Shown here: positions 1 through 64,000 of the stretch, one piece after another
Position numbering within the stretch: position 1 is the stretch's first letter
Layout: each line of letters starts with the position of its first letter
Source: Opitutales bacterium
Lineage (GTDB): Bacteria > Verrucomicrobiota > Verrucomicrobiia > Opitutales > PNEW01
Direction of reading: 5' to 3'
DNA length: 64,000 nucleotides
Assembly (NCBI GenBank): GCA_965197745.1
Contig: CBDANS010000007.1
Coordinates: 1,440,001 to 1,504,000 of the forward strand
Position numbers and translations under genes: made by a program
Notes under the pieces: model-generated
Seen by the model: only the letters and a program-made list of their open reading frames with translations
Database searches by the model: none
Told to the model about the DNA's origin: nothing

Positions 1-798
1 CACATCCTTGAAATTAATGGTCGGGCGCATCGATCCGAGGAAGTCTACCGCGCCTACGAATACGCCAGGTCTCTCAGCTACAAGCAAATTAACATCGATC
101 TCATTGCCGGTATGGTAGGCGAAACCGATGATAATTGGAAACAGTGTATGAGGAAGACGCTCGAATTGAAACCTGACTGCGTCACCCTATACCAGATGGA
201 AATTCCCTATAACACCACCATCTTCAAAGAAATGGAATCAGAGGGAAGGGAAGTAGCGCCCATTGCCAATTGGAAAACCAAACGGGATTGGGTGAAATAT
301 GGATTCGAGCAACTTGAAAAAGCAGGTTATACTATAACCAGCGGATACACGGCGGTCAGTGACCCTCAAAAAACGCAGTTCGTATATCGTGATAAATTAT
401 GGACAGGGGCTGATCTTCTTTCTTTAGGGGTTGCTTCCTTTGGTCATCTCGGAGGTGTCCATTACCAGAACATCACCCAGTTTGATAAATATGTAATGGA
501 GATGGAGCAGGGAAAATTGCCAATCACCCGTGCCCTTGTTATCACTCCAGAAGAAAAGATGATTCGTGAATTAATTCTTCAACTGAAACTGGGCAGGGTC
601 AGCCGTTCCTACTTTAATAATAAATTCGGCATTGATCTCAATGAGCTGTTTAAAGCGGAGCTTGACATTTTGCAGAATCGGGGATGGCTGAAAACAGAGG
701 GAGAGCTTATAATTCTCACGCGTGATGCTCTTCTCCGCGTTGATTCCCTGCTACACAATTTCTTTCTCCCTAAACACAAGAACGCTCGTTATACATAA
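1..798 (+). CDS. HemN/coproporphyrinogen III oxidase-like radical SAM protein, C-terminal part (starts upstream of window)
   Basis: Frame open from the window start; ...NIDLIAGM..., LSLGVASFG and HemN_C-like tail; CxxxCxxC motif lies outside the window. Confidence 0.8.
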   Translation, partial: HILEINGRAHRSEEVYRAYEYARSLSYKQINIDLIAGMVGETDDNWKQCMRKTLELKPDCVTLYQMEIPYNTTIFKEMESEGREVAPIANWKTKRDWVKYGFEQLEKAGYTITSGYTAVSDPQKTQFVYRDKLWTGADLLSLGVASFGHLGGVHYQNITQFDKYVMEMEQGKLPITRALVITPEEKMIRELILQLKLGRVSRSYFNNKFGIDLNELFKAELDILQNRGWLKTEGELIILTRDALLRVDSLLHNFFLPKHKNARYT

Positions 799-808
799 TC
801 CTATTTCC

Positions 809-1366
809 ATGTCAGGTCTGATCGATGATGGTGATCCCCAATTACTCTATCCACTGTCCCTGTTTTGCGATATCAATAGTAATGAGACTCTCTCCATTCG
901 GGGTATCGCGGATAGTGCACTAGCGGAGCCCTATCGCAGTCTGCTTGCGCATGACAGTGATATGACCACAAAATTGGAGAATTATTATCACGGCTCTATA
1001 GAACTTCTTGTGCTACAATGCAGGACTGAAGACAATTCTCACCGTCGCGAGGTTGTCTTGCGCATGAAGGAAAATAAACAACCGGTAGAATACGGGGCTA
1101 TCGATATCAATTTAGCGGCCTTTAAAGATCCTGTTCGTGGGCAAATACTCGAGGGTCATCGACCTCTGGGGGGGATATTATTAGAACATAAAATCCAGTA
1201 TAAAAGTCAGCCGAAGCTATTTATCGAACTTACATCGAATAAGGTGATAAACAATGCTCTTGGGCTCGCTCGCGCTTCGGTGCTTTATGGGCGAAGCAAT
1301 GTTTTAATAGGAGCATCAGAAGTAACATTGGCGCATATTGTTGAAATTTTGCCACCCTCGAGTTGA
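809..1366 (+). CDS. Chorismate pyruvate-lyase-like (UbiC/DUF98 fold) protein
   Basis: LLAHDSDMT..LE, RREVVL, VEYGAI, ILEG.RPLGGIL, LYGR and IVEILP motifs; ATG at 809 just after the upstream stop. Confidence 0.65.
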   Translation: MSGLIDDGDPQLLYPLSLFCDINSNETLSIRGIADSALAEPYRSLLAHDSDMTTKLENYYHGSIELLVLQCRTEDNSHRREVVLRMKENKQPVEYGAIDINLAAFKDPVRGQILEGHRPLGGILLEHKIQYKSQPKLFIELTSNKVINNALGLARASVLYGRSNVLIGASEVTLAHIVEILPPSS

Positions 1367-1385
1367 ACGGTATCAGTAATGAGAC

Positions 1386-2645
1386 ATGCAAGAAAATCAT
1401 TCATATGATGCCATCGTTATTGGTGGAGGCCCTGCCGGTTCGACCGCCGCTGCGGTTCTCGCAGAGAAAGGACAGGATGTTCTCATGCTCGAAAAAGAAA
1501 AGTTCCCGCGCTATCATATTGGGGAATCCCTTATGCCGTTTTGTTATTTCACTCTTGAGCGTCTCGGTATCATTGATCAGCTGAAACAATCAGCCTTTCC
1601 CAAAAAATACAGCGTTCAGTTCGTGCGCGAAGACGGCGAAGTATCTCAACCTTTTTACTTTTTCCAGCACTTTGATCATGAAGCTTCAACTACCTGGCAG
1701 GTTTTAAGGTCTGAATTTGACTTGATGCTCTTAGACAATGCCCGTCGCCATGGCACGGAAGTGCGCGAGCAGACAGCGGTGAAAAGCCTGATAAAAAAAG
1801 ACGGGGCTGTTGTGGGAGTAGAAGCCGTAACCGGCAATGGCCCAATGTGTGAATTTAGAGCGCCGGTTACGATTGATGCATCAGGTCGCGATTGTTTAAG
1901 CGCGGTTAAGGAAAAATGGAGACTGCGCGACCCGCAACTCAACAAAATTTCTATATGGACCTATTACCGTGGGGCCAAGCGTGATCCCGGCCTCGATGCG
2001 GGTGCCACTACTATCGCATACATTGCTGATAAAGGCTGGTTCTGGTATATTCCGATGTCAGATGATTGCGTGAGCGTGGGGGTTGTTGCGGAAAGAGAAT
2101 ACCTCTATGAAAATACACGCGACTTGAAATCTATTTTTGAACGCGAGGTTGAAAACAATTCCTGGATTAAAGACCACCTGGAGTGTGGAGTGCAAACTGG
2201 TCCTTACTTCGTGACGGGAGAATACTCTTACCGATCAAAATACTGTGCGGCCGATGGGCTCGTTCTTGTCGGCGATGCCTTTGCATTTTTAGATCCTGTT
2301 TTTTCTTCGGGGGTGTTCCTCGCCTTATGGAGTGGAGAAATGGCCGGGCACGCGGTTAATTCCGCCTTGGCAGCGGGTGATTGTTCAGGCGCCCGTTTCA
2401 CTGAATACGGTGAAAATCTCTGTCGTGGCATTGAAGCGATGCGCAAACTCGTATACGCCTTTTATGATATCAACTTTAGTTTCGGTAAACTTCTCAGACA
2501 ATATCCTCATTTGCGTGGAAGACTTACCGACTGTTTAATCGGTGATCTTTTTGATAAGGATTTTGGTGAGCTCTTTTCCGTCATTGAAAAAATGGCAAAG
2601 CTCCCTGAATCGCTTGACTACGGTCAGATGCCCGCGAATCTATGA
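1386..2645 (+). CDS. Flavin-dependent halogenase-family FAD oxidoreductase
   Basis: GGGPAG FAD motif, FPRYHIGESL, Lys in FPKK, WFWYIP (WxWxIP), GDAFAFLDPVFSSG. Confidence 0.8.
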   Translation: MQENHSYDAIVIGGGPAGSTAAAVLAEKGQDVLMLEKEKFPRYHIGESLMPFCYFTLERLGIIDQLKQSAFPKKYSVQFVREDGEVSQPFYFFQHFDHEASTTWQVLRSEFDLMLLDNARRHGTEVREQTAVKSLIKKDGAVVGVEAVTGNGPMCEFRAPVTIDASGRDCLSAVKEKWRLRDPQLNKISIWTYYRGAKRDPGLDAGATTIAYIADKGWFWYIPMSDDCVSVGVVAEREYLYENTRDLKSIFEREVENNSWIKDHLECGVQTGPYFVTGEYSYRSKYCAADGLVLVGDAFAFLDPVFSSGVFLALWSGEMAGHAVNSALAAGDCSGARFTEYGENLCRGIEAMRKLVYAFYDINFSFGKLLRQYPHLRGRLTDCLIGDLFDKDFGELFSVIEKMAKLPESLDYGQMPANL

Positions 2646-3940
2646 ACATTGTATTTCTTACCCCGGGGACGGGCAGTTATTATTGTGGTGTTTGCATGCG
2701 AGATAATGCCCTGGTATCCGCATTAAGACAACGGGGCCACGATGCAATTATGCTGCCGATTTACCTTCCGATTGTTACTGACGAACCCTCAGAAAGTAAT
2801 GAAATGCCCCTGTTTTTCGGAGGTATTAATGTTTATCTTCAACAGAAGTTCTCCTTCTTTCGTAATACCCCCCTCTGGATAGACAACTTGTTTAACAACC
2901 GAAGCTTGCTTAAATTAGCCAGTCATCGAAGTGGCATGACCCGGGGCGCCGATTTGGGAGCGATGACTGTTTCCATGCTTGAAGGTGATGATGGTCGACA
3001 AGCAAAAGAAATTAACAAACTTGTAAATTGGCTGAGAGAGCAGAAAAAACCGGATGTCATCTGCCTCTCCACTGCCTTGCAAGTGGGAATGGCGAGACAG
3101 ATAAAAAAAGATCTATCCGTGCCTGTTATTTGCTTTTTCCAGGGAGAAGACACTTTTCTTAATTCTTTTACTCAACCTTTCAGCGAGAAGGCCTGGATGA
3201 TACTCCGCGATCGCGTAAAAGACATTGATGGTTTCGTAGCCCCCAGTAACTATTTTGCTCAATTGATGAAGGAACGATTGCAGCTTAGTGAAGATCAGAT
3301 ACGCACTATTCCAAATGGAATCAATCTGGATGGGTTTTCGCCATCCTCCTCATTACCTGATCTTCCCGTCATTGGTTATCTGGCAAAAATGATGGAAAGT
3401 AAAGGGCTGGGTTTGCTTATCGACGCGTTCATTTTACTGAAAAAACGTGCGAATGGTAAGCATAGCAAGTTGCGGGTTGCAGGAGCTGTAACACCAAGTG
3501 ACAAAGCGTTTATTGAACAACAGAAACAGAAATTAAAAAAAGCCGGTTTAATTGCAGAAGTGGAGTTTATTCCCAATATTGATCGGAAATCTAAAATCGA
3601 ATTTTTAAATAAACTTACCATTTTTTCTGTTCCAGCCACTTACGGAGAGGCCTTTGGGTTATACTTAATTGAGGCTTTGGCGACAGGTGTCCCGGTGGTC
3701 CAGCCCCGTCATGCGGCGTTTCCTGAACTGATCGAGGCTACGGGCGGGGGCCGGCTCTGTGAACCAGACGATCCTGTATCGCTGGCTGACCATTGGGAGG
3801 CATTATTGGGCAACCCGGAAGAGGCCCGAACAATGGGACTCCGGGGACGCCAATCAGTGATTGATAAATATTCAATCTCGCGTATGGCTAATATTTTTGA
3901 AATGAGCTGCAAAGAAATAATAGAACCCGCGGTGGATTGA
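2642..3940 (+). CDS. Glycosyltransferase family 4
   Basis: GT-B signatures IPNGINL, KGL and EAFGLYLIEALATGVPVV; ATGA overlap with the halogenase. Confidence 0.9.
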   Translation: MNIVFLTPGTGSYYCGVCMRDNALVSALRQRGHDAIMLPIYLPIVTDEPSESNEMPLFFGGINVYLQQKFSFFRNTPLWIDNLFNNRSLLKLASHRSGMTRGADLGAMTVSMLEGDDGRQAKEINKLVNWLREQKKPDVICLSTALQVGMARQIKKDLSVPVICFFQGEDTFLNSFTQPFSEKAWMILRDRVKDIDGFVAPSNYFAQLMKERLQLSEDQIRTIPNGINLDGFSPSSSLPDLPVIGYLAKMMESKGLGLLIDAFILLKKRANGKHSKLRVAGAVTPSDKAFIEQQKQKLKKAGLIAEVEFIPNIDRKSKIEFLNKLTIFSVPATYGEAFGLYLIEALATGVPVVQPRHAAFPELIEATGGGRLCEPDDPVSLADHWEALLGNPEEARTMGLRGRQSVIDKYSISRMANIFEMSCKEIIEPAVD

Positions 3941-4386
3941 TGGCTTACGAATTTAAATTGAAACGACAGGTCGAATTCGCCGAGACAGACATGGCCGGGA
4001 TCATGCATTTTTCGAATTTCTTTCGCTACATGGAAGAAACCGAGCACGCTTTTTTTCGATCACTTGGGATCTCAGTGCACCAGAAATCCGACAGTCAGAT
4101 TGTCGGTTGGCCTCGTGTGAATGCCAGTTGTGAGTATTCACACCCGTTGAAGTTCGAAGAAAATGTGGAAATTCATTTACTGGTTGTAGAAATTCGCCGA
4201 AGTTCGATTACCTATTATTTCCATTTTCGTAAATTGGCTGGCGATGAGAGAGTTGATGTGGCTCGGGGAAGGATCACGACTATTTGTGCCCGTTTGAATA
4301 CGAAGAATGGTGAATTGGAAACCATTGCTATTCCCCCTGAAATTCTTGAAAAAATTGACACCGTGCCTCCTGAATTGCTCGGGTGA
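3937..4386 (+). CDS. Hot-dog fold acyl-CoA thioesterase (4-hydroxybenzoyl-CoA thioesterase family)
   Basis: VEFAETDMAGIMHFSNFFRYME motif. Confidence 0.88.
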   Translation: MMAYEFKLKRQVEFAETDMAGIMHFSNFFRYMEETEHAFFRSLGISVHQKSDSQIVGWPRVNASCEYSHPLKFEENVEIHLLVVEIRRSSITYYFHFRKLAGDERVDVARGRITTICARLNTKNGELETIAIPPEILEKIDTVPPELLG

Positions 4387-4420
4387 AAGCTGAACTATAC
4401 TATCTTTATCAAATAATATA

Positions 4421-4963
4421 ATGAAAATTAAAAATGGAGTAAGACCTAATATGAATTGGTTATTCTTTGCCTTAATGACGGTGCTTTTTTGGGGAATATA
4501 CGGAGTTTTTCTGCACTCCGGTCAAATGAATATGGCTGATCCAGAGAACGGGCGTTACAAAGCGTTTTTGTTTGTGGGAATCGCCTATTTTTTTGCCGCA
4601 ATTATCGCTCCGATAATATTGCTTTTAATTAATGATGCCTCCTGGTCGTTTCCCGGAAAAGGTGTATTCTGGTCATTAATTGCCGGGGTAACCGGTGCGA
4701 TCGGAGCCTTTTGCGTCCTTCTCGCTTTCGGAGCGAAAGGATCTCCCAGTGTGGTCATGGCTATCGTCTTTGCGGGTGCTCCCATTGTGAATGCTCTCGT
4801 AGCTCTGCTCTGGCATCCACCTTCGGGTGGGTGGGGAGCTATTCGTTGGCCTTTTTATCTGGGTATTCTGTTAGCCGCATTGGGCGGTTGCCTCGTGACT
4901 TTATATAAACCTGCTCCAGCAGTGCATGTAACCAGTAATGCGGTTGAGCAAGGGCAAAAGTGA
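4421..4963 (+). CDS. DMT/EamA-like small membrane protein
   Basis: About 5 hydrophobic helices; WLFFAL..VLFWG.YG start; true start may be the later ATG near 4451. Confidence 0.7.
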   Translation: MKIKNGVRPNMNWLFFALMTVLFWGIYGVFLHSGQMNMADPENGRYKAFLFVGIAYFFAAIIAPIILLLINDASWSFPGKGVFWSLIAGVTGAIGAFCVLLAFGAKGSPSVVMAIVFAGAPIVNALVALLWHPPSGGWGAIRWPFYLGILLAALGGCLVTLYKPAPAVHVTSNAVEQGQK

Positions 4964-6237
4964 CCTCGCAGGATAGTCAACTTAAACAGCTTCAAGCCTT
5001 GCTAAAGGGGCTGGTCCCTACGAACAGTTTTTACTCCCAACGCCTGCACGATGCCGGTATTGATGAGTCGATTGGCAGCCTTGAGGATTTTTCTCAACGC
5101 ATGCCTTTCACCTATAAGTCAGAGATCGTTGAGGACCAGTCGAAATGCCCGCCCTATGGTTCAAATTTAACATTTCCCCTTGATCAATACACCCGTTTTA
5201 ACCAGACGAGTGCCACAAGGGGAAACCCGATGATTTGGCTGGACACCCAGGAGAGCTGGGAATGGATGCTAGCTAATTGGTCGGTAATCTACGCGAAGGC
5301 CGGTGTCGAACCGGGCGATAGATTATATTTTGCTTTTTCCTTTGGTCCTTTTCTCGGATTTTGGACCGCATTTGAATCAGCGACAAGGTTTGGCTGTTTA
5401 TGTATTCCGGGAGGGGGTCTGAGCAGCGTAGCAAGGATAAATGCGATCATTCAACATAAGGTGAAGTTTCTTTGCTGCACACCTACTTATGCGTTGCATT
5501 TAGCTGAAGTAGCCGTTGCCGAGAATATCAATCTGAAGGACTCAACCGTTGAAACCATAATTGTCGCGGGTGAACCGGGCGGCAGTTTGCCCCATGTCTG
5601 CGATCGCGTCACTGAATTATGGAATGGCGCTCATATGTTTGATCATTACGGGATGACTGAAGTCGGACCTGTGGCATATGAGGATCATGAGCGCGAGGGA
5701 ATAATGCGTATCATTGAAAGCAGCTACTTTGTCGAAGTTGTAAACTCACAAACCGGTAAAACCGACCAATCCGGTGAAGTGGGTGAGCTGGTCTTAACGA
5801 CCCTGGGCCGGTTGGGGTCACCACTATTGCGCTATCGAACCGGTGATTTAGTTAAGCCCATTAAAATGGAAGAGAAAGGAAGTTCAGGAATAGCCCTGGA
5901 GAAAGGTATTCTTGGACGTGCCGACGACATGATCGTGGTGCGTGGGGTTAACCTCTATCCTAGCGCGGTCGACGATGTCATAAGATCGTGTCAGGATATT
6001 GTCGAATATCGCGTGAACATAAGTCGCCTTGAGTCTCTTTTGGAGGTATCGATCGAAGTGGAACTGGATAAGCATACAAAAAGCATGGATCCCGTGCGCC
6101 ATATAGAAAATGCTTTAAAGACTGCTTTTTCTCTCCGCATTCCGGTAATGATAGTAGAGCCCGGGTTACTTCCACGCTTTGAGATGAAAGCTCAGCGCTG
6201 GCAGTACCCGGACCCGGATAACCCGAGGGGAGCGTAA
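4960..6237 (+). CDS. Phenylacetate-CoA ligase (PaaK)-like aryl-CoA ligase
   Basis: TSATRG P-loop, AGEPG, DHYGMTE, RYRTGD, GRADDMIVVRGVNLYP, KAQR. Confidence 0.88.
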   Translation: MTSQDSQLKQLQALLKGLVPTNSFYSQRLHDAGIDESIGSLEDFSQRMPFTYKSEIVEDQSKCPPYGSNLTFPLDQYTRFNQTSATRGNPMIWLDTQESWEWMLANWSVIYAKAGVEPGDRLYFAFSFGPFLGFWTAFESATRFGCLCIPGGGLSSVARINAIIQHKVKFLCCTPTYALHLAEVAVAENINLKDSTVETIIVAGEPGGSLPHVCDRVTELWNGAHMFDHYGMTEVGPVAYEDHEREGIMRIIESSYFVEVVNSQTGKTDQSGEVGELVLTTLGRLGSPLLRYRTGDLVKPIKMEEKGSSGIALEKGILGRADDMIVVRGVNLYPSAVDDVIRSCQDIVEYRVNISRLESLLEVSIEVELDKHTKSMDPVRHIENALKTAFSLRIPVMIVEPGLLPRFEMKAQRWQYPDPDNPRGA

Positions 6238-6240
6238 ATA

Positions 6241-6936
6241 ATGCTGCTGGAGATTAATAAAGTTGATAAAAGTTACGATGCGCCGAAAGGAGGAGAACGC
6301 ATTGAGGTATTGAAAGGTATTAACCTGACAGTGGATGCTGGCGAAGCCATTGCTATCGTCGGTCCTTCCGGTTCCGGTAAAAGCACCTTGTTGAATATCA
6401 TAGGTGGTTTAGACTGGCAGACGTCCGGGCAGTTACTGATCGAGGGGCAGAATATTTTACATTTTAATGAAAGGGAGTTGGCCTCTTTCCGCAATAGAAC
6501 AGTGGGTTTTGTTTTTCAGTTACATCACTTGCTGCCACAATGCAGCATACTGGAAAATGTTTTGATTCCCTCGATTGCCCGTAAGGGCTCCCTTGACCGT
6601 GAAAAAATAATACAGCGTGCGGAGCACTTGCTCGAAGCGGTTCATTTAGAGCATCGCCTCACCCATCGGCCGGGAGAGCTTTCGGGCGGCGAACGTCAAC
6701 GCGCCGCGGTAGCGCGGGCGCTTATAAATGATCCCAAACTTCTCCTTGCCGATGAACCTACCGGTTCACTCGATAGAGAATTTTCAGAAAGTATGATCGA
6801 ACTTCTAACTGAATTAAATCGAAGTATGAAAGTAGCATTGATCATGGTTACTCATGCCGCCGATCTCGCCGCACGCATGCAGCGTGTTTTTGCATTGGAA
6901 GACGGCAAGTTGAATCTTCAGGACATTAATCCATGA
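6241..6936 (+). CDS. ABC transporter ATP-binding protein (LolD/MacB-like)
   Basis: GPSGSGKST, LSGGERQR, LLLADEPTG, VTH. Confidence 0.95.
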   Translation: MLLEINKVDKSYDAPKGGERIEVLKGINLTVDAGEAIAIVGPSGSGKSTLLNIIGGLDWQTSGQLLIEGQNILHFNERELASFRNRTVGFVFQLHHLLPQCSILENVLIPSIARKGSLDREKIIQRAEHLLEAVHLEHRLTHRPGELSGGERQRAAVARALINDPKLLLADEPTGSLDREFSESMIELLTELNRSMKVALIMVTHAADLAARMQRVFALEDGKLNLQDINP

Positions 6937-9900
6937 GCTCATGGACGATCGTTTGGCGTAGCCTGCTTTATTATAGGCGCACCCATTTAGGAGTAATCCT
7001 CGGAACGGCGTTAAGCGCGATGGTTCTCATTGGCGCGCTGTTAGTTGGTGACTCCGTAAAATCTACCCTTAAGGAACTGGCGCTGTTACGTATTGGAGAG
7101 ATCGATGCATCCCTCTATTCTTCTGACCGTTATTTTCGAGAAGATCTGGCTGATGATTTGAAATTAGCCTGGGAGGAAGCGGTCACGATTGCTCCCGCTG
7201 TCATGCTGCAAGGGAATGTTACGACACCCGACAGGGCCAGTCGCGCAAATGATGTACAAATACTGGGAGTCGACAATCGGTTTTGGCAGCTTTCTCCCTC
7301 GGGTAAATCACAACCTTTTACTTCGTTAAATGAAATACATATAAACACAAAGCTGGCCACTAAACTGGATGTCGCGCCAGGTGATACCTTGGTCTTGCGT
7401 GTAGAGAAGCCGGGGAATCTTTCACGCGATGCTCCCTTGTCAGGAGCTCATGATTCGATAATTGCTATTCGCGGGGTAATTAAGTCGGTTGTCTCAGATG
7501 AAGATTTTGGCCGATTCGGTCTACAAGCGAGCCAGATCCCATCCCCTAATGTTTACCTGTCGCTTCCACTGATTCAAGAAAGATTAGACTTAAAAAAGAA
7601 AGCAAACATGCTCTTGGTGGGGAGTCCCGGAAGTCATTCCATTACCGCAGATCGAGTTAATCTCATACTGCAGAAACAATGGCAGCTGGAGGATATGAGC
7701 TTAAGTATTCGTGAGCTGATGCCAGCCAGGGGATGGGAGCTTCGATCAAATCAGGTATTTCTCGATCCTTCTATTACTCGGGCGGTGCACGCCATACTCC
7801 CCAATCGCACCGATGTTCTGACTTATTTTGTAAACGAAATTCGCACTCGTGATCGAGTCACGCCTTATTCTTTTGTCACCGCCTTTAATCCAACTGTGAA
7901 CAGTTTTATACCGGATGAATTAGGGGAGGATGAAATTATTATTAACCAGTGGCTGGCCGATGACCTCGATGTGAAAATTGGTGAGTCGATCGAACTGCGT
8001 TACTATGTCGTGGGTGAACGGCGGAATCTTGTAGAGCGCTTGCGTCAATTTCAAGTGCGTCATATCCTCCCTATGACTCATCCTGGCATCAACCTTTCGT
8101 GGATGCCCGATTTCCCTGGACTGGCAGACGCAGAAAATTGTCGCGACTGGGAACCGGGTATTCCCATAGAATTGGATCGCATCCGAGACAAAGATGAAAC
8201 GTATTGGGACCAATACCGCGGTACACCCAAAGCCTTCATAAATCTTTCAAGGGGACAGGAAATGTGGTCAAATCGTTGGGGGAATTTAACAGCCATCCGC
8301 TATCAACAGGAGATTATAACGCGTGAAATATTTACTGCTTCTCTTCGAGACCAGATGGATATCACTCGAGTCGGATTATATTTTATTCCTCTTCGTGAGG
8401 AGACACTTGCTGCGACCCAATCTCCCATTGATTTTGGACAACTGTTTATTGGCTTCAGTTTCTTTATAATAACAGCTTCAGCCGTGCTTACGGGTCTGTT
8501 ATTTGTTTTTTCGGTGGAACAGCGAAATCACGAAACAGGATTATTACTGGCCGTGGGGTTTCGGGGCAAAGAGACGGGTCAACTAATCTTACGGGAAGGG
8601 GCCATCCTGAGTGTGATCGGCAGTTTGATTGGTGCGGGTGCGGCTGTAATATACACCCACATTGTAATTTACGCACTTTCGACGGTATGGCGCGATGCCG
8701 TGGGCGCGGTTGTTTTTTCATTTAAGGCAATGCCCTCAACCATAGGGGGAGGCATTATTTTAAATATAATAATAGCGCTCTTTGTTATGTGGCTTGCCAG
8801 TCGTAAGCAATTGCGTCGACCCGTAAGTCAACTATTAGGAGCCGAAGGGCTTTATGAGCAATTGGATTCGAGAGGGACAAAGATTCATAATCGAAGAGCC
8901 ATTATGATAAGTGTTCTATCTTTTCTGCTCGCTCTCTCAATAATCTACCTTGTCGGTGTTATAGGAAAGGGACATGAAGCTGAGATATTTTTTGGCGCAG
9001 GCAGTTTATTATTAATTTCCGGAGTCGCTTTATTTTCTGCGTGGTTGGGGAGGATATCACAATCAGGTGGGGGGGTGTCAGGTATCTCCCATCTCGGGCA
9101 ACTGAACGTGACGCGGCGACGCGGGCGCAGCCTGGCCACTACGGCAGTACTCGCTTGTGGGGTCTTTATGGTAGTGGCTGTAAATACTTTTCGTCATGAC
9201 CCATTAAAATCAGCTTCCGAACGCCGTTCGGGAACGGGCGGATTTGCCTTGATTGGGGAATCGACAATACCTGTTTACCACGATCTGAATGAAGCATCCG
9301 TTCACCAATTGTTTGTTCTTAATAAAACGATCATGGAAGGTGTAGCATTTGTGCCTTTCCGTGTTTTGAACGGTGACGATGCCAGTTGTTTAAATTTAAA
9401 TCGCGCGCAAAGACCCAGACTCTTAGGAGTGAAACCCGATGACTTGCATGAACGTGGAGCATTTCGATTTTCATCACTCAGCGAAAGCATCTCACCCGCC
9501 GATGGTTGGCGTATCCTGGAGACTGAAATATCCGACAGAGTAATACCGGCAGTCGCTGATGAGGTCACAGTAAAATGGGCCCTGGGGAAGACGCTGGATG
9601 ATACTTTAACCTTTAAGGATGAACGAGGACAGCCATTCGAGTTACAAATTGCAGGGATTGTTGCCGGTTCAATATTGCAAGGTAACCTGATTATTTCGGA
9701 AGAACAGTTCATTGATAAATTCCCATCGCATTCTGGTTATAAGGCGTTTCTAATTGATACCCCTATAGAAAACGCGGAAACTGTGGTGACGCATCTTGCA
9801 CAATCGCTTGAGAATCTGGGGTTGGAACTGACACCTGCGTGGATTCGTCTTGCGGAATTCCAGAGCATAGAGCACGCCTATATTTCTATCTTCCAAGTCC

Positions 9901-10256
9901 TGGGTGGACTCGGATTGCTCTTGGGCAGCGTTGGATTAGGTGTTGTTGTGGCGCGCAATATGTTGGAGCGCCAGCGTGAGTTTGCTTTGCTCGCAGCCGT
10001 GGGTTTTCGCAAGGGTCTTTTGAGAAGACTTGTTTTTATCGAACACCGGTGGCTTATAGTCTGGGGCCTCCTCATTGGTATTTTGACGGCGCTTGTTGCG
10101 GTGTGGCCAACCCTGCAATCGCGGGGCGCTTACTTTCCTTTCCTGGAGATGGTTATATTAATATTAGCACTTTCTCTAGGGTGTATTCTCTGGACCTGGA
10201 TAGCAGCCTACACAACCTTACGGGGTAGTCTGATCGTCAACTTGAGATCCGAGTAA
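6933..10256 (+). CDS. Large FtsX/MacB-type ABC transporter permease
   Basis: Two FtsX-like TM blocks (EQR..E.GLLLAVGF; ERQREFALLAAVGF) with large periplasmic loops. Confidence 0.9.
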   Translation: MSSWTIVWRSLLYYRRTHLGVILGTALSAMVLIGALLVGDSVKSTLKELALLRIGEIDASLYSSDRYFREDLADDLKLAWEEAVTIAPAVMLQGNVTTPDRASRANDVQILGVDNRFWQLSPSGKSQPFTSLNEIHINTKLATKLDVAPGDTLVLRVEKPGNLSRDAPLSGAHDSIIAIRGVIKSVVSDEDFGRFGLQASQIPSPNVYLSLPLIQERLDLKKKANMLLVGSPGSHSITADRVNLILQKQWQLEDMSLSIRELMPARGWELRSNQVFLDPSITRAVHAILPNRTDVLTYFVNEIRTRDRVTPYSFVTAFNPTVNSFIPDELGEDEIIINQWLADDLDVKIGESIELRYYVVGERRNLVERLRQFQVRHILPMTHPGINLSWMPDFPGLADAENCRDWEPGIPIELDRIRDKDETYWDQYRGTPKAFINLSRGQEMWSNRWGNLTAIRYQQEIITREIFTASLRDQMDITRVGLYFIPLREETLAATQSPIDFGQLFIGFSFFIITASAVLTGLLFVFSVEQRNHETGLLLAVGFRGKETGQLILREGAILSVIGSLIGAGAAVIYTHIVIYALSTVWRDAVGAVVFSFKAMPSTIGGGIILNIIIALFVMWLASRKQLRRPVSQLLGAEGLYEQLDSRGTKIHNRRAIMISVLSFLLALSIIYLVGVIGKGHEAEIFFGAGSLLLISGVALFSAWLGRISQSGGGVSGISHLGQLNVTRRRGRSLATTAVLACGVFMVVAVNTFRHDPLKSASERRSGTGGFALIGESTIPVYHDLNEASVHQLFVLNKTIMEGVAFVPFRVLNGDDASCLNLNRAQRPRLLGVKPDDLHERGAFRFSSLSESISPADGWRILETEISDRVIPAVADEVTVKWALGKTLDDTLTFKDERGQPFELQIAGIVAGSILQGNLIISEEQFIDKFPSHSGYKAFLIDTPIENAETVVTHLAQSLENLGLELTPAWIRLAEFQSIEHAYISIFQVLGGLGLLLGSVGLGVVVARNMLERQREFALLAAVGFRKGLLRRLVFIEHRWLIVWGLLIGILTALVAVWPTLQSRGAYFPFLEMVILILALSLGCILWTWIAAYTTLRGSLIVNLRSE

Positions 10257-10272
10257 ACAATAAGTAATATAA

Positions 10273-10974
10273 GTGATTATGGACACTCATAACTGTTCAC
10301 TGACTGTCCTTGAGGTAATATTTTGTTTCTGTTTACTATTATTTACTTCTGTTCAAGGTGCTAATTTGGACGAACAAATCGAATTAAGTGATGAAAGCTG
10401 GGAGCAGATTTATAAAAACGACTTTTCAGCAGATAATAGAGACGGAATGTTTGTATTAGGGGGAGACTTTAAGATCGCAGAGAGTGAGTACGGCCCGGTT
10501 CTTGTATTGCCAGGTGAACCATTAGGTGATTTTGGCGTACTTTTTGGTCCGCGACACCAGGATAGTGTGGCTGTCCGCGCGCGTATCTTATCCAATTCAA
10601 TGGGAAGACGGATGCCTGCTTTCAGTATCGGACTTAATGGGCGCTCCGGTTACAGGATACGCGTATCGGCGAGTGCCAAAGCTGTAGAACTTCTCAAAGG
10701 GAACGAGGTCTACGCAACCGCTCCATTCAAGTGGTCACCGGAAAGTTGGACATGGTTGCATCTGCAGGTTGTTAAAGCGTCAAAGAAGCGGTGGATAATT
10801 ACTGGTAAAGTTTGGTTGGATGGGAGTAGTGAACCTCCTGATTGGATTGTTCAAATGGAAGATCTCACCGGTCCACAGAAGGGCAGGGCATCAATTTGGG
10901 GAATGCCGTTCTCGGGAAAGGATATCCTATTTGACGACGTCAGTATTTATCTTAAGCGGGTGGATGAGGAATAA
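10273..10974 (+). CDS. Secreted hypothetical protein, probable beta-sandwich (lectin/ConA-like)
   Basis: N-terminal hydrophobic stretch; beta-rich GKVW..GS.EP..W and FDDV motifs; last gene of the operon. Confidence 0.55.
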   Translation: MIMDTHNCSLTVLEVIFCFCLLLFTSVQGANLDEQIELSDESWEQIYKNDFSADNRDGMFVLGGDFKIAESEYGPVLVLPGEPLGDFGVLFGPRHQDSVAVRARILSNSMGRRMPAFSIGLNGRSGYRIRVSASAKAVELLKGNEVYATAPFKWSPESWTWLHLQVVKASKKRWIITGKVWLDGSSEPPDWIVQMEDLTGPQKGRASIWGMPFSGKDILFDDVSIYLKRVDEE

Positions 10975-10996
10975 TCCATCAGGACGAGTGAAAGTA

Positions 10997-11366
10997 TCAT
11001 GCAAAAAAGCTTCGTCTTCGTCTGCCTCTTCGTCTCGAATTTAATTCTCACTATATTGTAAATTATTAATAGAGATAGACGAAGATATAATGCTTATCTC
11101 ATTACAATTTAGCCACGACGGAGCGTGGTCCTCCAAATATTCATTAATGTCAGGTGGAACGCGGTGTCCCTACCGCGTTTGAAGTAATCATTAATAAAAA
11201 AATAAGTTCCTGAATCTCATGCAATAATCTTCGTCTTCGTCTACGTCTGCCTCTTCGTCTCGTATTTAATTATCATCATATTGTAAATTATTAATGGAGA
11301 TAGACGAAGACGAAGATTTAATGCCTATTTCATTACAACTTAGCCACGACGGAGCGTGGCACTCCA
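10997..11366. repeat. Tandem pair of ~140-150 bp units, each with (TCGTCT)n...(AGACGA)n inverted microrepeats and a terminal REP
   Basis: 10997-11134 and ~11216-11366 align over their length. Confidence 0.8.
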
Positions 11367-11427
11367 ATTGGGTATGACCATCTATCAATCTATAGCTTTT
11401 ACTGGAGGGACGCACTCCGTTGCGTCC
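11343..11427. repeat. REP doublet (GGAG + hairpin) downstream of RAYT
   Basis: gccacgacggagcgtggcactcc (11343-11365) and ggagggacgcactccgttgcgtcc (11404-11427). Confidence 0.8.
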
Positions 11428-11472
11428 GTGAAGATTTGCAGAAGATTAAAACATATTTTCATCCATCTTATT

Positions 11473-11958
11473 TTATGAATCGTGCCAACGGAAAACATAT
11501 AATTCCCCTTGATAGGGCCAATCATTTGGATCTTTGACTAATTCATGCCGCAGGGGATTATTCCGAACATAGTTCCACTTAGTCGTGTAGCTTTCTCCCC
11601 TTCGCAATTGTCGATCCCAATACCCTTTTTGCCATATTGGCTGTTGTTCTAAGCTGGGCCAACGACACGAAACATAGGATTTCCAATATTTAACCCAGGG
11701 AGTTAAGGGTTCCACTATTACTGAAGCTGGAGCACAGAATAAGTGAATATGGTCAGGTAGAATTACAAAGCGTCCAACTTTCCACGAACTGTCGATAGCC
11801 CAGGATTGCTGAATCAGGGAGAAAGTATGTTCATTGGCAAAGATCTTTTTTCTTTCTGACGAACATACAGTAACAAATACAATGTTAGAGCGTTGTGGGA
11901 TTTCCAAGATAGAGAGATGCGCAGGGGATTTCCTGTCTGGATAGTACCCTTTGGTCAT
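11473..11958 (-). mobile_element. REP-associated tyrosine transposase (RAYT, Y1/IS200-like HUH family)
   Basis: FVTVC, FVILPDHIHL (HUH), IWQKGYWDRQLR, YVRNNP..H.L...P.DWPY; REP doublets on both sides. Confidence 0.9.
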
Positions 11959-12009
11959 TAAGATCTATAACGGACAATTAGTCTTTTTGTTAATATCGAA
12001 CTTTTAGCG

Positions 12010-12095
12010 GCCACGACGGAGCGTGGCCCTCCATTGTTCTTTCAGGAGGCAGGTGTTTTGTTGATATTCTGGAGGGCCACTCTCCGTCGTCGCGG
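12010..12095. repeat. REP doublet upstream of RAYT
   Basis: gccacgacggagcgtggccctcc (12010-12032) and ggagggccactctccgtcgtcgcgg (12071-12095). Confidence 0.8.
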
Positions 12096-12242
12096 TGTTA
12101 CATCAAAGAAATACCAAAAGATGAGGAAGAAGTCACCAAGCGGCATCTGTCAGGGGCATTAGCAGTTAGCAATCGGAAATCATATTCCGATGAGCTCCCT
12201 CGGCTTGAATTCAGGGCCGAAGGCGCTCAAATAACAAACGAT

Positions 12243-13520
12243 CTAATTCGCACCGAGATCGAGGCATTTCATTTCTTTTTGACTGCGCAATACCAGCTTT
12301 CCGTTACTAAAGGCCATGGGTCCCCACATCTTCCCATCCTCATCATCGAACACTTTCGTTCTCGCCAGTTCAGTGTAGGCATGGGGGTTGGGATCAATTA
12401 ATGCCAGTTCACCGATCTTTCCGTCCAGTATAAGAAGCAGGTCTCCAGTGATAATTAGATTCCCTCTTTCGAAATTGGGTGAAGATCCGGTTTGCCATTT
12501 TATTTGACCATCGAGGTCTAAACATACCAGACCATCCGGGTTATCCTTACGTAAATTTTCGTTGGTGTTAAAGTTTGCATAGAGATAGTCTTTATATAAT
12601 AGGGTGGGATGAAGCTGGGAACCTTGATCTTCAATGCGGAAAAGTTCAGACACTTCATATTGACCCTTATCCAAGGTGATTTTAATCATTACCGAACCGG
12701 CCCCATAACCGCCGGTGACAAAAATTCTTCCGTCACCGATGGAGGTTATAGCAGGAATAGGAATCCTATTAAAGTAACCGGTGTATTTCCACATCAGATC
12801 TCCCGTTTTCGGACTGACCGCGGAGAGCTGACCTTTGGTAAGCATAAGAACAGACTCCACCCCCGCGATGGTGCGTAATATCGGGGAGACATAGCTATCC
12901 CCAAGTATTGCTTCGGATTTCCAGACAATTTCACCTGTTGTTCGATCAAGTCCTGCTAAACCTGCATTTTCACTCATGGGCGCTACGATCAACAGGTTTT
13001 TATAGAGCAATGGTGATTGACTGAAACCCCAATTGGGCGGCTCAGCATCAAAGGTATTTATTAGATTTGTAGTCCAAACTTCCTTCCGGGTATTCCGGTC
13101 TACACAGTAGACATTTCCAAATGGGCTCACCGCGTAAATTCTCTTTCTGCCGATGGTGGGCGTGGATCGCGATCCATTATAGCCGAGCCTGCCGGGGACA
13201 TCAAAAGATATATTCCATAATTCTTTTCCCGTCTCTAAATCCAGGCAGCGCAGCACATCGTTTTCGTCATTCACCCGGTCCAGTAAATAAACTTTACCAT
13301 TACGAATACTCGCTCCACCAAAGCCTTCCCCCACATTTAAGGTCCACATTACTTTTGGTCCACCGCTGGGCCATGATCGCGAAAGGCGACCTTTCTTCGT
13401 GATTCCATCTCGATTGGGACCCAGAAACTGAGACCAATCGGGCGCTGCCGTGAGACCCGCGCATGCGAAGAGCAAAATACTGATTGCACCCGCTTTAGAA
13501 AAGATAAAATATCGATTCAT
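12243..13520 (-). CDS. PQQ-like (BamB-type) beta-propeller secreted protein
   Basis: Signal peptide from MNRYF; DWSQFLGPNRDG and repeated D..TG...W motifs; start placed at 13520 rather than 13790. Confidence 0.88.
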   Translation of the reverse strand: MNRYFIFSKAGAISILLFACAGLTAAPDWSQFLGPNRDGITKKGRLSRSWPSGGPKVMWTLNVGEGFGGASIRNGKVYLLDRVNDENDVLRCLDLETGKELWNISFDVPGRLGYNGSRSTPTIGRKRIYAVSPFGNVYCVDRNTRKEVWTTNLINTFDAEPPNWGFSQSPLLYKNLLIVAPMSENAGLAGLDRTTGEIVWKSEAILGDSYVSPILRTIAGVESVLMLTKGQLSAVSPKTGDLMWKYTGYFNRIPIPAITSIGDGRIFVTGGYGAGSVMIKITLDKGQYEVSELFRIEDQGSQLHPTLLYKDYLYANFNTNENLRKDNPDGLVCLDLDGQIKWQTGSSPNFERGNLIITGDLLLILDGKIGELALIDPNPHAYTELARTKVFDDEDGKMWGPMAFSNGKLVLRSQKEMKCLDLGAN

Positions 13521-13632
13521 ATTTCTTCTTTTTTCTAACAAATTATTTAATTTAGCTTTGTCGAGGTAGACTGAACGTAGAATTTTACCTGGCTGAGCAA
13601 GGAAGTATTTTCCATCCCCAATAATACAATCA

Positions 13633-15717
13633 TTGAGATCAAGGTATTTACATGATTTGTTTTTTACGACCATTAAACGGAAATTTGTCTGTTTGGTGGT
13701 TATCCCTTTGACCTGGCTGTTCATTTCCCAGGCTGTGGCAGAGGAAGAAACTGCGGGTTCAGCCGTAACGGAACTCCCTGAATTAATCACAGAAGCGATA
13801 CCGCTATTTCATAAAGGTATAGCTTCCAGTTTATCTTTACTTGATACTCAGGACCTGGATCTTTCGGGGTTGAGTTCAATTTCTCAATTACAGACACAAT
13901 CACCCAATTTAAATATCAGCAGCAACTCGCTTCGCTCTTTTGGCGATATTTATACGATCCGTGGATTGGGCAACACTGCGTTCTTTAGTGATCCCGGGGT
14001 TGTTCTTTACATAGACGATGTTCCTTTTGGGAATGCATACAGTTATGTCCCCGATTTGATTGATGTCGAAGAAATAGAAATTCACCGGGGACCTCAGGGA
14101 ACTTTATTTGGACGGAACAGTGAAGCCGGCGTTATTGCTGTAAGGACACGGCAGCCCGATAATAATTTTAAGACAAGCGCCTCTGTGGCCTATGGTAATT
14201 ACGACAACCAGGATTATCGATTATCTTTCACCGGACCACTGATAAAGGATCACCTGTATTTTAGTTTAAGCGGGGGGCATACGCAACGCGACGGGTTCTT
14301 ATACAACACATTTTTACAAAAGAATACTGATACGCGGGACTCGTGGTTTGGCCGAATAGCGCTTCGCTGGACGCCAAATGAAGACTGGGATATTACATTG
14401 GGGCTGAATGGTGAAAAGTATGACGATGGTGATCAGCGTATCACCTCATTGCTTGGAGATCCCTATCAGGTGAATTCCGATCTTGAGGGTTTGACAAAGA
14501 TTGAGCGTAACAATCAATCGCTTCGTGCGGTCCGCACTTTTGACTGGGGTACGATCACCTCTGTTACGACTCGGAACGATTGGAGCCTTAATCCTAACAT
14601 CCTCGATCTCGATCTTTCTTCTGACCCGTTATTTACGTCCACGATCTTGCAATCACAGGATTTATGGACACAGGAACTGCGCATCGAATCAAAAGAGGAT
14701 GACACGAAATACTTGCGATGGCGTGCCGGATTTTTCTTTCTGGACGGCGATACCAACGGGGACACGACGCGCACATTTTTTGGTGCTCCAGAGAGAACCG
14801 TTTACGAGATTAATGAGAACAATTACGCGATCTTTGGAAGAGCGATATACACGATGCTGAAGCATTTTGAAATTGTCGCTGGCATCCGCTACGACTATAC
14901 GGAGAAGAAAATAAATCGTGTGAAAGCCAGTATCCAGGGGCAAAATCTGGAAGTGATCCGGGGCGCTGATTATTCAAATGTGATACCTACCCTCGGCTTG
15001 AATTATCGCATCAATAAGGACTTGAACGTTTATGGGGTAACCGGATTAGGGTTTAAAACGGGTGGATTTTCTGCCTTTTCCGATGATCCGCAAATAGCCC
15101 AATACGACACCGAGACGGTCTGGAGCAATGAGTGGGGCCTGAAAATGACCGCATTTGATGAACAATTGCAACTGACGCTATCAGCGTTCTACAATGAGAT
15201 GGACGATTATCAGGTAGAGCGCTCATTCACGCTGACTGATTATATTATCGTCAATGCACCGGATTCTCACGCAAGTGGATTTGAGGTGGAACTGGTAAGT
15301 ATTCCCATTGAAAGTTTAACCTTTAATATTGCATTTGGGTACACGAATTTTGAATTCGATGAATACCTGGATCCGTTTACGGGAAATAACTTTAAGGGTA
15401 AACGGGCACCCTTCACACCTGAGTTTACCCTTAATCTCTCCACAAGCTACGAGCATAAGAACGGACTATTTGCTTGGATGGAATATAAAGCATTGGGAGA
15501 TACTTATTACGACGAAGCAAACACACTCCGGTATATGCAATCAGATTATGGAGTGCTGAATGCTAATATTGGCTATCAGCGTGACTGGTTCAGTATCGTC
15601 CTTTACGGCCGTAATCTCACTGAATCAACCTATTACACAAACAAAGTAATAGACATCGATGCCGGAGTGCCCGGTGAACCCCAGACCTATGGCATCATGA
15701 CTTCAGTTCGTTTTTGA
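13633..15717 (+). CDS. TonB-dependent receptor
   Basis: Plug motifs TIRGLG and EIEIHRGPQGTLFGRNSEAGVI; barrel ending GRNLT...GEPQTYG...RF. Confidence 0.93.
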   Translation: MRSRYLHDLFFTTIKRKFVCLVVIPLTWLFISQAVAEEETAGSAVTELPELITEAIPLFHKGIASSLSLLDTQDLDLSGLSSISQLQTQSPNLNISSNSLRSFGDIYTIRGLGNTAFFSDPGVVLYIDDVPFGNAYSYVPDLIDVEEIEIHRGPQGTLFGRNSEAGVIAVRTRQPDNNFKTSASVAYGNYDNQDYRLSFTGPLIKDHLYFSLSGGHTQRDGFLYNTFLQKNTDTRDSWFGRIALRWTPNEDWDITLGLNGEKYDDGDQRITSLLGDPYQVNSDLEGLTKIERNNQSLRAVRTFDWGTITSVTTRNDWSLNPNILDLDLSSDPLFTSTILQSQDLWTQELRIESKEDDTKYLRWRAGFFFLDGDTNGDTTRTFFGAPERTVYEINENNYAIFGRAIYTMLKHFEIVAGIRYDYTEKKINRVKASIQGQNLEVIRGADYSNVIPTLGLNYRINKDLNVYGVTGLGFKTGGFSAFSDDPQIAQYDTETVWSNEWGLKMTAFDEQLQLTLSAFYNEMDDYQVERSFTLTDYIIVNAPDSHASGFEVELVSIPIESLTFNIAFGYTNFEFDEYLDPFTGNNFKGKRAPFTPEFTLNLSTSYEHKNGLFAWMEYKALGDTYYDEANTLRYMQSDYGVLNANIGYQRDWFSIVLYGRNLTESTYYTNKVIDIDAGVPGEPQTYGIMTSVRF

Positions 15718-15835
15718 TCAGTAATTTTTTAAAGTAAGGGAATTAGAATTATTGATTGATCTTCGTCTTCGTCTGCCTCTTCGTCTTCGTCCCAGATAAT
15801 TATCGTAATATTCGATTTATTATACTTGTACTCAA

Positions 15836-15964
15836 GGTGGAGCGGGCTGCCTGTCCGACATAGCCTTGGCGACGGCTGATCCCTAGCACGCTTCTTCATT
15901 AGCGACTTAATCTAACGCGCTAGGGACACGATTCGACTGAGCTCATCGCAGGTTGCGTTCCACC
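15836..15964. repeat. Second REP-like family (GGTGG + hairpin), inverted doublet with nested micro-insertions
   Basis: ggtggagcgggctg...cacgctt and aacgcgctagggacac...gcgttccacc; related copies at 11153-11180, ~20331-20357 and 52684-52780. Confidence 0.75.
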
Positions 15965-16026
15965 ATGATATGATAGTAATTAAATGAAGGGACGCAGACG
16001 AAGAGGAGGACGCTGACGAAGCTTTA

Positions 16027-16701
16027 TTAACCGAGTACTTTTTCAAGCCAGATTGCGATGGCATCTATCTCGTCCTCACAGACGGCATGCATCATCGGGT
16101 AATCTAACCATTCCACGGAATAATGCATTTCAGTCAGCGCGTCTCTGGATTCTTCTGCCAGCGAGATGGGGATCATTTGATCCATTTGACCATGAATCAT
16201 TAATATAGGGATGTCCTGATTAGCAGGGTGGGGAGGCGGTATTGATGAATCTACCGCTTCTCCTATATGAGTAGAGAGAGCCAGAATTCCAGCCAACCTT
16301 TCATCGTATCGTAAGCCAGTATGCAAAGCAATAGTGCCACCCTGGGAGAAACCGGCGAGGACAATCTTTTGTGGGGAGATTCCCGATTGAATCTCGCTTT
16401 TAATAATCCGGTCAATTTTTTCACGGGTCTTTTCAATACCCGGCCAATCCGTTTTTATTGGGTTGGCCATCTCAATCAGATCGAACCATGCCGGCATTAC
16501 CATGCCCCCGTTAACGGTAACGGGTAGGGTGGGAGCGTGGGGTAATATAAATCGTATGGGAATTGACGCGTTTTCTGCCAATTGCCAGGCTACAGGTTCA
16601 AAGTCGTGACCATCTGCGCCCAATCCATGAAGCCAAATAACTGACGTTTCCGGCTTTTTTTTGGGATTAACCTCAACACAAGGTAAAATAGCGTCGTTCA
16701 A
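16027..16701 (-). CDS. Phospholipase/carboxylesterase (alpha/beta hydrolase)
   Basis: IWLHGLGADG, GFSQGG nucleophile, HGQMD, MMHAV. Confidence 0.93.
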   Translation of the reverse strand: MNDAILPCVEVNPKKKPETSVIWLHGLGADGHDFEPVAWQLAENASIPIRFILPHAPTLPVTVNGGMVMPAWFDLIEMANPIKTDWPGIEKTREKIDRIIKSEIQSGISPQKIVLAGFSQGGTIALHTGLRYDERLAGILALSTHIGEAVDSSIPPPHPANQDIPILMIHGQMDQMIPISLAEESRDALTEMHYSVEWLDYPMMHAVCEDEIDAIAIWLEKVLG

Positions 16702-17113
16702 TTCCTTCTGATTAGTGGATGCAATAACACCGGAGATAAATGGTAATTCTCATTCAGAAAAAAATTAACCCGATGAGGCTGAGTCCACAGAGAATAAGAA
16801 CAATGGTTAACACCTTTTTTTCCTGTTGTGTAAGCTGCCAGGGCATGAGTGAAATAATTTATAGTTTACCTGAATCCGCAAGGATTTCTTTACAGGATGC
16901 AGCCGCCGTCGACCCGCGACCGCGGGACTATGTCGTGCCAAGGGATGCAAGATACAGGATGCAAGATGCGTGATGGTTGATACGGGATGCATGATGCGGG
17001 ATGGTTGAACGGTGAGCAGTGAACAGTAGCTATCGTCCCTTTTTATCATTGAGAAGGAAGTGTAGCCGACTTCCAACATTTGATATGCTTGAGTACATCA
17101 TAAGACTTCCCCT

Positions 17114-17277
17114 GGATTGTTTCGTCCCGCAGCCGCAGGACTCGCAATGACAAAGGAATGAACAGGAAGCATGTTTTAAATATCCTCTTATAGATTATAC
17201 ACTTACTGTCATTGCGAGGAGTGGAGCGACGAAGCTACCGAGTCCCGCAATTGCGGGATGACATCTTCCATTCCAGG
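17114..17277. repeat. TGTCATTGCGAG-type palindromic intergenic repeat pair
   Basis: ...ctcgcaatgaca and tgtcattgcgaggag...; further copies near 32107, at 57252-57382 and at 59988-60203. Confidence 0.75.
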
Positions 17278-17374
17278 CAAATGTAAATATGTGTCCGGTA
17301 ATCCTTCGAAATGAGTGTTGGCTTCATGCAGTTAAGGAACTCATTTATACCTATCCCTGCTTTATAAATCTAAT

Positions 17375-18613
17375 CTAAATAAAATTCAACGGCTTATAAT
17401 ATTTACCGAGGATGTCACTCGATTGACAAGCGAACCACTTATTTAAAACGGTAGAATAGACCTGGCGGAAATCTACGCTGTGCGTGAGATCACTCTTCAT
17501 ATCAATGTTCAGAATGGGAGCGCGCCCCATGAGGGACTGTCTTAATGAACTGCCCATTATGAAGAGAGGAGCAGCGGTGCCATGATCAGTGCCGGCCCCA
17601 TTATTTTCAGCGGGGCGTCGGCCGAATTCTGAAAATGTCATGGTGAGAACCTGGTCCTCTAATGAATGAGCTTCCAGATCTTCCTGGAAAGCAGCCATAG
17701 CCTGGGATAATACCGTCAATAACTGAGCGTGGGTATTGAGTTGATTGGTGTGGGTGTCGAACCCTTGATGAGAGATAAAATAGACGCGTGTTTCCATTCC
17801 CGAAGCAATCATAGAGGCAACCTGTTGCAGTGATCTGGAGAGTGGTGATCGGGGGTATTCTACAGCCGGGCGATAGCGGGTGATAATTTTTCTGACTTGT
17901 TTTTCGGTGACCATGGCATCCATCATGGTGTGTTTCAGAAAACCCGCGTTCTCCTCAATGGGAGCATGGGCAATTAATGATTCCAGAAGATTCTGGTTAA
18001 CTGATTGACGACTTTGATTTCTTTGTAAACTCAATCCATATAAGTTGTGCGGCTTTCCGGAGATAAATGATTGGGGGAGTTGATTGCTTATATGAATACC
18101 TGCTGGTTCTTCTTTAGTCGGTATCTTGTTACATTTATTATCGAAGTAGCGGCCTAACCAACCCGTCGCGAGGTATTCATCGCTGTCACTGCCTGTCTCC
18201 CAAATTTCCATGGAGCGGAAGTGACTACGGTTAGGATTTGGGTAGCCGACATTCTGTACGATACAGAGTTTACCCTCGCGATGAAGCTCAGCCAAATCCT
18301 TGCAGGCATTATGAAAACCCAGGGTAGAGGTAATGGGGATTACGGCTCCTCTACGGAGACCGAGGCGGGGGCGCAGTCGGTAGTAATTGTCATCTTGAAA
18401 TGGAATGAGCGTGTTCAAGCCATCGTTACCGCCTGCCAACTGGATGAGCACTAAAATAGAGCGATCTTTTTCAGGGGCAGGCACTTTTGCCAGTGTCGTT
18501 TGTGTCAGGAAAGCGGGCGCGAAGGAACTGAAAGCAACGAGCCCTATGCCGCCCAGTCCCGATCTTAGAAATTCACGCCGCGTGGTCGGATTTTGAAATA
18601 TTTTATTTTTCAT
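17375..18613 (-). CDS. DUF1501 family protein with Tat signal
   Basis: TRREFL Tat motif; QLAGGNDGLNT, PNRSHF, GFDTH, SEFGRR, GTDHG. Confidence 0.9.
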   Translation of the reverse strand: MKNKIFQNPTTRREFLRSGLGGIGLVAFSSFAPAFLTQTTLAKVPAPEKDRSILVLIQLAGGNDGLNTLIPFQDDNYYRLRPRLGLRRGAVIPITSTLGFHNACKDLAELHREGKLCIVQNVGYPNPNRSHFRSMEIWETGSDSDEYLATGWLGRYFDNKCNKIPTKEEPAGIHISNQLPQSFISGKPHNLYGLSLQRNQSRQSVNQNLLESLIAHAPIEENAGFLKHTMMDAMVTEKQVRKIITRYRPAVEYPRSPLSRSLQQVASMIASGMETRVYFISHQGFDTHTNQLNTHAQLLTVLSQAMAAFQEDLEAHSLEDQVLTMTFSEFGRRPAENNGAGTDHGTAAPLFIMGSSLRQSLMGRAPILNIDMKSDLTHSVDFRQVYSTVLNKWFACQSSDILGKYYKPLNFI

Positions 18614-18614
18614 A

Positions 18615-20105
18615 TTAGCATAATTGGTACTGGGGTGATTGGAGGAGAACAGTCACCATGGTTCTGATTTTATCGGTTCTATTGGCTGAATTTTGCTTTA
18701 AGTATTGTATCAGTGTTTTTCGAAAATGATCGCTATCAAAGTCAGGGAAAAAATAATTTATAAAATGATCAGCCATTGCTTCATCCTGCATTCCCGCTAT
18801 TCCATTTATCATCCCGTCAGTAACCGTAATCTCGCCTCGATTTTCCAGACGCGCTGCCATCAGCTCTGCATAATCGTCGGCATTGAGTCGGTCCTCATCC
18901 ATGGGCGAAAACAGTGATTCGATTAACTGGGAGCGCGCGGCCAGGGTAGAGGCGTTGATCCAGTTTTTTCCACCTACCCAGCCGCGAACATTAGGTGGTG
19001 CGTAAAAAGGTTGTCCCATACTGCGAAGAGGCTGAAGAGTGTGTGATTGGAAGGGAGCGACGTCGAGATTGAGATCCTGAAGCAAGCCAAGATAAAAGTG
19101 AATGGGGCTCTTTATTAAATTACCACGAAACTGGGGGTGATAAAAAAGCCGGCTCTTAAAGACGATTTCAATTAGGGAACCAATTTTGAAATTGTGGCGT
19201 CGCCAGATATTACCGAGGGATCTGAGATAGGGGGTCTCTAAGCTGACATCGGTAGAGAGATAAAAGTGAAGAAATTCTTTTGGCAGGAATGTCCTCGCGG
19301 CGGATTGTTCCAGAGCGAGATCAATAACATTGTCACCGTTCCAATGCCCTTTCCGGTTGAATACAACTTTGCTTCCCTCATCATGCTGCCTCGGGTTGAA
19401 AAAAAACTGGTTGTCACGGATTTTATATCCGGTGAACGCACGCGCTGCTTCTTTAATGTCTTTTTCCGAATAATTTCCTTCCCCTAAAATAAAGAGTTCG
19501 AATAATTCACGGGCGAAATTTTCGTTCGGATACCCCTTGCGGTTCTGCTGTAAATCAAGGTAATGAATCATCGCCGGGGATCGGCTCACCGCTTTACATA
19601 GCGTTTCGAAATTGCTCTTTAAGTGCTCACGCAATAGTGACTGGTGAAGGAATAACCAGTAGGGATTACGTGTCTTGGGCAAACCAACGACAAACACATC
19701 CTGTAGAAACATCACCATCTTCTCATAGGGGGCATTATAATCTTCGCGCGCGAAGATTATCCATTTAAGGCCGTAATCACGGTACGCTTCATTGAATTTC
19801 CGGAACATTTCCCGCCTGGCTTTTTTCTGTTCTGCCGGACTGGCCAATCGCATCCTTTGAAGCATATCGAATGCTTCCGTGCCTGTTTCTTTAATCTTTG
19901 ATGGCGTCGGCATGTGACGTGGCTCGCCAAAATAATGCCTGATCGTTTTTGAGAGACCGCGTTCAACGGTCTCCTTTGTTTTATCCGGAGTCGCGGAAAA
20001 ACCGATGCGTCGCAAAAGGTGAGCTGCTGTTTCCGCGTTCCACAATGAATGCGGCAATGGATTCCATGCCTCGTAGGGACTCAGTTCTTTGTATTCTTTA
20101 CGCAT
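18615..20105 (-). CDS. DUF1800 family protein
   Basis: AAHLLRRIGF, PAMIHYLD, NENFARELFELF, PPNVRGW; usual partner of DUF1501. Confidence 0.9.
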   Translation of the reverse strand: MRKEYKELSPYEAWNPLPHSLWNAETAAHLLRRIGFSATPDKTKETVERGLSKTIRHYFGEPRHMPTPSKIKETGTEAFDMLQRMRLASPAEQKKARREMFRKFNEAYRDYGLKWIIFAREDYNAPYEKMVMFLQDVFVVGLPKTRNPYWLFLHQSLLREHLKSNFETLCKAVSRSPAMIHYLDLQQNRKGYPNENFARELFELFILGEGNYSEKDIKEAARAFTGYKIRDNQFFFNPRQHDEGSKVVFNRKGHWNGDNVIDLALEQSAARTFLPKEFLHFYLSTDVSLETPYLRSLGNIWRRHNFKIGSLIEIVFKSRLFYHPQFRGNLIKSPIHFYLGLLQDLNLDVAPFQSHTLQPLRSMGQPFYAPPNVRGWVGGKNWINASTLAARSQLIESLFSPMDEDRLNADDYAELMAARLENRGEITVTDGMINGIAGMQDEAMADHFINYFFPDFDSDHFRKTLIQYLKQNSANRTDKIRTMVTVLLQSPQYQLC

Positions 20106-20568
20106 TAGAGGTGTCCCTTCTTAAACAGCAGGCACCCAGCAAAGTTTCAATACTGGTAAAATTCATTCTCAATATATCGAATATTCTAAATATTTAAATC
20201 ATCACTTACAGGGACTGACCTGAATCATCTTTAAACGTGGGAGAATTTCAAAATTGATCAGGAAAACAACAATCAACTAACAATTGTAAATCATTAATTC
20301 ATTATTTTTATATTTAATGCTCCAATCCAAGGTGGAACGGGCTGTCTCAGCACGTTTGATTATGGGATATGATTTTAAGTCCCATGGGTTTATTTCATAT
20401 TCAGGGGCATGCTCCGTAGCACCTGTTTTAATATGAGAATAATTTATTTATCTTATATTATATGTTGGTTACGGACGCAACGGAGTGCGTCCCTCCAACC
20501 TTCGGCCCCTTGAATTATTTTCCTGTTGACCGTTGGCTGATGCCATTATTCTACTCTATTCATTAAAA

Positions 20569-20658
<90 letters not shown>

Positions 20659-20733
20659 TTTTGTAAGCTATTGTTTACCTGTATCTTATGGATTATAAGG
20701 TTCAGGATATAGTCAAAGTTACAATAGATTCGC

Positions 20734-20860
20734 CGATATCCAAGGATAACGCTGACTGAAATTAATTACTTTACCCCTGATAATTTAGGGGGGCGGGGGG
20801 AAGTAAAAATACATCTCCCTCTTCAATCGATAATCCATTAACCCATATACAGCGGAGGTG
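20734..20860 (+). repeat. ~125 bp island-associated repeat, copy 1
   Basis: cgatatccaaggataacgctgactgaaattaattactt...gcggagg recurs at 51184-51307; 3' part at 48692-48754 and 22513-22540. Confidence 0.85.
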
Positions 20861-20903
20861 AAAAAAGTGAACTATAAGGGGTGGAGCGTTATGCTGCAGT
20901 TTA

Positions 20904-21107
20904 TTATTTCAGTGATCTCAATAATTCTACTTTACTATCGTTAAACGGAACAAGCCCACAATTTCCCAAAGCCGTCCAACCGTTATTATTTTTAATAGTG
21001 TGATCGACACCACAATTCAACAACAGCTCAACTACACCTTCTTCTTTCGGAGAGGCTAAGATATGGGGCATGCCTTTTTCAATTTCTTCATGTATCATAT
21101 GTTTCAT
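20904..21107 (-). pseudogene. Chimeric fragment: MOSC-domain-like N-terminus joined to an ankyrin-repeat fragment
   Basis: EIEKGMPHILASPKEEG.VEL followed by LLNCGVDHTIKNNNGWTAL; only 67 aa. Confidence 0.45.
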
Positions 21108-21116
21108 CGTAAAGTC

Positions 21117-22202
21117 CTACTTTTCTAAATCATCGATTGCGATTTCCACCCGCCGCTTCTCCGCCGCCGATTGAAAACAGGTATCGAGTATTGCCATCGT
21201 TTTCAAGTTGTCGCGACCACTGTTAGGTGACGGAACTCCGGTTTCAATAGCATCCAGGAGCAGCGCCATATTTTTCCCATAAGAGGCGATGAAATCGCGT
21301 TTTAATGACCATTTATCTTCCCCCTCGCTGCTGCGATAAATAACATCCGTGTAGTTCGGATGAATCAGACTCCCTCCTGTGCCGTCAAACTGCCGAAATT
21401 TAAATGCCCCACGCCCATGCGAAGTCGAAGACTGGATGAGGTTCGCAATCGTCCCTTTGCGAAATTCAATGAGGGCTGAACTTTCACACCGGCCGTTCTC
21501 GTTCTTAGTAGTAAAAGGTTCTGTCTTCAAAACACAGCTCGCCGCTATCGGTTCGTCAGATAATAGCCAACGTAAAAGATCCATATAGTGAACACCCATT
21601 TCAGCCAAAGCATAATAACGGGTATCCGTTTCCATTTCAACGACGTGATCGCGCCATTCGCAATCATTGATAATGACAAATGTAGGTCTTCCTATCCGCC
21701 CTTCTTTAATTAATTGTCGCGAATGCGACATTTGTTCTTTCCAACGATAGTTCTGACCCACAGCGATCTGCAGGTTTAATTTTTCTGCCAATTCGACAAT
21801 CGTTCGCGCTTCAGACAGCGTTGGGGCGAGTGGTTTTTCAATCATCAGATGTTTTCCCGCTTCAAGCAGAGGAATTATTACTTCGTTGCGGACCGATGCC
21901 TGTGTCATTACCACCACCACATTTACATCATCACAGGCAGCGAAATCGGAGAGATCATTAAAGCGCAGCGGAATCTTGTAGTCTTTTTGGTACTTGTCGC
22001 AAAAATGGTTGAGTCTTTGTTCATTATTGTCACAAGCAGCCACCACGCGGGCGCGATCCGTCAGTCCGGCAAAATCATTTTTGCGATCAAGGGCAGTGCC
22101 GTCGGAATGTAAAGGCTCAATGCCAGTAAAAGCGCTGATATGGATATTCGCAATACTGCCACATCCCAACAAACCTATTCCATATAAATTATCTTTTCCC
22201 AT
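21117..22202 (-). CDS. Gfo/Idh/MocA family oxidoreductase
   Basis: GLLGCGSIA, AGKHLMIEKP, GVHYMDL. Confidence 0.92.
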   Translation of the reverse strand: MGKDNLYGIGLLGCGSIANIHISAFTGIEPLHSDGTALDRKNDFAGLTDRARVVAACDNNEQRLNHFCDKYQKDYKIPLRFNDLSDFAACDDVNVVVVMTQASVRNEVIIPLLEAGKHLMIEKPLAPTLSEARTIVELAEKLNLQIAVGQNYRWKEQMSHSRQLIKEGRIGRPTFVIINDCEWRDHVVEMETDTRYYALAEMGVHYMDLLRWLLSDEPIAASCVLKTEPFTTKNENGRCESSALIEFRKGTIANLIQSSTSHGRGAFKFRQFDGTGGSLIHPNYTDVIYRSSEGEDKWSLKRDFIASYGKNMALLLDAIETGVPSPNSGRDNLKTMAILDTCFQSAAEKRRVEIAIDDLEK

Positions 22203-22888
22203 GGGTGAAAAATTTATCTTCTTTAGTCGTTAAGTTCAGCATGAACAGACAAAAAGCCATGACCACAAATAAAATAATCTCAAGAGGATGGAATGCGGCC
22301 AAAAAAATTGGAAAAGAGAAATAATAAATGGATAATTCAGTGAATTCCAAGTTGCTGTTCTCAAATAAATTTATTGCTCAAGTTCATTTCAAAACTTGAA
22401 ATCCGCCCTTTAAGTTTATCTCACCCATGATCAATACCCCTATAGTTATGCATAGAAACAAATGACTATCACATCTGCAAACATTTCCGTTCCAACTCAC
22501 GTTTTCTTATTTATCCATTACCTTGTATACGGCGGAGGTGTTTAATGAGAGGGTTTTGATGGGCTGGGGTATATCTAGAATCACCTTCTAATCAAAACGA
22601 TTTCTAGAGGCAATTAAGCTTCAATATGCGAGCGCCTCCACTCATCTTGTTAGATAAGATGAATTTAAGATATTGACCATCTAGTTATGATATTAGCAAT
22701 CTTCAGGGCACTATTTTTCACTTTATTTCTCCTTCCAGTTAGCGTTCTAGCTAACGAAATTAGCCTATACAATTCAAAGGGTGCAGCTGTCGCATACATT
22801 GATACTGAAGATGAATTGAATATTTACTTGTGGGCTGGGTAACTCTCTCACTTAATAATTGGTACGAAAAACGGGGTCCGATCATATA

Positions 22889-23842
22889 ATGAAAGCGCTT
22901 ATCACCAGACTCACTGCAGACAACCAAAGAGAGGGAGTATTAGTAACGGATTGGCCGGATCCGGGAAAGCCGGTCGGTAACCAGATAAGAACAAAGACCG
23001 TTTACTCCGGCGTCACTAATGGTACTGAACGCAATTTCCTCGTGCGGGGAAACTATGCGCCCAAGGACACATCCCTTCCCTGCAGCATGGGTTATCAGAT
23101 GATCGCGCGCGTGATTGAGACGGGACCCGATGTTAAACAATGGAAAGTGGACCAGCTTTTATACATGGCAACCCCGCACGCGGAGTATACTGTTGTTCCG
23201 GAAGATGCCAAACTGATCGAGGTTCCACCCGAGATAGACCCGAAACACGCCGCTCTCTTCGGAATGGCCAGCGTGGCGATGAACACCTGTCGCACTATCG
23301 ATGTGCGAATGGGTGAGCGCGTGCTGATTGTTGGACTGGGGTGTATTGGACAGATCGCCTCGCAGATTGCAAACTCGATGGGAGCAAAGGTGACCACCTG
23401 CGATATCGATCAAAATCGAATAGATCTCGCCCGCAAGATCGGAGCTGCGGAAGAAGTTTACAACGTATCGGGAGAAAACTGGAGTAAGCATATCCTCGAT
23501 GATTCGTATGATGTGGTTATTGATGTTGCCGGTGTGCCGGATATGGAGGATAAGTTTATCCACGCGATCAGGATAAAGGGCCGGATAATTCTCATGGGCG
23601 GCCGCTTTAAAGTAAATTACACATTTGGCGAGGGGCAGAATAAAGAACTGACGATTAAGCAAACCGGCAGTTTCAGCGGAGATGATCTTGCCAACCTGTC
23701 ACGGATGGTCCAGCGAAGCGCAGTAAAGATTGGTCCATTGATCCGCGATGTCGTTACTCTCGACGACGCAGGTAGAATTTACGAAAAATTACGCGATAGA
23801 CCGCACGAACTTCTCGGGACCGTTTTCTCTTGGCAGGAGTAA
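22889..23842 (+). CDS. MDR/zinc-binding alcohol dehydrogenase-like protein
   Basis: SGVTNGTE, GYQ, VGLGCIG Rossmann motif; start taken at ATG 22889. Confidence 0.85.
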   Translation: MKALITRLTADNQREGVLVTDWPDPGKPVGNQIRTKTVYSGVTNGTERNFLVRGNYAPKDTSLPCSMGYQMIARVIETGPDVKQWKVDQLLYMATPHAEYTVVPEDAKLIEVPPEIDPKHAALFGMASVAMNTCRTIDVRMGERVLIVGLGCIGQIASQIANSMGAKVTTCDIDQNRIDLARKIGAAEEVYNVSGENWSKHILDDSYDVVIDVAGVPDMEDKFIHAIRIKGRIILMGGRFKVNYTFGEGQNKELTIKQTGSFSGDDLANLSRMVQRSAVKIGPLIRDVVTLDDAGRIYEKLRDRPHELLGTVFSWQE

Positions 23843-23892
23843 TTCCTTAGGGCTGGATTTTTTATTGCATACTATGAACAATGAAGCTGTAG

Positions 23893-24567
23893 ATGGCTAA
23901 CAAAAATCAGAAAGAGGAAAAAATTAAAACCGCCGTTGTTACGGGTGTGCATTCATTTGATGTTCCCACCTTTCACGCCGTCTTTCGCAGTATGCCCGAG
24001 GTGGATTTTTATCCTCAGGATTTAAACGACTTTGTCGCCAACCGCGAAAACGCATACGAACAGTACGACGTCGTGGTATTCTATATCTTCCACCAACCTA
24101 CCCCGGGCCATGAATACCGCTGGTATGAAAAGGGAAGAAAGGAAGCGTTGGAAAAACTGGGTGAAACCGAACAGGGCATTTTCGTGCTCCACCACGCTAT
24201 CCTCGCCTTTCCCGATTGGCTGTTCTGGTCTGAAATCTGCGGCATTGAGGATCGTCATATGATCAGTTCTACGGCGGGTGAAACGATGAACTTTGAAATT
24301 GCTAACTCAGATCACCCCATCACTCAGGGCCTCTCCAATTGGGAAATGGTGGAAGAACCTTATGAGATGAATGATGCGGGTGATGGTTCTGATATTCTTA
24401 TAACAGCAAATCATCCCAAGAGTATGAAAACGATTGCTTGGGCACGGAACTTTAAGAAGGCCCGGGTTTTCTGCTACCAGTCCGGCCATGATAACACCGC
24501 CTTTTCCCACCCTCAATTCCGCACCATTGTCTCTCGCGGTATCCAGTGGGTGGCGGGAAGGATTTGA
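23893..24567 (+). CDS. ThuA-like (class I GATase-like) domain protein
   Basis: TG.HSFD, HPITQGL..W...EEPY, RVF..QSGHD, GIQW.AG. Confidence 0.85.
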   Translation: MANKNQKEEKIKTAVVTGVHSFDVPTFHAVFRSMPEVDFYPQDLNDFVANRENAYEQYDVVVFYIFHQPTPGHEYRWYEKGRKEALEKLGETEQGIFVLHHAILAFPDWLFWSEICGIEDRHMISSTAGETMNFEIANSDHPITQGLSNWEMVEEPYEMNDAGDGSDILITANHPKSMKTIAWARNFKKARVFCYQSGHDNTAFSHPQFRTIVSRGIQWVAGRI

Positions 24568-24700
24568 CCTCGTTGCGCATCATCTGATATTTCCTAGATT
24601 AATCCTTAATTAAAATGAGGTGTTCTCTACCGGTATTTATCCAATGCTGAGTGTCTGTAACTGTGTGAAATGTGTAAAACAGGGCTTAAAAAAAAATAGT

Positions 24701-24728
24701 GGGTTCGAATCCCTCCCTCTCCGCCATT
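24701..24728 (+). other. Duplicated tRNA-Ser 3' end (att-like site)
   Basis: gggttcgaatccctccctctccgccatt resembles the tRNA-Ser 3' end; lies 55 bp upstream of the integrase. Confidence 0.85.
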
Positions 24729-24783
24729 ATATATTGACAATTTGTCAATATTTGCTAATTATAATTAGCAATTTTTAATTTAG

Positions 24784-26013
24784 ATGGCAAAACAGAGATT
24801 TAAGATCACCAAGTTTATCAACCCGAGTGGCTCAGAAGCCTGGCGCTTATCCGGAACCCTGAATGGTAAGCAAATACGTAAGAATTTCAAGTCCCGCAAC
24901 GATGCCGTCGCCGAGCGTCAACAGTTATCAATCCGCTATTTAAACGAACAATCCGAAGGGCAGACCGTTTGGACAACCCTGACCCACGGGCAGAATAAAG
25001 AGTCCATTTCAGCTATTAATCTTCTCAACCAAGCCAAGTCCAATAAGTCTCTCACCTTCGCTGTTAACTATTTTTTAGGGCATTATAAAGAAGCTGCTGA
25101 GACAATGACCGTCGAAGAGGCCGTTCGGGAGTATTGCGATCATAAATCCAAGGAAATGGAGCGTGGGATCATCTCATTTTGCCAGGAGCAGGGCATAACT
25201 CGTGAGATGAAAAAATTAAAGGGTATTTTCGCGGGACGGATCGTTAACGAAATTCAACCTGCTGAGCTTAATACTTACCTCGACACACGACACCATCGCT
25301 CAAAAGAAGTGCTCTCCCTTAAAACCTGGAATAACCGCCGAGGATACCTAAGCACTTTCTTCAAATACTGCGTGTCAAAGAAATATGTGGGAGAAAACCC
25401 GATCCTGGAAGTTCCCCAGTATAAAATAAAGCAACGCAGGGGTAGCGCAGAGATTCTCTCTGCTAATGAAGCATCCGAATTGATGGAGTGGCTGGAAACT
25501 TATCGTGGAAAGCAGAACAAGGACGGATCCTGGTGGGGTGAATCCGGGTGCATGGTTCCCTATTTTGCATTAGCCCTGTTTGCAGGAATCAGGCCCGACT
25601 GGGAGCACGGTGAAATGGGCAAACTCAAATCCAAGCACATCCGTATGGATACCGGGGTTATCCTTATCGAACCGGAGGTCTCGAAAGTTAAGGAAAAGCG
25701 TGCCATTAAAATCCAACCCAACCTTAGTCTGTGGCTGCAGAAGTATCCTCTTTCTATATACCCAATCATCCCAGCAAGGAGATTCAGTGACATGTGGGCT
25801 CATGTCCGAAAAGAGCACAAACTTTATCAGAATGTCCTTCGTCATACCTATATATCGATGACGGTGGGGTCCTTCCGCTCGGTAGGAGACGCCGCCCTTC
25901 AGGCGGGTAACTCTGAATCCGTGATCCGCAAATACTATCTCGACCTGGTAACTAAAGAGGAAGCGGATCGCTTCTGGCAGATAGTCCCACTGAGCGATCA
26001 ATTAGTTCGGTAA
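24784..26013 (+). CDS. Tyrosine recombinase / phage-type integrase
   Basis: TWNNRR..LS.FF core-binding region; ALFAGIRP (R), SKVK (K), LRHTYIS (R), GNS, KYY (Y). Confidence 0.9.
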   Translation: MAKQRFKITKFINPSGSEAWRLSGTLNGKQIRKNFKSRNDAVAERQQLSIRYLNEQSEGQTVWTTLTHGQNKESISAINLLNQAKSNKSLTFAVNYFLGHYKEAAETMTVEEAVREYCDHKSKEMERGIISFCQEQGITREMKKLKGIFAGRIVNEIQPAELNTYLDTRHHRSKEVLSLKTWNNRRGYLSTFFKYCVSKKYVGENPILEVPQYKIKQRRGSAEILSANEASELMEWLETYRGKQNKDGSWWGESGCMVPYFALALFAGIRPDWEHGEMGKLKSKHIRMDTGVILIEPEVSKVKEKRAIKIQPNLSLWLQKYPLSIYPIIPARRFSDMWAHVRKEHKLYQNVLRHTYISMTVGSFRSVGDAALQAGNSESVIRKYYLDLVTKEEADRFWQIVPLSDQLVR

Positions 26014-26032
26014 GCTTAATAAAATAGGGGGG

Positions 26033-27343
26033 TGATCGAGTTACGTAAACTGGTCCACCGAGAGAGTTAGTCTGGAGAGGTTAATGTTGAAGTTAAGTTG
26101 GTAGAGGAAGTCAAGGCTTGGGTGCAATGAGGGCGTAGCCCGAATGGAAGCCCGAGCCTTTGGTATTGATGTCTTCAGCAAAGCGCCGTGGGGTGACATT
26201 GCCGAGGCTGCGATGGGGGAGGACATGATTGTAAAGCCAGCGCCAATCTTCGATCACCACACGTGCTTCGGTTAAAGTCCATAACTGTACACGGTTTAAA
26301 CACTCCTCGCGAAAACGGGCATGGAAAGATTCGATGTATCCGTTCTGCCAAGGACTTCCTGGTTCGATATAGAGGGGTTTTATTTTCATCGCAGCTAGCT
26401 AAGCTCGCAATTCCCTTTCAATGAACTAGGAACCATTGTCGCTGCGAATATATTGTGGCGGTCCATGCCTCTCGATCAATTTTTGCATGATACCGCGAAC
26501 GGGTTCCGTGTTGATATGGCGATCGACATGGATCACCGGACATTTGCGGGTGTACTCGTCGAGGATGGTCAGCATTTTGAGACTCCCACCGCGGACAGTT
26601 TTATCGTGGATAAAGTCCCAAGTCCAAACATGGTCGGGATGTTCCGCTTTTGTCTGCAGGCCGGTGGAGACACCCCTGCGTCGGTGTCTTGGCTTGCGTT
26701 GGGGGATCGCCAAGCTCAGTTCACGTCGCAGACCTTGCACGAGACGTTTACCCACCTGCCAGCCTTCGTCTTTCAACAGCTTCGTGATCTTCGGATAGCC
26801 CCACCTCGCGTATTGCCGTGATAACCGCCTAACTGCCGCCTTCAGTTTCGTTAGCCAGGCATCCGGATACTTCGCCCGATACGCATAGGTGGAGCGGTGC
26901 AGGTGAAAGTATCGGCACGCTCCACGCATCGAACACTGGCCCCGGGCCACAAGTCTCTCTGTCACTTGCCGCTTGTGCCCAGGGCGTACTACCGAGCTTA
27001 AGCGACATCTACCATTTTTTTTCAAGCGTCTCCTGCAGCATCTCTATCCCCAGCAGCTTGTCCGCCAGCATCCGTTTTAACCGTGCGTTCTCTTTCAAAG
27101 AGCTCCTTCATCCGCTAAGCCTGGTTGACATCAATCATCCCAAACTCACGTTTCCAACGGTGGAAGGTCTGTTCGCTGAGGTTATTCCCCCGGCACACTT
27201 CCTGGATCGATTTACCCCTGTCTGCTTGCCGCAATATACGTATCTTCTCTTCGGTGGTGTATCTTTTGCCTTTCATTGTCTGAGTCCTTTCTAGGTGCCC
27301 CAGACTAACTTTTCAAGTGGACCAGTTTTCGTGGTCTCGACCA
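26033..27343 (-). mobile_element. IS3-family element, degenerate (copy 1)
   Basis: TG...CA terminal inverted repeats of ~26 bp; orfA MKGKRYT with premature TAG; orfB WTWDF...SDNGS* ...SPWQNGYIESF. Confidence 0.92.
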
Positions 27344-27652
27344 CGAGAAAATGGAAAAAGTCAGTAATGCCGACCAATCGCTTATCAGTGAGTTTTGCGT
27401 TTTATATGTGAAATGGCGAAAGGCTGAGAAACAGATTAAAAAAAGAGGGTATGACTTTTACATTACCCAATGGTACTATAAAAGCTAACCCCGTATGCCG
27501 AGTTGCTGAAAACGCCCAAAAACAATTATTAACCGTGCAAAAATAACTGGGTCTGACACAAGCAGCACGCGAGCGGCAAAAAATAAAACCGTTAGACGGT
27601 ACATCGGGCGATTGGACGACAAATTTTCTCAATAGCAACCGCCGTCGTTTAT
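27344..27652 (+). pseudogene. P27-family phage terminase small subunit remnant
   Basis: Translates ADQSLISEFCVLY..WR.AE..I /fs/ EGMTF..PNG..KANP...VAE.A.KQL....*LGLTQAARER; frameshift, stop and 5' truncation at the IS end. Confidence 0.65.
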
Positions 27653-27862
27653 AATATCGAAAAATAAATCTCAGGGGGATTATATTTTTCTCCCCGCAAT
27701 AACCAAGCCTTGCTAAAAGCCTGTTGGCTAATCTAATGTTAGGAAAAATAAATATTTTCTAACAAATCAATCCAGTGAACGCTAAAGCGCCACTGATTTC
27801 AATCGTTCGGAAAGAAGAGTCGTATGTGTCCACCTAAACGGCAAAGCTCACAGGACACAGCC

Positions 27863-29403
27863 ATGAAACCCAACATCGTTTTGCCTTCGCTGACGACTGG
27901 GGGCGATACGCCAGCGCGTACAGCAAGATCGAAGGTGAGGGATCCTTGAATACCTTGATCAAGACCCCTCACTTCGATCGTGTTGCAAGGGAAGGGGTCA
28001 TATTCACAAACGCTTTTGTTCCAGCACCTACCTGTACCCCGTGTCGAAGCGCTATCCTCTCAGGGCAGTATTTCTGGCAGACTGGACTGGGAGCCATTCT
28101 CCAGGGTGCCGTGTGGGACGAAAGCATACCTACCTATCCTTTGATACTCGAACAGGAGGGATACCATATTGGATACGCCTATAAGGTGTGATCTCCAGGA
28201 CGCGCGGTCAATGCCCCCTATGGCGGGGAGCGGACACGGTACGAACCGGCCGGAAACAACTTCCGACGGTTTTCTCACTTCGCCACCGGCAAGGTTCCAG
28301 AAATGGGAATCGAAGGAAGCAAGCAGACGCTTCTTGAGGAGACGCGTCAGAACTTCGATGCTTTACTAGGGGCCAGATCTGAGGGCAAACCGTTCTGCTA
28401 CTGGTGGGGGCCACAAAACACTCACCGCACCTGGGAGCGAGGCTCCGGCAAAGCCCTCTGGGGATTGGAGCCGGATGACCTGAAGGGCCGTCTACCTGCG
28501 TTCCTACCGGATGTAGACGAAGTCCGCGAGGACGTGTGCGATTACCTGGGCGAATGCCTGGCCGTGGATGCGGGACTGGGCGTCCTCCTAGAACGGCTTG
28601 AAGCCATTGGCGAGCTGGACGACACGCTCCTGGTCGTGAGCGGGGACCACGGGATTCCGGGGATTCCACGCGCCAAATGCAACCTGTATGATATTGGCTG
28701 CGAGGTGGCGCTTGCTGCACACTGGCCGGGCCGAATCCGGCCGGGCCGCGTCGTAGAAGATTTCATCAATCTGATGGACCTGGGCCCGACTTTCCTCGAA
28801 GCGGCTGGCGCGCGTGTTCCTGACAGCATGAGCGCCAGAAGCCTCATGCCCGTGTTTGAAAGCGACAAGAGTGGACAGATAGAGGACGACCGCACCTTCG
28901 TCGTCACAGGGCGCGAACGGCATGTCGCCGCGGCCCGTGAAGGCAACCTGCCCTATCCCCAACGTGCGATCCGAACACGGGACTTCCTTTACATTCACAA
29001 CTTCGCCCCGGACCGTTGGCCCATCGGCGACCCCTGCGGGCTGGATGACCCGACTACAGAAGCGCCGTCTTTTGAGAAGCTTTGCAACGATACCTATGCG
29101 GCGTATTCAGACATGGATGCCAGTCCGACAAAGGCCTGGATGATTCTTCATCGTACCGAAGAAAACGTGCAGGAGCTGTTTCGATTGGGTTTTGGCAAGC
29201 GTCCGAAAGAAGAACTCTATGATCTTCGTATCGATCCACATCACATGAACAATGTGGCCGGGGACGCGGTCTACAGCGACATCCAAAAGAAACTGGCCGC
29301 CAAACTGATACAGATCCTGCGCGAGAACAACGACCCACGCGTGGTGGAAGCTCAGTGTCGCTTTGAACACGAACCGTTCGCCGGTCCTCTACCGAAAGCA
29401 TAG
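27863..29403 (+). pseudogene. Sulfatase (N-sulfoglucosamine sulfohydrolase-like), frameshifted with premature TGA
   Basis: MKPNIV/fs/AFADDWG, CTPCR (CxPxR), TGA at 28189-28191, GDHG, EELYDL..DP. Confidence 0.85.
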
Positions 29404-29749
29404 AAATGCAATACTGCCTGCACGGAATCCGACATCCGAACAAGACGATTGATGCGACGCCCTGACGGCTGCGCATCATCCTAATCGTTATGGCCAAGAA
29501 AGACGATTGATATCTCGATGTTTGACAGCGAGCAACCACAGCGTTTTATCGCTTAAGTAGATAAAGGGTATACCCTCTGCCACCAAAATGCTCTCATCAC
29601 TCGTCAGCGTTCGAGAATGGTAAGCTAAGGATAGCGCATGGCGCAGTTGCAACCATCATTGATAGACAATATTCAGGGACAGTTTAGAAGTTCAACCCCG
29701 CTTGACATTAAAGCTATTTCTCTACTATTTATTCTTTAAAGGATCCCAA

Positions 29750-31963
29750 ATGCACTTTAGAAATCGTGTTTCTTATTTAATATTGTTAAATGCATTAATC
29801 TTACCGCTTCTTCTCTCAGCTCTTCCTCAAGACCTTGAGGTATTCACGGATTTTGAGGATATCAGCGGGGAAGGTGAATTTTTCATCGGCGAAGAGCCCA
29901 ACCGGATCAAGTTAGTCGGATTCACGGTAGAAACGCTGGAAGATCCGGCGCTCTTACACTCCGGAACAAAGGCGATAACCCTCGGACCTGGTCAGGAGGG
30001 GGTAATTGTATCGGAAAGAGGGATTCAACTGCTCCAATTCTATGCGGCCGAAAATACGGGAGCCGGCAGAATCGAGCCCAGAGGAAATATCGATTTAGAA
30101 CATTTCATTACTTTAATTTTAGCGGAAAATGGTATTGTCGAGGGTTTACCGACCAATATCAGTCCCAGTGCCAATCCCCCATTACAAAGCTTTGTCGCAG
30201 ACAGTGATATGTTCCTCGACTCAACCGATTTTGACTTTCTCGACGGCATTAAAGAATTAAAGATCAAAAATGTTTCAGGAAAATTCTCCCTTGACGATCT
30301 GGGTTTCACGATAACGGAAAGACCGTCTAATAACACCGTATTCACTTCTTTTGAGGAATACAGTATTGGTGCAGGAATAACGGAACCCATTGTTTTTGGG
30401 GAATCACCCAATAGTGCTACTTTTGAAGGTGGCTCGATTTTATCTATAGGAAATAGTCCGACGCGATCGGGAACTCAATCCTATGGGATTGCTAACGGAG
30501 AAAGCTTCACGGTAACTTTTGAAACTCCGGCATTTGAGATCGATGTTTTCGCCGCAACCATTATTTTGACTGGCACTACTGACCCTGATGGTTCAATTGA
30601 AGTTTACGATACTAATGATAACCTTCTTGCTGTCTTTACGGATTTAGAAAGTGAGGGGAGTCTTCCTTCTTTATTCAAACCCCGTCAAACTACAATCAAT
30701 ACGGTAGAGTTGGGAGCTCCAGGTGGCATTGACAGACTGCTTGTTAAGGACAATCCCAATGTAAATATAGCAAGAAGCGCAACAGTCTTCGATGATTTCG
30801 GTTTTACTCCCATTGGCGCACCGGGCACAGGTTCCGAGGGTCCTCCACCCGTTGATGCTCCATCCATAACCACCCAGCCCGCGAGCCAAGAAGTGCAGTC
30901 CGGCGCTTCAGCGAGCTTGTCTGTAACCGCCAGCGGCGATGATCTTACTTATCAGTGGTACACAGGCAATAGTGGTGACACATCGAATCCCGTCGCCGGA
31001 GCTACCGGCAGCATTCTAGACACCGGTGCGCTCACCGCGAGCACAAACTTCTGGGTTCAGGTAACTAACGCCGGAGGCAGCGCTGACAGCGACACCGCGG
31101 TGATTACCGTAGCCGCTCCTTCTGTCCCCCTCGTTCTCGACGGCTCAGGCGATATCGCCGGAGAAAACATTCAGCACCCGAATGGAAACGTCTTTGACCA
31201 GGTCTTGCTCACCGGGGAAAGCGTTCGGCTCCAGGCAAAACCCAATCAGATCACCCGCGTTTCCTTCATGGACGAAACCGAAGACATTGTACAGGTGGAG
31301 TTCTCAGGCGCAGGTACCTTTACTGTAACCCTGGACCCGGCCACCTTCCTGCCCCCGGCCATACCCCCGCGCTATAACCAGGCAGTAGAGTACGTGACGG
31401 GCAAACCCAGCGTGGTTATCGATGGAGCGGACTCCAGTACCTTCTTCAGTATCTTCACGGTGGGAAGAATTAACGCGGTGAACCAGGCGCTGTTCCCCGA
31501 GGGACAGGTCTATGACGCCCAGGCGGACGTGACCCTGGTGGAAGTGATCAACTCCACGGGAATGGGAGGGATGCAGTTATCGAACACGGTGTTCAGTGGA
31601 AGCACGGGCAAGGTGGGCGTGGATGCCAGAGGGGTACCGATCGGGGTACGCTTAACCGTAGGCGACATCGATGCTGATGGCGATGCAGTGCCGCATCTCT
31701 TATTCGGATCGGGATCGTTCACCGTGGCGGCGAACAATACCGGGTTGCGGATCACCGGAGGCGACCTGGCGCAGACGAATGGAGCCTCAATCGTCGTCGC
31801 GGAGAGCGGATCGACGACGACCGGCTTTGAAGAGGCCTTTATCTCCCAGAACAATTTCAAGTCCGACAACACGCCTCAACCGACACAGTCCGTAAACGCG
31901 ACTTTTGTTAATGAAGATGGTGAGGTGATTGCGGTGACCGTGAACGAGGAAACGATTGAGTGA
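29750..31963 (+). CDS. Secreted Ig-domain protein, paralog P1 of an expanded family
   Basis: Signal peptide ending ALPQ; two tandem N-terminal domains; Ig-like APSITTQP...YQWY; conserved C-domain HPNGNVFDQVLLTG...TIE. Confidence 0.88.
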   Translation: MHFRNRVSYLILLNALILPLLLSALPQDLEVFTDFEDISGEGEFFIGEEPNRIKLVGFTVETLEDPALLHSGTKAITLGPGQEGVIVSERGIQLLQFYAAENTGAGRIEPRGNIDLEHFITLILAENGIVEGLPTNISPSANPPLQSFVADSDMFLDSTDFDFLDGIKELKIKNVSGKFSLDDLGFTITERPSNNTVFTSFEEYSIGAGITEPIVFGESPNSATFEGGSILSIGNSPTRSGTQSYGIANGESFTVTFETPAFEIDVFAATIILTGTTDPDGSIEVYDTNDNLLAVFTDLESEGSLPSLFKPRQTTINTVELGAPGGIDRLLVKDNPNVNIARSATVFDDFGFTPIGAPGTGSEGPPPVDAPSITTQPASQEVQSGASASLSVTASGDDLTYQWYTGNSGDTSNPVAGATGSILDTGALTASTNFWVQVTNAGGSADSDTAVITVAAPSVPLVLDGSGDIAGENIQHPNGNVFDQVLLTGESVRLQAKPNQITRVSFMDETEDIVQVEFSGAGTFTVTLDPATFLPPAIPPRYNQAVEYVTGKPSVVIDGADSSTFFSIFTVGRINAVNQALFPEGQVYDAQADVTLVEVINSTGMGGMQLSNTVFSGSTGKVGVDARGVPIGVRLTVGDIDADGDAVPHLLFGSGSFTVAANNTGLRITGGDLAQTNGASIVVAESGSTTTGFEEAFISQNNFKSDNTPQPTQSVNATFVNEDGEVIAVTVNEETIE

Positions 31964-32170
31964 ATCGATTGCGGAATGCGGAATGCGGATTGACGGATGT
32001 CGGGCTTTGCCCTCGGTACGGATTGTATATTGAAGGGATTATGATGCGGTGTAGATGACGCATGTTGGAGGGCCACGCGTTGTCGTGGCCATGTAATACC
32101 TTACAATGTCATTGCGAGGAGCGTAACGATGACAAAGGGAGTCAATCGGCAGTTGAAAATTGTATCCATC

Positions 32171-34987
32171 ATGACCTATTATAAAAAAATGAATGTAATT
32201 CGAATAACACTTGGCATTATAATAACGCTGTTCCTGATTGTCAGCCCACTATACTCAATGGGGAAAGCGAAAAAAGATGCCGAGGAAATGGAAGAGCAAG
32301 AAGTTTGGGTGCAAAAGGGCTTTGAGGAGTTTTCTAAAGGACAATTCGACAATGCAGGGAGCAATCTCTATGTGAATGCCCACGGTGTCATTGAGATGAT
32401 TAATAATCTCGATGTGAATAGTGACGGATACGTAGACCTGGTCCTTGCAAATGATCACGATAGGATTGAACGCGGTCCCACTTGGGCATATTCAACTGAT
32501 CAAGGTCCAGGAGAGAACTGGAAACGTCATGAAATGTCCGCGGATAGCGGATGGATGAGCCGAGTTATCGACGTGGACGGAGATGGACATAACGACTTGG
32601 TGACCGTGAACTCCCAGAACGGAGTCTCTTCGGAATTAGATTCGTATATTTATTGGGGAGGACCTGAGGGTCCTGAAGCGAGCAGAACCGACCTTCCGAC
32701 GATTGGGGCATTTGATGTCACGCCACTTGATATAAACAGTGATGGAAAACTCGACTTACTCTTCCCCTCCGCCTGGATAGACGGTCACAATCCAGCAATA
32801 CCACGATTAGTTCACGTCTACATTCAAGGAGAAAACCGCAAGTTTAAAGATGAAGGGGCGAGATATGGGATGATCGCAACGGGTGCCTTAGGCATCGCAA
32901 CCGGGAATTTGAACAACGATGAATATGAGGATATTGTTCTGGCCAGTTACAGGGTAGGTCAAAGTGACTTAAATACGGAGTCCAAAATTTTCTGGGGAAC
33001 CGCGGATGGGGTAAATACCGAAGAGCCTTTCACTTTACCTACTTACGGAGCGCGGCAGGTTATACTGGCTGACCTTAACCAGGACGGGAGCAAAGACTTG
33101 ACCTTCTGTGGTAGTGCTCAAGTTCGCATCTATTGGAATGAAGGCGGTAAGATTGATCGTGAGAACCCCGTCATTATTGGAGCGAAAGGTCAATCTGGAG
33201 AATTTAGCAGCTCAGTTATTCGCGCTGAAATCGCGGATGTAGATACTGATGGTATCCCTGACCTGCTTATTGCCACTAGCGATGGGGTGCAGATCCGCTC
33301 GGGAGACAACGTGGAAGAAATGAAAACATTAATTGATGTAAAAAACTCTCGATGGGTAACGGCTGCTGATCTCGATGGAGATAGTTTACCGGAATTAATC
33401 ATCAGTAAGAACTTTGAAGAAAATGAATTCGATATTCAATCACCTATCTACTGGAATGGACCGGACGGGTATTCTGACGATAGGACGAGTTGGGTGCATA
33501 CGAAAGGAGTCGTGGGCAACACCGCTGGGGACCTGGATGGTGACGGGAAGCCGGAAGTGATCTTCAATAACGTCCTCGATGGGCATGTGCATAGTGTACC
33601 CTCTTATGTGTATCTGGGAAATGAAAATGCAGAATACAGTGAAGAGAATCGACTCGAATTTCAAACTGCACATAGTTCGATTGCTCTCGTTGCCGATTTG
33701 AATAGCGATGGTTATCCCGAAGTTATTTTTGCGATTTCCAAGGGATTTCGCATTTACAGCGGTGGAGCGAATGGCCCAATAATGAATGAATATATTGATT
33801 TAAATACCGACTTTGACTGTGGTGACCTGAAGGCGGTCGATTTTAATCGAGATGGTTATCTTGATATTCTTGCGGTTGCCGTCGGTGGCAGTCTTGGCGA
33901 GAAGGACCCGGATAGTACTTCTGCTATATTTTATGGAGGCTCCAGCGGATTTACACCTGATAGAAGCGATTCTGATTCATTATACAATAGAGGTGATAAG
34001 TGTGCCGTGGGAGATGTTAATAACGACGGCTATATTGATATCCTATTTCATGATAAGCGAAACTTCATACGCATCTATCTCGGTAACGCTGACGGTTTTT
34101 CTCCGGACCGGAAATGGGAAGTGCCCTGTCATGGTCTGGAAGATTCAGCAGGTGTAAATGTTGCGGATATCAACAGTGACGGGTGGCTGGATATCATTGT
34201 CGGCATCCTCGGCTCCCGCAGACGTCATAAGGACACATTGCGAATTCATTTTGGAAGTCCTGAAGGTTATCAGGAAGATAACATTCAGGAATTGATGTCT
34301 GGATACAGCTCAGTATTTACAGGTATCGCAGATTACAATAATGACGGAAATCTCGATATCCTGGTAACCGCCTATGCTGACCCAATATCGAGAACACCCC
34401 CGGTACAATTGTTTTATGGGGATGGTAATCAGATTGATTTTGATCATCCGGTCAATCTTCCCGGCTATGCCGCTGGTGCGGTGACCCAAGCTGATTTAAA
34501 TAGCGACGGCTGGATAGATATCGCCCTCGCCTGTCATCGCAACGATATTGGACACCAGGTTGATTCATTGATTTACTGGAATAGTCCCAATGGATTTGAC
34601 AAGAATATAGTATCCCGTTTCCCCGGGCTCGGCCCCCACGGGATGACAAGCTATGATCGGGGAAACGCTTTCACCCGGAAGCCCGAAGAGAATTATACTT
34701 CCCCACCCTTCGAGCTGGGGAATCAAATAGCGCGCCGACTCCATTGGGATAGTGAAGAGACGGATCTTCTGAAAATAAAATTCCAGCTCCGATGGAGCGA
34801 ATCGGAAACAGGTCTTGAAGACGCAGCCTGGACAGGTCCGGAAGGGGAATCTTCATATTATGAATCCTCCGGTGAAACGATTGAGGGAATACCTGATGAT
34901 TCCCAGTGGTTACAATACAAAGCAACCCTCATTTCACCTTATGGGTGTGGCTCCCCTAAACTTAAAGAAATCAGGATCGACCTCTAA
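32171..34987 (+). CDS. Secreted FG-GAP/VCBS-repeat protein
   Basis: Signal peptide; more than 10 DxN/DxDGxxD repeats followed by IYWG/N. Confidence 0.9.
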   Translation: MTYYKKMNVIRITLGIIITLFLIVSPLYSMGKAKKDAEEMEEQEVWVQKGFEEFSKGQFDNAGSNLYVNAHGVIEMINNLDVNSDGYVDLVLANDHDRIERGPTWAYSTDQGPGENWKRHEMSADSGWMSRVIDVDGDGHNDLVTVNSQNGVSSELDSYIYWGGPEGPEASRTDLPTIGAFDVTPLDINSDGKLDLLFPSAWIDGHNPAIPRLVHVYIQGENRKFKDEGARYGMIATGALGIATGNLNNDEYEDIVLASYRVGQSDLNTESKIFWGTADGVNTEEPFTLPTYGARQVILADLNQDGSKDLTFCGSAQVRIYWNEGGKIDRENPVIIGAKGQSGEFSSSVIRAEIADVDTDGIPDLLIATSDGVQIRSGDNVEEMKTLIDVKNSRWVTAADLDGDSLPELIISKNFEENEFDIQSPIYWNGPDGYSDDRTSWVHTKGVVGNTAGDLDGDGKPEVIFNNVLDGHVHSVPSYVYLGNENAEYSEENRLEFQTAHSSIALVADLNSDGYPEVIFAISKGFRIYSGGANGPIMNEYIDLNTDFDCGDLKAVDFNRDGYLDILAVAVGGSLGEKDPDSTSAIFYGGSSGFTPDRSDSDSLYNRGDKCAVGDVNNDGYIDILFHDKRNFIRIYLGNADGFSPDRKWEVPCHGLEDSAGVNVADINSDGWLDIIVGILGSRRRHKDTLRIHFGSPEGYQEDNIQELMSGYSSVFTGIADYNNDGNLDILVTAYADPISRTPPVQLFYGDGNQIDFDHPVNLPGYAAGAVTQADLNSDGWIDIALACHRNDIGHQVDSLIYWNSPNGFDKNIVSRFPGLGPHGMTSYDRGNAFTRKPEENYTSPPFELGNQIARRLHWDSEETDLLKIKFQLRWSESETGLEDAAWTGPEGESSYYESSGETIEGIPDDSQWLQYKATLISPYGCGSPKLKEIRIDL

Positions 34988-34990
34988 TGA

Positions 34991-35305
34991 ATACGGCTGA
35001 CTGTAGGCGATATCGACGCTGATGGTGATGCAGTACCGCACCTTTTATTTGGATCGGAATCGTTCACCGTACCGGCGAACAATACCGGGTTGCGGATTAC
35101 GGGGGGAGACTTGGTGCAGACAAACGGAACTTCGATCGTAGTTGCGGAGAGTGGATCGACAACGCCCGGATTTGAGATATTGACGACACAGAACAATTTC
35201 AAATCCGACAACACTCCCCAGCCCACGCGGAGCATTGATGCAACGTTCGCCAATGAAGATGGTGATGAAATAATCGTCGACACTGAAGAGCTGACGATCG
35301 AGTAA
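34991..35305 (+). pseudogene. Orphan 3' fragment (104 codons plus stop) of the family's conserved C-terminal domain
   Basis: IRLTVGDIDADGDAVPHLLFG...EELTIE*, starting 3 bp after the FG-GAP stop with no start codon. Confidence 0.88.
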
Positions 35306-35680
35306 TCCTTCAAGGGGTATTACATTAGCATACCTCACCCAAACAAAACGCCCTCACGACTCTACATCGCTCGAGAATACTACTCTATGTTTGTGTTACT
35401 ATCGAATCCCCTCGGGTAAAAAACCCCTCCGCCGCATGTGGTTTTATGAATTGTGAAAATTGCAAGAGGCGTTGCTTCGTGACCCCCGCCCCCCGTCTTA
35501 TTCATTGCAATAGTTTTTGGATTTTTGACGGTTTAAGAGTAGGGTAACTATAAAATGGATGCTTAGAGGAACATGATCAAAGCACCTAAAATAAGGTTTC
35601 AGGAAACTAAATGTGCACCAAAAACGCACCAGACAAAATAATTAAATTAATTTATAATTCCCTAAGTCTTTGCTTATCAA

Positions 35681-35727
35681 TGGTTGGCCCTGCTGGATTC
35701 GAACCAGCGACCAAGGGATTATGAGTC
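35681..35727 (-). other. 3' half of a CAT-anticodon tRNA (Ile2/Met type), att-like remnant
   Basis: Minus strand gactcataatcccttggtcgctggttcgaatccagcagggccaacca; no 5' half upstream. Confidence 0.8.
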
Positions 35728-36342
35728 TCAGCGAGTGATGAGAGTGTTTTTAGGTGTATCGGTGGATTTTTTGAATGGTCTGGTCGCAATAACGCGATTG
35801 CTATTCAGATCTTAAGTTAAAATTTATATCCCAAGCCAAGAATGACTCGCTGTTGCGTTTTATCCACACCGATCGGTAAATTGTTATCAAAATCAATTTT
35901 ATATCTTAGATTGGTAATTAAGCGATTGGATATCTGGGTTTCTAGCCTGGTTAAAAACTTAATGGTCAATGAATCGGTATCCTTAGGATTAATAGAAATA
36001 TCTGACTCCTGATATAAGGTTAATTGTTCGCTGATTGTGTAACGGATACACTGAAAAATATGACCAAGTAATTCCCAATCCTCTGTGATTGTCGGTATAT
36101 TCTGGAATCGGCCACCAAGGCCGGGGGTGGCTTCGACTGGGTGTTGTGGAGGAATAGGAAGGTCGCCGACGTCCGAAGGGCTTCGTTGCGAATCAAAACC
36201 CGATCAGCTTCCGAGCCAGCCGCGGGTGTCGAAGATGTATTTTTGCTCGTGGGTCAGTTCGACTGCGGGTAATCAATCCGCGTTGGTGAGTTCGGACGTT
36301 TTGGATTCATCGATTGTGGGATGGTCTGATGGTCAGCGATGA

Positions 36343-38913
36343 TTAATGTTCGTGTGAATGCCCGTGATCGTGCAGAGGCGTATGTTCGTGGAAGACGCCG
36401 TGCTTGTGCATGCGCTGGTGCAGGCGGTTGTGGGCAGATTCCAGGGTGGCCCGTAATTGCTTGTAGCGCAGAGCTTCGGGCCGGGGGGCCAGGGTGTCGA
36501 CGTAGGCGATGGCGCCTTCGATCTGTTCCAGCACGGTCATGGCGTCTTGTTTGGAGAACAGCGGTTTATCTTCGACGACGACCTGGACGGCGCTGGTGTG
36601 GGCGGCGATTTCGCCGTGCTCGCCCTTATACGAGCCGCGCACGCGCAGGGCCACCCAGGTGGACGAATCGATCTTGACCTGAGCGCTGCCTTCGGCTTCC
36701 AGCGCCTTGTCAAAATTGGTCTGCTCGACGGCCAAGCCGCCGACGATGATTTCCACCTGGTCGATAGGTAGGCCGACCGATTCGACCTTCCAAGATACGG
36801 CGACGTGGCCGCCGGATCCGGGCAGGTCGATACGGCTGCCCGGCGCTTGACCTTCCACTTCAATAGATGCCAGCGGGCCGACGGTGACAAAGGTGTTGCC
36901 GGCTTTCACCGCGTCCATCCAGTTGTCGTAAGTGAGCTCGTGGCCGTTGAGGTTGGCGTAGGTGCGTACGCCGCCCAATTGAGAGCCCGCCGCCATTTTA
37001 TCGGAACCGCCGCAGACCGGCACGTGGTAGCCCAGGTTCAGATAGCGGTACCAGTCGGCCAGGCCGTAGGGGTTGAGCTGGCCGTAGAGCGGGTTGAAGG
37101 TCATCATTTCGACGGCGTGGACCAGACCCAGGACGATATCAGCGGCGCGTTCGCACTGGGGGTTGGGGGCGTGTGGCATGACCACCAGGCCGTTCTGCCT
37201 GATGCACTGTTCGGCCCATTCGGCCATGGTCAGTTCCTGCGGGTCGCCTACGGCCGATTCGGAGGGGCCGCCGGTGCACAACGGGTGGATCATGGCGCCG
37301 GAATAGCCCAGTAGGGAAATGTGGCCCAGCGTCTGCATGCGATTTTCCGAGCCGACGCGCACCAGGAATTCGCCGTTGCCGCCCAGTTCTTTGGCGCCGA
37401 TGGTGGTCTGGCCGTCAAAGTCGGACACGTTGCTGAACATTTCGCCCCACTGGCTAGCCAGCAGGTTGACTACATTGATGCCTTCGCCCTCGCCTTCCAG
37501 GCGGGCGGTGGTCGGCGACAAAAAGTGGACGTGGGTGTCGGCGGTGACCCAGCCCAAGCTGCGCCAGTCCAGCACATGTTCCAGTTCAAAGGTGAGTTCG
37601 TCGGTGTCGGGGGTGACGGTGAAGCTGCTGCGGGTGGGCTGGATCTCGTAGCCGCGGCTGATATGGATAAAGACTTCGCCCAGCGGCAGGTCGGCGACGC
37701 ATTCGCCAGGGACGTAGCAGTACTGGTTATGGCCGGCGATAAACTCGCCGTAGTTATCTTCAAACCAGTTGGCGTTGACCTTGCGGTGGTAGCCCTTGGG
37801 CGGCAGGTATTCGCCGCTCTGACCGTGCAGGTGGAGGCGTGCGGCAACGGGTTGGCCGCTGGCCTTGTCGACGATTTTCAGGGTGACCGGGCGGTGCGCC
37901 GGAGCCACCTCCATGGCGCCGTTAGAACCGGGTAGATCGTAGACCTGGTAGTCGCCGTCGCCGTCGCCGGTGGCGATATAGAGTTTGGCCTTGGGGTGGG
38001 CCGAGTATTCGATGACCACTTCGCGCTCCAGGCGGGTGGGCTGCACGTCGGCGGCGTTGCTTGCCCACGCTTGGGGGTCGTAGTCGAGGACAGCGCGAGA
38101 GGAGATGACGGTGCCTAGGTCGATATCGATGTCGATGTCGTCGAGTTCGTAAATGCCATTTAGCTCCACCCCTTCGGGCAGGGTCAGGCGCATCTTGCGG
38201 CGCACGCCGGGGCGTAAGGGGTGTTCATCTAGCTGGGTCAGGGTGACGGCGTAGATCAGGGCGCGCTCGGTTTGCGGCGTGCAGGTGATTTGGGCAATGG
38301 GTTGGTCTGGGTGCGGGTTAGGCAGGGCGTAGATCCACAGTTTTTCGCCCATGCTGTCGCGCGGCGAGCCGTGGCGGGTTTCGCCGCTGCCGTAATCATG
38401 GCCAATGTTGCCCAACCTATTGTCTTCGGTGTTGGTCAGGAAAACCACCGGCTTCATGGCGGGCAAGGCGGCAAAGGCGCTGGCGCCCCAGCCGATGTGG
38501 CTTTGCTGTATGGTAAAGCGGCGCAGCACCGGCACGCTGAAGGTTTCGCCGTTTTGGTAGTGGAGGGCGTAGTCGGCCACGTGGTCACCCAACTGGTTGC
38601 CGTCCTGGGCGCCTTCAGCAAAGCCTTCCTGGTACTTGGTAGGACGGTCCTCTACCCGGTGCAGGAAGAGGATGTAGCTGGCCTGGGCGCTGCCCGCGTC
38701 CAAGGTGACCGGATCTTTATCAAGCAGCACAACGTTGTCCGCGCCTTGCTGGCCTAAAATGAAAGGGATGCCGAGGAAGTCCTGGGCGCCGAAGGCCTTG
38801 CCGGTATCCTTAAGGGGTGTCAGTGTCAGGCTGCCGTCGAGTTGGTCGCGGTCGGTGTTGAAAGCCGCGTCGAGCACTAGGGGGGCGAAGAGATCGGATG
38901 GGGGGATTTTCAT
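36343..38913 (-). CDS. CehA/McbA-family (PHP-like) metallohydrolase
   Basis: GWVTADTHVH, E.R...LGHISLLG, MPH.P, WYRYLNLG, GGSDK, G.TFVT.GP; His-rich tail; visibly GC-richer than flanks. Confidence 0.82.
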   Translation of the reverse strand: MKIPPSDLFAPLVLDAAFNTDRDQLDGSLTLTPLKDTGKAFGAQDFLGIPFILGQQGADNVVLLDKDPVTLDAGSAQASYILFLHRVEDRPTKYQEGFAEGAQDGNQLGDHVADYALHYQNGETFSVPVLRRFTIQQSHIGWGASAFAALPAMKPVVFLTNTEDNRLGNIGHDYGSGETRHGSPRDSMGEKLWIYALPNPHPDQPIAQITCTPQTERALIYAVTLTQLDEHPLRPGVRRKMRLTLPEGVELNGIYELDDIDIDIDLGTVISSRAVLDYDPQAWASNAADVQPTRLEREVVIEYSAHPKAKLYIATGDGDGDYQVYDLPGSNGAMEVAPAHRPVTLKIVDKASGQPVAARLHLHGQSGEYLPPKGYHRKVNANWFEDNYGEFIAGHNQYCYVPGECVADLPLGEVFIHISRGYEIQPTRSSFTVTPDTDELTFELEHVLDWRSLGWVTADTHVHFLSPTTARLEGEGEGINVVNLLASQWGEMFSNVSDFDGQTTIGAKELGGNGEFLVRVGSENRMQTLGHISLLGYSGAMIHPLCTGGPSESAVGDPQELTMAEWAEQCIRQNGLVVMPHAPNPQCERAADIVLGLVHAVEMMTFNPLYGQLNPYGLADWYRYLNLGYHVPVCGGSDKMAAGSQLGGVRTYANLNGHELTYDNWMDAVKAGNTFVTVGPLASIEVEGQAPGSRIDLPGSGGHVAVSWKVESVGLPIDQVEIIVGGLAVEQTNFDKALEAEGSAQVKIDSSTWVALRVRGSYKGEHGEIAAHTSAVQVVVEDKPLFSKQDAMTVLEQIEGAIAYVDTLAPRPEALRYKQLRATLESAHNRLHQRMHKHGVFHEHTPLHDHGHSHEH

Positions 38914-39061
38914 GGTAGCACCTCAATGGTATGGGCGTTGTATTGGGCCGCGGCAAGAAGCGGGCCTGGTCTGGAGCGGTTGGAGCGGTTGGGCAAGAAG
39001 CTAAGTTAGCAAATGGAGTCTAGCCGGGGCAAATCTAATTTTGCGTGGGAAAATATCCAGA

Positions 39062-39088
39062 TGGGGTGGCTCACCGGATTTGAACCCG
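39062..39088 (-). other. 3' end of a tRNA-His-like gene, att-like remnant
   Basis: Minus strand cgggttcaaatccggtgagccacccca (T-loop plus AGCCACCCCA end). Confidence 0.6.
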
Positions 39089-39752
39089 TTTCTTATCGAC
39101 ACGGCAAGCTTAATCCACTTGGACATATACTAGGCAACCCGCTCTTTTCAAAGTAATTAAGCACGCAATCACCCATTTGATTCATTTATACTATAAGGCA
39201 ACAAAGTGCCCTGAAATGGCGAATTGAGGAACGAAAATTGATACTTTGGTGGTACTTGGCTTAAAGGGGGAGGGGATCACTCACGTTCGTCAGCGCTCAA
39301 AGATTAATTTATTTACCTCCCCAATATAATTTTTGCAAAAAAGCCTTTTTGGAAAATAATTTAAGCGGAACGACTATCACCATAACCGATAGAGAAAAAT
39401 TAAAAGTTTATGAAAAAAATGCACTGTTTTTTATACTCATAAAAAAGCTGGGGTCTTGCGGCGCGACAAAAAATAATTTGGAGAAGTAAGGGGAGCAATC
39501 GAAAGCCGATTAAGCGTGATTTAAGGACCGTTAAACTAGGTTTCATGATAATTGCATAACTGTATAGCCAAAGCGGATCAACACGATTAAGGGTATGTAA
39601 AACGGGTTTAAAGGTTGTTGGTAATGTTAGGTAAAGTTAGGTAAAGCGGAGATATTTATCTGGACATCCTCAACTAATTTAAAGCTTATAAAAATGAGCT
39701 CGAAAGAAAAAATAAATTACCATGAAGAGATGTTTTAAAGAAAGGATAAGTC

Positions 39753-40172
39753 ATGATAGGAACAAAAACCCCCGACTATAGCCCAGAACAAATCCACGAT
39801 CAGTTAAATGTAATCAGCACGCTTGATAATGATGATTTACGCCGAGTACTGTCTGAACCAATTTCCTAATTACCTTATGAAATAGCAAATAAGGTTATAG
39901 AGAAAGTGATTTTTATTGCACCTGAACCTGGACAGAAAGGCGGTTTTATTTCTCCGGAAATAGTAAAAGAATTTATTCAGGGTAGAGCAATAATACATTT
40001 TCTGGAGAGTATATATGACTGGAGTAAAGATGAACAAATGAAAGTAATTTTGCATGAAATAGCCCATTTCCACTTAAATCATAAAGACGGACTTACCCAT
40101 GAAAAATCAATTGAAGAATTCCATCGCCAAGAAAAAGAGGCCTGGGAGCAAGTTGATAAGTGGCGTTCGTAA
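39753..40172 (+). pseudogene. Small HExxH metallopeptidase-like protein with one internal stop
   Basis: ILHEIAHFHL.H...QEKEA; ATG at 39753 is in frame with ORF 39906 but interrupted by TAA near 39867. Confidence 0.5.
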
Positions 40173-40338
40173 TTTTATATTTGAACCGGATCCAATTTCC
40201 ATTCTCATCGTCATTCGGTGACCTTAAAATCCCACACGCTCTGCCTTTATGTTTGGGGCAAGCTATCTATAGTTTAGTATTCTCGAGTGATGAGAGCGTT
40301 TTGATGGGCTGGGATATACTTAGATATCCCATGAAGGA

Positions 40339-40653
40339 TTACTCTATCGTCATCTCTTCCACAGTGACTGTGATATCATTTCTGTCCTCGTTGCTGAAGG
40401 TGACGACAATGCTCTGGGTCGGCTGAGGGGTATTGTCGGATTTAAAATTGTTCTGCGAAATCAATGTATCAAATCCACGTGTAGTCGTTCCACTTTCAGC
40501 TACCACAATCGAGGCACCGTTTGTCTGCGCAATGTCGCCTCCGGTAATCCGCAACCCGGTATTGTTCGCCGGTACGGTGAACGATCCTGATCCAAATAAA
40601 AGGTGCGGTACTGCATCACCATCAGCGTCGATATCGCCTACAGTCAGCCGTAT
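40339..40653 (-). pseudogene. Second orphan 3' fragment of the conserved C-terminal domain
   Basis: Same breakpoint (TAATGAATACGGCTGACT) as the 34991 fragment; ends EEMTIE*. Confidence 0.88.
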
Positions 40654-40656
40654 TCA

Positions 40657-40974
40657 TTAGAGGTCGATCCTGATTTCTTTAAGTTTAGGGGAGCCACACC
40701 CATAAGTTGAAATGAGCGTTGCTTTATATTGTAACCACTGGGCATCTGTCGGAATTCCTTCAATTGTTTCACCGGAAGTTTCATAAAATGACGCCTCCCC
40801 ATCCGGGCCCATCCAGGCTGCGTCTTCAAGACCTGTTTCCGATTCGCTCCATCGGAGCTGGAATTTTATTTTCAGAAGATCCGTCTCTTCACTATCCCAA
40901 TAGAGACGGCGCGCTATTTGATTACCCAGCTCGAAGGGTGGGGAAGTATAATTCTCTTCGGGCTCCCGGGTGAA
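40657..40974 (-). pseudogene. Duplicated 3' end of the FG-GAP protein gene
   Basis: PEENYTSPPFELG...KLKEIRIDL*, a diverged copy of 34670-34987. Confidence 0.9.
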
Positions 40975-41360
40975 TACTGATAATTGCGTTAGCCTGATCA
41001 TGAGGCCCACTCAAAAAAGATTTTACTTCAAGTTCACCTAAATCATTCGCAAGCTTTTCCGTAATCGGCTCAATTTCATTTAAAAATTCCTGCGCTTCTT
41101 CATCTGATGCTTCCGCTAAGAGTTCCTCCAACTTTTTACGGAATTCGATAATAGGATTAATAACTTGCTTTAGCTGACTTACCTGAGATGCTTTCTTTTG
41201 AGCATTCTCGTGATCGTCCCAAAAAGCGGGTTGCCCCATCTCATTTTCGATCTTCGCTATTTCACCAAGTTTACATTCGGCGTCAAAGATACCTCCATAG
41301 GTATCCCGCCCGTCTATTTATTTCATCAATTTTAGAACGTATCTCGGTATCCAGTATCAT
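40961..41360 (-). pseudogene. prfB: 5' fragment of peptide chain release factor 2 with +1 frameshift signal
   Basis: 25 codons then GGAGGTAT CTT TGA C; continues PAFWDD.ENAQK...LSGPHD.ANAIISIHPGA and breaks before the SPF/GGQ motifs. Confidence 0.9.
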
Positions 41361-41696
41361 TTTAGATAAATTATGAGTATTTATAGAATGAATGTAATAA
41401 GCGCTTTTTCAAGTTTTATAATTGCTAGCACTATTCAATTGAGCGCGGAACTACAACAGCCATTTAATCATCGTCTACGTCTGCGTCGTCGTCTTTCTCT
41501 AAAATATTAATAAGATATTTACTAAGTATAAAAATGAAGAAGACTACGACGCAGACGTAGACGATGATTATCGTGAATTACCCTTAAATAAGATCTGACT
41601 ATTCAACCGCATTTAATTCCGACCGACCATTGAGGGTAAATTTTTTCGGCGCCTTTTCACCACTCAAAATGAGACTGGACCCTAGCCAAGAGATTA

Positions 41697-43277
41697 TCAT
41701 CTTGTATGCGGATAGAAATTCATCGTAGATAGGTAACAAGTACACCAAATCTGCTTTACACATAAACAGAAAAACTCGTAATAAATGAAATGGACTTCCG
41801 TGTTGTGTTGTAACCAGAATGTAGCGGGTATGGCGATGGCAGTACCTATAACCCATCCAGGATAGGTAACAATCATGTTTACACATAAACAGAAAAACTC
41901 GTAATAAATGAAATGGACTTCCGTGTTGTGTTGTAACCAGAATGTAGCGGGTATGGCGATGGCAGTACCTATAACCCATCCCAGAAAATTTGCACGCTGA
42001 GTGAAAATACCAAGTAGAAAAAGGCCAAGAATTGGTCCCCCAAAAAGGCTCATGAGAGTGCCGGCAGCTTTTATAATTTCTCCTATTGTTGTAACATAAC
42101 AGGCAACAATTACCGCTAATGCTCCCAAGACAAAAGTAAGAATACGCGCTAACTGTACGTCTTGATGTTCAGTCCTGGCTTTGCGGCGCAATGGTTTAAC
42201 AAAATCGTTAACGATGACCGTAGAGACTGAATTTATCCCTGAATCCATACTTGACATCGCGGCCGCAAAGATGGCTGTGATGAGGAGTCCGGATACCCCG
42301 TCAGGAAGATTCTGCATAATGTAAAAAGGCAGCACTCTATCTCCTTTCATTTCCAGGGAGGCTTGCTCGGGAAAATGGTGATAAAAAGCGAACATGCCGA
42401 TTCCGATAAATATTAAAAGGCCGACTATGATAAAATCGATGAATGAGTTAACTACCGTAGCCTTTACCATCCCGCTGAATTTCTTTGTCGCTAAAAGCCT
42501 TTGCACCGTAACCTGGTCAATCCCGTAGTTGAGAAAAAACCCAATGAAAGTAGTGAAAGCAACGGCCGTAGCACTCATCTCAAAAATGCTGATTTTCCAG
42601 GTGAATACATTCAAATGGTTTGTTTCGCTGGCGATAGCAATAATACCAGACCACCCATCGGGAACGGAATTAAGTAAACTTACAAACACCCAAAATGCCC
42701 CGACCACAAGGATGATGAATTGAATAGCATCAGTCCACAGAACAGCGGACAGGCCACCGAGAACCGTATAGGTGGTGGCGAGAACGCCCATGAGAAGAAT
42801 TGCGAGATAAAGGTCAACCCCGGTCGCTACCGATAAGGCAAGAGAGGGGGAGTAGATGACAATGCCAAGCCAGGATAAACGCAGCAGCACAAACAATCCC
42901 GATACGGCATAGCGACCGGGTCTCCCGTAGCGAAACCCTATGTATTCGTAAGTAGTGGTTACGCGGAGCCGTCGATAAAAAGGATAAAAAAGATAGATAA
43001 AAAAGGGAGCGGCCAGAACACTAACAATCCCAATAGCAATTTGAGAAATATTTTCTCGATAAACGAGCCCCGGCATTCCGATAAAGATAGAGGCGCTCGT
43101 AAGCGAGGCGAACATACTCATGGCAACGATAATCCATGGCATTTTTCGACCCGCGAGGAAGTAGTCTTCTGTCGTCTTCTGCTTTCCAGCCAGCCATAAC
43201 CCGATACTAAACATTACAGCCAGATAAACAGCACATATAGTGTAATTAAAAACGCTGAATGAGGGTAATTCTTCCAT
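41697..43277 (-). CDS. Sodium:solute symporter (SSS family), rearranged C-terminus
   Basis: DYFLAGR, YT.LGGL.AV.WTD..Q, DQ..VQR, AAAMSSMDSGINS; last TM segment duplicated. Confidence 0.9.
   Translation of the reverse strand: MEELPSFSVFNYTICAVYLAVMFSIGLWLAGKQKTTEDYFLAGRKMPWIIVAMSMFASLTSASIFIGMPGLVYRENISQIAIGIVSVLAAPFFIYLFYPFYRRLRVTTTYEYIGFRYGRPGRYAVSGLFVLLRLSWLGIVIYSPSLALSVATGVDLYLAILLMGVLATTYTVLGGLSAVLWTDAIQFIILVVGAFWVFVSLLNSVPDGWSGIIAIASETNHLNVFTWKISIFEMSATAVAFTTFIGFFLNYGIDQVTVQRLLATKKFSGMVKATVVNSFIDFIIVGLLIFIGIGMFAFYHHFPEQASLEMKGDRVLPFYIMQNLPDGVSGLLITAIFAAAMSSMDSGINSVSTVIVNDFVKPLRRKARTEHQDVQLARILTFVLGALAVIVACYVTTIGEIIKAAGTLMSLFGGPILGLFLLGIFTQRANFLGWVIGTAIAIPATFWLQHNTEVHFIYYEFFCLCVNMIVTYPGWVIGTAIAIPATFWLQHNTEVHFIYYEFFCLCVKQIWCTCYLSTMNFYPHTR
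41755..41981. repeat. 104 bp direct duplication, period 123 bp, inside the SSS 3' end
   Basis: 41755-41858 repeats at 41878-41981. Confidence 0.92.
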
Positions 43278-43310
43278 CTATTTATTTAGATTAAAATTAC
43301 CCGTTTTCGC

Positions 43311-43652
43311 GTGGAGTGACCCCAAAAAATCGTATCATTTACAGAGAGAGGTTATCGGGATAAACGGATAACCTCAATGAAAAGAAAAATATACACAACA
43401 GAACAGATAATTGCAATACTGCGACAAACCGATAGCGGTAAGACCGTGCAGGAAGTCTGCCGTGGGAACAACCTAAGTGAACAGACTTTTTATCGCTGGC
43501 GTAAAAAGTATGGTAACCTGGAGCTGGCCGATGCAAAGCGATTTAAAGAGCTGGAAAAAGAAAATACCGAGCTAAAGAAACTGCTCGCTGAGCAAATGCT
43601 CAAGAAGCCTTTGTTATGTAATTCAACTCTCCAATATATAACTAACTATTAA
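43311..43652 (+). mobile_element. IS3-family remnant (left end plus orfA only)
   Basis: MKRKIYTTEQII..L...SEQTFYRWRKKYG...ELEKEN.ELKKLLAE; no orfB follows. Confidence 0.8.
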
Positions 43653-44029
43653 TTAACACTATATATTAATTATTAAATACTTATGAATCAGTATTTCTCA
43701 TAATCCTCGAGAAATTAAATAGTCGAATATAGCGTGGAATAGCGAATATTGGGGAGCATTGGGGAAGCGGGTATCACCATATCTTATTGTTTATTTTTAA
43801 CTACACCTACCTCTTACACTCATAAGTTTGCTCTTAAAATTAAGAAGATGCAACTACCAGTTCAATTCATAGATGATCGAATCTAAGATTTTACAAACAC
43901 AATTCTGACTCTAAATCCAGAAACCCATAAATTTAGCTCATTGATTGTGACAACGATTGCTGCCCCTATTTTAATCCTATCGTCGAATCACTCATTGCAC
44001 CGTCATTAACCGACTGCCGCACGAATCTC

Positions 44030-44484
44030 AAAGTCTCTCACCTTCGCTGTAAACTATTTTTAGGGCATTACAAAGAAGTTGCTGAGACAATGACGGTCGA
44101 AGAGGCCGTCGGTGAGTATTGCGATCATAAATCTAAGGAAATGGAGCGTGGGATCATCTCATTTTGCCAGGAGCAGGGGATCACTCGTGAGATGAAAAAA
44201 TTAAAGGGTAATTTCGCGGGACGGATTGTTAATGAAATTCAACCGGAAGAGCTTAAGACGTACCTCGACACACGACACCATCGCTCAAAAGCAGTGCTCT
44301 CCCTTAAAACCTGGAATAACCGCCGTGGATACCTAAGCACTTTCTTCATATACTGCGTGTCGAAAAAATATGTGGGAGAAAACCCGAATCTGGAAGTTCC
44401 CCAGTATAAAATAAAGCACCGCAGGGGTACAGCAGAGTTTCTCTCTGCTGATGAAGCAGCCGAGCTGATGGAGTGGCTGGAAAC
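44030..44484 (+). pseudogene. Internal fragment of a second integrase copy, cut by IS3
   Basis: Closely matches ~25043-25499 of the intact integrase; stops at GAAAC where IS3 copy 2 begins. Confidence 0.9.
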
Positions 44485-45801
44485 TGGTCGTGACCACGAA
44501 AACTGGTACACTTGAAAAGTTAGTCTGGGTAACCTAGAAAGGACTCAGACAATGAAAGGCAAAAGATACACAACTGAAGAGAAAATACGGATGCTGCGGC
44601 AGGCGGACAAAGGGAAAACGATCCTGGAAGCATGCCGCGAGAACAACATTAGCGAACAGACTTTCCACCGCTGGAAGCGTGAGTTTGGGATGATTGATGT
44701 CGACCAGGCCAAGCGGATGAAGGAACTCGAGAAGGAGAACGCGCGGTTAAAACGGATGCTGGCGGACAAGATGCTGGGGATAGAGATCCTGCAGGAGACC
44801 CTCGAAAAAAAACTGTAAGCCCTGGGCACAAGCGGCAAGTGGCAGAGAGACTTGTGGCTCGGGGCCAGTGTTCGATGCGAGCGGGGTGCCGGTACTTTCG
44901 GCTGCACCGTTCCACCTATGCGTATAAGGCGAAGCATCCGGATGCTTGGTTAATGAAACTGAAGGCGGCAGTAAGGCGGTTATCACGGCAATATGCCAGG
45001 TGGGGCTATCCGAAGATCACGAAGCTGTTGAAAGACGAAGGCTGGGAGGTGGGTAAACGTCTCGTGCAAGGTCTACGACGCGAACTGGGCTTGGCGATCC
45101 CCCAACGCAAGCCAAGACGTCGGGGCAGGGGTGTTTCCACCGGGCTGCCGACCAAGGCCGAACATCCCGGCCATGTTTGGACCTGGGATTTTATCCACGA
45201 TAAGACGGTCCGCGGTGGCAGTTTAAAAATGTTGACCGTGCTCGATGAGTACACCCGCGAGTGTCGAGTGATCCATGTTGATCGCCATATCAATGCGGAA
45301 ACGGTGCGCGGTATCATGCAAAAACTGCTTGCCCGTCATGGGCCGCCAAAATATATTCGCAGTGACAACGGTTCCGTTCCGAGGAGCGAAGCGACGACAT
45401 GCAAAGCCATTCATTGAAAAGGAATTGAGAGCCTGGCTAACTGCGATGAAAATCAAAACCCTCTATATCGAACCAGGAAGCCCTTGGCAGAACGGATACA
45501 TCGAATCGTTGCATGCCCGTTTTCGCGAGGAGTGTTTAAACCGTGAACAGCTATGGACTTTGACCGAAGCCCGCGTGGTGATCGAGGACTGGCGCTGGCT
45601 TTACAATAATGTCCGACCCCACCGCAGCCTCGGCAATATCACCCCACGGTGCTTCGCTGAAGACATTAATACCGAAGGCTTGGGCTCCATTCGGGCTACG
45701 CCCTCATTGCGCCCAAGCCTTGACTTCCTCTACCAACTTAACTTCAACATTAACCTCTCCAGACTAACTCTCTCGGTGGACCAGTTTACGTAACCCGATC
45801 A
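44485..45801 (+). mobile_element. IS3-family element (copy 2), orfB frameshifted by a net 31 bp insertion
   Basis: TGGTCG...CGATCA inverted repeats; orfA 44552-44818 with an A8C slippery site; DDE orfB broken after SDNGS. Confidence 0.93.
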
Positions 45802-46147
45802 GGGGTCTGGCACACCCCGTTTCCATTACACCCCAAGGTGTCATACCGAAGCTGATCCAATCCTATCCAAAGAATATTCGGTCTCATTTCGTAATGCCGC
45901 ACATCAGCGCGTTTTAAGTGTTGGGTAAGAAGGGTTCAGGGTGGAAGATGTCGGGCTACGCCCTCGGTACAGGGTTCAGGGTTGTAAGAGGTTTTTTCCG
46001 TTAGGATAAATCCGAATTCCGATATCGGCAATCATTATAATCCGCAATTGACAGACTCCATTTGCCATATCACATCGAGGTTGGATAAAGTTGATTACGA
46101 GAAAACATCCCCGCCAAATGTTCTCGAATAAATACGATCTGTGTGCT

Positions 46148-47311
46148 TTACGACAACGCATCTTCGCCATCGGTCAACCACTCAAGGTTAAAACGCGCAA
46201 ACACGGTGTCTCCGCTGTACGCATTTATCCCACCTTCTCCTCCTTTTTCATACAGGCAGCAGATCGTCCCGTCTTGAGCGATGCAGAGGTCGGAGTATGA
46301 AGCGCCTTTTTTGTAGATGACTTTGGAAATGGGCCAGGTGCGGCACTCGTCGTAGCTTAGACGAACAGTGAGGTGATGCCGTTCTCCCTCTTTTTCATTT
46401 CCCGGATTTGAAAAGAGAACGCGATTCCTCCCCCTCCCTTTAGGACTGTCAGACTCGAGCGTATAACGACACACGCTTGCCTGGCAGATTGGTTCCGGCA
46501 GGCCGCCATCCCGGACGAGTGATGAAAACCATTCCCCGTTATCGTGGCTCCACCCGATTCGTCGGTGGTAGCTGAATCCTGGACCGAAAGCCTTCCGAGC
46601 CGGCCCCTCCGCCTCTCTGAAAAACTGATTACGGGAATTGATATAGAGCCATCCGTCGGCAGTCTCCAGAATCATTGACTCGTTGGCGCCCCTGTCGGTG
46701 CTGCCGCCGATTTTCCAATGAGCCCCGTGATCATCGCTGTAGATGACATGTGAATAGTCCCAATCTATCTTTGAATCTTCATGCACCATTTCGGTGTGAT
46801 CGCATGCGACTATCAATCGGCCAGATTTCAGTTGTATGCCGTGACCGGGTCCGGTTGCGTACCACGACCACTTATCGCGTTTCACGTCTCCTGTGATCTC
46901 CTTCGGCTTCGCCCAGATTGCACCGTCATCGTCACTCGACGTCACCCAGATCTGTCGAGGCGCTTTGCCCTGCAAGATAAGATCCTGTCCTCGAGGTGAT
47001 CCAGCTTTATCCTGCAGGTTCCTGCAAAAGAGCAGCCAGACAATCCCAGTATTTCTATCCTGAACCGGAGAGGGATTGCCGCTCACCCACCCATCCAGGG
47101 AAGCGATAACCTGGACATCTTCAAAGCTCTTACCGTCATCGAAACTCCGACGAAGAAAGAGATCAATCTGATCCGAATCTCGTCCCGTAAACTTTCGTGC
47201 TTCGTTGAAGGCGAGGATCGTCCCTTTGTTGGTCGTAATTAAGGCAGGGATTCTACACTCTTGATAGCCTCGGTCGCCGGCAGTATACAGGTTGTTTTCT
47301 TCAAAAAACAC
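46148..47311 (-). CDS. Sialidase (GH33-like, BNR/Asp-box)
   Basis: CRIP motif; Asp-boxes S.DDGKSF, SDDDGAIW, SDDHGAHW, SHDNGEWF, SYDECRTW; SYSDL and LYE. Confidence 0.9.
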   Translation of the reverse strand: MFFEENNLYTAGDRGYQECRIPALITTNKGTILAFNEARKFTGRDSDQIDLFLRRSFDDGKSFEDVQVIASLDGWVSGNPSPVQDRNTGIVWLLFCRNLQDKAGSPRGQDLILQGKAPRQIWVTSSDDDGAIWAKPKEITGDVKRDKWSWYATGPGHGIQLKSGRLIVACDHTEMVHEDSKIDWDYSHVIYSDDHGAHWKIGGSTDRGANESMILETADGWLYINSRNQFFREAEGPARKAFGPGFSYHRRIGWSHDNGEWFSSLVRDGGLPEPICQASVCRYTLESDSPKGRGRNRVLFSNPGNEKEGERHHLTVRLSYDECRTWPISKVIYKKGASYSDLCIAQDGTICCLYEKGGEGGINAYSGDTVFARFNLEWLTDGEDALS

Positions 47312-47407
47312 GTCTTCTCCTCAACGGTGTAATTTAGCGTCAATCCCATAATTGACTTTCCGACTTGATTAACAAGTAAATAATCCATTTGAATATTAAG
47401 GTCCTGA

Positions 47408-47548
47408 ATGGCACATCCGAATTTTCTTTGGCTTAATACCCACGATGTAAGCGCTGATAGCCTGGGGTGCTACGGGAATACATACGCGACAACACCTCAC
47501 ATTGATAAGCTTGCGAGGGAAGGGATTCGATACACCAGCGCGTTCGCT
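47408..47548 (+). pseudogene. Sulfatase N-terminal fragment
   Basis: PNFLWL.THD...DSLGCYG....[19 protein letters not shown], ending before CxPxR. Confidence 0.8.
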
Positions 47549-48543
47549 TGTGCGATCTCATCCTGGATTGCGAAGACGTTCTTTAGCTCTCGATCGTATT
47601 TCTTGGACCAAAGATGAATATCATCGGCAACATCGATAAGCTGAGCTGTGATCCTGATGGTATTTCCCAATTTTCGCACACTCCCTTCGAGCACAGTGCC
47701 AACGTTGAGTTGTTCGCCAATCGTGGTTATAGCCGCATCCCTAAAACGGAACGAAGAGGTACGCGAGGCTACACGCAACCCTTCGATTTGGGCGAGAGCG
47801 TTCAGGATTTCTTCAGCTATCCCCTCACAAAAGTATTCCTGATCTTTTTCCGGACTCATGTCGCGGAAGGGGAGCACTGCGATAGAGGGGATTTCTGTAG
47901 GAGGCAAGGATATCGATTCCTGAAAAAACTGACGCCATACGATAAATGCGATTGCTGCGACAACCAACACTACGAAAGATGTCCATACCAATCGCTTGGA
48001 TGGTTTATCTTTTACCGTGGAAGTTTTCTCCTCATCCCAACGCACCGCGTAAACGCGGACGGGTTCGGCAATATTTTTAACGCTGTGTTCACCTTGATTG
48101 TCAAAAGAATATGGGAGCTTGTTAACTACATGGTCATAGACCGTGCCTGAGACACAGATACCTCCACCTTCAGCGAGACTCTCTACTCGTGCCGCCACAT
48201 TGACCCCGTCACCGTATATGCGATCGCCATCAACGATCACATCACCGAGATTAATACCGATGCGGTAGTGCATCCGGCGATCCTCCGGAATTCCCGCATT
48301 GCGAGCCATTAGCTCTCCCTGTATCACAACCGCACATCTGATCGCGCTCACCGCACTGGTAAATTCAGCGAGAAGATTGTCGCCGGGAGAATCAATCACC
48401 CGACCCTGATGCTCTTCAATATGCCGACTCATCGCTTCACGATAAGTGTTGAGAGTCTTCACCGTCGCCTCCTCGTCCTCACCCATGAGACGGCTGTAAC
48501 CCTCGACGTCAGCACTGAGAATGGCCGTTAGCTTGCGTTCCAT
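47497..48543 (-). pseudogene. Class III adenylate/guanylate cyclase plus TolB-like domain, truncated before the usual TPR region
   Basis: [49 protein letters not shown]...IQDEIA, then runs into antisense sulfatase sequence. Confidence 0.85.
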
Positions 48544-48691
48544 GACTGATTGTTTCCGCTTAGTGTGCTATCTGCACGATTCAGATCAGACTATTACTTC
48601 ATCGTTTTATCTTTCAATCAGCATTAAATGAGGGATGTCAGGCTATGCCCTTGTATGTTACTCCGTGATTTGTTTAAGGGTAAAAGAAGGT

Positions 48692-48754
48692 GGGGGTATA
48701 AAAATACACATCCCATTCAATCGATAATCCATTAATCTGTATGTGGCGGAGGTG
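48692..48754 (+). repeat. Partial island-associated repeat downstream of P2
   Basis: ggggtataaaaatacacatcccattcaatcgat..tccattaatctgtatg..gcggagg matches 51247-51307. Confidence 0.85.
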
Positions 48755-48790
48755 ATTTTTCCGCGAGGGAACACAATACCCCTTGAAGGA

Positions 48791-51112
48791 TTACTCTATC
48801 GTCATCTCTTCAGTGTCGACAATGATTTCATCACCATCTTCGTTAGCGAAGGTTGCAACAATACTCCGCGTGGGTTGAGGGGTGTTGTCTGACTTGAAGT
48901 TATTCTGCGTGGTCAGCATTTCAAATCCGGGGGTCGTCGATCCACTCTCCGCGACTACAATCGATGCTCCGTTCGTCTGTGCCAGGTCTCCTCCGGTGAT
49001 CCGCAACCCAGGGTTACCGGCTGCTACCGTAAAGGACCCTTCACCAAATAACAGGTGCGGCACTGCATCGCCATCAGCATCAATGTCACCTACAGTTAAG
49101 CGTACCGCTATCGGTACCCCCCGTGCATCAATCCCTATGTTCCCTGTACTCCTACTAAAGACGGCGTTTGATAACTGCATTCCTCCCATCCCCGTGGAGT
49201 TGATCACCTGTACCAGGGTCACATCTGCCTGCGCACCGTACTCTTGTCCCTCAGGGAACAAGGCCTGGTTCACCGCATTGATCTTTCCTACCGTGAAGAT
49301 ACTAAAATAGGTCGTTTCATCGGCTCCCTCGATCACCACGCTCGGTTTGCCTGTAACATACGCTACCCCTGACTGATTATACCGTGGGGGAGCCTTCGCT
49401 GCTAAATATGTACTCGAATCCAAGGTCACCGTAAAGGTCCCAGCTCCAGAGTACTCCACTTGTACGATGTCTTCATCTTCGTCCATAAACGATACCCGGG
49501 TGATGTGCCCAGTCTTCGCCTGTAACTTGATGCTCTCTCCCGTTAATAATACTTGATCAAATATATTTCCATTGGGGTGTTGAATGTCCTCCCCAGCTAT
49601 CGAGCCTGAACCCGTTAGGACTAACGGTACTGTGACCGTGACCGCCGCGGTGTCACTATCTGCTGTACCTCCGTCATTAGTCACTTGTACCCAGAAGTTA
49701 GTAATCGCCCCTAATCCCCCCGTGGTCATCGTACTCTCAGTTGCTCCCTCGACCGGCCAATTGGTGTCGGGATGTATCCCTCCATACCACTGGTAGGTTA
49801 GATCATCTCCACTCGCCTCGACGCTTAATGTTACCGGGTGACCCGTTGCTACTGACTGACTTACCGGTTGCGTCGTGATCTCAGGGGCTGGGACTGCCGG
49901 GGTCGTTGGAGTCGCAGTCGACCCCGTACCAGGTGCTCCAATCGGGGTGAAACCAAAATCATCGATACCGTTACGGGTATAAATATTAGCGTTCACATCT
50001 TCTTCATCACTATAAACAATCTTCCCAATGCCTCCGGGTGCTCCCAATTCATCTGCGTTAAAGGTAAGAAAAGCAGGTTTATATAGTGGATCAACAGTCG
50101 ACTCTAAATTTGTTACGGTCACGAGCAGGTTATCATTAGTATCGAAGACTTCAACTGTGCAATCGATATCTGTCTGATCCCTTATAGGTTGACAATTTGC
50201 ATAAAAATCCACCTCATAAGCCGGAGTTTCAAAGGTGATGGTGAATCCCCCCCCTCCAGCCTCTACAATAAAAGATTGGTTAAAAGAATGGTTTGATGGG
50301 CCGGATGCTTCAGCTATTTGGGCACTAGATGGGCCGCCACCACTAGCCCTAATACCACCTCCAGTACCACCAGTACTGGTAAAAGTAGCGGTATTAGGAG
50401 AAACCCCAATAGAAAAAGGTTCCAGTCTACCATCACCTACCCCAAATCCTTCATCCGACTCAAAGCGGGTATAGACCGTATTATTGACAGGCTTATCGGT
50501 GGGTGTGTAGCCAAGATCATCTATGGACAATTTACCTGTAACATTGAAAATCTTTACTTCTTTTATACCTTCAATGAATTCCAGATCAGTTCCATCAAGA
50601 AAATTGCCACTGTCAGCAATAAAGCTTTGTAAGGCCGAGTTGATGTTAGCCGGTAGTCCGGTAACTTCGCCATGATCTCCTATCACTGTTATAACTTCAC
50701 CAAATCCGCCGGCGGCTTCTCCCCCGATGTTTTTATCTCCTTTGACCTCGATTTTGCCACCCCCTGTTGATTCGGCCGCGTAAAATTCTAAGGTATGAAT
50801 CCCGCGGGGGCTTATTATTTTTCCCTCTTGACCAGGCCCAAGTGTTAACGCTTTCGTTCCGGAGTGTAAGAGCGCAGGATCATCGAGAGTTTCTACCGTG
50901 AATCCGATGAGTGTTACCACGTTTGGCTCTTGACCGATATAGATCGTACCTTCTCCACTAACACTTTCAAAGTCAGTGAATATTTCCAGGTCTTGCGGAA
51001 GAGCCAACAGGTGCACCGGTAAATAGAGAAAAAGAATCAGAATCGAAATTAATTCTATAGGCTGTCTTTTCACGCTGTTATAACAATTAAAGCAATGCCA
51101 GAGATTTTTCAA
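48791..51112 (-). CDS. Secreted Ig-domain protein, paralog P2
   Basis: Same architecture as P1; start codon uncertain (TTG). Confidence 0.85.
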   Translation of the reverse strand: MKNLWHCFNCYNSVKRQPIELISILILFLYLPVHLLALPQDLEIFTDFESVSGEGTIYIGQEPNVVTLIGFTVETLDDPALLHSGTKALTLGPGQEGKIISPRGIHTLEFYAAESTGGGKIEVKGDKNIGGEAAGGFGEVITVIGDHGEVTGLPANINSALQSFIADSGNFLDGTDLEFIEGIKEVKIFNVTGKLSIDDLGYTPTDKPVNNTVYTRFESDEGFGVGDGRLEPFSIGVSPNTATFTSTGGTGGGIRASGGGPSSAQIAEASGPSNHSFNQSFIVEAGGGGFTITFETPAYEVDFYANCQPIRDQTDIDCTVEVFDTNDNLLVTVTNLESTVDPLYKPAFLTFNADELGAPGGIGKIVYSDEEDVNANIYTRNGIDDFGFTPIGAPGTGSTATPTTPAVPAPEITTQPVSQSVATGHPVTLSVEASGDDLTYQWYGGIHPDTNWPVEGATESTMTTGGLGAITNFWVQVTNDGGTADSDTAAVTVTVPLVLTGSGSIAGEDIQHPNGNIFDQVLLTGESIKLQAKTGHITRVSFMDEDEDIVQVEYSGAGTFTVTLDSSTYLAAKAPPRYNQSGVAYVTGKPSVVIEGADETTYFSIFTVGKINAVNQALFPEGQEYGAQADVTLVQVINSTGMGGMQLSNAVFSRSTGNIGIDARGVPIAVRLTVGDIDADGDAVPHLLFGEGSFTVAAGNPGLRITGGDLAQTNGASIVVAESGSTTPGFEMLTTQNNFKSDNTPQPTRSIVATFANEDGDEIIVDTEEMTIE

Positions 51113-51183
51113 AACAACTTATTATTTATAAGAGTTTATAAAGCATAATTGTTTTGAAATATACTAAAAGACAACATATCCAT

Positions 51184-51307
51184 CGATATCCAAGGATAAC
51201 GCTGACTGAAATTAATTACTTTTCCCCTGATAATTTAGGGGGCGGGGGGGGTATAAAAATACACATCCCATTCAATCGATATTCCATTAATCTGTATGCA
51301 GCGGAGG
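51184..51307 (+). repeat. ~125 bp island-associated repeat, copy upstream of P2
   Basis: Close match to 20734-20860. Confidence 0.85.
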
Positions 51308-51702
51308 GGGGGTTCCCCACACAGATTAATTAGATATTCTAAAGATCAAGCCTTATTAAATCTTCGACGCTTTCGTTTTTGTTTAGTAGTGGGAAGCATC
51401 GGTGTTAATAAATTCTCATAAAGCTGGAAGAGATATTCGATGCGCTGACGTTCGCTTGTGAATGGGTTACGTCGATAACAGGCGGTCGGTTGCACGGTCA
51501 AGATTGTGGTGAGCCCTAAGAAGACCGGAAAACCAGAAAGCCAGACATCCAGAAGGCTGGTAATCTAGAAGGCCAGAGAGCCTGAAAGTCTGCCTGCCCT
51601 GAGCTTAGTCGAAGGGAACCTTCTTCCCCTTTTTACCTTTTGACTTTTTGACTTTTTGACTCTAATCAATCCGCAATCGACAATCTGAAATCTGAAATCG
51701 AT

Positions 51703-52554
51703 ATGTCTCAGCGTTTTGAATCCAACTACCCACTCGATCCCGAACAGATTAAGGAATGGGTGGACACCTTTAACCGCCAGGGGGTTCTTTTCCTGGAAAA
51801 TGTTCTGACCGAGGATCATGTAGCCCAGTTGAAAGCTGATCTCGACTGGTCAATTGACAATATCACTTCAGTCGACGACGACCCCTATGGCAAACTCAGC
51901 AGTCGAAATTCAGTAAAAAATATCTGCCTCTGCCATCGAATGTTTGAACATAGTCCGGCCAACCTTAACCTCTTCGACCTCGAGCCTATTGTCAGCTTTG
52001 CTGAAGCCTTGGTTGCTACCAACAGCCATGTCATTCACAACAACTCATGCCATGTCATTAACAACAACTCATTTGTCACATATCCGGGTGGTGGTATCAC
52101 AAGCTGGCACCAGGATGATCCTCCACATATGATCGTTACCGATGGAGAACCGCCAACGAATATTCAGCTGCCTGTTCTCGCTTTTACCTGCAATTACTAT
52201 TTAACAGATGTCACTGAAGTTGAACAAGGCGGGACTGAAGTCATTCCCGGTTCTCACCTCTTTGGCGCTGATGCGCGCAAGGCTGATTTCAATGGAGAAT
52301 GGAAGGACAAAATTCACTATAACTTGGGTAAAGCCGGAAGCGTGATCATGTTCAACAACCAGGTCTGGCACCGTGGAGGCCCCAATCGCACCAATAGAAA
52401 ACGTTATATTACCCTAATTACATACGCCCGCCGCTTTATCGGACACAAATATTTTCCCTTCATGAATTACACTATGCCCGAGCATGTCTACAAGGACGCG
52501 AATCCTCGGCTCAAACGCCTGCTCGGCTTCCTCGAACACGGCGCTTACGGGTAG
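51703..52554 (+). CDS. Phytanoyl-CoA dioxygenase (PhyH)-family Fe(II)/2OG enzyme
   Basis: F..QGVL..ENVL, WHQD, GGT.VIPGSH, F...VWHRGG.N...R. Confidence 0.92.
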   Translation: MSQRFESNYPLDPEQIKEWVDTFNRQGVLFLENVLTEDHVAQLKADLDWSIDNITSVDDDPYGKLSSRNSVKNICLCHRMFEHSPANLNLFDLEPIVSFAEALVATNSHVIHNNSCHVINNNSFVTYPGGGITSWHQDDPPHMIVTDGEPPTNIQLPVLAFTCNYYLTDVTEVEQGGTEVIPGSHLFGADARKADFNGEWKDKIHYNLGKAGSVIMFNNQVWHRGGPNRTNRKRYITLITYARRFIGHKYFPFMNYTMPEHVYKDANPRLKRLLGFLEHGAYG

Positions 52555-52866
52555 GGAGAGAAAGCCGGAAGACCGGAAAGCCAGAGCGTTGGAGTGAAAA
52601 AGGATAACTGAGAGGACAAAGAAAATATTTTATTACGCATAAAAGTAGCATATTCCACCTATACACTAGCATAAAAGAATAGTGGTGGAGCGGGCTGACC
52701 CAGCACGCTTTTTCAATGATGACTATCTCAAACGCGCTAGGGACACGATACGATTATGCTCATCGCAGGACGCGTTCCACCATCTATTAAATAGTAATTC
52801 TTATATTCCTCGATCGTGCCTTCAACCTTTTGACATTTTGACCTTTTGACATTTTGACTAAACACC

Positions 52867-55800
52867 GTGAAACGTGCTTTCAAATATTGCGGGTTAATAT
52901 TTCTTACGGGGTGTTGTTTTTTAGCATTTTTGTATTTCTGGAGTGATGTCTTAAAGCCGGAACTGGAAGAGGAACCCATTCGCTATAGCCCGGAAAAAAT
53001 TGATTACATCGAAAAGTCAAGAGACGTTAGTTTCACTGAAGACGACCTTTTCAAAATACAGCAGGATGTCGATTACCGCGGGGGTGAATCCGGCACATGG
53101 TATCCTAAATCCGAATCACCCATCCTCAGCGAACTGGTAGAGGAGGGCAATCTTCCACCGGTGGCCGAACGTGTGGGATCCGAGCCGGTAGTGCTTAAAG
53201 GTGTGGACAGTATTGGTAGATACGGCGGCACCTGGTTTCAAGTGGTAGGATCACCACACCAGGCAGAATACGTCGGTAGCTTCTTTGCCGGATCTTCTCT
53301 TGTTCGCTGGTCGCCGCTCGGTTACCCGATCGTCCCTCATATCGCTAAGCGTTGGGATTCCAGTCCCGATAAGAGGGCATGGACATTTTACCTGCGAAGA
53401 GGCATGAAGTGGTCTGACGGCCACCCTTTTACTGCCGATGATATCCTGTACTGGTGGGAAAAAGAAATACCGCTTAATATCCCTGGGGTTGCTACTGCCG
53501 AATGGATGGATATAGGCGGTAAGACAGGGGAGATAACTAAAATCGATGATCACACCGTAAAGTTCGTTTTCCCTCACCCCTATGGAGCATTTTTAGAAGC
53601 CTTGGCTAAATTTAATGATATTTGCTCGCCTCAACATTACCTGGAAATATACCACCCGGTATTTGGTGATGACGCCCTTATCGAAGCGAACATGGAAGAA
53701 AGGAGGCTACCTTCGCGTAGGAGCCTATATGCTTCATTGAAACTCTGGAACAACCCAGAACACCCGAGGATTTGGCCCTGGCTTTATCGCACTTTTAAAG
53801 CGAATCCACCCCAGGTGTTTGTCCGCAATCCCTTCTACTGGGCAGTTGATACCGAGGGCAATCAGCTCCCCTATGTGGACCAATTATTTACCGAGGCAAA
53901 AACCTATAAGCTTATACCAATAACTGCGGCCAGTGGAGCCGTCACCTTTAAAATTTTTGGCAGTATGGATCTCTATTATACCCTGCTCATGTCACAACGC
54001 GAAATAAACAATTACGAAGTGTATCACTGGTTTCCAGCTTCACGTTCACGCTACCTCATCCATCCAAATCTAAATTTATTGGTGGACCCTGACGATCCGG
54101 TTACCCAAATGAAACATGATCTCCTCAACAGCAAACGGTTCCGCCAGGCACTTTCCCTCGCCATCAATCGACGCCAAATAATCAAAAATGTATACAATGG
54201 AGTGGGAGAACCCGCACAGTTATCACCCGGGAGGGAGTCATATTTCCACCATGAAAAACTTTATAAAAGTTTCACCGAATATTCACCCGACAAGGCTAAC
54301 GCCTTACTCGACGAGCTCGGTCTAACCCGGAGGGATTCCAAGGGATACCGTACATTTGTGGACGGTACGCGTATGGTCTGGTATTATACCATTAAACAGG
54401 GAGAAGACGAAGGACCGACGGAGCTCATCATCGAAGACTGGAGCCGCATTGGCATTCGCGCCGTCCAGCGTCAGCCGCCATCGGCCCTCTTTAGAGTACA
54501 ACTAAATTCGCGCAAAGTCGAATTTTCCATTTATCCTGGGAACGCAGAATACATTCCTGTTATAGGGGGTAAAAAAATTGCTGGAATATCAGCATATCAA
54601 GCCTATGGCTATCAGAATTGGTACAAGCGAGGGGGACTTTACGGAAATCCTGAAGCCACAGAGTTAGGCGGCATTGAACCACCGATAGATCACCCCATGC
54701 GACAGACAATGAAGCTGATCGATGAATCATACAGTGCAATTAATCGTGAAGATCAACGGTTAATTTTCAATAAGCTTTTCGACATCGCCGCAGAGAATGT
54801 CTGGTCAATCAATGTAACCCCTTCACCACCGTTCCCGGTAGTGGTCAAAAACGATTTTAAAAACGTTCCATACAATGCCGCATATAGTGGATTCTTCCTT
54901 ACGCCATCTAACGCGGGAATGGAAACCTACTACTTTGAGAAGCCTTATAATTCGCCTGGAACCCTTGCGCAAATGAAAAAAGAATTGATAGAAATCACCC
55001 CTGCTTCTTACGGATCCAGCCAGGATGATCCAACATCAAGCAGTAATGAACGCATGGCATGGCTTATAAAAAAACTGTTTTTAGGTGTTGCCGTTTGCGG
55101 AATAATATTGATCGGGATACGGCATCCTTATATCGGCAGGCGACTACTCATCATGGGTCCGACTCTTCTCATTATCTCGATGATCTCTTTTGTTATCATT
55201 CAGCTGCCACCGGGAAATTATATCGATACAAAAATTATAGAATTACAGTTAAAAGGTAGTCAGGTAGACATCGATGAGATTGAAAAGCTGCGGGAGATCT
55301 TTCATCTCGATAAGTCTATTGCCGAACGTTATTTACTTTGGCTAGGTCTTAACTGGTTTACTTCCTTTGAAAAAAAAGACCAGGGTTTATTACAGGGTCA
55401 CTTGGGTTTATCCATGGAAAACCAGAGCACGGTCAATGCAGTGGTGGGCGATCGTATCCTTCTAACTTTGCTCATTTCGATGGGCACTATACTTTTTACC
55501 TGGGCAGTAGCCTTACCCATCGGAATATATTCAGCAGTTCGCCAATATACCTTGGGTGATTATGTATTTACATTGATCGGTTTCATTGGAATGAGTATTC
55601 CCAGTTTTCTCCTCGCCTTGATCCTTCTTTATTGGAGCAGTAAGTACCTGGGCATTAATATTTCGGGTCTATTTTCACCTGAATATTCAATCCAACCAGA
55701 ATGGACTAAAGGTAAAATAGTTGACCTCTTGCAGCACATCTGGGTACCCGTTGTCGTCCTCGGCGCCACGGGAACCGCGAGTATGATCCGGGTAATGCGA

Positions 55801-56154
55801 GGTAACCTGCTGGACGAGTTGAAAAAACCTTATGTCATTACCGCGATGGCCAAGGGAGTGCGCCCATTTAAACTGTTGATGAAATATCCCGTGCGATTGG
55901 CACTTAATCCATTTATTTCCAGTATCGGGGCGATCTTTCCCCAACTGGTCTCCGGGGGCGCAATCGTCGCGATGGTCCTCAGCTTACCCACGGTAGGACC
56001 GTTAATGCTGGAAGCACTGATGAAGGAAGATATGTATTTGGCCGGATCGATGCTCATGATTCTCAGCCTTCTCGGCGTTCTGGGCACCCTGGTCAGCGAC
56101 CTGCTCCTAATGTGGCTCGATCCTCGCATACGCATGGAGGGCGGAGTGCGCTAA
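52867..56154 (+). CDS. Fused ABC family-5 solute-binding protein and OppB/DppB-type permease
   Basis: LPPVAER, LRRGMKWSDGHPFTADD, GNQLPYVD, FRQALSLAINR, then IIQLPPG...YVITAMAKG...DPRIR in one ORF. Confidence 0.9.
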   Translation: MKRAFKYCGLIFLTGCCFLAFLYFWSDVLKPELEEEPIRYSPEKIDYIEKSRDVSFTEDDLFKIQQDVDYRGGESGTWYPKSESPILSELVEEGNLPPVAERVGSEPVVLKGVDSIGRYGGTWFQVVGSPHQAEYVGSFFAGSSLVRWSPLGYPIVPHIAKRWDSSPDKRAWTFYLRRGMKWSDGHPFTADDILYWWEKEIPLNIPGVATAEWMDIGGKTGEITKIDDHTVKFVFPHPYGAFLEALAKFNDICSPQHYLEIYHPVFGDDALIEANMEERRLPSRRSLYASLKLWNNPEHPRIWPWLYRTFKANPPQVFVRNPFYWAVDTEGNQLPYVDQLFTEAKTYKLIPITAASGAVTFKIFGSMDLYYTLLMSQREINNYEVYHWFPASRSRYLIHPNLNLLVDPDDPVTQMKHDLLNSKRFRQALSLAINRRQIIKNVYNGVGEPAQLSPGRESYFHHEKLYKSFTEYSPDKANALLDELGLTRRDSKGYRTFVDGTRMVWYYTIKQGEDEGPTELIIEDWSRIGIRAVQRQPPSALFRVQLNSRKVEFSIYPGNAEYIPVIGGKKIAGISAYQAYGYQNWYKRGGLYGNPEATELGGIEPPIDHPMRQTMKLIDESYSAINREDQRLIFNKLFDIAAENVWSINVTPSPPFPVVVKNDFKNVPYNAAYSGFFLTPSNAGMETYYFEKPYNSPGTLAQMKKELIEITPASYGSSQDDPTSSSNERMAWLIKKLFLGVAVCGIILIGIRHPYIGRRLLIMGPTLLIISMISFVIIQLPPGNYIDTKIIELQLKGSQVDIDEIEKLREIFHLDKSIAERYLLWLGLNWFTSFEKKDQGLLQGHLGLSMENQSTVNAVVGDRILLTLLISMGTILFTWAVALPIGIYSAVRQYTLGDYVFTLIGFIGMSIPSFLLALILLYWSSKYLGINISGLFSPEYSIQPEWTKGKIVDLLQHIWVPVVVLGATGTASMIRVMRGNLLDELKKPYVITAMAKGVRPFKLLMKYPVRLALNPFISSIGAIFPQLVSGGAIVAMVLSLPTVGPLMLEALMKEDMYLAGSMLMILSLLGVLGTLVSDLLLMWLDPRIRMEGGVR

Positions 56155-56274
56155 CGCGCGTGTTAGGTTTTAAGTGTTAAGTTAAGAAGGTTCACCGTTC
56201 AAGGGTTCTTCACTGATTCTCCGACACCTGACACCCAATGCACTCTCCTCACCTGAAATGGCATGGGGAAGTGG

Positions 56275-57063
56275 TTATATTTTCGCACCAAGCTCGACGA
56301 GGCTTTCCACCATTCCCCGGATTCGTGCACTGTCGCTTTTAATAAACGCTTGATGGGGCCGGAATATTCTTCCGTCTGATTTATAACGCAGTAATGCGGC
56401 GATGTCTTCATCATTCTTAATCCTCGCCCCGAATTTCAGTGCAATGTAGCGGCGTTCATTTTCTAAATTGCCAAACACCGAATGCAACAAACACTGATTG
56501 AAGAATATTACATCACCGGGATTGGATTCAAAAGGATAAGCGGGAATTGACGGCTCATCCACTCCGTAGGGTTTTCCCCTGACTTTATTTTCCCCGTAGT
56601 AAAGCGGTTTGAGCATCTCGTGAAAGGGCGCTCGATGAGAACCCGGAATTACACGCAGGGAACAGGTTTCTTTCGTCGTTGGATCGAGATATAAATGAAC
56701 CTTGATCGTCATATAGCTGAGTTCGTTGTGACCTTGTCTGTCTGCATGCCAGGAGGTTTGGCTGCGGCCACAAACTCCCTCGGACCCAGTCCAGATAAAT
56801 TCTTGCCCAAGTAATTGTTCAATTGTCTCGTAGATACGGTCATCCTCAACCAGCTTAGTCAATTCGGGATCTTTCTCGATAAAATAATCGACGACCTTGG
56901 TCACATTTTTCCCATCGCCAGAATCTTCGATTCGACCATTTTCTCTCTCCGACATATACTCATAGCGGCTTATCATCTTCTCCATTTCCTCAGGTGAAAA
57001 TGCGTGCCGCAATACGAGAAAACCAAAGGTTTCGAAGTGCGCTATCTGTTCTGGAGTCAACAT
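56275..57063 (-). CDS. PhyH-family dioxygenase
   Basis: LTPEQIAHFETFGFL, WHAD, LRVIPGSH, PGDVIFFN..LLH. Confidence 0.92.
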   Translation of the reverse strand: MLTPEQIAHFETFGFLVLRHAFSPEEMEKMISRYEYMSERENGRIEDSGDGKNVTKVVDYFIEKDPELTKLVEDDRIYETIEQLLGQEFIWTGSEGVCGRSQTSWHADRQGHNELSYMTIKVHLYLDPTTKETCSLRVIPGSHRAPFHEMLKPLYYGENKVRGKPYGVDEPSIPAYPFESNPGDVIFFNQCLLHSVFGNLENERRYIALKFGARIKNDEDIAALLRYKSDGRIFRPHQAFIKSDSARIRGMVESLVELGAKI

Positions 57064-57411
57064 GATGAAATATTTATAAATATTTCAGTGTAGGTGTTAA
57101 GTTTTAAGGGCACACATAATCAGGGTCAAACGTATAATTTAAATATACTCTGTAACGGGGCTCGGTAGTCGATTGATTCATGATGCATGCTGCAGTATTC
57201 AGGATGTCATGGGGTAGGGGGTCGGATTGCAGAATGTGAATTTATTTTTATTGTCATTGCGAGGAGCAACGCGACGTGGCTACCGAGGGCAAAGCCCGAC
57301 ATCTTCCATTCCAGGCGAATGAATGTACGCAACCGACATTCCCTTGGATCGCCACGGCTGACAAGCAGCCTCGCGATGACAAGGTATTTCAATCGAAAAA
57401 CGGCAATCGTA

Positions 57412-59625
57412 TCATTCTATTGTCACTTCTTCAGTTGTCACCGCGATATCATCCCCATCCTCGTTGGAGAACGTAGCGTCAATGCTCAGGGTCGGTTGAG
57501 GCGTTTCGTCAGACTTGAAATTGTTCTGTGTGATCAGAGTCTCAAACCCCGGTGTTGTCGATCCACTCTCCGCCACGACGATCGAAGCGCCATTCGTCTG
57601 CAACAGGTCTCCACCCGTGATGCGCAAACCGGGGTTGCCCGCCGGTACCGTGAAGGACCCGTCTCCGAACAGCAGGTGCGGCACCGCATCGCCGTCGGCG
57701 TCGATGTCGCCCACCGTTAAGCGTACCGCGATCGGCACTCCGCGCGCATCGAAGCCGACCTTGCCCGTGCTTCCACTGAACACGGCATTCGATAACTGTG
57801 CCCCTCCCAGTCCCGTGGAGTTGACTACTTCCACGAGTGCCACGTCGGCCTGGGCGTCATAGACCTGTCCTTCGGGGAACAGCGCCTGGTTAAAGGCGTT
57901 GATCCTGCCCACCGTGAAGATGCTGAAGAAGGTATTGGCGTCGGCTCCGTCGATGACCACGCTCGGCTTTCCCGTTACGTACTCCACGGCCTGGTTGTAG
58001 CGTGGTGGGACAGCCGGGGGCAGGAAGGTGGCCGGGTCCAGGGTTACGGTAAAGGTACCGTTACCTGAGAACTCTACCTGCACAATGTCCTCGTTTTCGT
58101 CCATGAAGGAAACACGGGTGATCTGTCCCGGTTTGGCCTGGAGTTGGACGGACTCTCCGGTGAGTAGTATCTGGTCGAAGACGTTGCCGTTGGCATGCTG
58201 AATGTCTTCACCCGCGATATCCCCCGAGCCGCCTAGGATGAGAAGCACCGGTGGTGCGGCAACGGTAATGACGGCCGTATCGCTGTTGGCGCTCCCTCCG
58301 GCGTTCGTTACCTGCACCCAGAAATTCGTGCTCGCGGTGAGTGCACCCGTGGTCAAGGTATTCGACGTAGCCCCGGCGATGGGATTAGCAGTGTTGCCGC
58401 TATTGCCTTCATACCACTGGTAAGTGAGATCGTCGCCGCTGGCTTCAACTGACAAAACGACAGCGGTCCCCGACTGCACTTCCTGGTTCGTGGGTTGGGT
58501 AGTGATAGGGGGAGCATCCGCGGGTGGCGGTGCTGAGGTATCAGTGCCCGGTGCGCCAATAGGAGTAAAACCGAAATCATCGAAGACTGTTGCGCTTCTC
58601 GCTATATTTACATTGGGATTGTCCTTAACAATAATTCTGTCAATGCCGCCTGGAGCTCCCAACTCTACAGTATTGATTGTAGTTTGACGGGGTTTAAGTA
58701 AAGCATCAAGACCCCCAGCACTTTCCAAGTCCGAAATGGTAGCAAGAAGGTTATCATTAGTATCGTAAACTTCGATTGTTCCGTCCGGGTCAGTAGTGCC
58801 GGTCAAAACAATGGCTGCGGCGAAAACATCGATTTCAAATGCCGGAGTTTCAAAGGTGACCGTGAAGCTTTCTCCGTTAGAAATCCCATAGGATTGAAGT
58901 CCCGATCGCGTTGGATTATTTGCGGCAGATAAAATCGAGCCCCCATCAAAAGTAGCACTAATAGGTGATTCCCCAACAATAATGGGTGCCGTTATTCCTG
59001 CACCCACACTAAAATCCTCAAAAGTAGTGAATACGGTGTTATTGGACGGTCTTTTCGTTATCGTGAAACCCAGATCGTCAAGGGAGAATTTTCCTGAAAC
59101 ATTTTTGATTTTTAATTCTTTAATGCCGTCGAGAAAGTCAAAATCGGTTGAGTCGAGGAACATATCACTGTCTGAAACAAAGCTTTGTAATGGGGGATTG
59201 GCACTGGGGCTGATATTGGTCGGTAAACCTTCGACAATACCATTTTCCGCTATAACTATTATAATGAATAGTTCTGAATCGGCCTTATTTCCTCTGGGCT
59301 CGATTCTGCCGGCTCCCGTATTCTCGGCCGCATAGAATTGGATTTCATCAATTCCTCTTTCCGATACAATTACCCCCTCCTGACCAGGTCCGAGGGTTAT
59401 CGCCTTTGTTCCGGAGTGTAAGAGCGCCGGATCTTCCAGAGTTTCCACCGTGAATCCGACTAACTTGATCCTATTGGGTTCTTCCCCAATGAAAAATTCA
59501 CCTTCCCCACTTATGTCCTCGAAATCCGTGAATACCTCAAGTTCTTGTGGAAGGGCCGACAGGCGTGCCGGTGAATAGAGTAAGAGAATCAGAATCGAAA
59601 TTATTTTTATAGTTTTATTATTCAT
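57412..59625 (-). CDS. Secreted Ig-domain protein, paralog P3
   Basis: Same architecture; N-domains close to P1, C-domain close to P4. Confidence 0.9.
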   Translation of the reverse strand: MNNKTIKIISILILLLYSPARLSALPQELEVFTDFEDISGEGEFFIGEEPNRIKLVGFTVETLEDPALLHSGTKAITLGPGQEGVIVSERGIDEIQFYAAENTGAGRIEPRGNKADSELFIIIVIAENGIVEGLPTNISPSANPPLQSFVSDSDMFLDSTDFDFLDGIKELKIKNVSGKFSLDDLGFTITKRPSNNTVFTTFEDFSVGAGITAPIIVGESPISATFDGGSILSAANNPTRSGLQSYGISNGESFTVTFETPAFEIDVFAAAIVLTGTTDPDGTIEVYDTNDNLLATISDLESAGGLDALLKPRQTTINTVELGAPGGIDRIIVKDNPNVNIARSATVFDDFGFTPIGAPGTDTSAPPPADAPPITTQPTNQEVQSGTAVVLSVEASGDDLTYQWYEGNSGNTANPIAGATSNTLTTGALTASTNFWVQVTNAGGSANSDTAVITVAAPPVLLILGGSGDIAGEDIQHANGNVFDQILLTGESVQLQAKPGQITRVSFMDENEDIVQVEFSGNGTFTVTLDPATFLPPAVPPRYNQAVEYVTGKPSVVIDGADANTFFSIFTVGRINAFNQALFPEGQVYDAQADVALVEVVNSTGLGGAQLSNAVFSGSTGKVGFDARGVPIAVRLTVGDIDADGDAVPHLLFGDGSFTVPAGNPGLRITGGDLLQTNGASIVVAESGSTTPGFETLITQNNFKSDETPQPTLSIDATFSNEDGDDIAVTTEEVTIE

Positions 59626-59717
59626 GGTGTCACAATGGTGTATCTTTCTTCTGGTGTAATTTTAATTCTCTAACACCCATTTTATAATATTACGATGTAA
59701 GTTTTTAATTATTTATA

Positions 59718-59918
59718 GGTTCGATAAAGCCTCACTTCTCCGCCATTTCAATTGTCGATTGCGGATATTCGATTGTGGATTGAGAAAACCGCAAAAGGCA
59801 CAAAAGGGATATTCAAGACGATGGATGTCGGAAACAAGATAAACCATGTATTTCCCGCGAGGGACAATCGAAAATCCGAATTCGAAAATCGAAAATTATC
59901 CCCCCCCTCTCCGCTATT
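59718..59918 (+). other. Two degenerate tRNA-Ser 3'-end (att-like) remnants
   Basis: ggttcga...ttctccgccatt (59718-59747) and atcc..cctctccgctatt (59898-59918), both followed by tcaattgtcgatt. Confidence 0.6.
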
Positions 59919-60288
59919 TCAATTGTCGATTGGCGATTTTCGATTGCGGATTGAATAAAAAGTCGACGGTTGTAGGTTATTTCCTATTGTCATTGCGAGG
60001 AGCAACGCGACGCGGCAATCCAGTAAAATGTCTGTTGCGTAATGTAATTCCCGTGTTGTTGGGAATTACTCTCAACTAATCGATTTCCTTTAAATGAAGA
60101 GACGAATCCTCATTGGAAAGACCAGAGCAGAGATTTTTATTCGTAAGCACTATGACTATGTGCCTAGATTGCCGCAGTCGGTTGCACCTCCTTCGCAATG
60201 ACAAAAAGGGAAGGCGCTTATGCGCGTGTTATGTGTTAAGTTCCAAGTGTTAAGTAAATTAACCTAAAACCTGACACTGATCGATAGC

Positions 60289-62520
60289 TCATTCAATCGT
60301 TACCTCATCAACCTCGACGGTAATCTCATCCCCATCTTCGTTGGCAAAAGTGGCATCAATGCTCTGTGTCGGTTGAGGAGTGTTGTCGGACTTGAAGTTG
60401 TTCTGCGTAATCAGGGTCTCAAACCCGGTCGTTGTTGAACCACTCTCCGCGACCACGACCGCTGCGCCGTTGGTCTGCAAGAGGTCTCCTCCGGTGATCC
60501 GCATCCCCGGGTTGCCCGCCGGTACCGTGAAGGACCCGTCTCCGAACAGCAGGTGCGGCACCGCATCGCCATCGGCGTCGATGTCGCCCACCGTTAACCG
60601 TACCGCGATCGGCACGCCGCGCGCATCGAAACCCACCTTACCCGTGCTTCCACTGAACACGGCATTCGATAACTGCACCCCTCCCAGTCCCGTGGAGTTG
60701 ACTACTTCCACGAGCGTCACGTCGGCCTGGGCGTCATAGACCTGTCCTTCGGGGAACAGTGCCTGGTTAAAGGCGTTGATCCTTCCCACCGTGAAAATGC
60801 TGAAGAAGGTATTGGCGTCAGCTCCATCGATGACCACGCTCGGTTTGCCCGTCACATATTCGACGGCCTGGTTGTAGCGTGGGGGGACGGCCGGAGGCAG
60901 GAAAGTGGCCGGGTCGAGGGATACGGTAAAGGTACCGTTACCTGAGAACTCTACCTGTACAATGTCTTCGTTTTCGTCCATGAACGAGACGCGGGTGATC
61001 TGATTCGGTCTTGCCTGGAGTTGAATGGACTCTCCGGTGAGTAATATCTGATCGAAGACATTGCCGTTGGCGTGCTGAATGTTTTCACCGGCGATGTCAC
61101 CCGAGCCGTCGAGGACCAAGGGCACGGAGGGGGCTGCTACGGTGATGACCGCGGTATTACTGTCAGCGCTTCCACCAGCGTTAGTTATCTGTGCCCAGTA
61201 GTTAGTGCTCGCAGTGAGAGCACCGGTAGTTAAAGTGCCACTGGTCGCACCGGCGATGGGACTGGCGGTGTCGCCGCTGTTGCCGGTATACCACTGGTAA
61301 GTGAGATCATCACCGCTGGCGGCAACAGTGAGGACTACCGCGGTGCCGGATGGGACCTCCTGGCTCGCGGGTTGGGTCGTGATCGCGGGAGCATCAGCGG
61401 GAGGTGGTCCTTCAGTACTTGTTCCCGGAGCGCCGATCGGCGTAAAACCAAAGTCGTCTATCCCCGTATGGCTCAATACATCATTGTTCAGTGTAGGATC
61501 GTCCTTAAAAACAAGCCTGCTGATTCCACCCGGCGCTCCTAATTCCACCGCGTTGACGGTAAAAAAATTGGGTTTAAATTGCGGTTGCACAGCCGACTCA
61601 AAATTAGTGAAGGTCCCGAGCAGGTTATCATTAGTATCGTAGACTTCAAATGAGCCATCGGGATCCTGCAATTGTACTCTAACCGTACTCTGTGCGTAAA
61701 ATTTTACTTCATAAGCCGGAGTTTCAAAGGTGACGGTGAATTCTTCACCATTTCTAATCGCATAACCTTGTGTTTGCGAATGAATTAAATCACATGCGCA
61801 TGAAAATTGTACTACAATCTGGCCCCCATCAAGGATGGCTGTATTGGGTGATGTCCCAACGACAATCGGTTCCAATATACCATCACCCACACCAAATTCA
61901 TCAAATCGGGTATAGACGCTACTATTGGAAGGTTTGTTCGTGAGTGTGTAGCCAAGATCATCGATGGAAAACTTACCTGAAACATTGAGGATCTTCACTT
62001 CTTTTATCCCTTCAAGGAATTCCAGGTCAGTGTCATCAAGAAAATCGCCGCTGTCAGCGATAAAGCTTTGCAATGGGGGGTTGGCGCCAAGGTTGATGTT
62101 GGCCGGCAGTCCTTCAACCTCACCATTATTTCCTATCACGGTTACTGTTGCAAAACTATCAGAGCCACCGAATTCAATTGGATTGACTAAACCTCTGATC
62201 TCGATTTTGCCACCCCCTGTTGATTCAGCCGCGTAAAATTCGATGGTAGCGATCCCACGGCTGCTTACGATTCGCCCCTCCTGGCCGGGTCCAAGGGTTA
62301 AAGCTTTCGATCCCGAGTGCAATAGTGCCGGATCTTCTAATGTCTCTATCGTAAAGCCAATAAACTGAATATCATTCGGTGGATCTCCGAGTCTAAAATC
62401 TCCCGAACCTTCGGCATCTTCAAAATCTAAAAAATTTTCCTGGTCTTGAGGAAGAGCTCGGAGAAGAATCGGTAAAAACAGTGAAATTAGCGATACGATA
62501 ACAATATTTTTTAAACGCAT
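60289..62520 (-). CDS. Secreted Ig-domain protein, paralog P4
   Basis: Same architecture with its own loop sequences. Confidence 0.9.
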   Translation of the reverse strand: MRLKNIVIVSLISLFLPILLRALPQDQENFLDFEDAEGSGDFRLGDPPNDIQFIGFTIETLEDPALLHSGSKALTLGPGQEGRIVSSRGIATIEFYAAESTGGGKIEIRGLVNPIEFGGSDSFATVTVIGNNGEVEGLPANINLGANPPLQSFIADSGDFLDDTDLEFLEGIKEVKILNVSGKFSIDDLGYTLTNKPSNSSVYTRFDEFGVGDGILEPIVVGTSPNTAILDGGQIVVQFSCACDLIHSQTQGYAIRNGEEFTVTFETPAYEVKFYAQSTVRVQLQDPDGSFEVYDTNDNLLGTFTNFESAVQPQFKPNFFTVNAVELGAPGGISRLVFKDDPTLNNDVLSHTGIDDFGFTPIGAPGTSTEGPPPADAPAITTQPASQEVPSGTAVVLTVAASGDDLTYQWYTGNSGDTASPIAGATSGTLTTGALTASTNYWAQITNAGGSADSNTAVITVAAPSVPLVLDGSGDIAGENIQHANGNVFDQILLTGESIQLQARPNQITRVSFMDENEDIVQVEFSGNGTFTVSLDPATFLPPAVPPRYNQAVEYVTGKPSVVIDGADANTFFSIFTVGRINAFNQALFPEGQVYDAQADVTLVEVVNSTGLGGVQLSNAVFSGSTGKVGFDARGVPIAVRLTVGDIDADGDAVPHLLFGDGSFTVPAGNPGMRITGGDLLQTNGAAVVVAESGSTTTGFETLITQNNFKSDNTPQPTQSIDATFANEDGDEITVEVDEVTIE

Positions 62521-62874
62521 TTTGATCCCGCTTAATTTGATTTAAACCCTTGTTGCTGCAGCTGCTAGTTTTAACCAGTAGCGCGGTAAGATGCAGGTTT
62601 CAACAGAAAAAATAAATTTCGTAAATTTTTCAATTTGGAACTCAGGAATTAAAGAAAATTAACCACGAATGAACACGAATGCGAACTCAGCGTCTTTGCG
62701 GTGCAATCAATTTCCACTCTGTAATATTCTCTACTCTTTTCCTGAGTTCCATATGCCTAAACCTTCTCTGTATATTTTATTCGTGTTCATTCGTGGTTTT
62801 CTTATTCCGCTTATCCGCATCTACGCATAATCGCCTTCGACTTTTGACAGCCCACAATTAGAATTTTCTCATAG

Positions 62875-64000
62875 ATGACTAAAATTTTGAAATATTGTGG
62901 GCTTCTCTTTCTCACGAGTTGTTGTTTTTTCGGATTTTTGTATTTCTGGAGTGATGTCTTAAAGCCGAAATTGGAGGAGGAACCCATTCACTATAGCCGT
63001 GAAGCCATTGAATACACGGAAAATTTAAGGGATGTCAGTTTCACCGAGGATGACCTTTTCAAAATACAACAGGATGTCGATTACGGTGAGGGAAAGTCAG
63101 GCCCGTGGTACCCTAAAGGCGAGTCGTCCATTCTTGCCGAACTGGTGAATGAGGACAAACTGCCACCGGTAGCTGAGCGTGTGGGATTCGAGCCGGTTGT
63201 GCTTAAAGGAGTGGACAGTATCGGAAGCTATGGCGGCACTTTTTTTCAGGTGGTAGGAGCACCATACCAGGCGAGCTTCAACGGAAGCTTCTATGCAGGA
63301 TCCACGCTTGTTCGCTGGTCTCCACTCGGTTACCCGATCGTGCCTCACATAGCCAAGGGTTGGGAGTCAAGCCCCGACAAGAAGGAATGGACATTTTACC
63401 TGCGAAGAGGCATGAAGTGGTCTGACGGTCACCCTTTTACTGCCGACGATATTCTCTACTGGTGGGATAAAGGTATAGCATATGATTTATACATAGAGCT
63501 TCCGGATTGGATGAAAGTAGGGGGAAAGACAGGAAAGATTGTCAAAATCGATGATTACACGATTAAATTTGTTTTTCCTCAACCCCATGGAGCATTTCTT
63601 GAAGGTCTGGCTGGAGCCATAGATTATTGCTCACCTCGACATTACCTGGAAAAATATCACCCGGTGTTTGGTGATGAAGCCCTCATCGAGGCAACCCTGG
63701 AGGCAAGAAGGTTGCCTTCGCGTAAGAGCCTCTACGCCTTATTGCAACTCTGGAATAACCCCGAACACCCTCGTCTATGGCCCTGGGTCTATCGCACTTT
63801 TAAAGCCAACCCCCCCCAGACTTTTGTTCGCAATCCCTACTACTGGGCTGTCGATACTGAAGGTAATCAGCTCCCCTATATTGACCAATTATTTACCGAA
63901 GTAAAAAACTATAAGCTTATGCCTATAGCCGCGGCTAATGGGACCATCACCTTTAAAATTTTTGGCAGTATGGATTTCAATTATACGCTGCTCATGTCAC
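62875..64000 (+). CDS. Second family-5 SBP paralog of 52867 (probably also permease-fused); runs off the window
   Basis: ATG at 62875 gives MTKILKYCGLLFLT..., colinear with 52867 onward; no stop seen in the window. Confidence 0.85.
   Translation, partial: MTKILKYCGLLFLTSCCFFGFLYFWSDVLKPKLEEEPIHYSREAIEYTENLRDVSFTEDDLFKIQQDVDYGEGKSGPWYPKGESSILAELVNEDKLPPVAERVGFEPVVLKGVDSIGSYGGTFFQVVGAPYQASFNGSFYAGSTLVRWSPLGYPIVPHIAKGWESSPDKKEWTFYLRRGMKWSDGHPFTADDILYWWDKGIAYDLYIELPDWMKVGGKTGKIVKIDDYTIKFVFPQPHGAFLEGLAGAIDYCSPRHYLEKYHPVFGDEALIEATLEARRLPSRKSLYALLQLWNNPEHPRLWPWVYRTFKANPPQTFVRNPYYWAVDTEGNQLPYIDQLFTEVKNYKLMPIAAANGTITFKIFGSMDFNYTLLMS

Follow-up and report, generated by a model that had tools for sequence, protein, structure and literature searches.

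A domain shared by a mosaic family of exported proteins also makes up the N-terminal part of Opitutales S-layer-like proteins

The window, a stretch of 64,000 nucleotides of DNA from an Opitutales bacterium, contains four full-length paralogs, P1-P4, where an earlier note had placed them (Table 1). All four display the architecture that the note had described, in which a signal-like peptide is followed by two N-terminal domains (N1 and N2), a proline-rich linker, an Ig_7 domain (profile E 1e-10 to 6e-8) and a C-domain, and every loop motif that it quoted is present in the sequence. Ig_7 is the only Pfam match in P1-P4, no NCBIfam model scored above cut-off, and a PDB sequence search with a family protein matched the Ig part alone. 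P2 is counted from a GTG that aligns with the ATG of its sister leaders. The second of two truncated C-domains belongs to a copy of 34670-35388 (85% identity), and this copy is joined to a 5' fragment of prfB. We also considered excision at the 64-nt direct repeats that flank P2; the observed joint carries letters of a third repeat copy at 20795 and is therefore no evidence of P2 excision.

Table 1. Family genes and features in the window
Feature	Position	Strand	Details
P1, full paralog	29750-31963	+	737 aa; signal, N1 ~29822-30316, N2 30317-30814, linker, Ig_7 30857-31111, C-domain 31127-31960
P2, full paralog	48791-51073	-	760 aa counted from GTG 51073; N1 51001-50498, N2 50497-49940, Ig 49888-49634, C-domain 49627-48794
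P3, full paralog	57412-59625	-	737 aa; head 59553-58561 (predicted fold: two CBM-like jelly rolls), C-domain 58242-57415
P4, full paralog	60289-62520	-	743 aa
Truncated C-domain	34991-35302	+	last 104 codons; directly 3' of the stop of the FG-GAP gene 32129-34987
Second truncated C-domain	40342-40653	-	104-codon 3' fragment
N2/linker junction	P3 58515-58560; P1 ~30833; P2 ~49921; P4 ~61416	- (P3)	main head/tail ancestry switch
Variable loop V1	P3 59251-59292; P1 30083-30121; P2 50690-50740; P4 62143-62193	- (P3)	
V3 core	P3 58909-58929; P1 30443-30463; P2 50294-50350; P4 61783-61812	- (P3)	

In marine Opitutales bacteria, each genome encodes ~50 exported proteins of this family. The window genome holds 42 intact copies, 40 of which have their own start and a hydrophobic signal-like stretch, and 97 open reading frames bearing the C-domain; the family makes up ~4.5% of this genome. 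More widely, the C-domain occurs in 786 representative proteins, with up to ~100 genes per genome, and we found 13 domain-bearing genomes among 301 Opitutales. The note's proposal that the copies spread through tRNA islands did not hold up: with tRNA relics left out, 9 of 83 genes lie within 10 kb of a tRNA, against 13.7 expected by chance.

The 276-amino-acid C-domain is predicted to form a compact, all-beta, beta-helix-like fold. The top structural matches are parallel beta-helices without exception, many of them polysaccharide-binding, with a best Z of 6.8 (rmsd 4.4 over 174), a weak match in a range (Z below 8) that may mean merely a common arrangement. Foldseek returned nothing at E<=0.001, and RsaA is absent among the best 50 VIA structural matches. 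Across the 42 paralogs, the protein identity of the domain is 0.89 at a pS of 0.55. It occurs N-terminally, C-terminally, internally or in three copies, and is fused to a wide range of unrelated secreted heads (FG-GAP, RCC1, trypsin-like, subtilase, CAP, cyclophilin, GH26 and NHL). Neither the SLH (PF00395) nor the CWB2 (PF04122) profile matched in the proteins scanned.

The same unnamed domain forms the N-terminal part of S-layer-like proteins in Opitutales. In both P0096 and P0189 (Oter_3963 of Opitutus terrae), it fills residues ~27-285; residues 258-1068 of P0096 match RsaA of Caulobacter crescentus (PDB 5N8P/6P5T), whose lattice region is C-terminal, at E 2e-41, and P0189 matches RsaA at E 3e-23. 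In some proteins, including Oter_3963, the domain directly precedes the RsaA-like lattice domain and takes the slot of the O-antigen-binding RsaA-NTD. RsaA-NTD is alpha-helical (PMC6978808), whereas the model of the domain is all-beta. The link to Opitutaceae proteins, which the earlier note had suggested, is supported.

Among the 120 matches listed, the domain is N-terminal in 95, 87 of them behind a leader, and the tail resembles that of P0096 in 51, a count open to low-complexity matches. Of the 13 domain-bearing genomes, 8 have leader-type genes, and in three of these a single one accompanies 39, 17 and 2 other matches (G255, G137 and G116, respectively). These proteins differ from RsaA in their Planc_extracel-type leader and their M50/HlyD/TolC locus: in the flanking DNA examined, exporter genes of the HlyD/OEP/M50 type lie near the leader-type gene in 7 of 8 genomes. 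A Wzt/TagH-like ATPase is adjacent at 4 of 8 loci (E 1e-46 to 1e-57, below family cut-offs), and glycosyltransferases are nearby in most. Many leader-type tails, among them those of this family in G001 and G003, match no solved structure, so that we infer their S-layer status: the non-RsaA tails (alignment A4) and two single leader-type proteins have no PDB lattice homolog beyond RTX repeats. The window genome and G002 have no leader-type S-layer-like gene at the intact syntenic locus. The window genome also has no lattice-tail match, P3 has no RsaA match at E<=1, and the closest Wzt-like match lies elsewhere (C6:309-311 kb).

Because the domain forms the front end of the group's S-layer proteins, it probably acts as a cell-surface anchor of a new type, analogous in function to SLH, CWB2 and RsaA-NTD, that would bind a surface glycan (O-antigen-like, with Wzt-type export). 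As the domain is all-beta and RsaA-NTD helical, this role is argued from position and gene neighborhood, not homology. The S-layer link lends new support to the anchor idea of the earlier note. In the mechanism that we propose, P1-P4, which have no lattice domain of the RsaA kind, would exit by Sec and then a secretin route. Export of the S-layer proteins would instead use their LExxExRxLLA leader and the M50/HlyD/TolC exporter encoded next to them, and a single surface glycan would serve as docking site for both groups.

Such sharing of an anchor has precedents. In the Clostridioides difficile CWB2 system (PMC5842191), SlpA and up to 28 cell-wall-protein paralogues are bound to PSII. There, as here, one module is found both on the S-layer protein and on dozens of other, unrelated surface proteins, at N-terminal, C-terminal or central positions. 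A glycan synthesis/export locus adjoins the S-layer gene in C. difficile; the Wzt-like gene at 4 of 8 loci would be a candidate counterpart here. The Opitutales family differs in its diderm setting, in having a single 276-aa all-beta domain rather than three toprim-fold repeats, without sequence similarity to them, and in the expansion of one head type to ~50 copies. S-layer and associated proteins with SLH likewise combine a conserved anchor with a variable assembly or functional part (PMC12175726), but SLH itself differs in consisting of three motifs of ~55 aa that attach to peptidoglycan-linked polymers. The main text of that review and of the preprint 10.1101/2025.04.02.646754 contains no occurrence of "Verrucomicrob" or "Planctomyc", and a search of the open literature found no paper on the family or on an Opitutales S-layer.

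Could the C-domain instead be a signal for secretion or sorting at the outer membrane, read by a dedicated machine in the manner of a TPS domain or T9SS CTD? Its extreme conservation on many cargoes, its mostly terminal position and its beta-helix-like fold, with a faint likeness to TPS domains (Z 3.6 for HxuA and 3.9 for hemolysin A), would suit such a signal, but we consider it unlikely. No Pfam or NCBIfam secretion domain matched, a TPS profile included, the domain can sit at either end, in the interior or in tandem, it follows two different kinds of N-terminal export leader, and the leader-type genes already adjoin their own exporter. A T9SS cargo CTD was rejected on the domain's length, its occurrence at any position and the missing profile match. 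It is quite unlikely that the C-domain self-associates or docks on the S-layer lattice to build a mixed protein coat. The domain is part of S-layer-like proteins, its near-invariance within a genome fits a common interface, and one clade of the domain tree (100/99) holds leader-type and appended copies together; however, the lattice role in RsaA-like proteins is already taken by their C-terminal part, and the window genome and G002 have 60-97 copies without a lattice gene, which speaks against docking though not against self-assembly. Binding of an external ligand such as a host or particle polysaccharide, with the proteins acting as bridging adhesins or released scavengers, would fit the beta-helix neighbors (tailspikes, lyases and adhesins) and the patchy distribution over genomes. 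We regard it as very unlikely, given the domain's cell-proximal slot in RsaA-like proteins and its linkage to genes for envelope glycans.

Turning from the putative anchor to the heads, N1 and N2 are predicted to form tandem CBM-like jelly rolls (AlphaFold pLDDT 92, with dips to 79, 71 and 73 at V1, V4 and V6). Fold matches reach Z 9.2-10.9 and a Foldseek E of 2e-9 to 4XUP, with the best CBM at Z 10.9 and DUF4465 vitamin-B12 binders close behind at 9.8-9.9. The jelly roll is that of tandem CBM22 (4XUP), pectate-lyase and porphyran CBMs (8X8H, 8XMZ) and DUF4465/BtuJ (4JQR, 9HMU), but identity to these is 7-14%, the heads have no Pfam family, and no CBM sequence family matched despite the fold. 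The ESM Atlas returned unnamed clusters plus DUF4465 at 0.83, a lead only. The earlier picture of a variable, binding-type head on a common conserved domain is supported. Seven discrete loops vary (mean identity 0.25, versus 0.60 in the framework): V1 (8-25 aa) takes 41 distinct forms and V3 (15-40 aa) 40 in 42 genes.

The note had also read the relationships among P1-P4 as switching along the gene, and this mosaicism is real. Among 254 informative sites, neighboring sites share a pattern 183 times, versus 122 when permuted (0 of 10,000 permutations reached 183). The main breakpoint falls in alignment columns 398-410, at the N2/linker junction (P3 ~58539); 144 of 158 sites to its left group P1 with P3, versus 19 of 86 to its right. 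Nucleotide identity of the signal is 0.76 for P2-P3 (P1-P4 0.65, other pairs 0.45-0.52), and the C core of P4 is 94% identical to that of P3, its head being nearer to the P2 clade. P1 and P3 pair clearly in N1 and N2 (0.93 and 0.89), P2 and P4 at just 0.70 and 0.65. The linker AAPSVPLVLDGSGDIAGEN, by which the note paired P1 with P4 (0.79 vs 0.72), is weak evidence for exchange because it is the common type, present in 12 of 42 genes.

Family-wide, head and C trees agree in only 1 of 39 splits, N1 and N2 trees in 18 of 39. The PHI test reaches significance in the C-domain (0/500) but not in the frameworks of the head (p 0.20 and 0.08). The two-domain head is inherited as a block, and the Ig/C tail is scrambled by conversion tracts with dispersed ends, mostly 94-99% identical; leader/signal cassettes are likewise swapped. 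Heads move whole with their upstream flank, whereas the conserved tail DNA freely recombines between ~100 copies, also from genus to genus. The traded units, between gene copies and between genera, are whole heads, not single loops. Heads crossing genera on transferred segments show a pS of 0.07-0.15, versus 0.63-0.72 for core genes, and many head types persist across genera.

The earlier reading of recombination as the source of a CDR-like loop repertoire is not supported, and a dedicated diversification system (loop conversion from donor copies, or a DGR) is largely refuted. Variable loops on a conserved framework and swapped leader/signal cassettes would suit such a system, as would codon models in which M2a is favored over M1a (LRT 21.9, p 2e-5; 2.9% of sites at omega 3.3) and 11 of 18 selected sites lie in loops (Fisher p 0.006). 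The per-site signal is weak: both sites with posterior >0.95 are framework sites, in a pattern resembling recombination, and the pooled dN/dS of the loops is 0.37 (CI 0.24-0.55). Divergent heads almost never have loops in common (0-12 of 5352 pairs per loop), loop dS is 0.149 versus 0.178 in the framework, and loop pS equals framework pS. A DGR was rejected, as there is no adenine bias (A takes part in 0.51 of the changes in loops and 0.55 of those in the framework), no loop excess of pS and no PF00078 reverse-transcriptase match in the 92%-complete genome. With tract ends dispersed and nearly every copy carrying its own start and hydrophobic stretch, such a system is most improbable; the loops evolve through substitution and indels. 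That the mosaics are assembly chimeras is hardly credible: ~100 similar repeats, several split family genes, a contig C5 end that duplicates 44485-55500 of the window at 99.755% with a frameshifted P2, and a head-tail junction spanned by none among the DNA-run contigs listed would allow it, but tracts are mostly not 100% identical, two independent assemblies show the same pattern, and one RNA-library contig from another run bridges the P2 junction (49614-50024, 2 differences).

Rather, homologous recombination of the ordinary kind in the tail would homogenize the anchor, re-pair heads with tails and aid the integration of incoming DNA; new specificities would arise slowly, via duplication and via substitution and indels in the loops, with episodic positive selection. 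Neisseria pilE/pilS and Borrelia vlsE are segmental gene-conversion systems, and Rhs/CDI proteins undergo core-tip reassortment; in all of these, as here, a conserved part serves as recombination substrate and a variable part is exchanged. Unlike pilE/pilS and vlsE, we saw no silent cassettes or single expression site, and the loops are not shuffled. As in Rhs/CDI tip swapping, a whole N-terminal unit, here a 330-aa binding head, is exchanged, but without a toxin/immunity gene.

The family is thus not a new diversity-generating machine; what is new is that its C-domain is the front module of Opitutales S-layer-like proteins. It is possible, though doubtful, that a uniform S-layer has been lost or become optional and that the anchor now displays a polymorphic coat of at least 50 lectin-like receptors, with the heads as a cross-genus pool and the anchor DNA as a universal landing site importing heads and flanking genes. 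Shared S-layer anchors are well known in Gram-positives; an all-beta diderm counterpart would, if true, be new and might find use as a display tag. The unnamed domain gains a specific role to test, as the anchor of a so far undescribed Verrucomicrobiota S-layer system with a cultured carrier in Opitutus terrae (going by the name given as the source of P0189), and the family in the window genome illustrates how conserved tails enable binding heads to move between genera.

The four full paralogs of the window (P1 to P4) and two 3′ fragments lie where the earlier note had placed them, and all of the loops it quoted are present in these genes. The mosaicism of P1-P4 is far above chance: over 254 informative sites, 183 neighbours display the same pattern where 122 are expected, a clustering that none of 10,000 permutations reached. 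The main ancestry switch falls at the junction of N2, the second head domain, and the linker. P1 and P3 have a common head (93% and 89% nucleotide identity in N1 and N2), P3 and P4 a common C core (94%), and in the signal region P2 groups with P3. One RNA-library contig bridges the head-tail junction of P2, and identical pieces of the window region occur in three runs from three studies, as fragmented contigs.

The source genome (G000; 4.45 Mb, 92% complete) contains 113 ORFs with a family domain, covering ~4.5% of its length; 42 are intact N1-N2-Ig-C genes, 40 of which have signal-like peptides by a crude check, and seven are N1-N2-C. C-domain sequence is present in 97 of the 113 and nearly whole in 82. 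The expansion recurs in G001, G002 and G003, the other three genomes of this bacterial family, and the C-domain is found in 13 of 301 Opitutales genomes and in 786 representatives of a 50%-identity library. The head was seen only in close relatives, with 75 matches among the 180-620-aa proteins searched.

Among the 42 intact genes, the N1 and N2 trees have 18 of 39 splits in common and the head and C trees one of 39, and third-position distances of head and C do not correlate. The PHI test is significant for C and Ig and not significant for the head frameworks of the same genes. Near-identity tracts, whose ends are dispersed, number 44: 31 lie in Ig/C and join genes 68-86% alike overall, 12 lie in heads and join already close pairs, and one crosses both. 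One gene pair is 99.8% identical at residues 24-575, and beyond that its pS is 0.40. With 64 sampled G001 and G002 genes added, the 5352 divergent-head pairs hold one shared head tract versus 360 tail tracts, the tails being held to a stricter score, and 183 of the 360 run between genomes; any single loop is common to only 0-12 of these pairs. From these tract and loop counts it follows that tails are mixed among copies and heads travel as intact units, so that the segmental recombination proposed earlier holds for the tails but not as a shuffling of loops. In all three genomes compared here (G000, G001 and G002), heads have a GC3 of 0.41 and Ig/C one of 0.61-0.66, as would fit tails that are prone to conversion or come from other sources. 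The promoter-plus-signal-peptide leaders preceding N1 in 59 G000 genes belong to a small number of families, each found on heads of distant clades; this leader is a third swappable module of the family.

The nearest relative of 31 of the 42 G000 heads lies in G001 or G002, at up to 98% identity. Head pS between genera falls to 0.067, 0.086 and 0.13; the two core genes compared, rpoB and gyrB, stand at 0.72 and 0.63. Because the accessory DNA flanking heads is 95-99% shared between genomes, heads are carried on multi-kb transferred segments. Two compared loci, L095 and L096, are alike in upstream flank (99.7%) and head and unlike in tail and downstream flank, as is one G000 pair, and this is the signature of tail crossovers.

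The head is modeled as two jelly-roll domains (pLDDT 92). Structurally it comes closest to CBMs (8X8H with Z 10.9 and rmsd 2.7 over 127; tandem CBM22 with a Foldseek E of 2e-9) and to DUF4465 proteins (Z 9.9). Mean pairwise identity is 0.25 in the seven loops, delimited by eye on the very alignment used for these values, 0.60 in the framework, 0.76 in Ig and 0.89 in C. The C-domain model is all-beta (pLDDT 97); a Foldseek search with it returned no match at E<=0.001, and its best 50 VIA rows are nearly all beta-helices (Z 4.9-6.8), a likeness that is suggestive only. Polar residues that are invariant in the C-domain include H16, D23, Q24, R43, D48, D52, E57, Y82, Q84, Y88, Q215 and N217. Selection on the loops is relaxed and on average still purifying: 26 disjoint close pairs give a dN/dS of 0.14 for the framework versus 0.37 for the loops. 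A site model on four clades favors (p 2e-5) a minor class, 2.9% of sites with omega 3.3, that falls preferentially in loops (11 of 18 sites); its posteriors are mostly low, and recombination can inflate such a signal. Loop changes are not biased toward adenine, and a search of the 92%-complete G000 turned up no reverse transcriptase.

Several further features were noted in the window. The prfB fragment is joined at a short microhomology, and its partner is an 85%-identical copy of an FG-GAP 3′ end with truncated C-domain. The fragment contains CTT TGA C, the prfB frameshift site. Positions 41858-43311 share 95% identity with a transporter gene located at 1367-1369 kb of G000 contig C7, near a second prfB-like copy (81%), and the whole looks like an imported, rearranged segment. 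The C5 duplicate, in which P2 is frameshifted, is either an alternative haplotype or assembly redundancy. The 64-150-nt repeat follows tRNA-Ser(GGA) and also forms direct repeats (94%) flanking P2, with further genomic copies. The tRNA relics are Ser-like upstream of P3 and include a CAT-anticodon piece 80% like a gene at C6:1087 kb. The 35-nt motif is repeated near family genes, in the window and elsewhere in G000.

Coordinates of features in the window and at compared loci
Feature	Location	Strand
prfB 5′ fragment (TIGR00020, E 7e-18) fused to FG-GAP 3′ end and truncated C-domain	window:40269-41360	-
Sodium:solute symporter gene; stretch of 104 nt exactly duplicated inside it, toward the 3′ end	window:41697-43277	
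Segment duplicated at 99.755% at right end of contig C5, from an IS3 copy	window:44485-55500	
64-150-nt repeat	window:20707-20858, 48689-48752, 51159-51307	
tRNA 3′-end relics	window:59730-59788, 59901-59959, 35626-35735	
Tyrosine-integrase-like gene and truncated 92% copy, an IS3 element after each	window:24784-26013, 26033-27343, 44031-45801	
35-nt motif (CGAGTGATGAGAG..TTTT)	window:22545-22579, 29568-29603, 40284-40324	
410-430-aa leader protein	L177:6388-7617, L200:6227-7522, L208:4552-5829, G000 C6:925570-926850	
Four leader-type paralogs (L176, L177)	G001:C1:582763-606627	

By analogy, the C-domain family would probably work like a shared S-layer anchor, with heads and tails reassorted by homologous recombination. 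In many relatives the C-domain is N-terminal and preceded by an LExxExRxLLA leader (Planc_extracel matches), a type that PMC8567305 presents as a putative signal for the export of surface proteins. In two such proteins, P0096 and P0189 (named Oter_3963, Opitutus terrae, by the source), the remainder matches the RsaA lattice region, and the C-domain therefore takes the place of RsaA-NTD, an O-antigen binder according to PMC6978808. Among the 120 proteins listed, the C-domain is N-terminal in 95, the leader is present in 87, and a P0096-like tail and end occur in 51 and 11. A layout in which one domain serves both the S-layer-like protein and many other proteins is also that of the C. difficile CWB2 system (PMC5842191) and of SLH proteins (PMC12175726), whose folds are unrelated to that of the C-domain. 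The tests run for membership in the SLH, CWB2, T9SS, DGR and segmental antigenic-variation families came out against it. Our literature search found no published account of the C-domain family or of an Opitutales S-layer; PMC5303756 and PMC10952558 proved uninformative.

Leader-type genes were found in eight of the 13 domain-bearing genomes, and these eight also carry the C-domain on other proteins (up to 39). HlyD/OEP/M50-type genes adjoin them in seven of the eight, the G003 contigs being too short, and a Wzt-like ATPase in four. No leader-type gene was seen in G134 or G279, and G183 has a 325-aa leader-like gene only. The leader-type tails in G001 and G003 match no solved structure. The four S-layer-like paralogs at one G001 locus, two of them frameshifted, lie with TPR-glycosyltransferase genes, possibly reflecting S-layer switching or decay. 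A conserved 410-430-aa protein of no known family, with an LE..E.R.LL leader, adjoins the exporter, also at loci that have lost the S-layer-like gene. Three secretin matches in G000 make a predicted second export step plausible for its family proteins.

That the C-domain docks on an S-layer lattice or associates with itself is an improbable reading. G000 and G002 have no leader-type gene: the equivalent of the G001 locus is preserved in G002 without such a gene, and in G000 it is occupied by a methyltransferase and by copies of IS3. This absence argues against docking on the lattice but not against self-assembly. The family may stand in for the lost S-layer in these two genomes.
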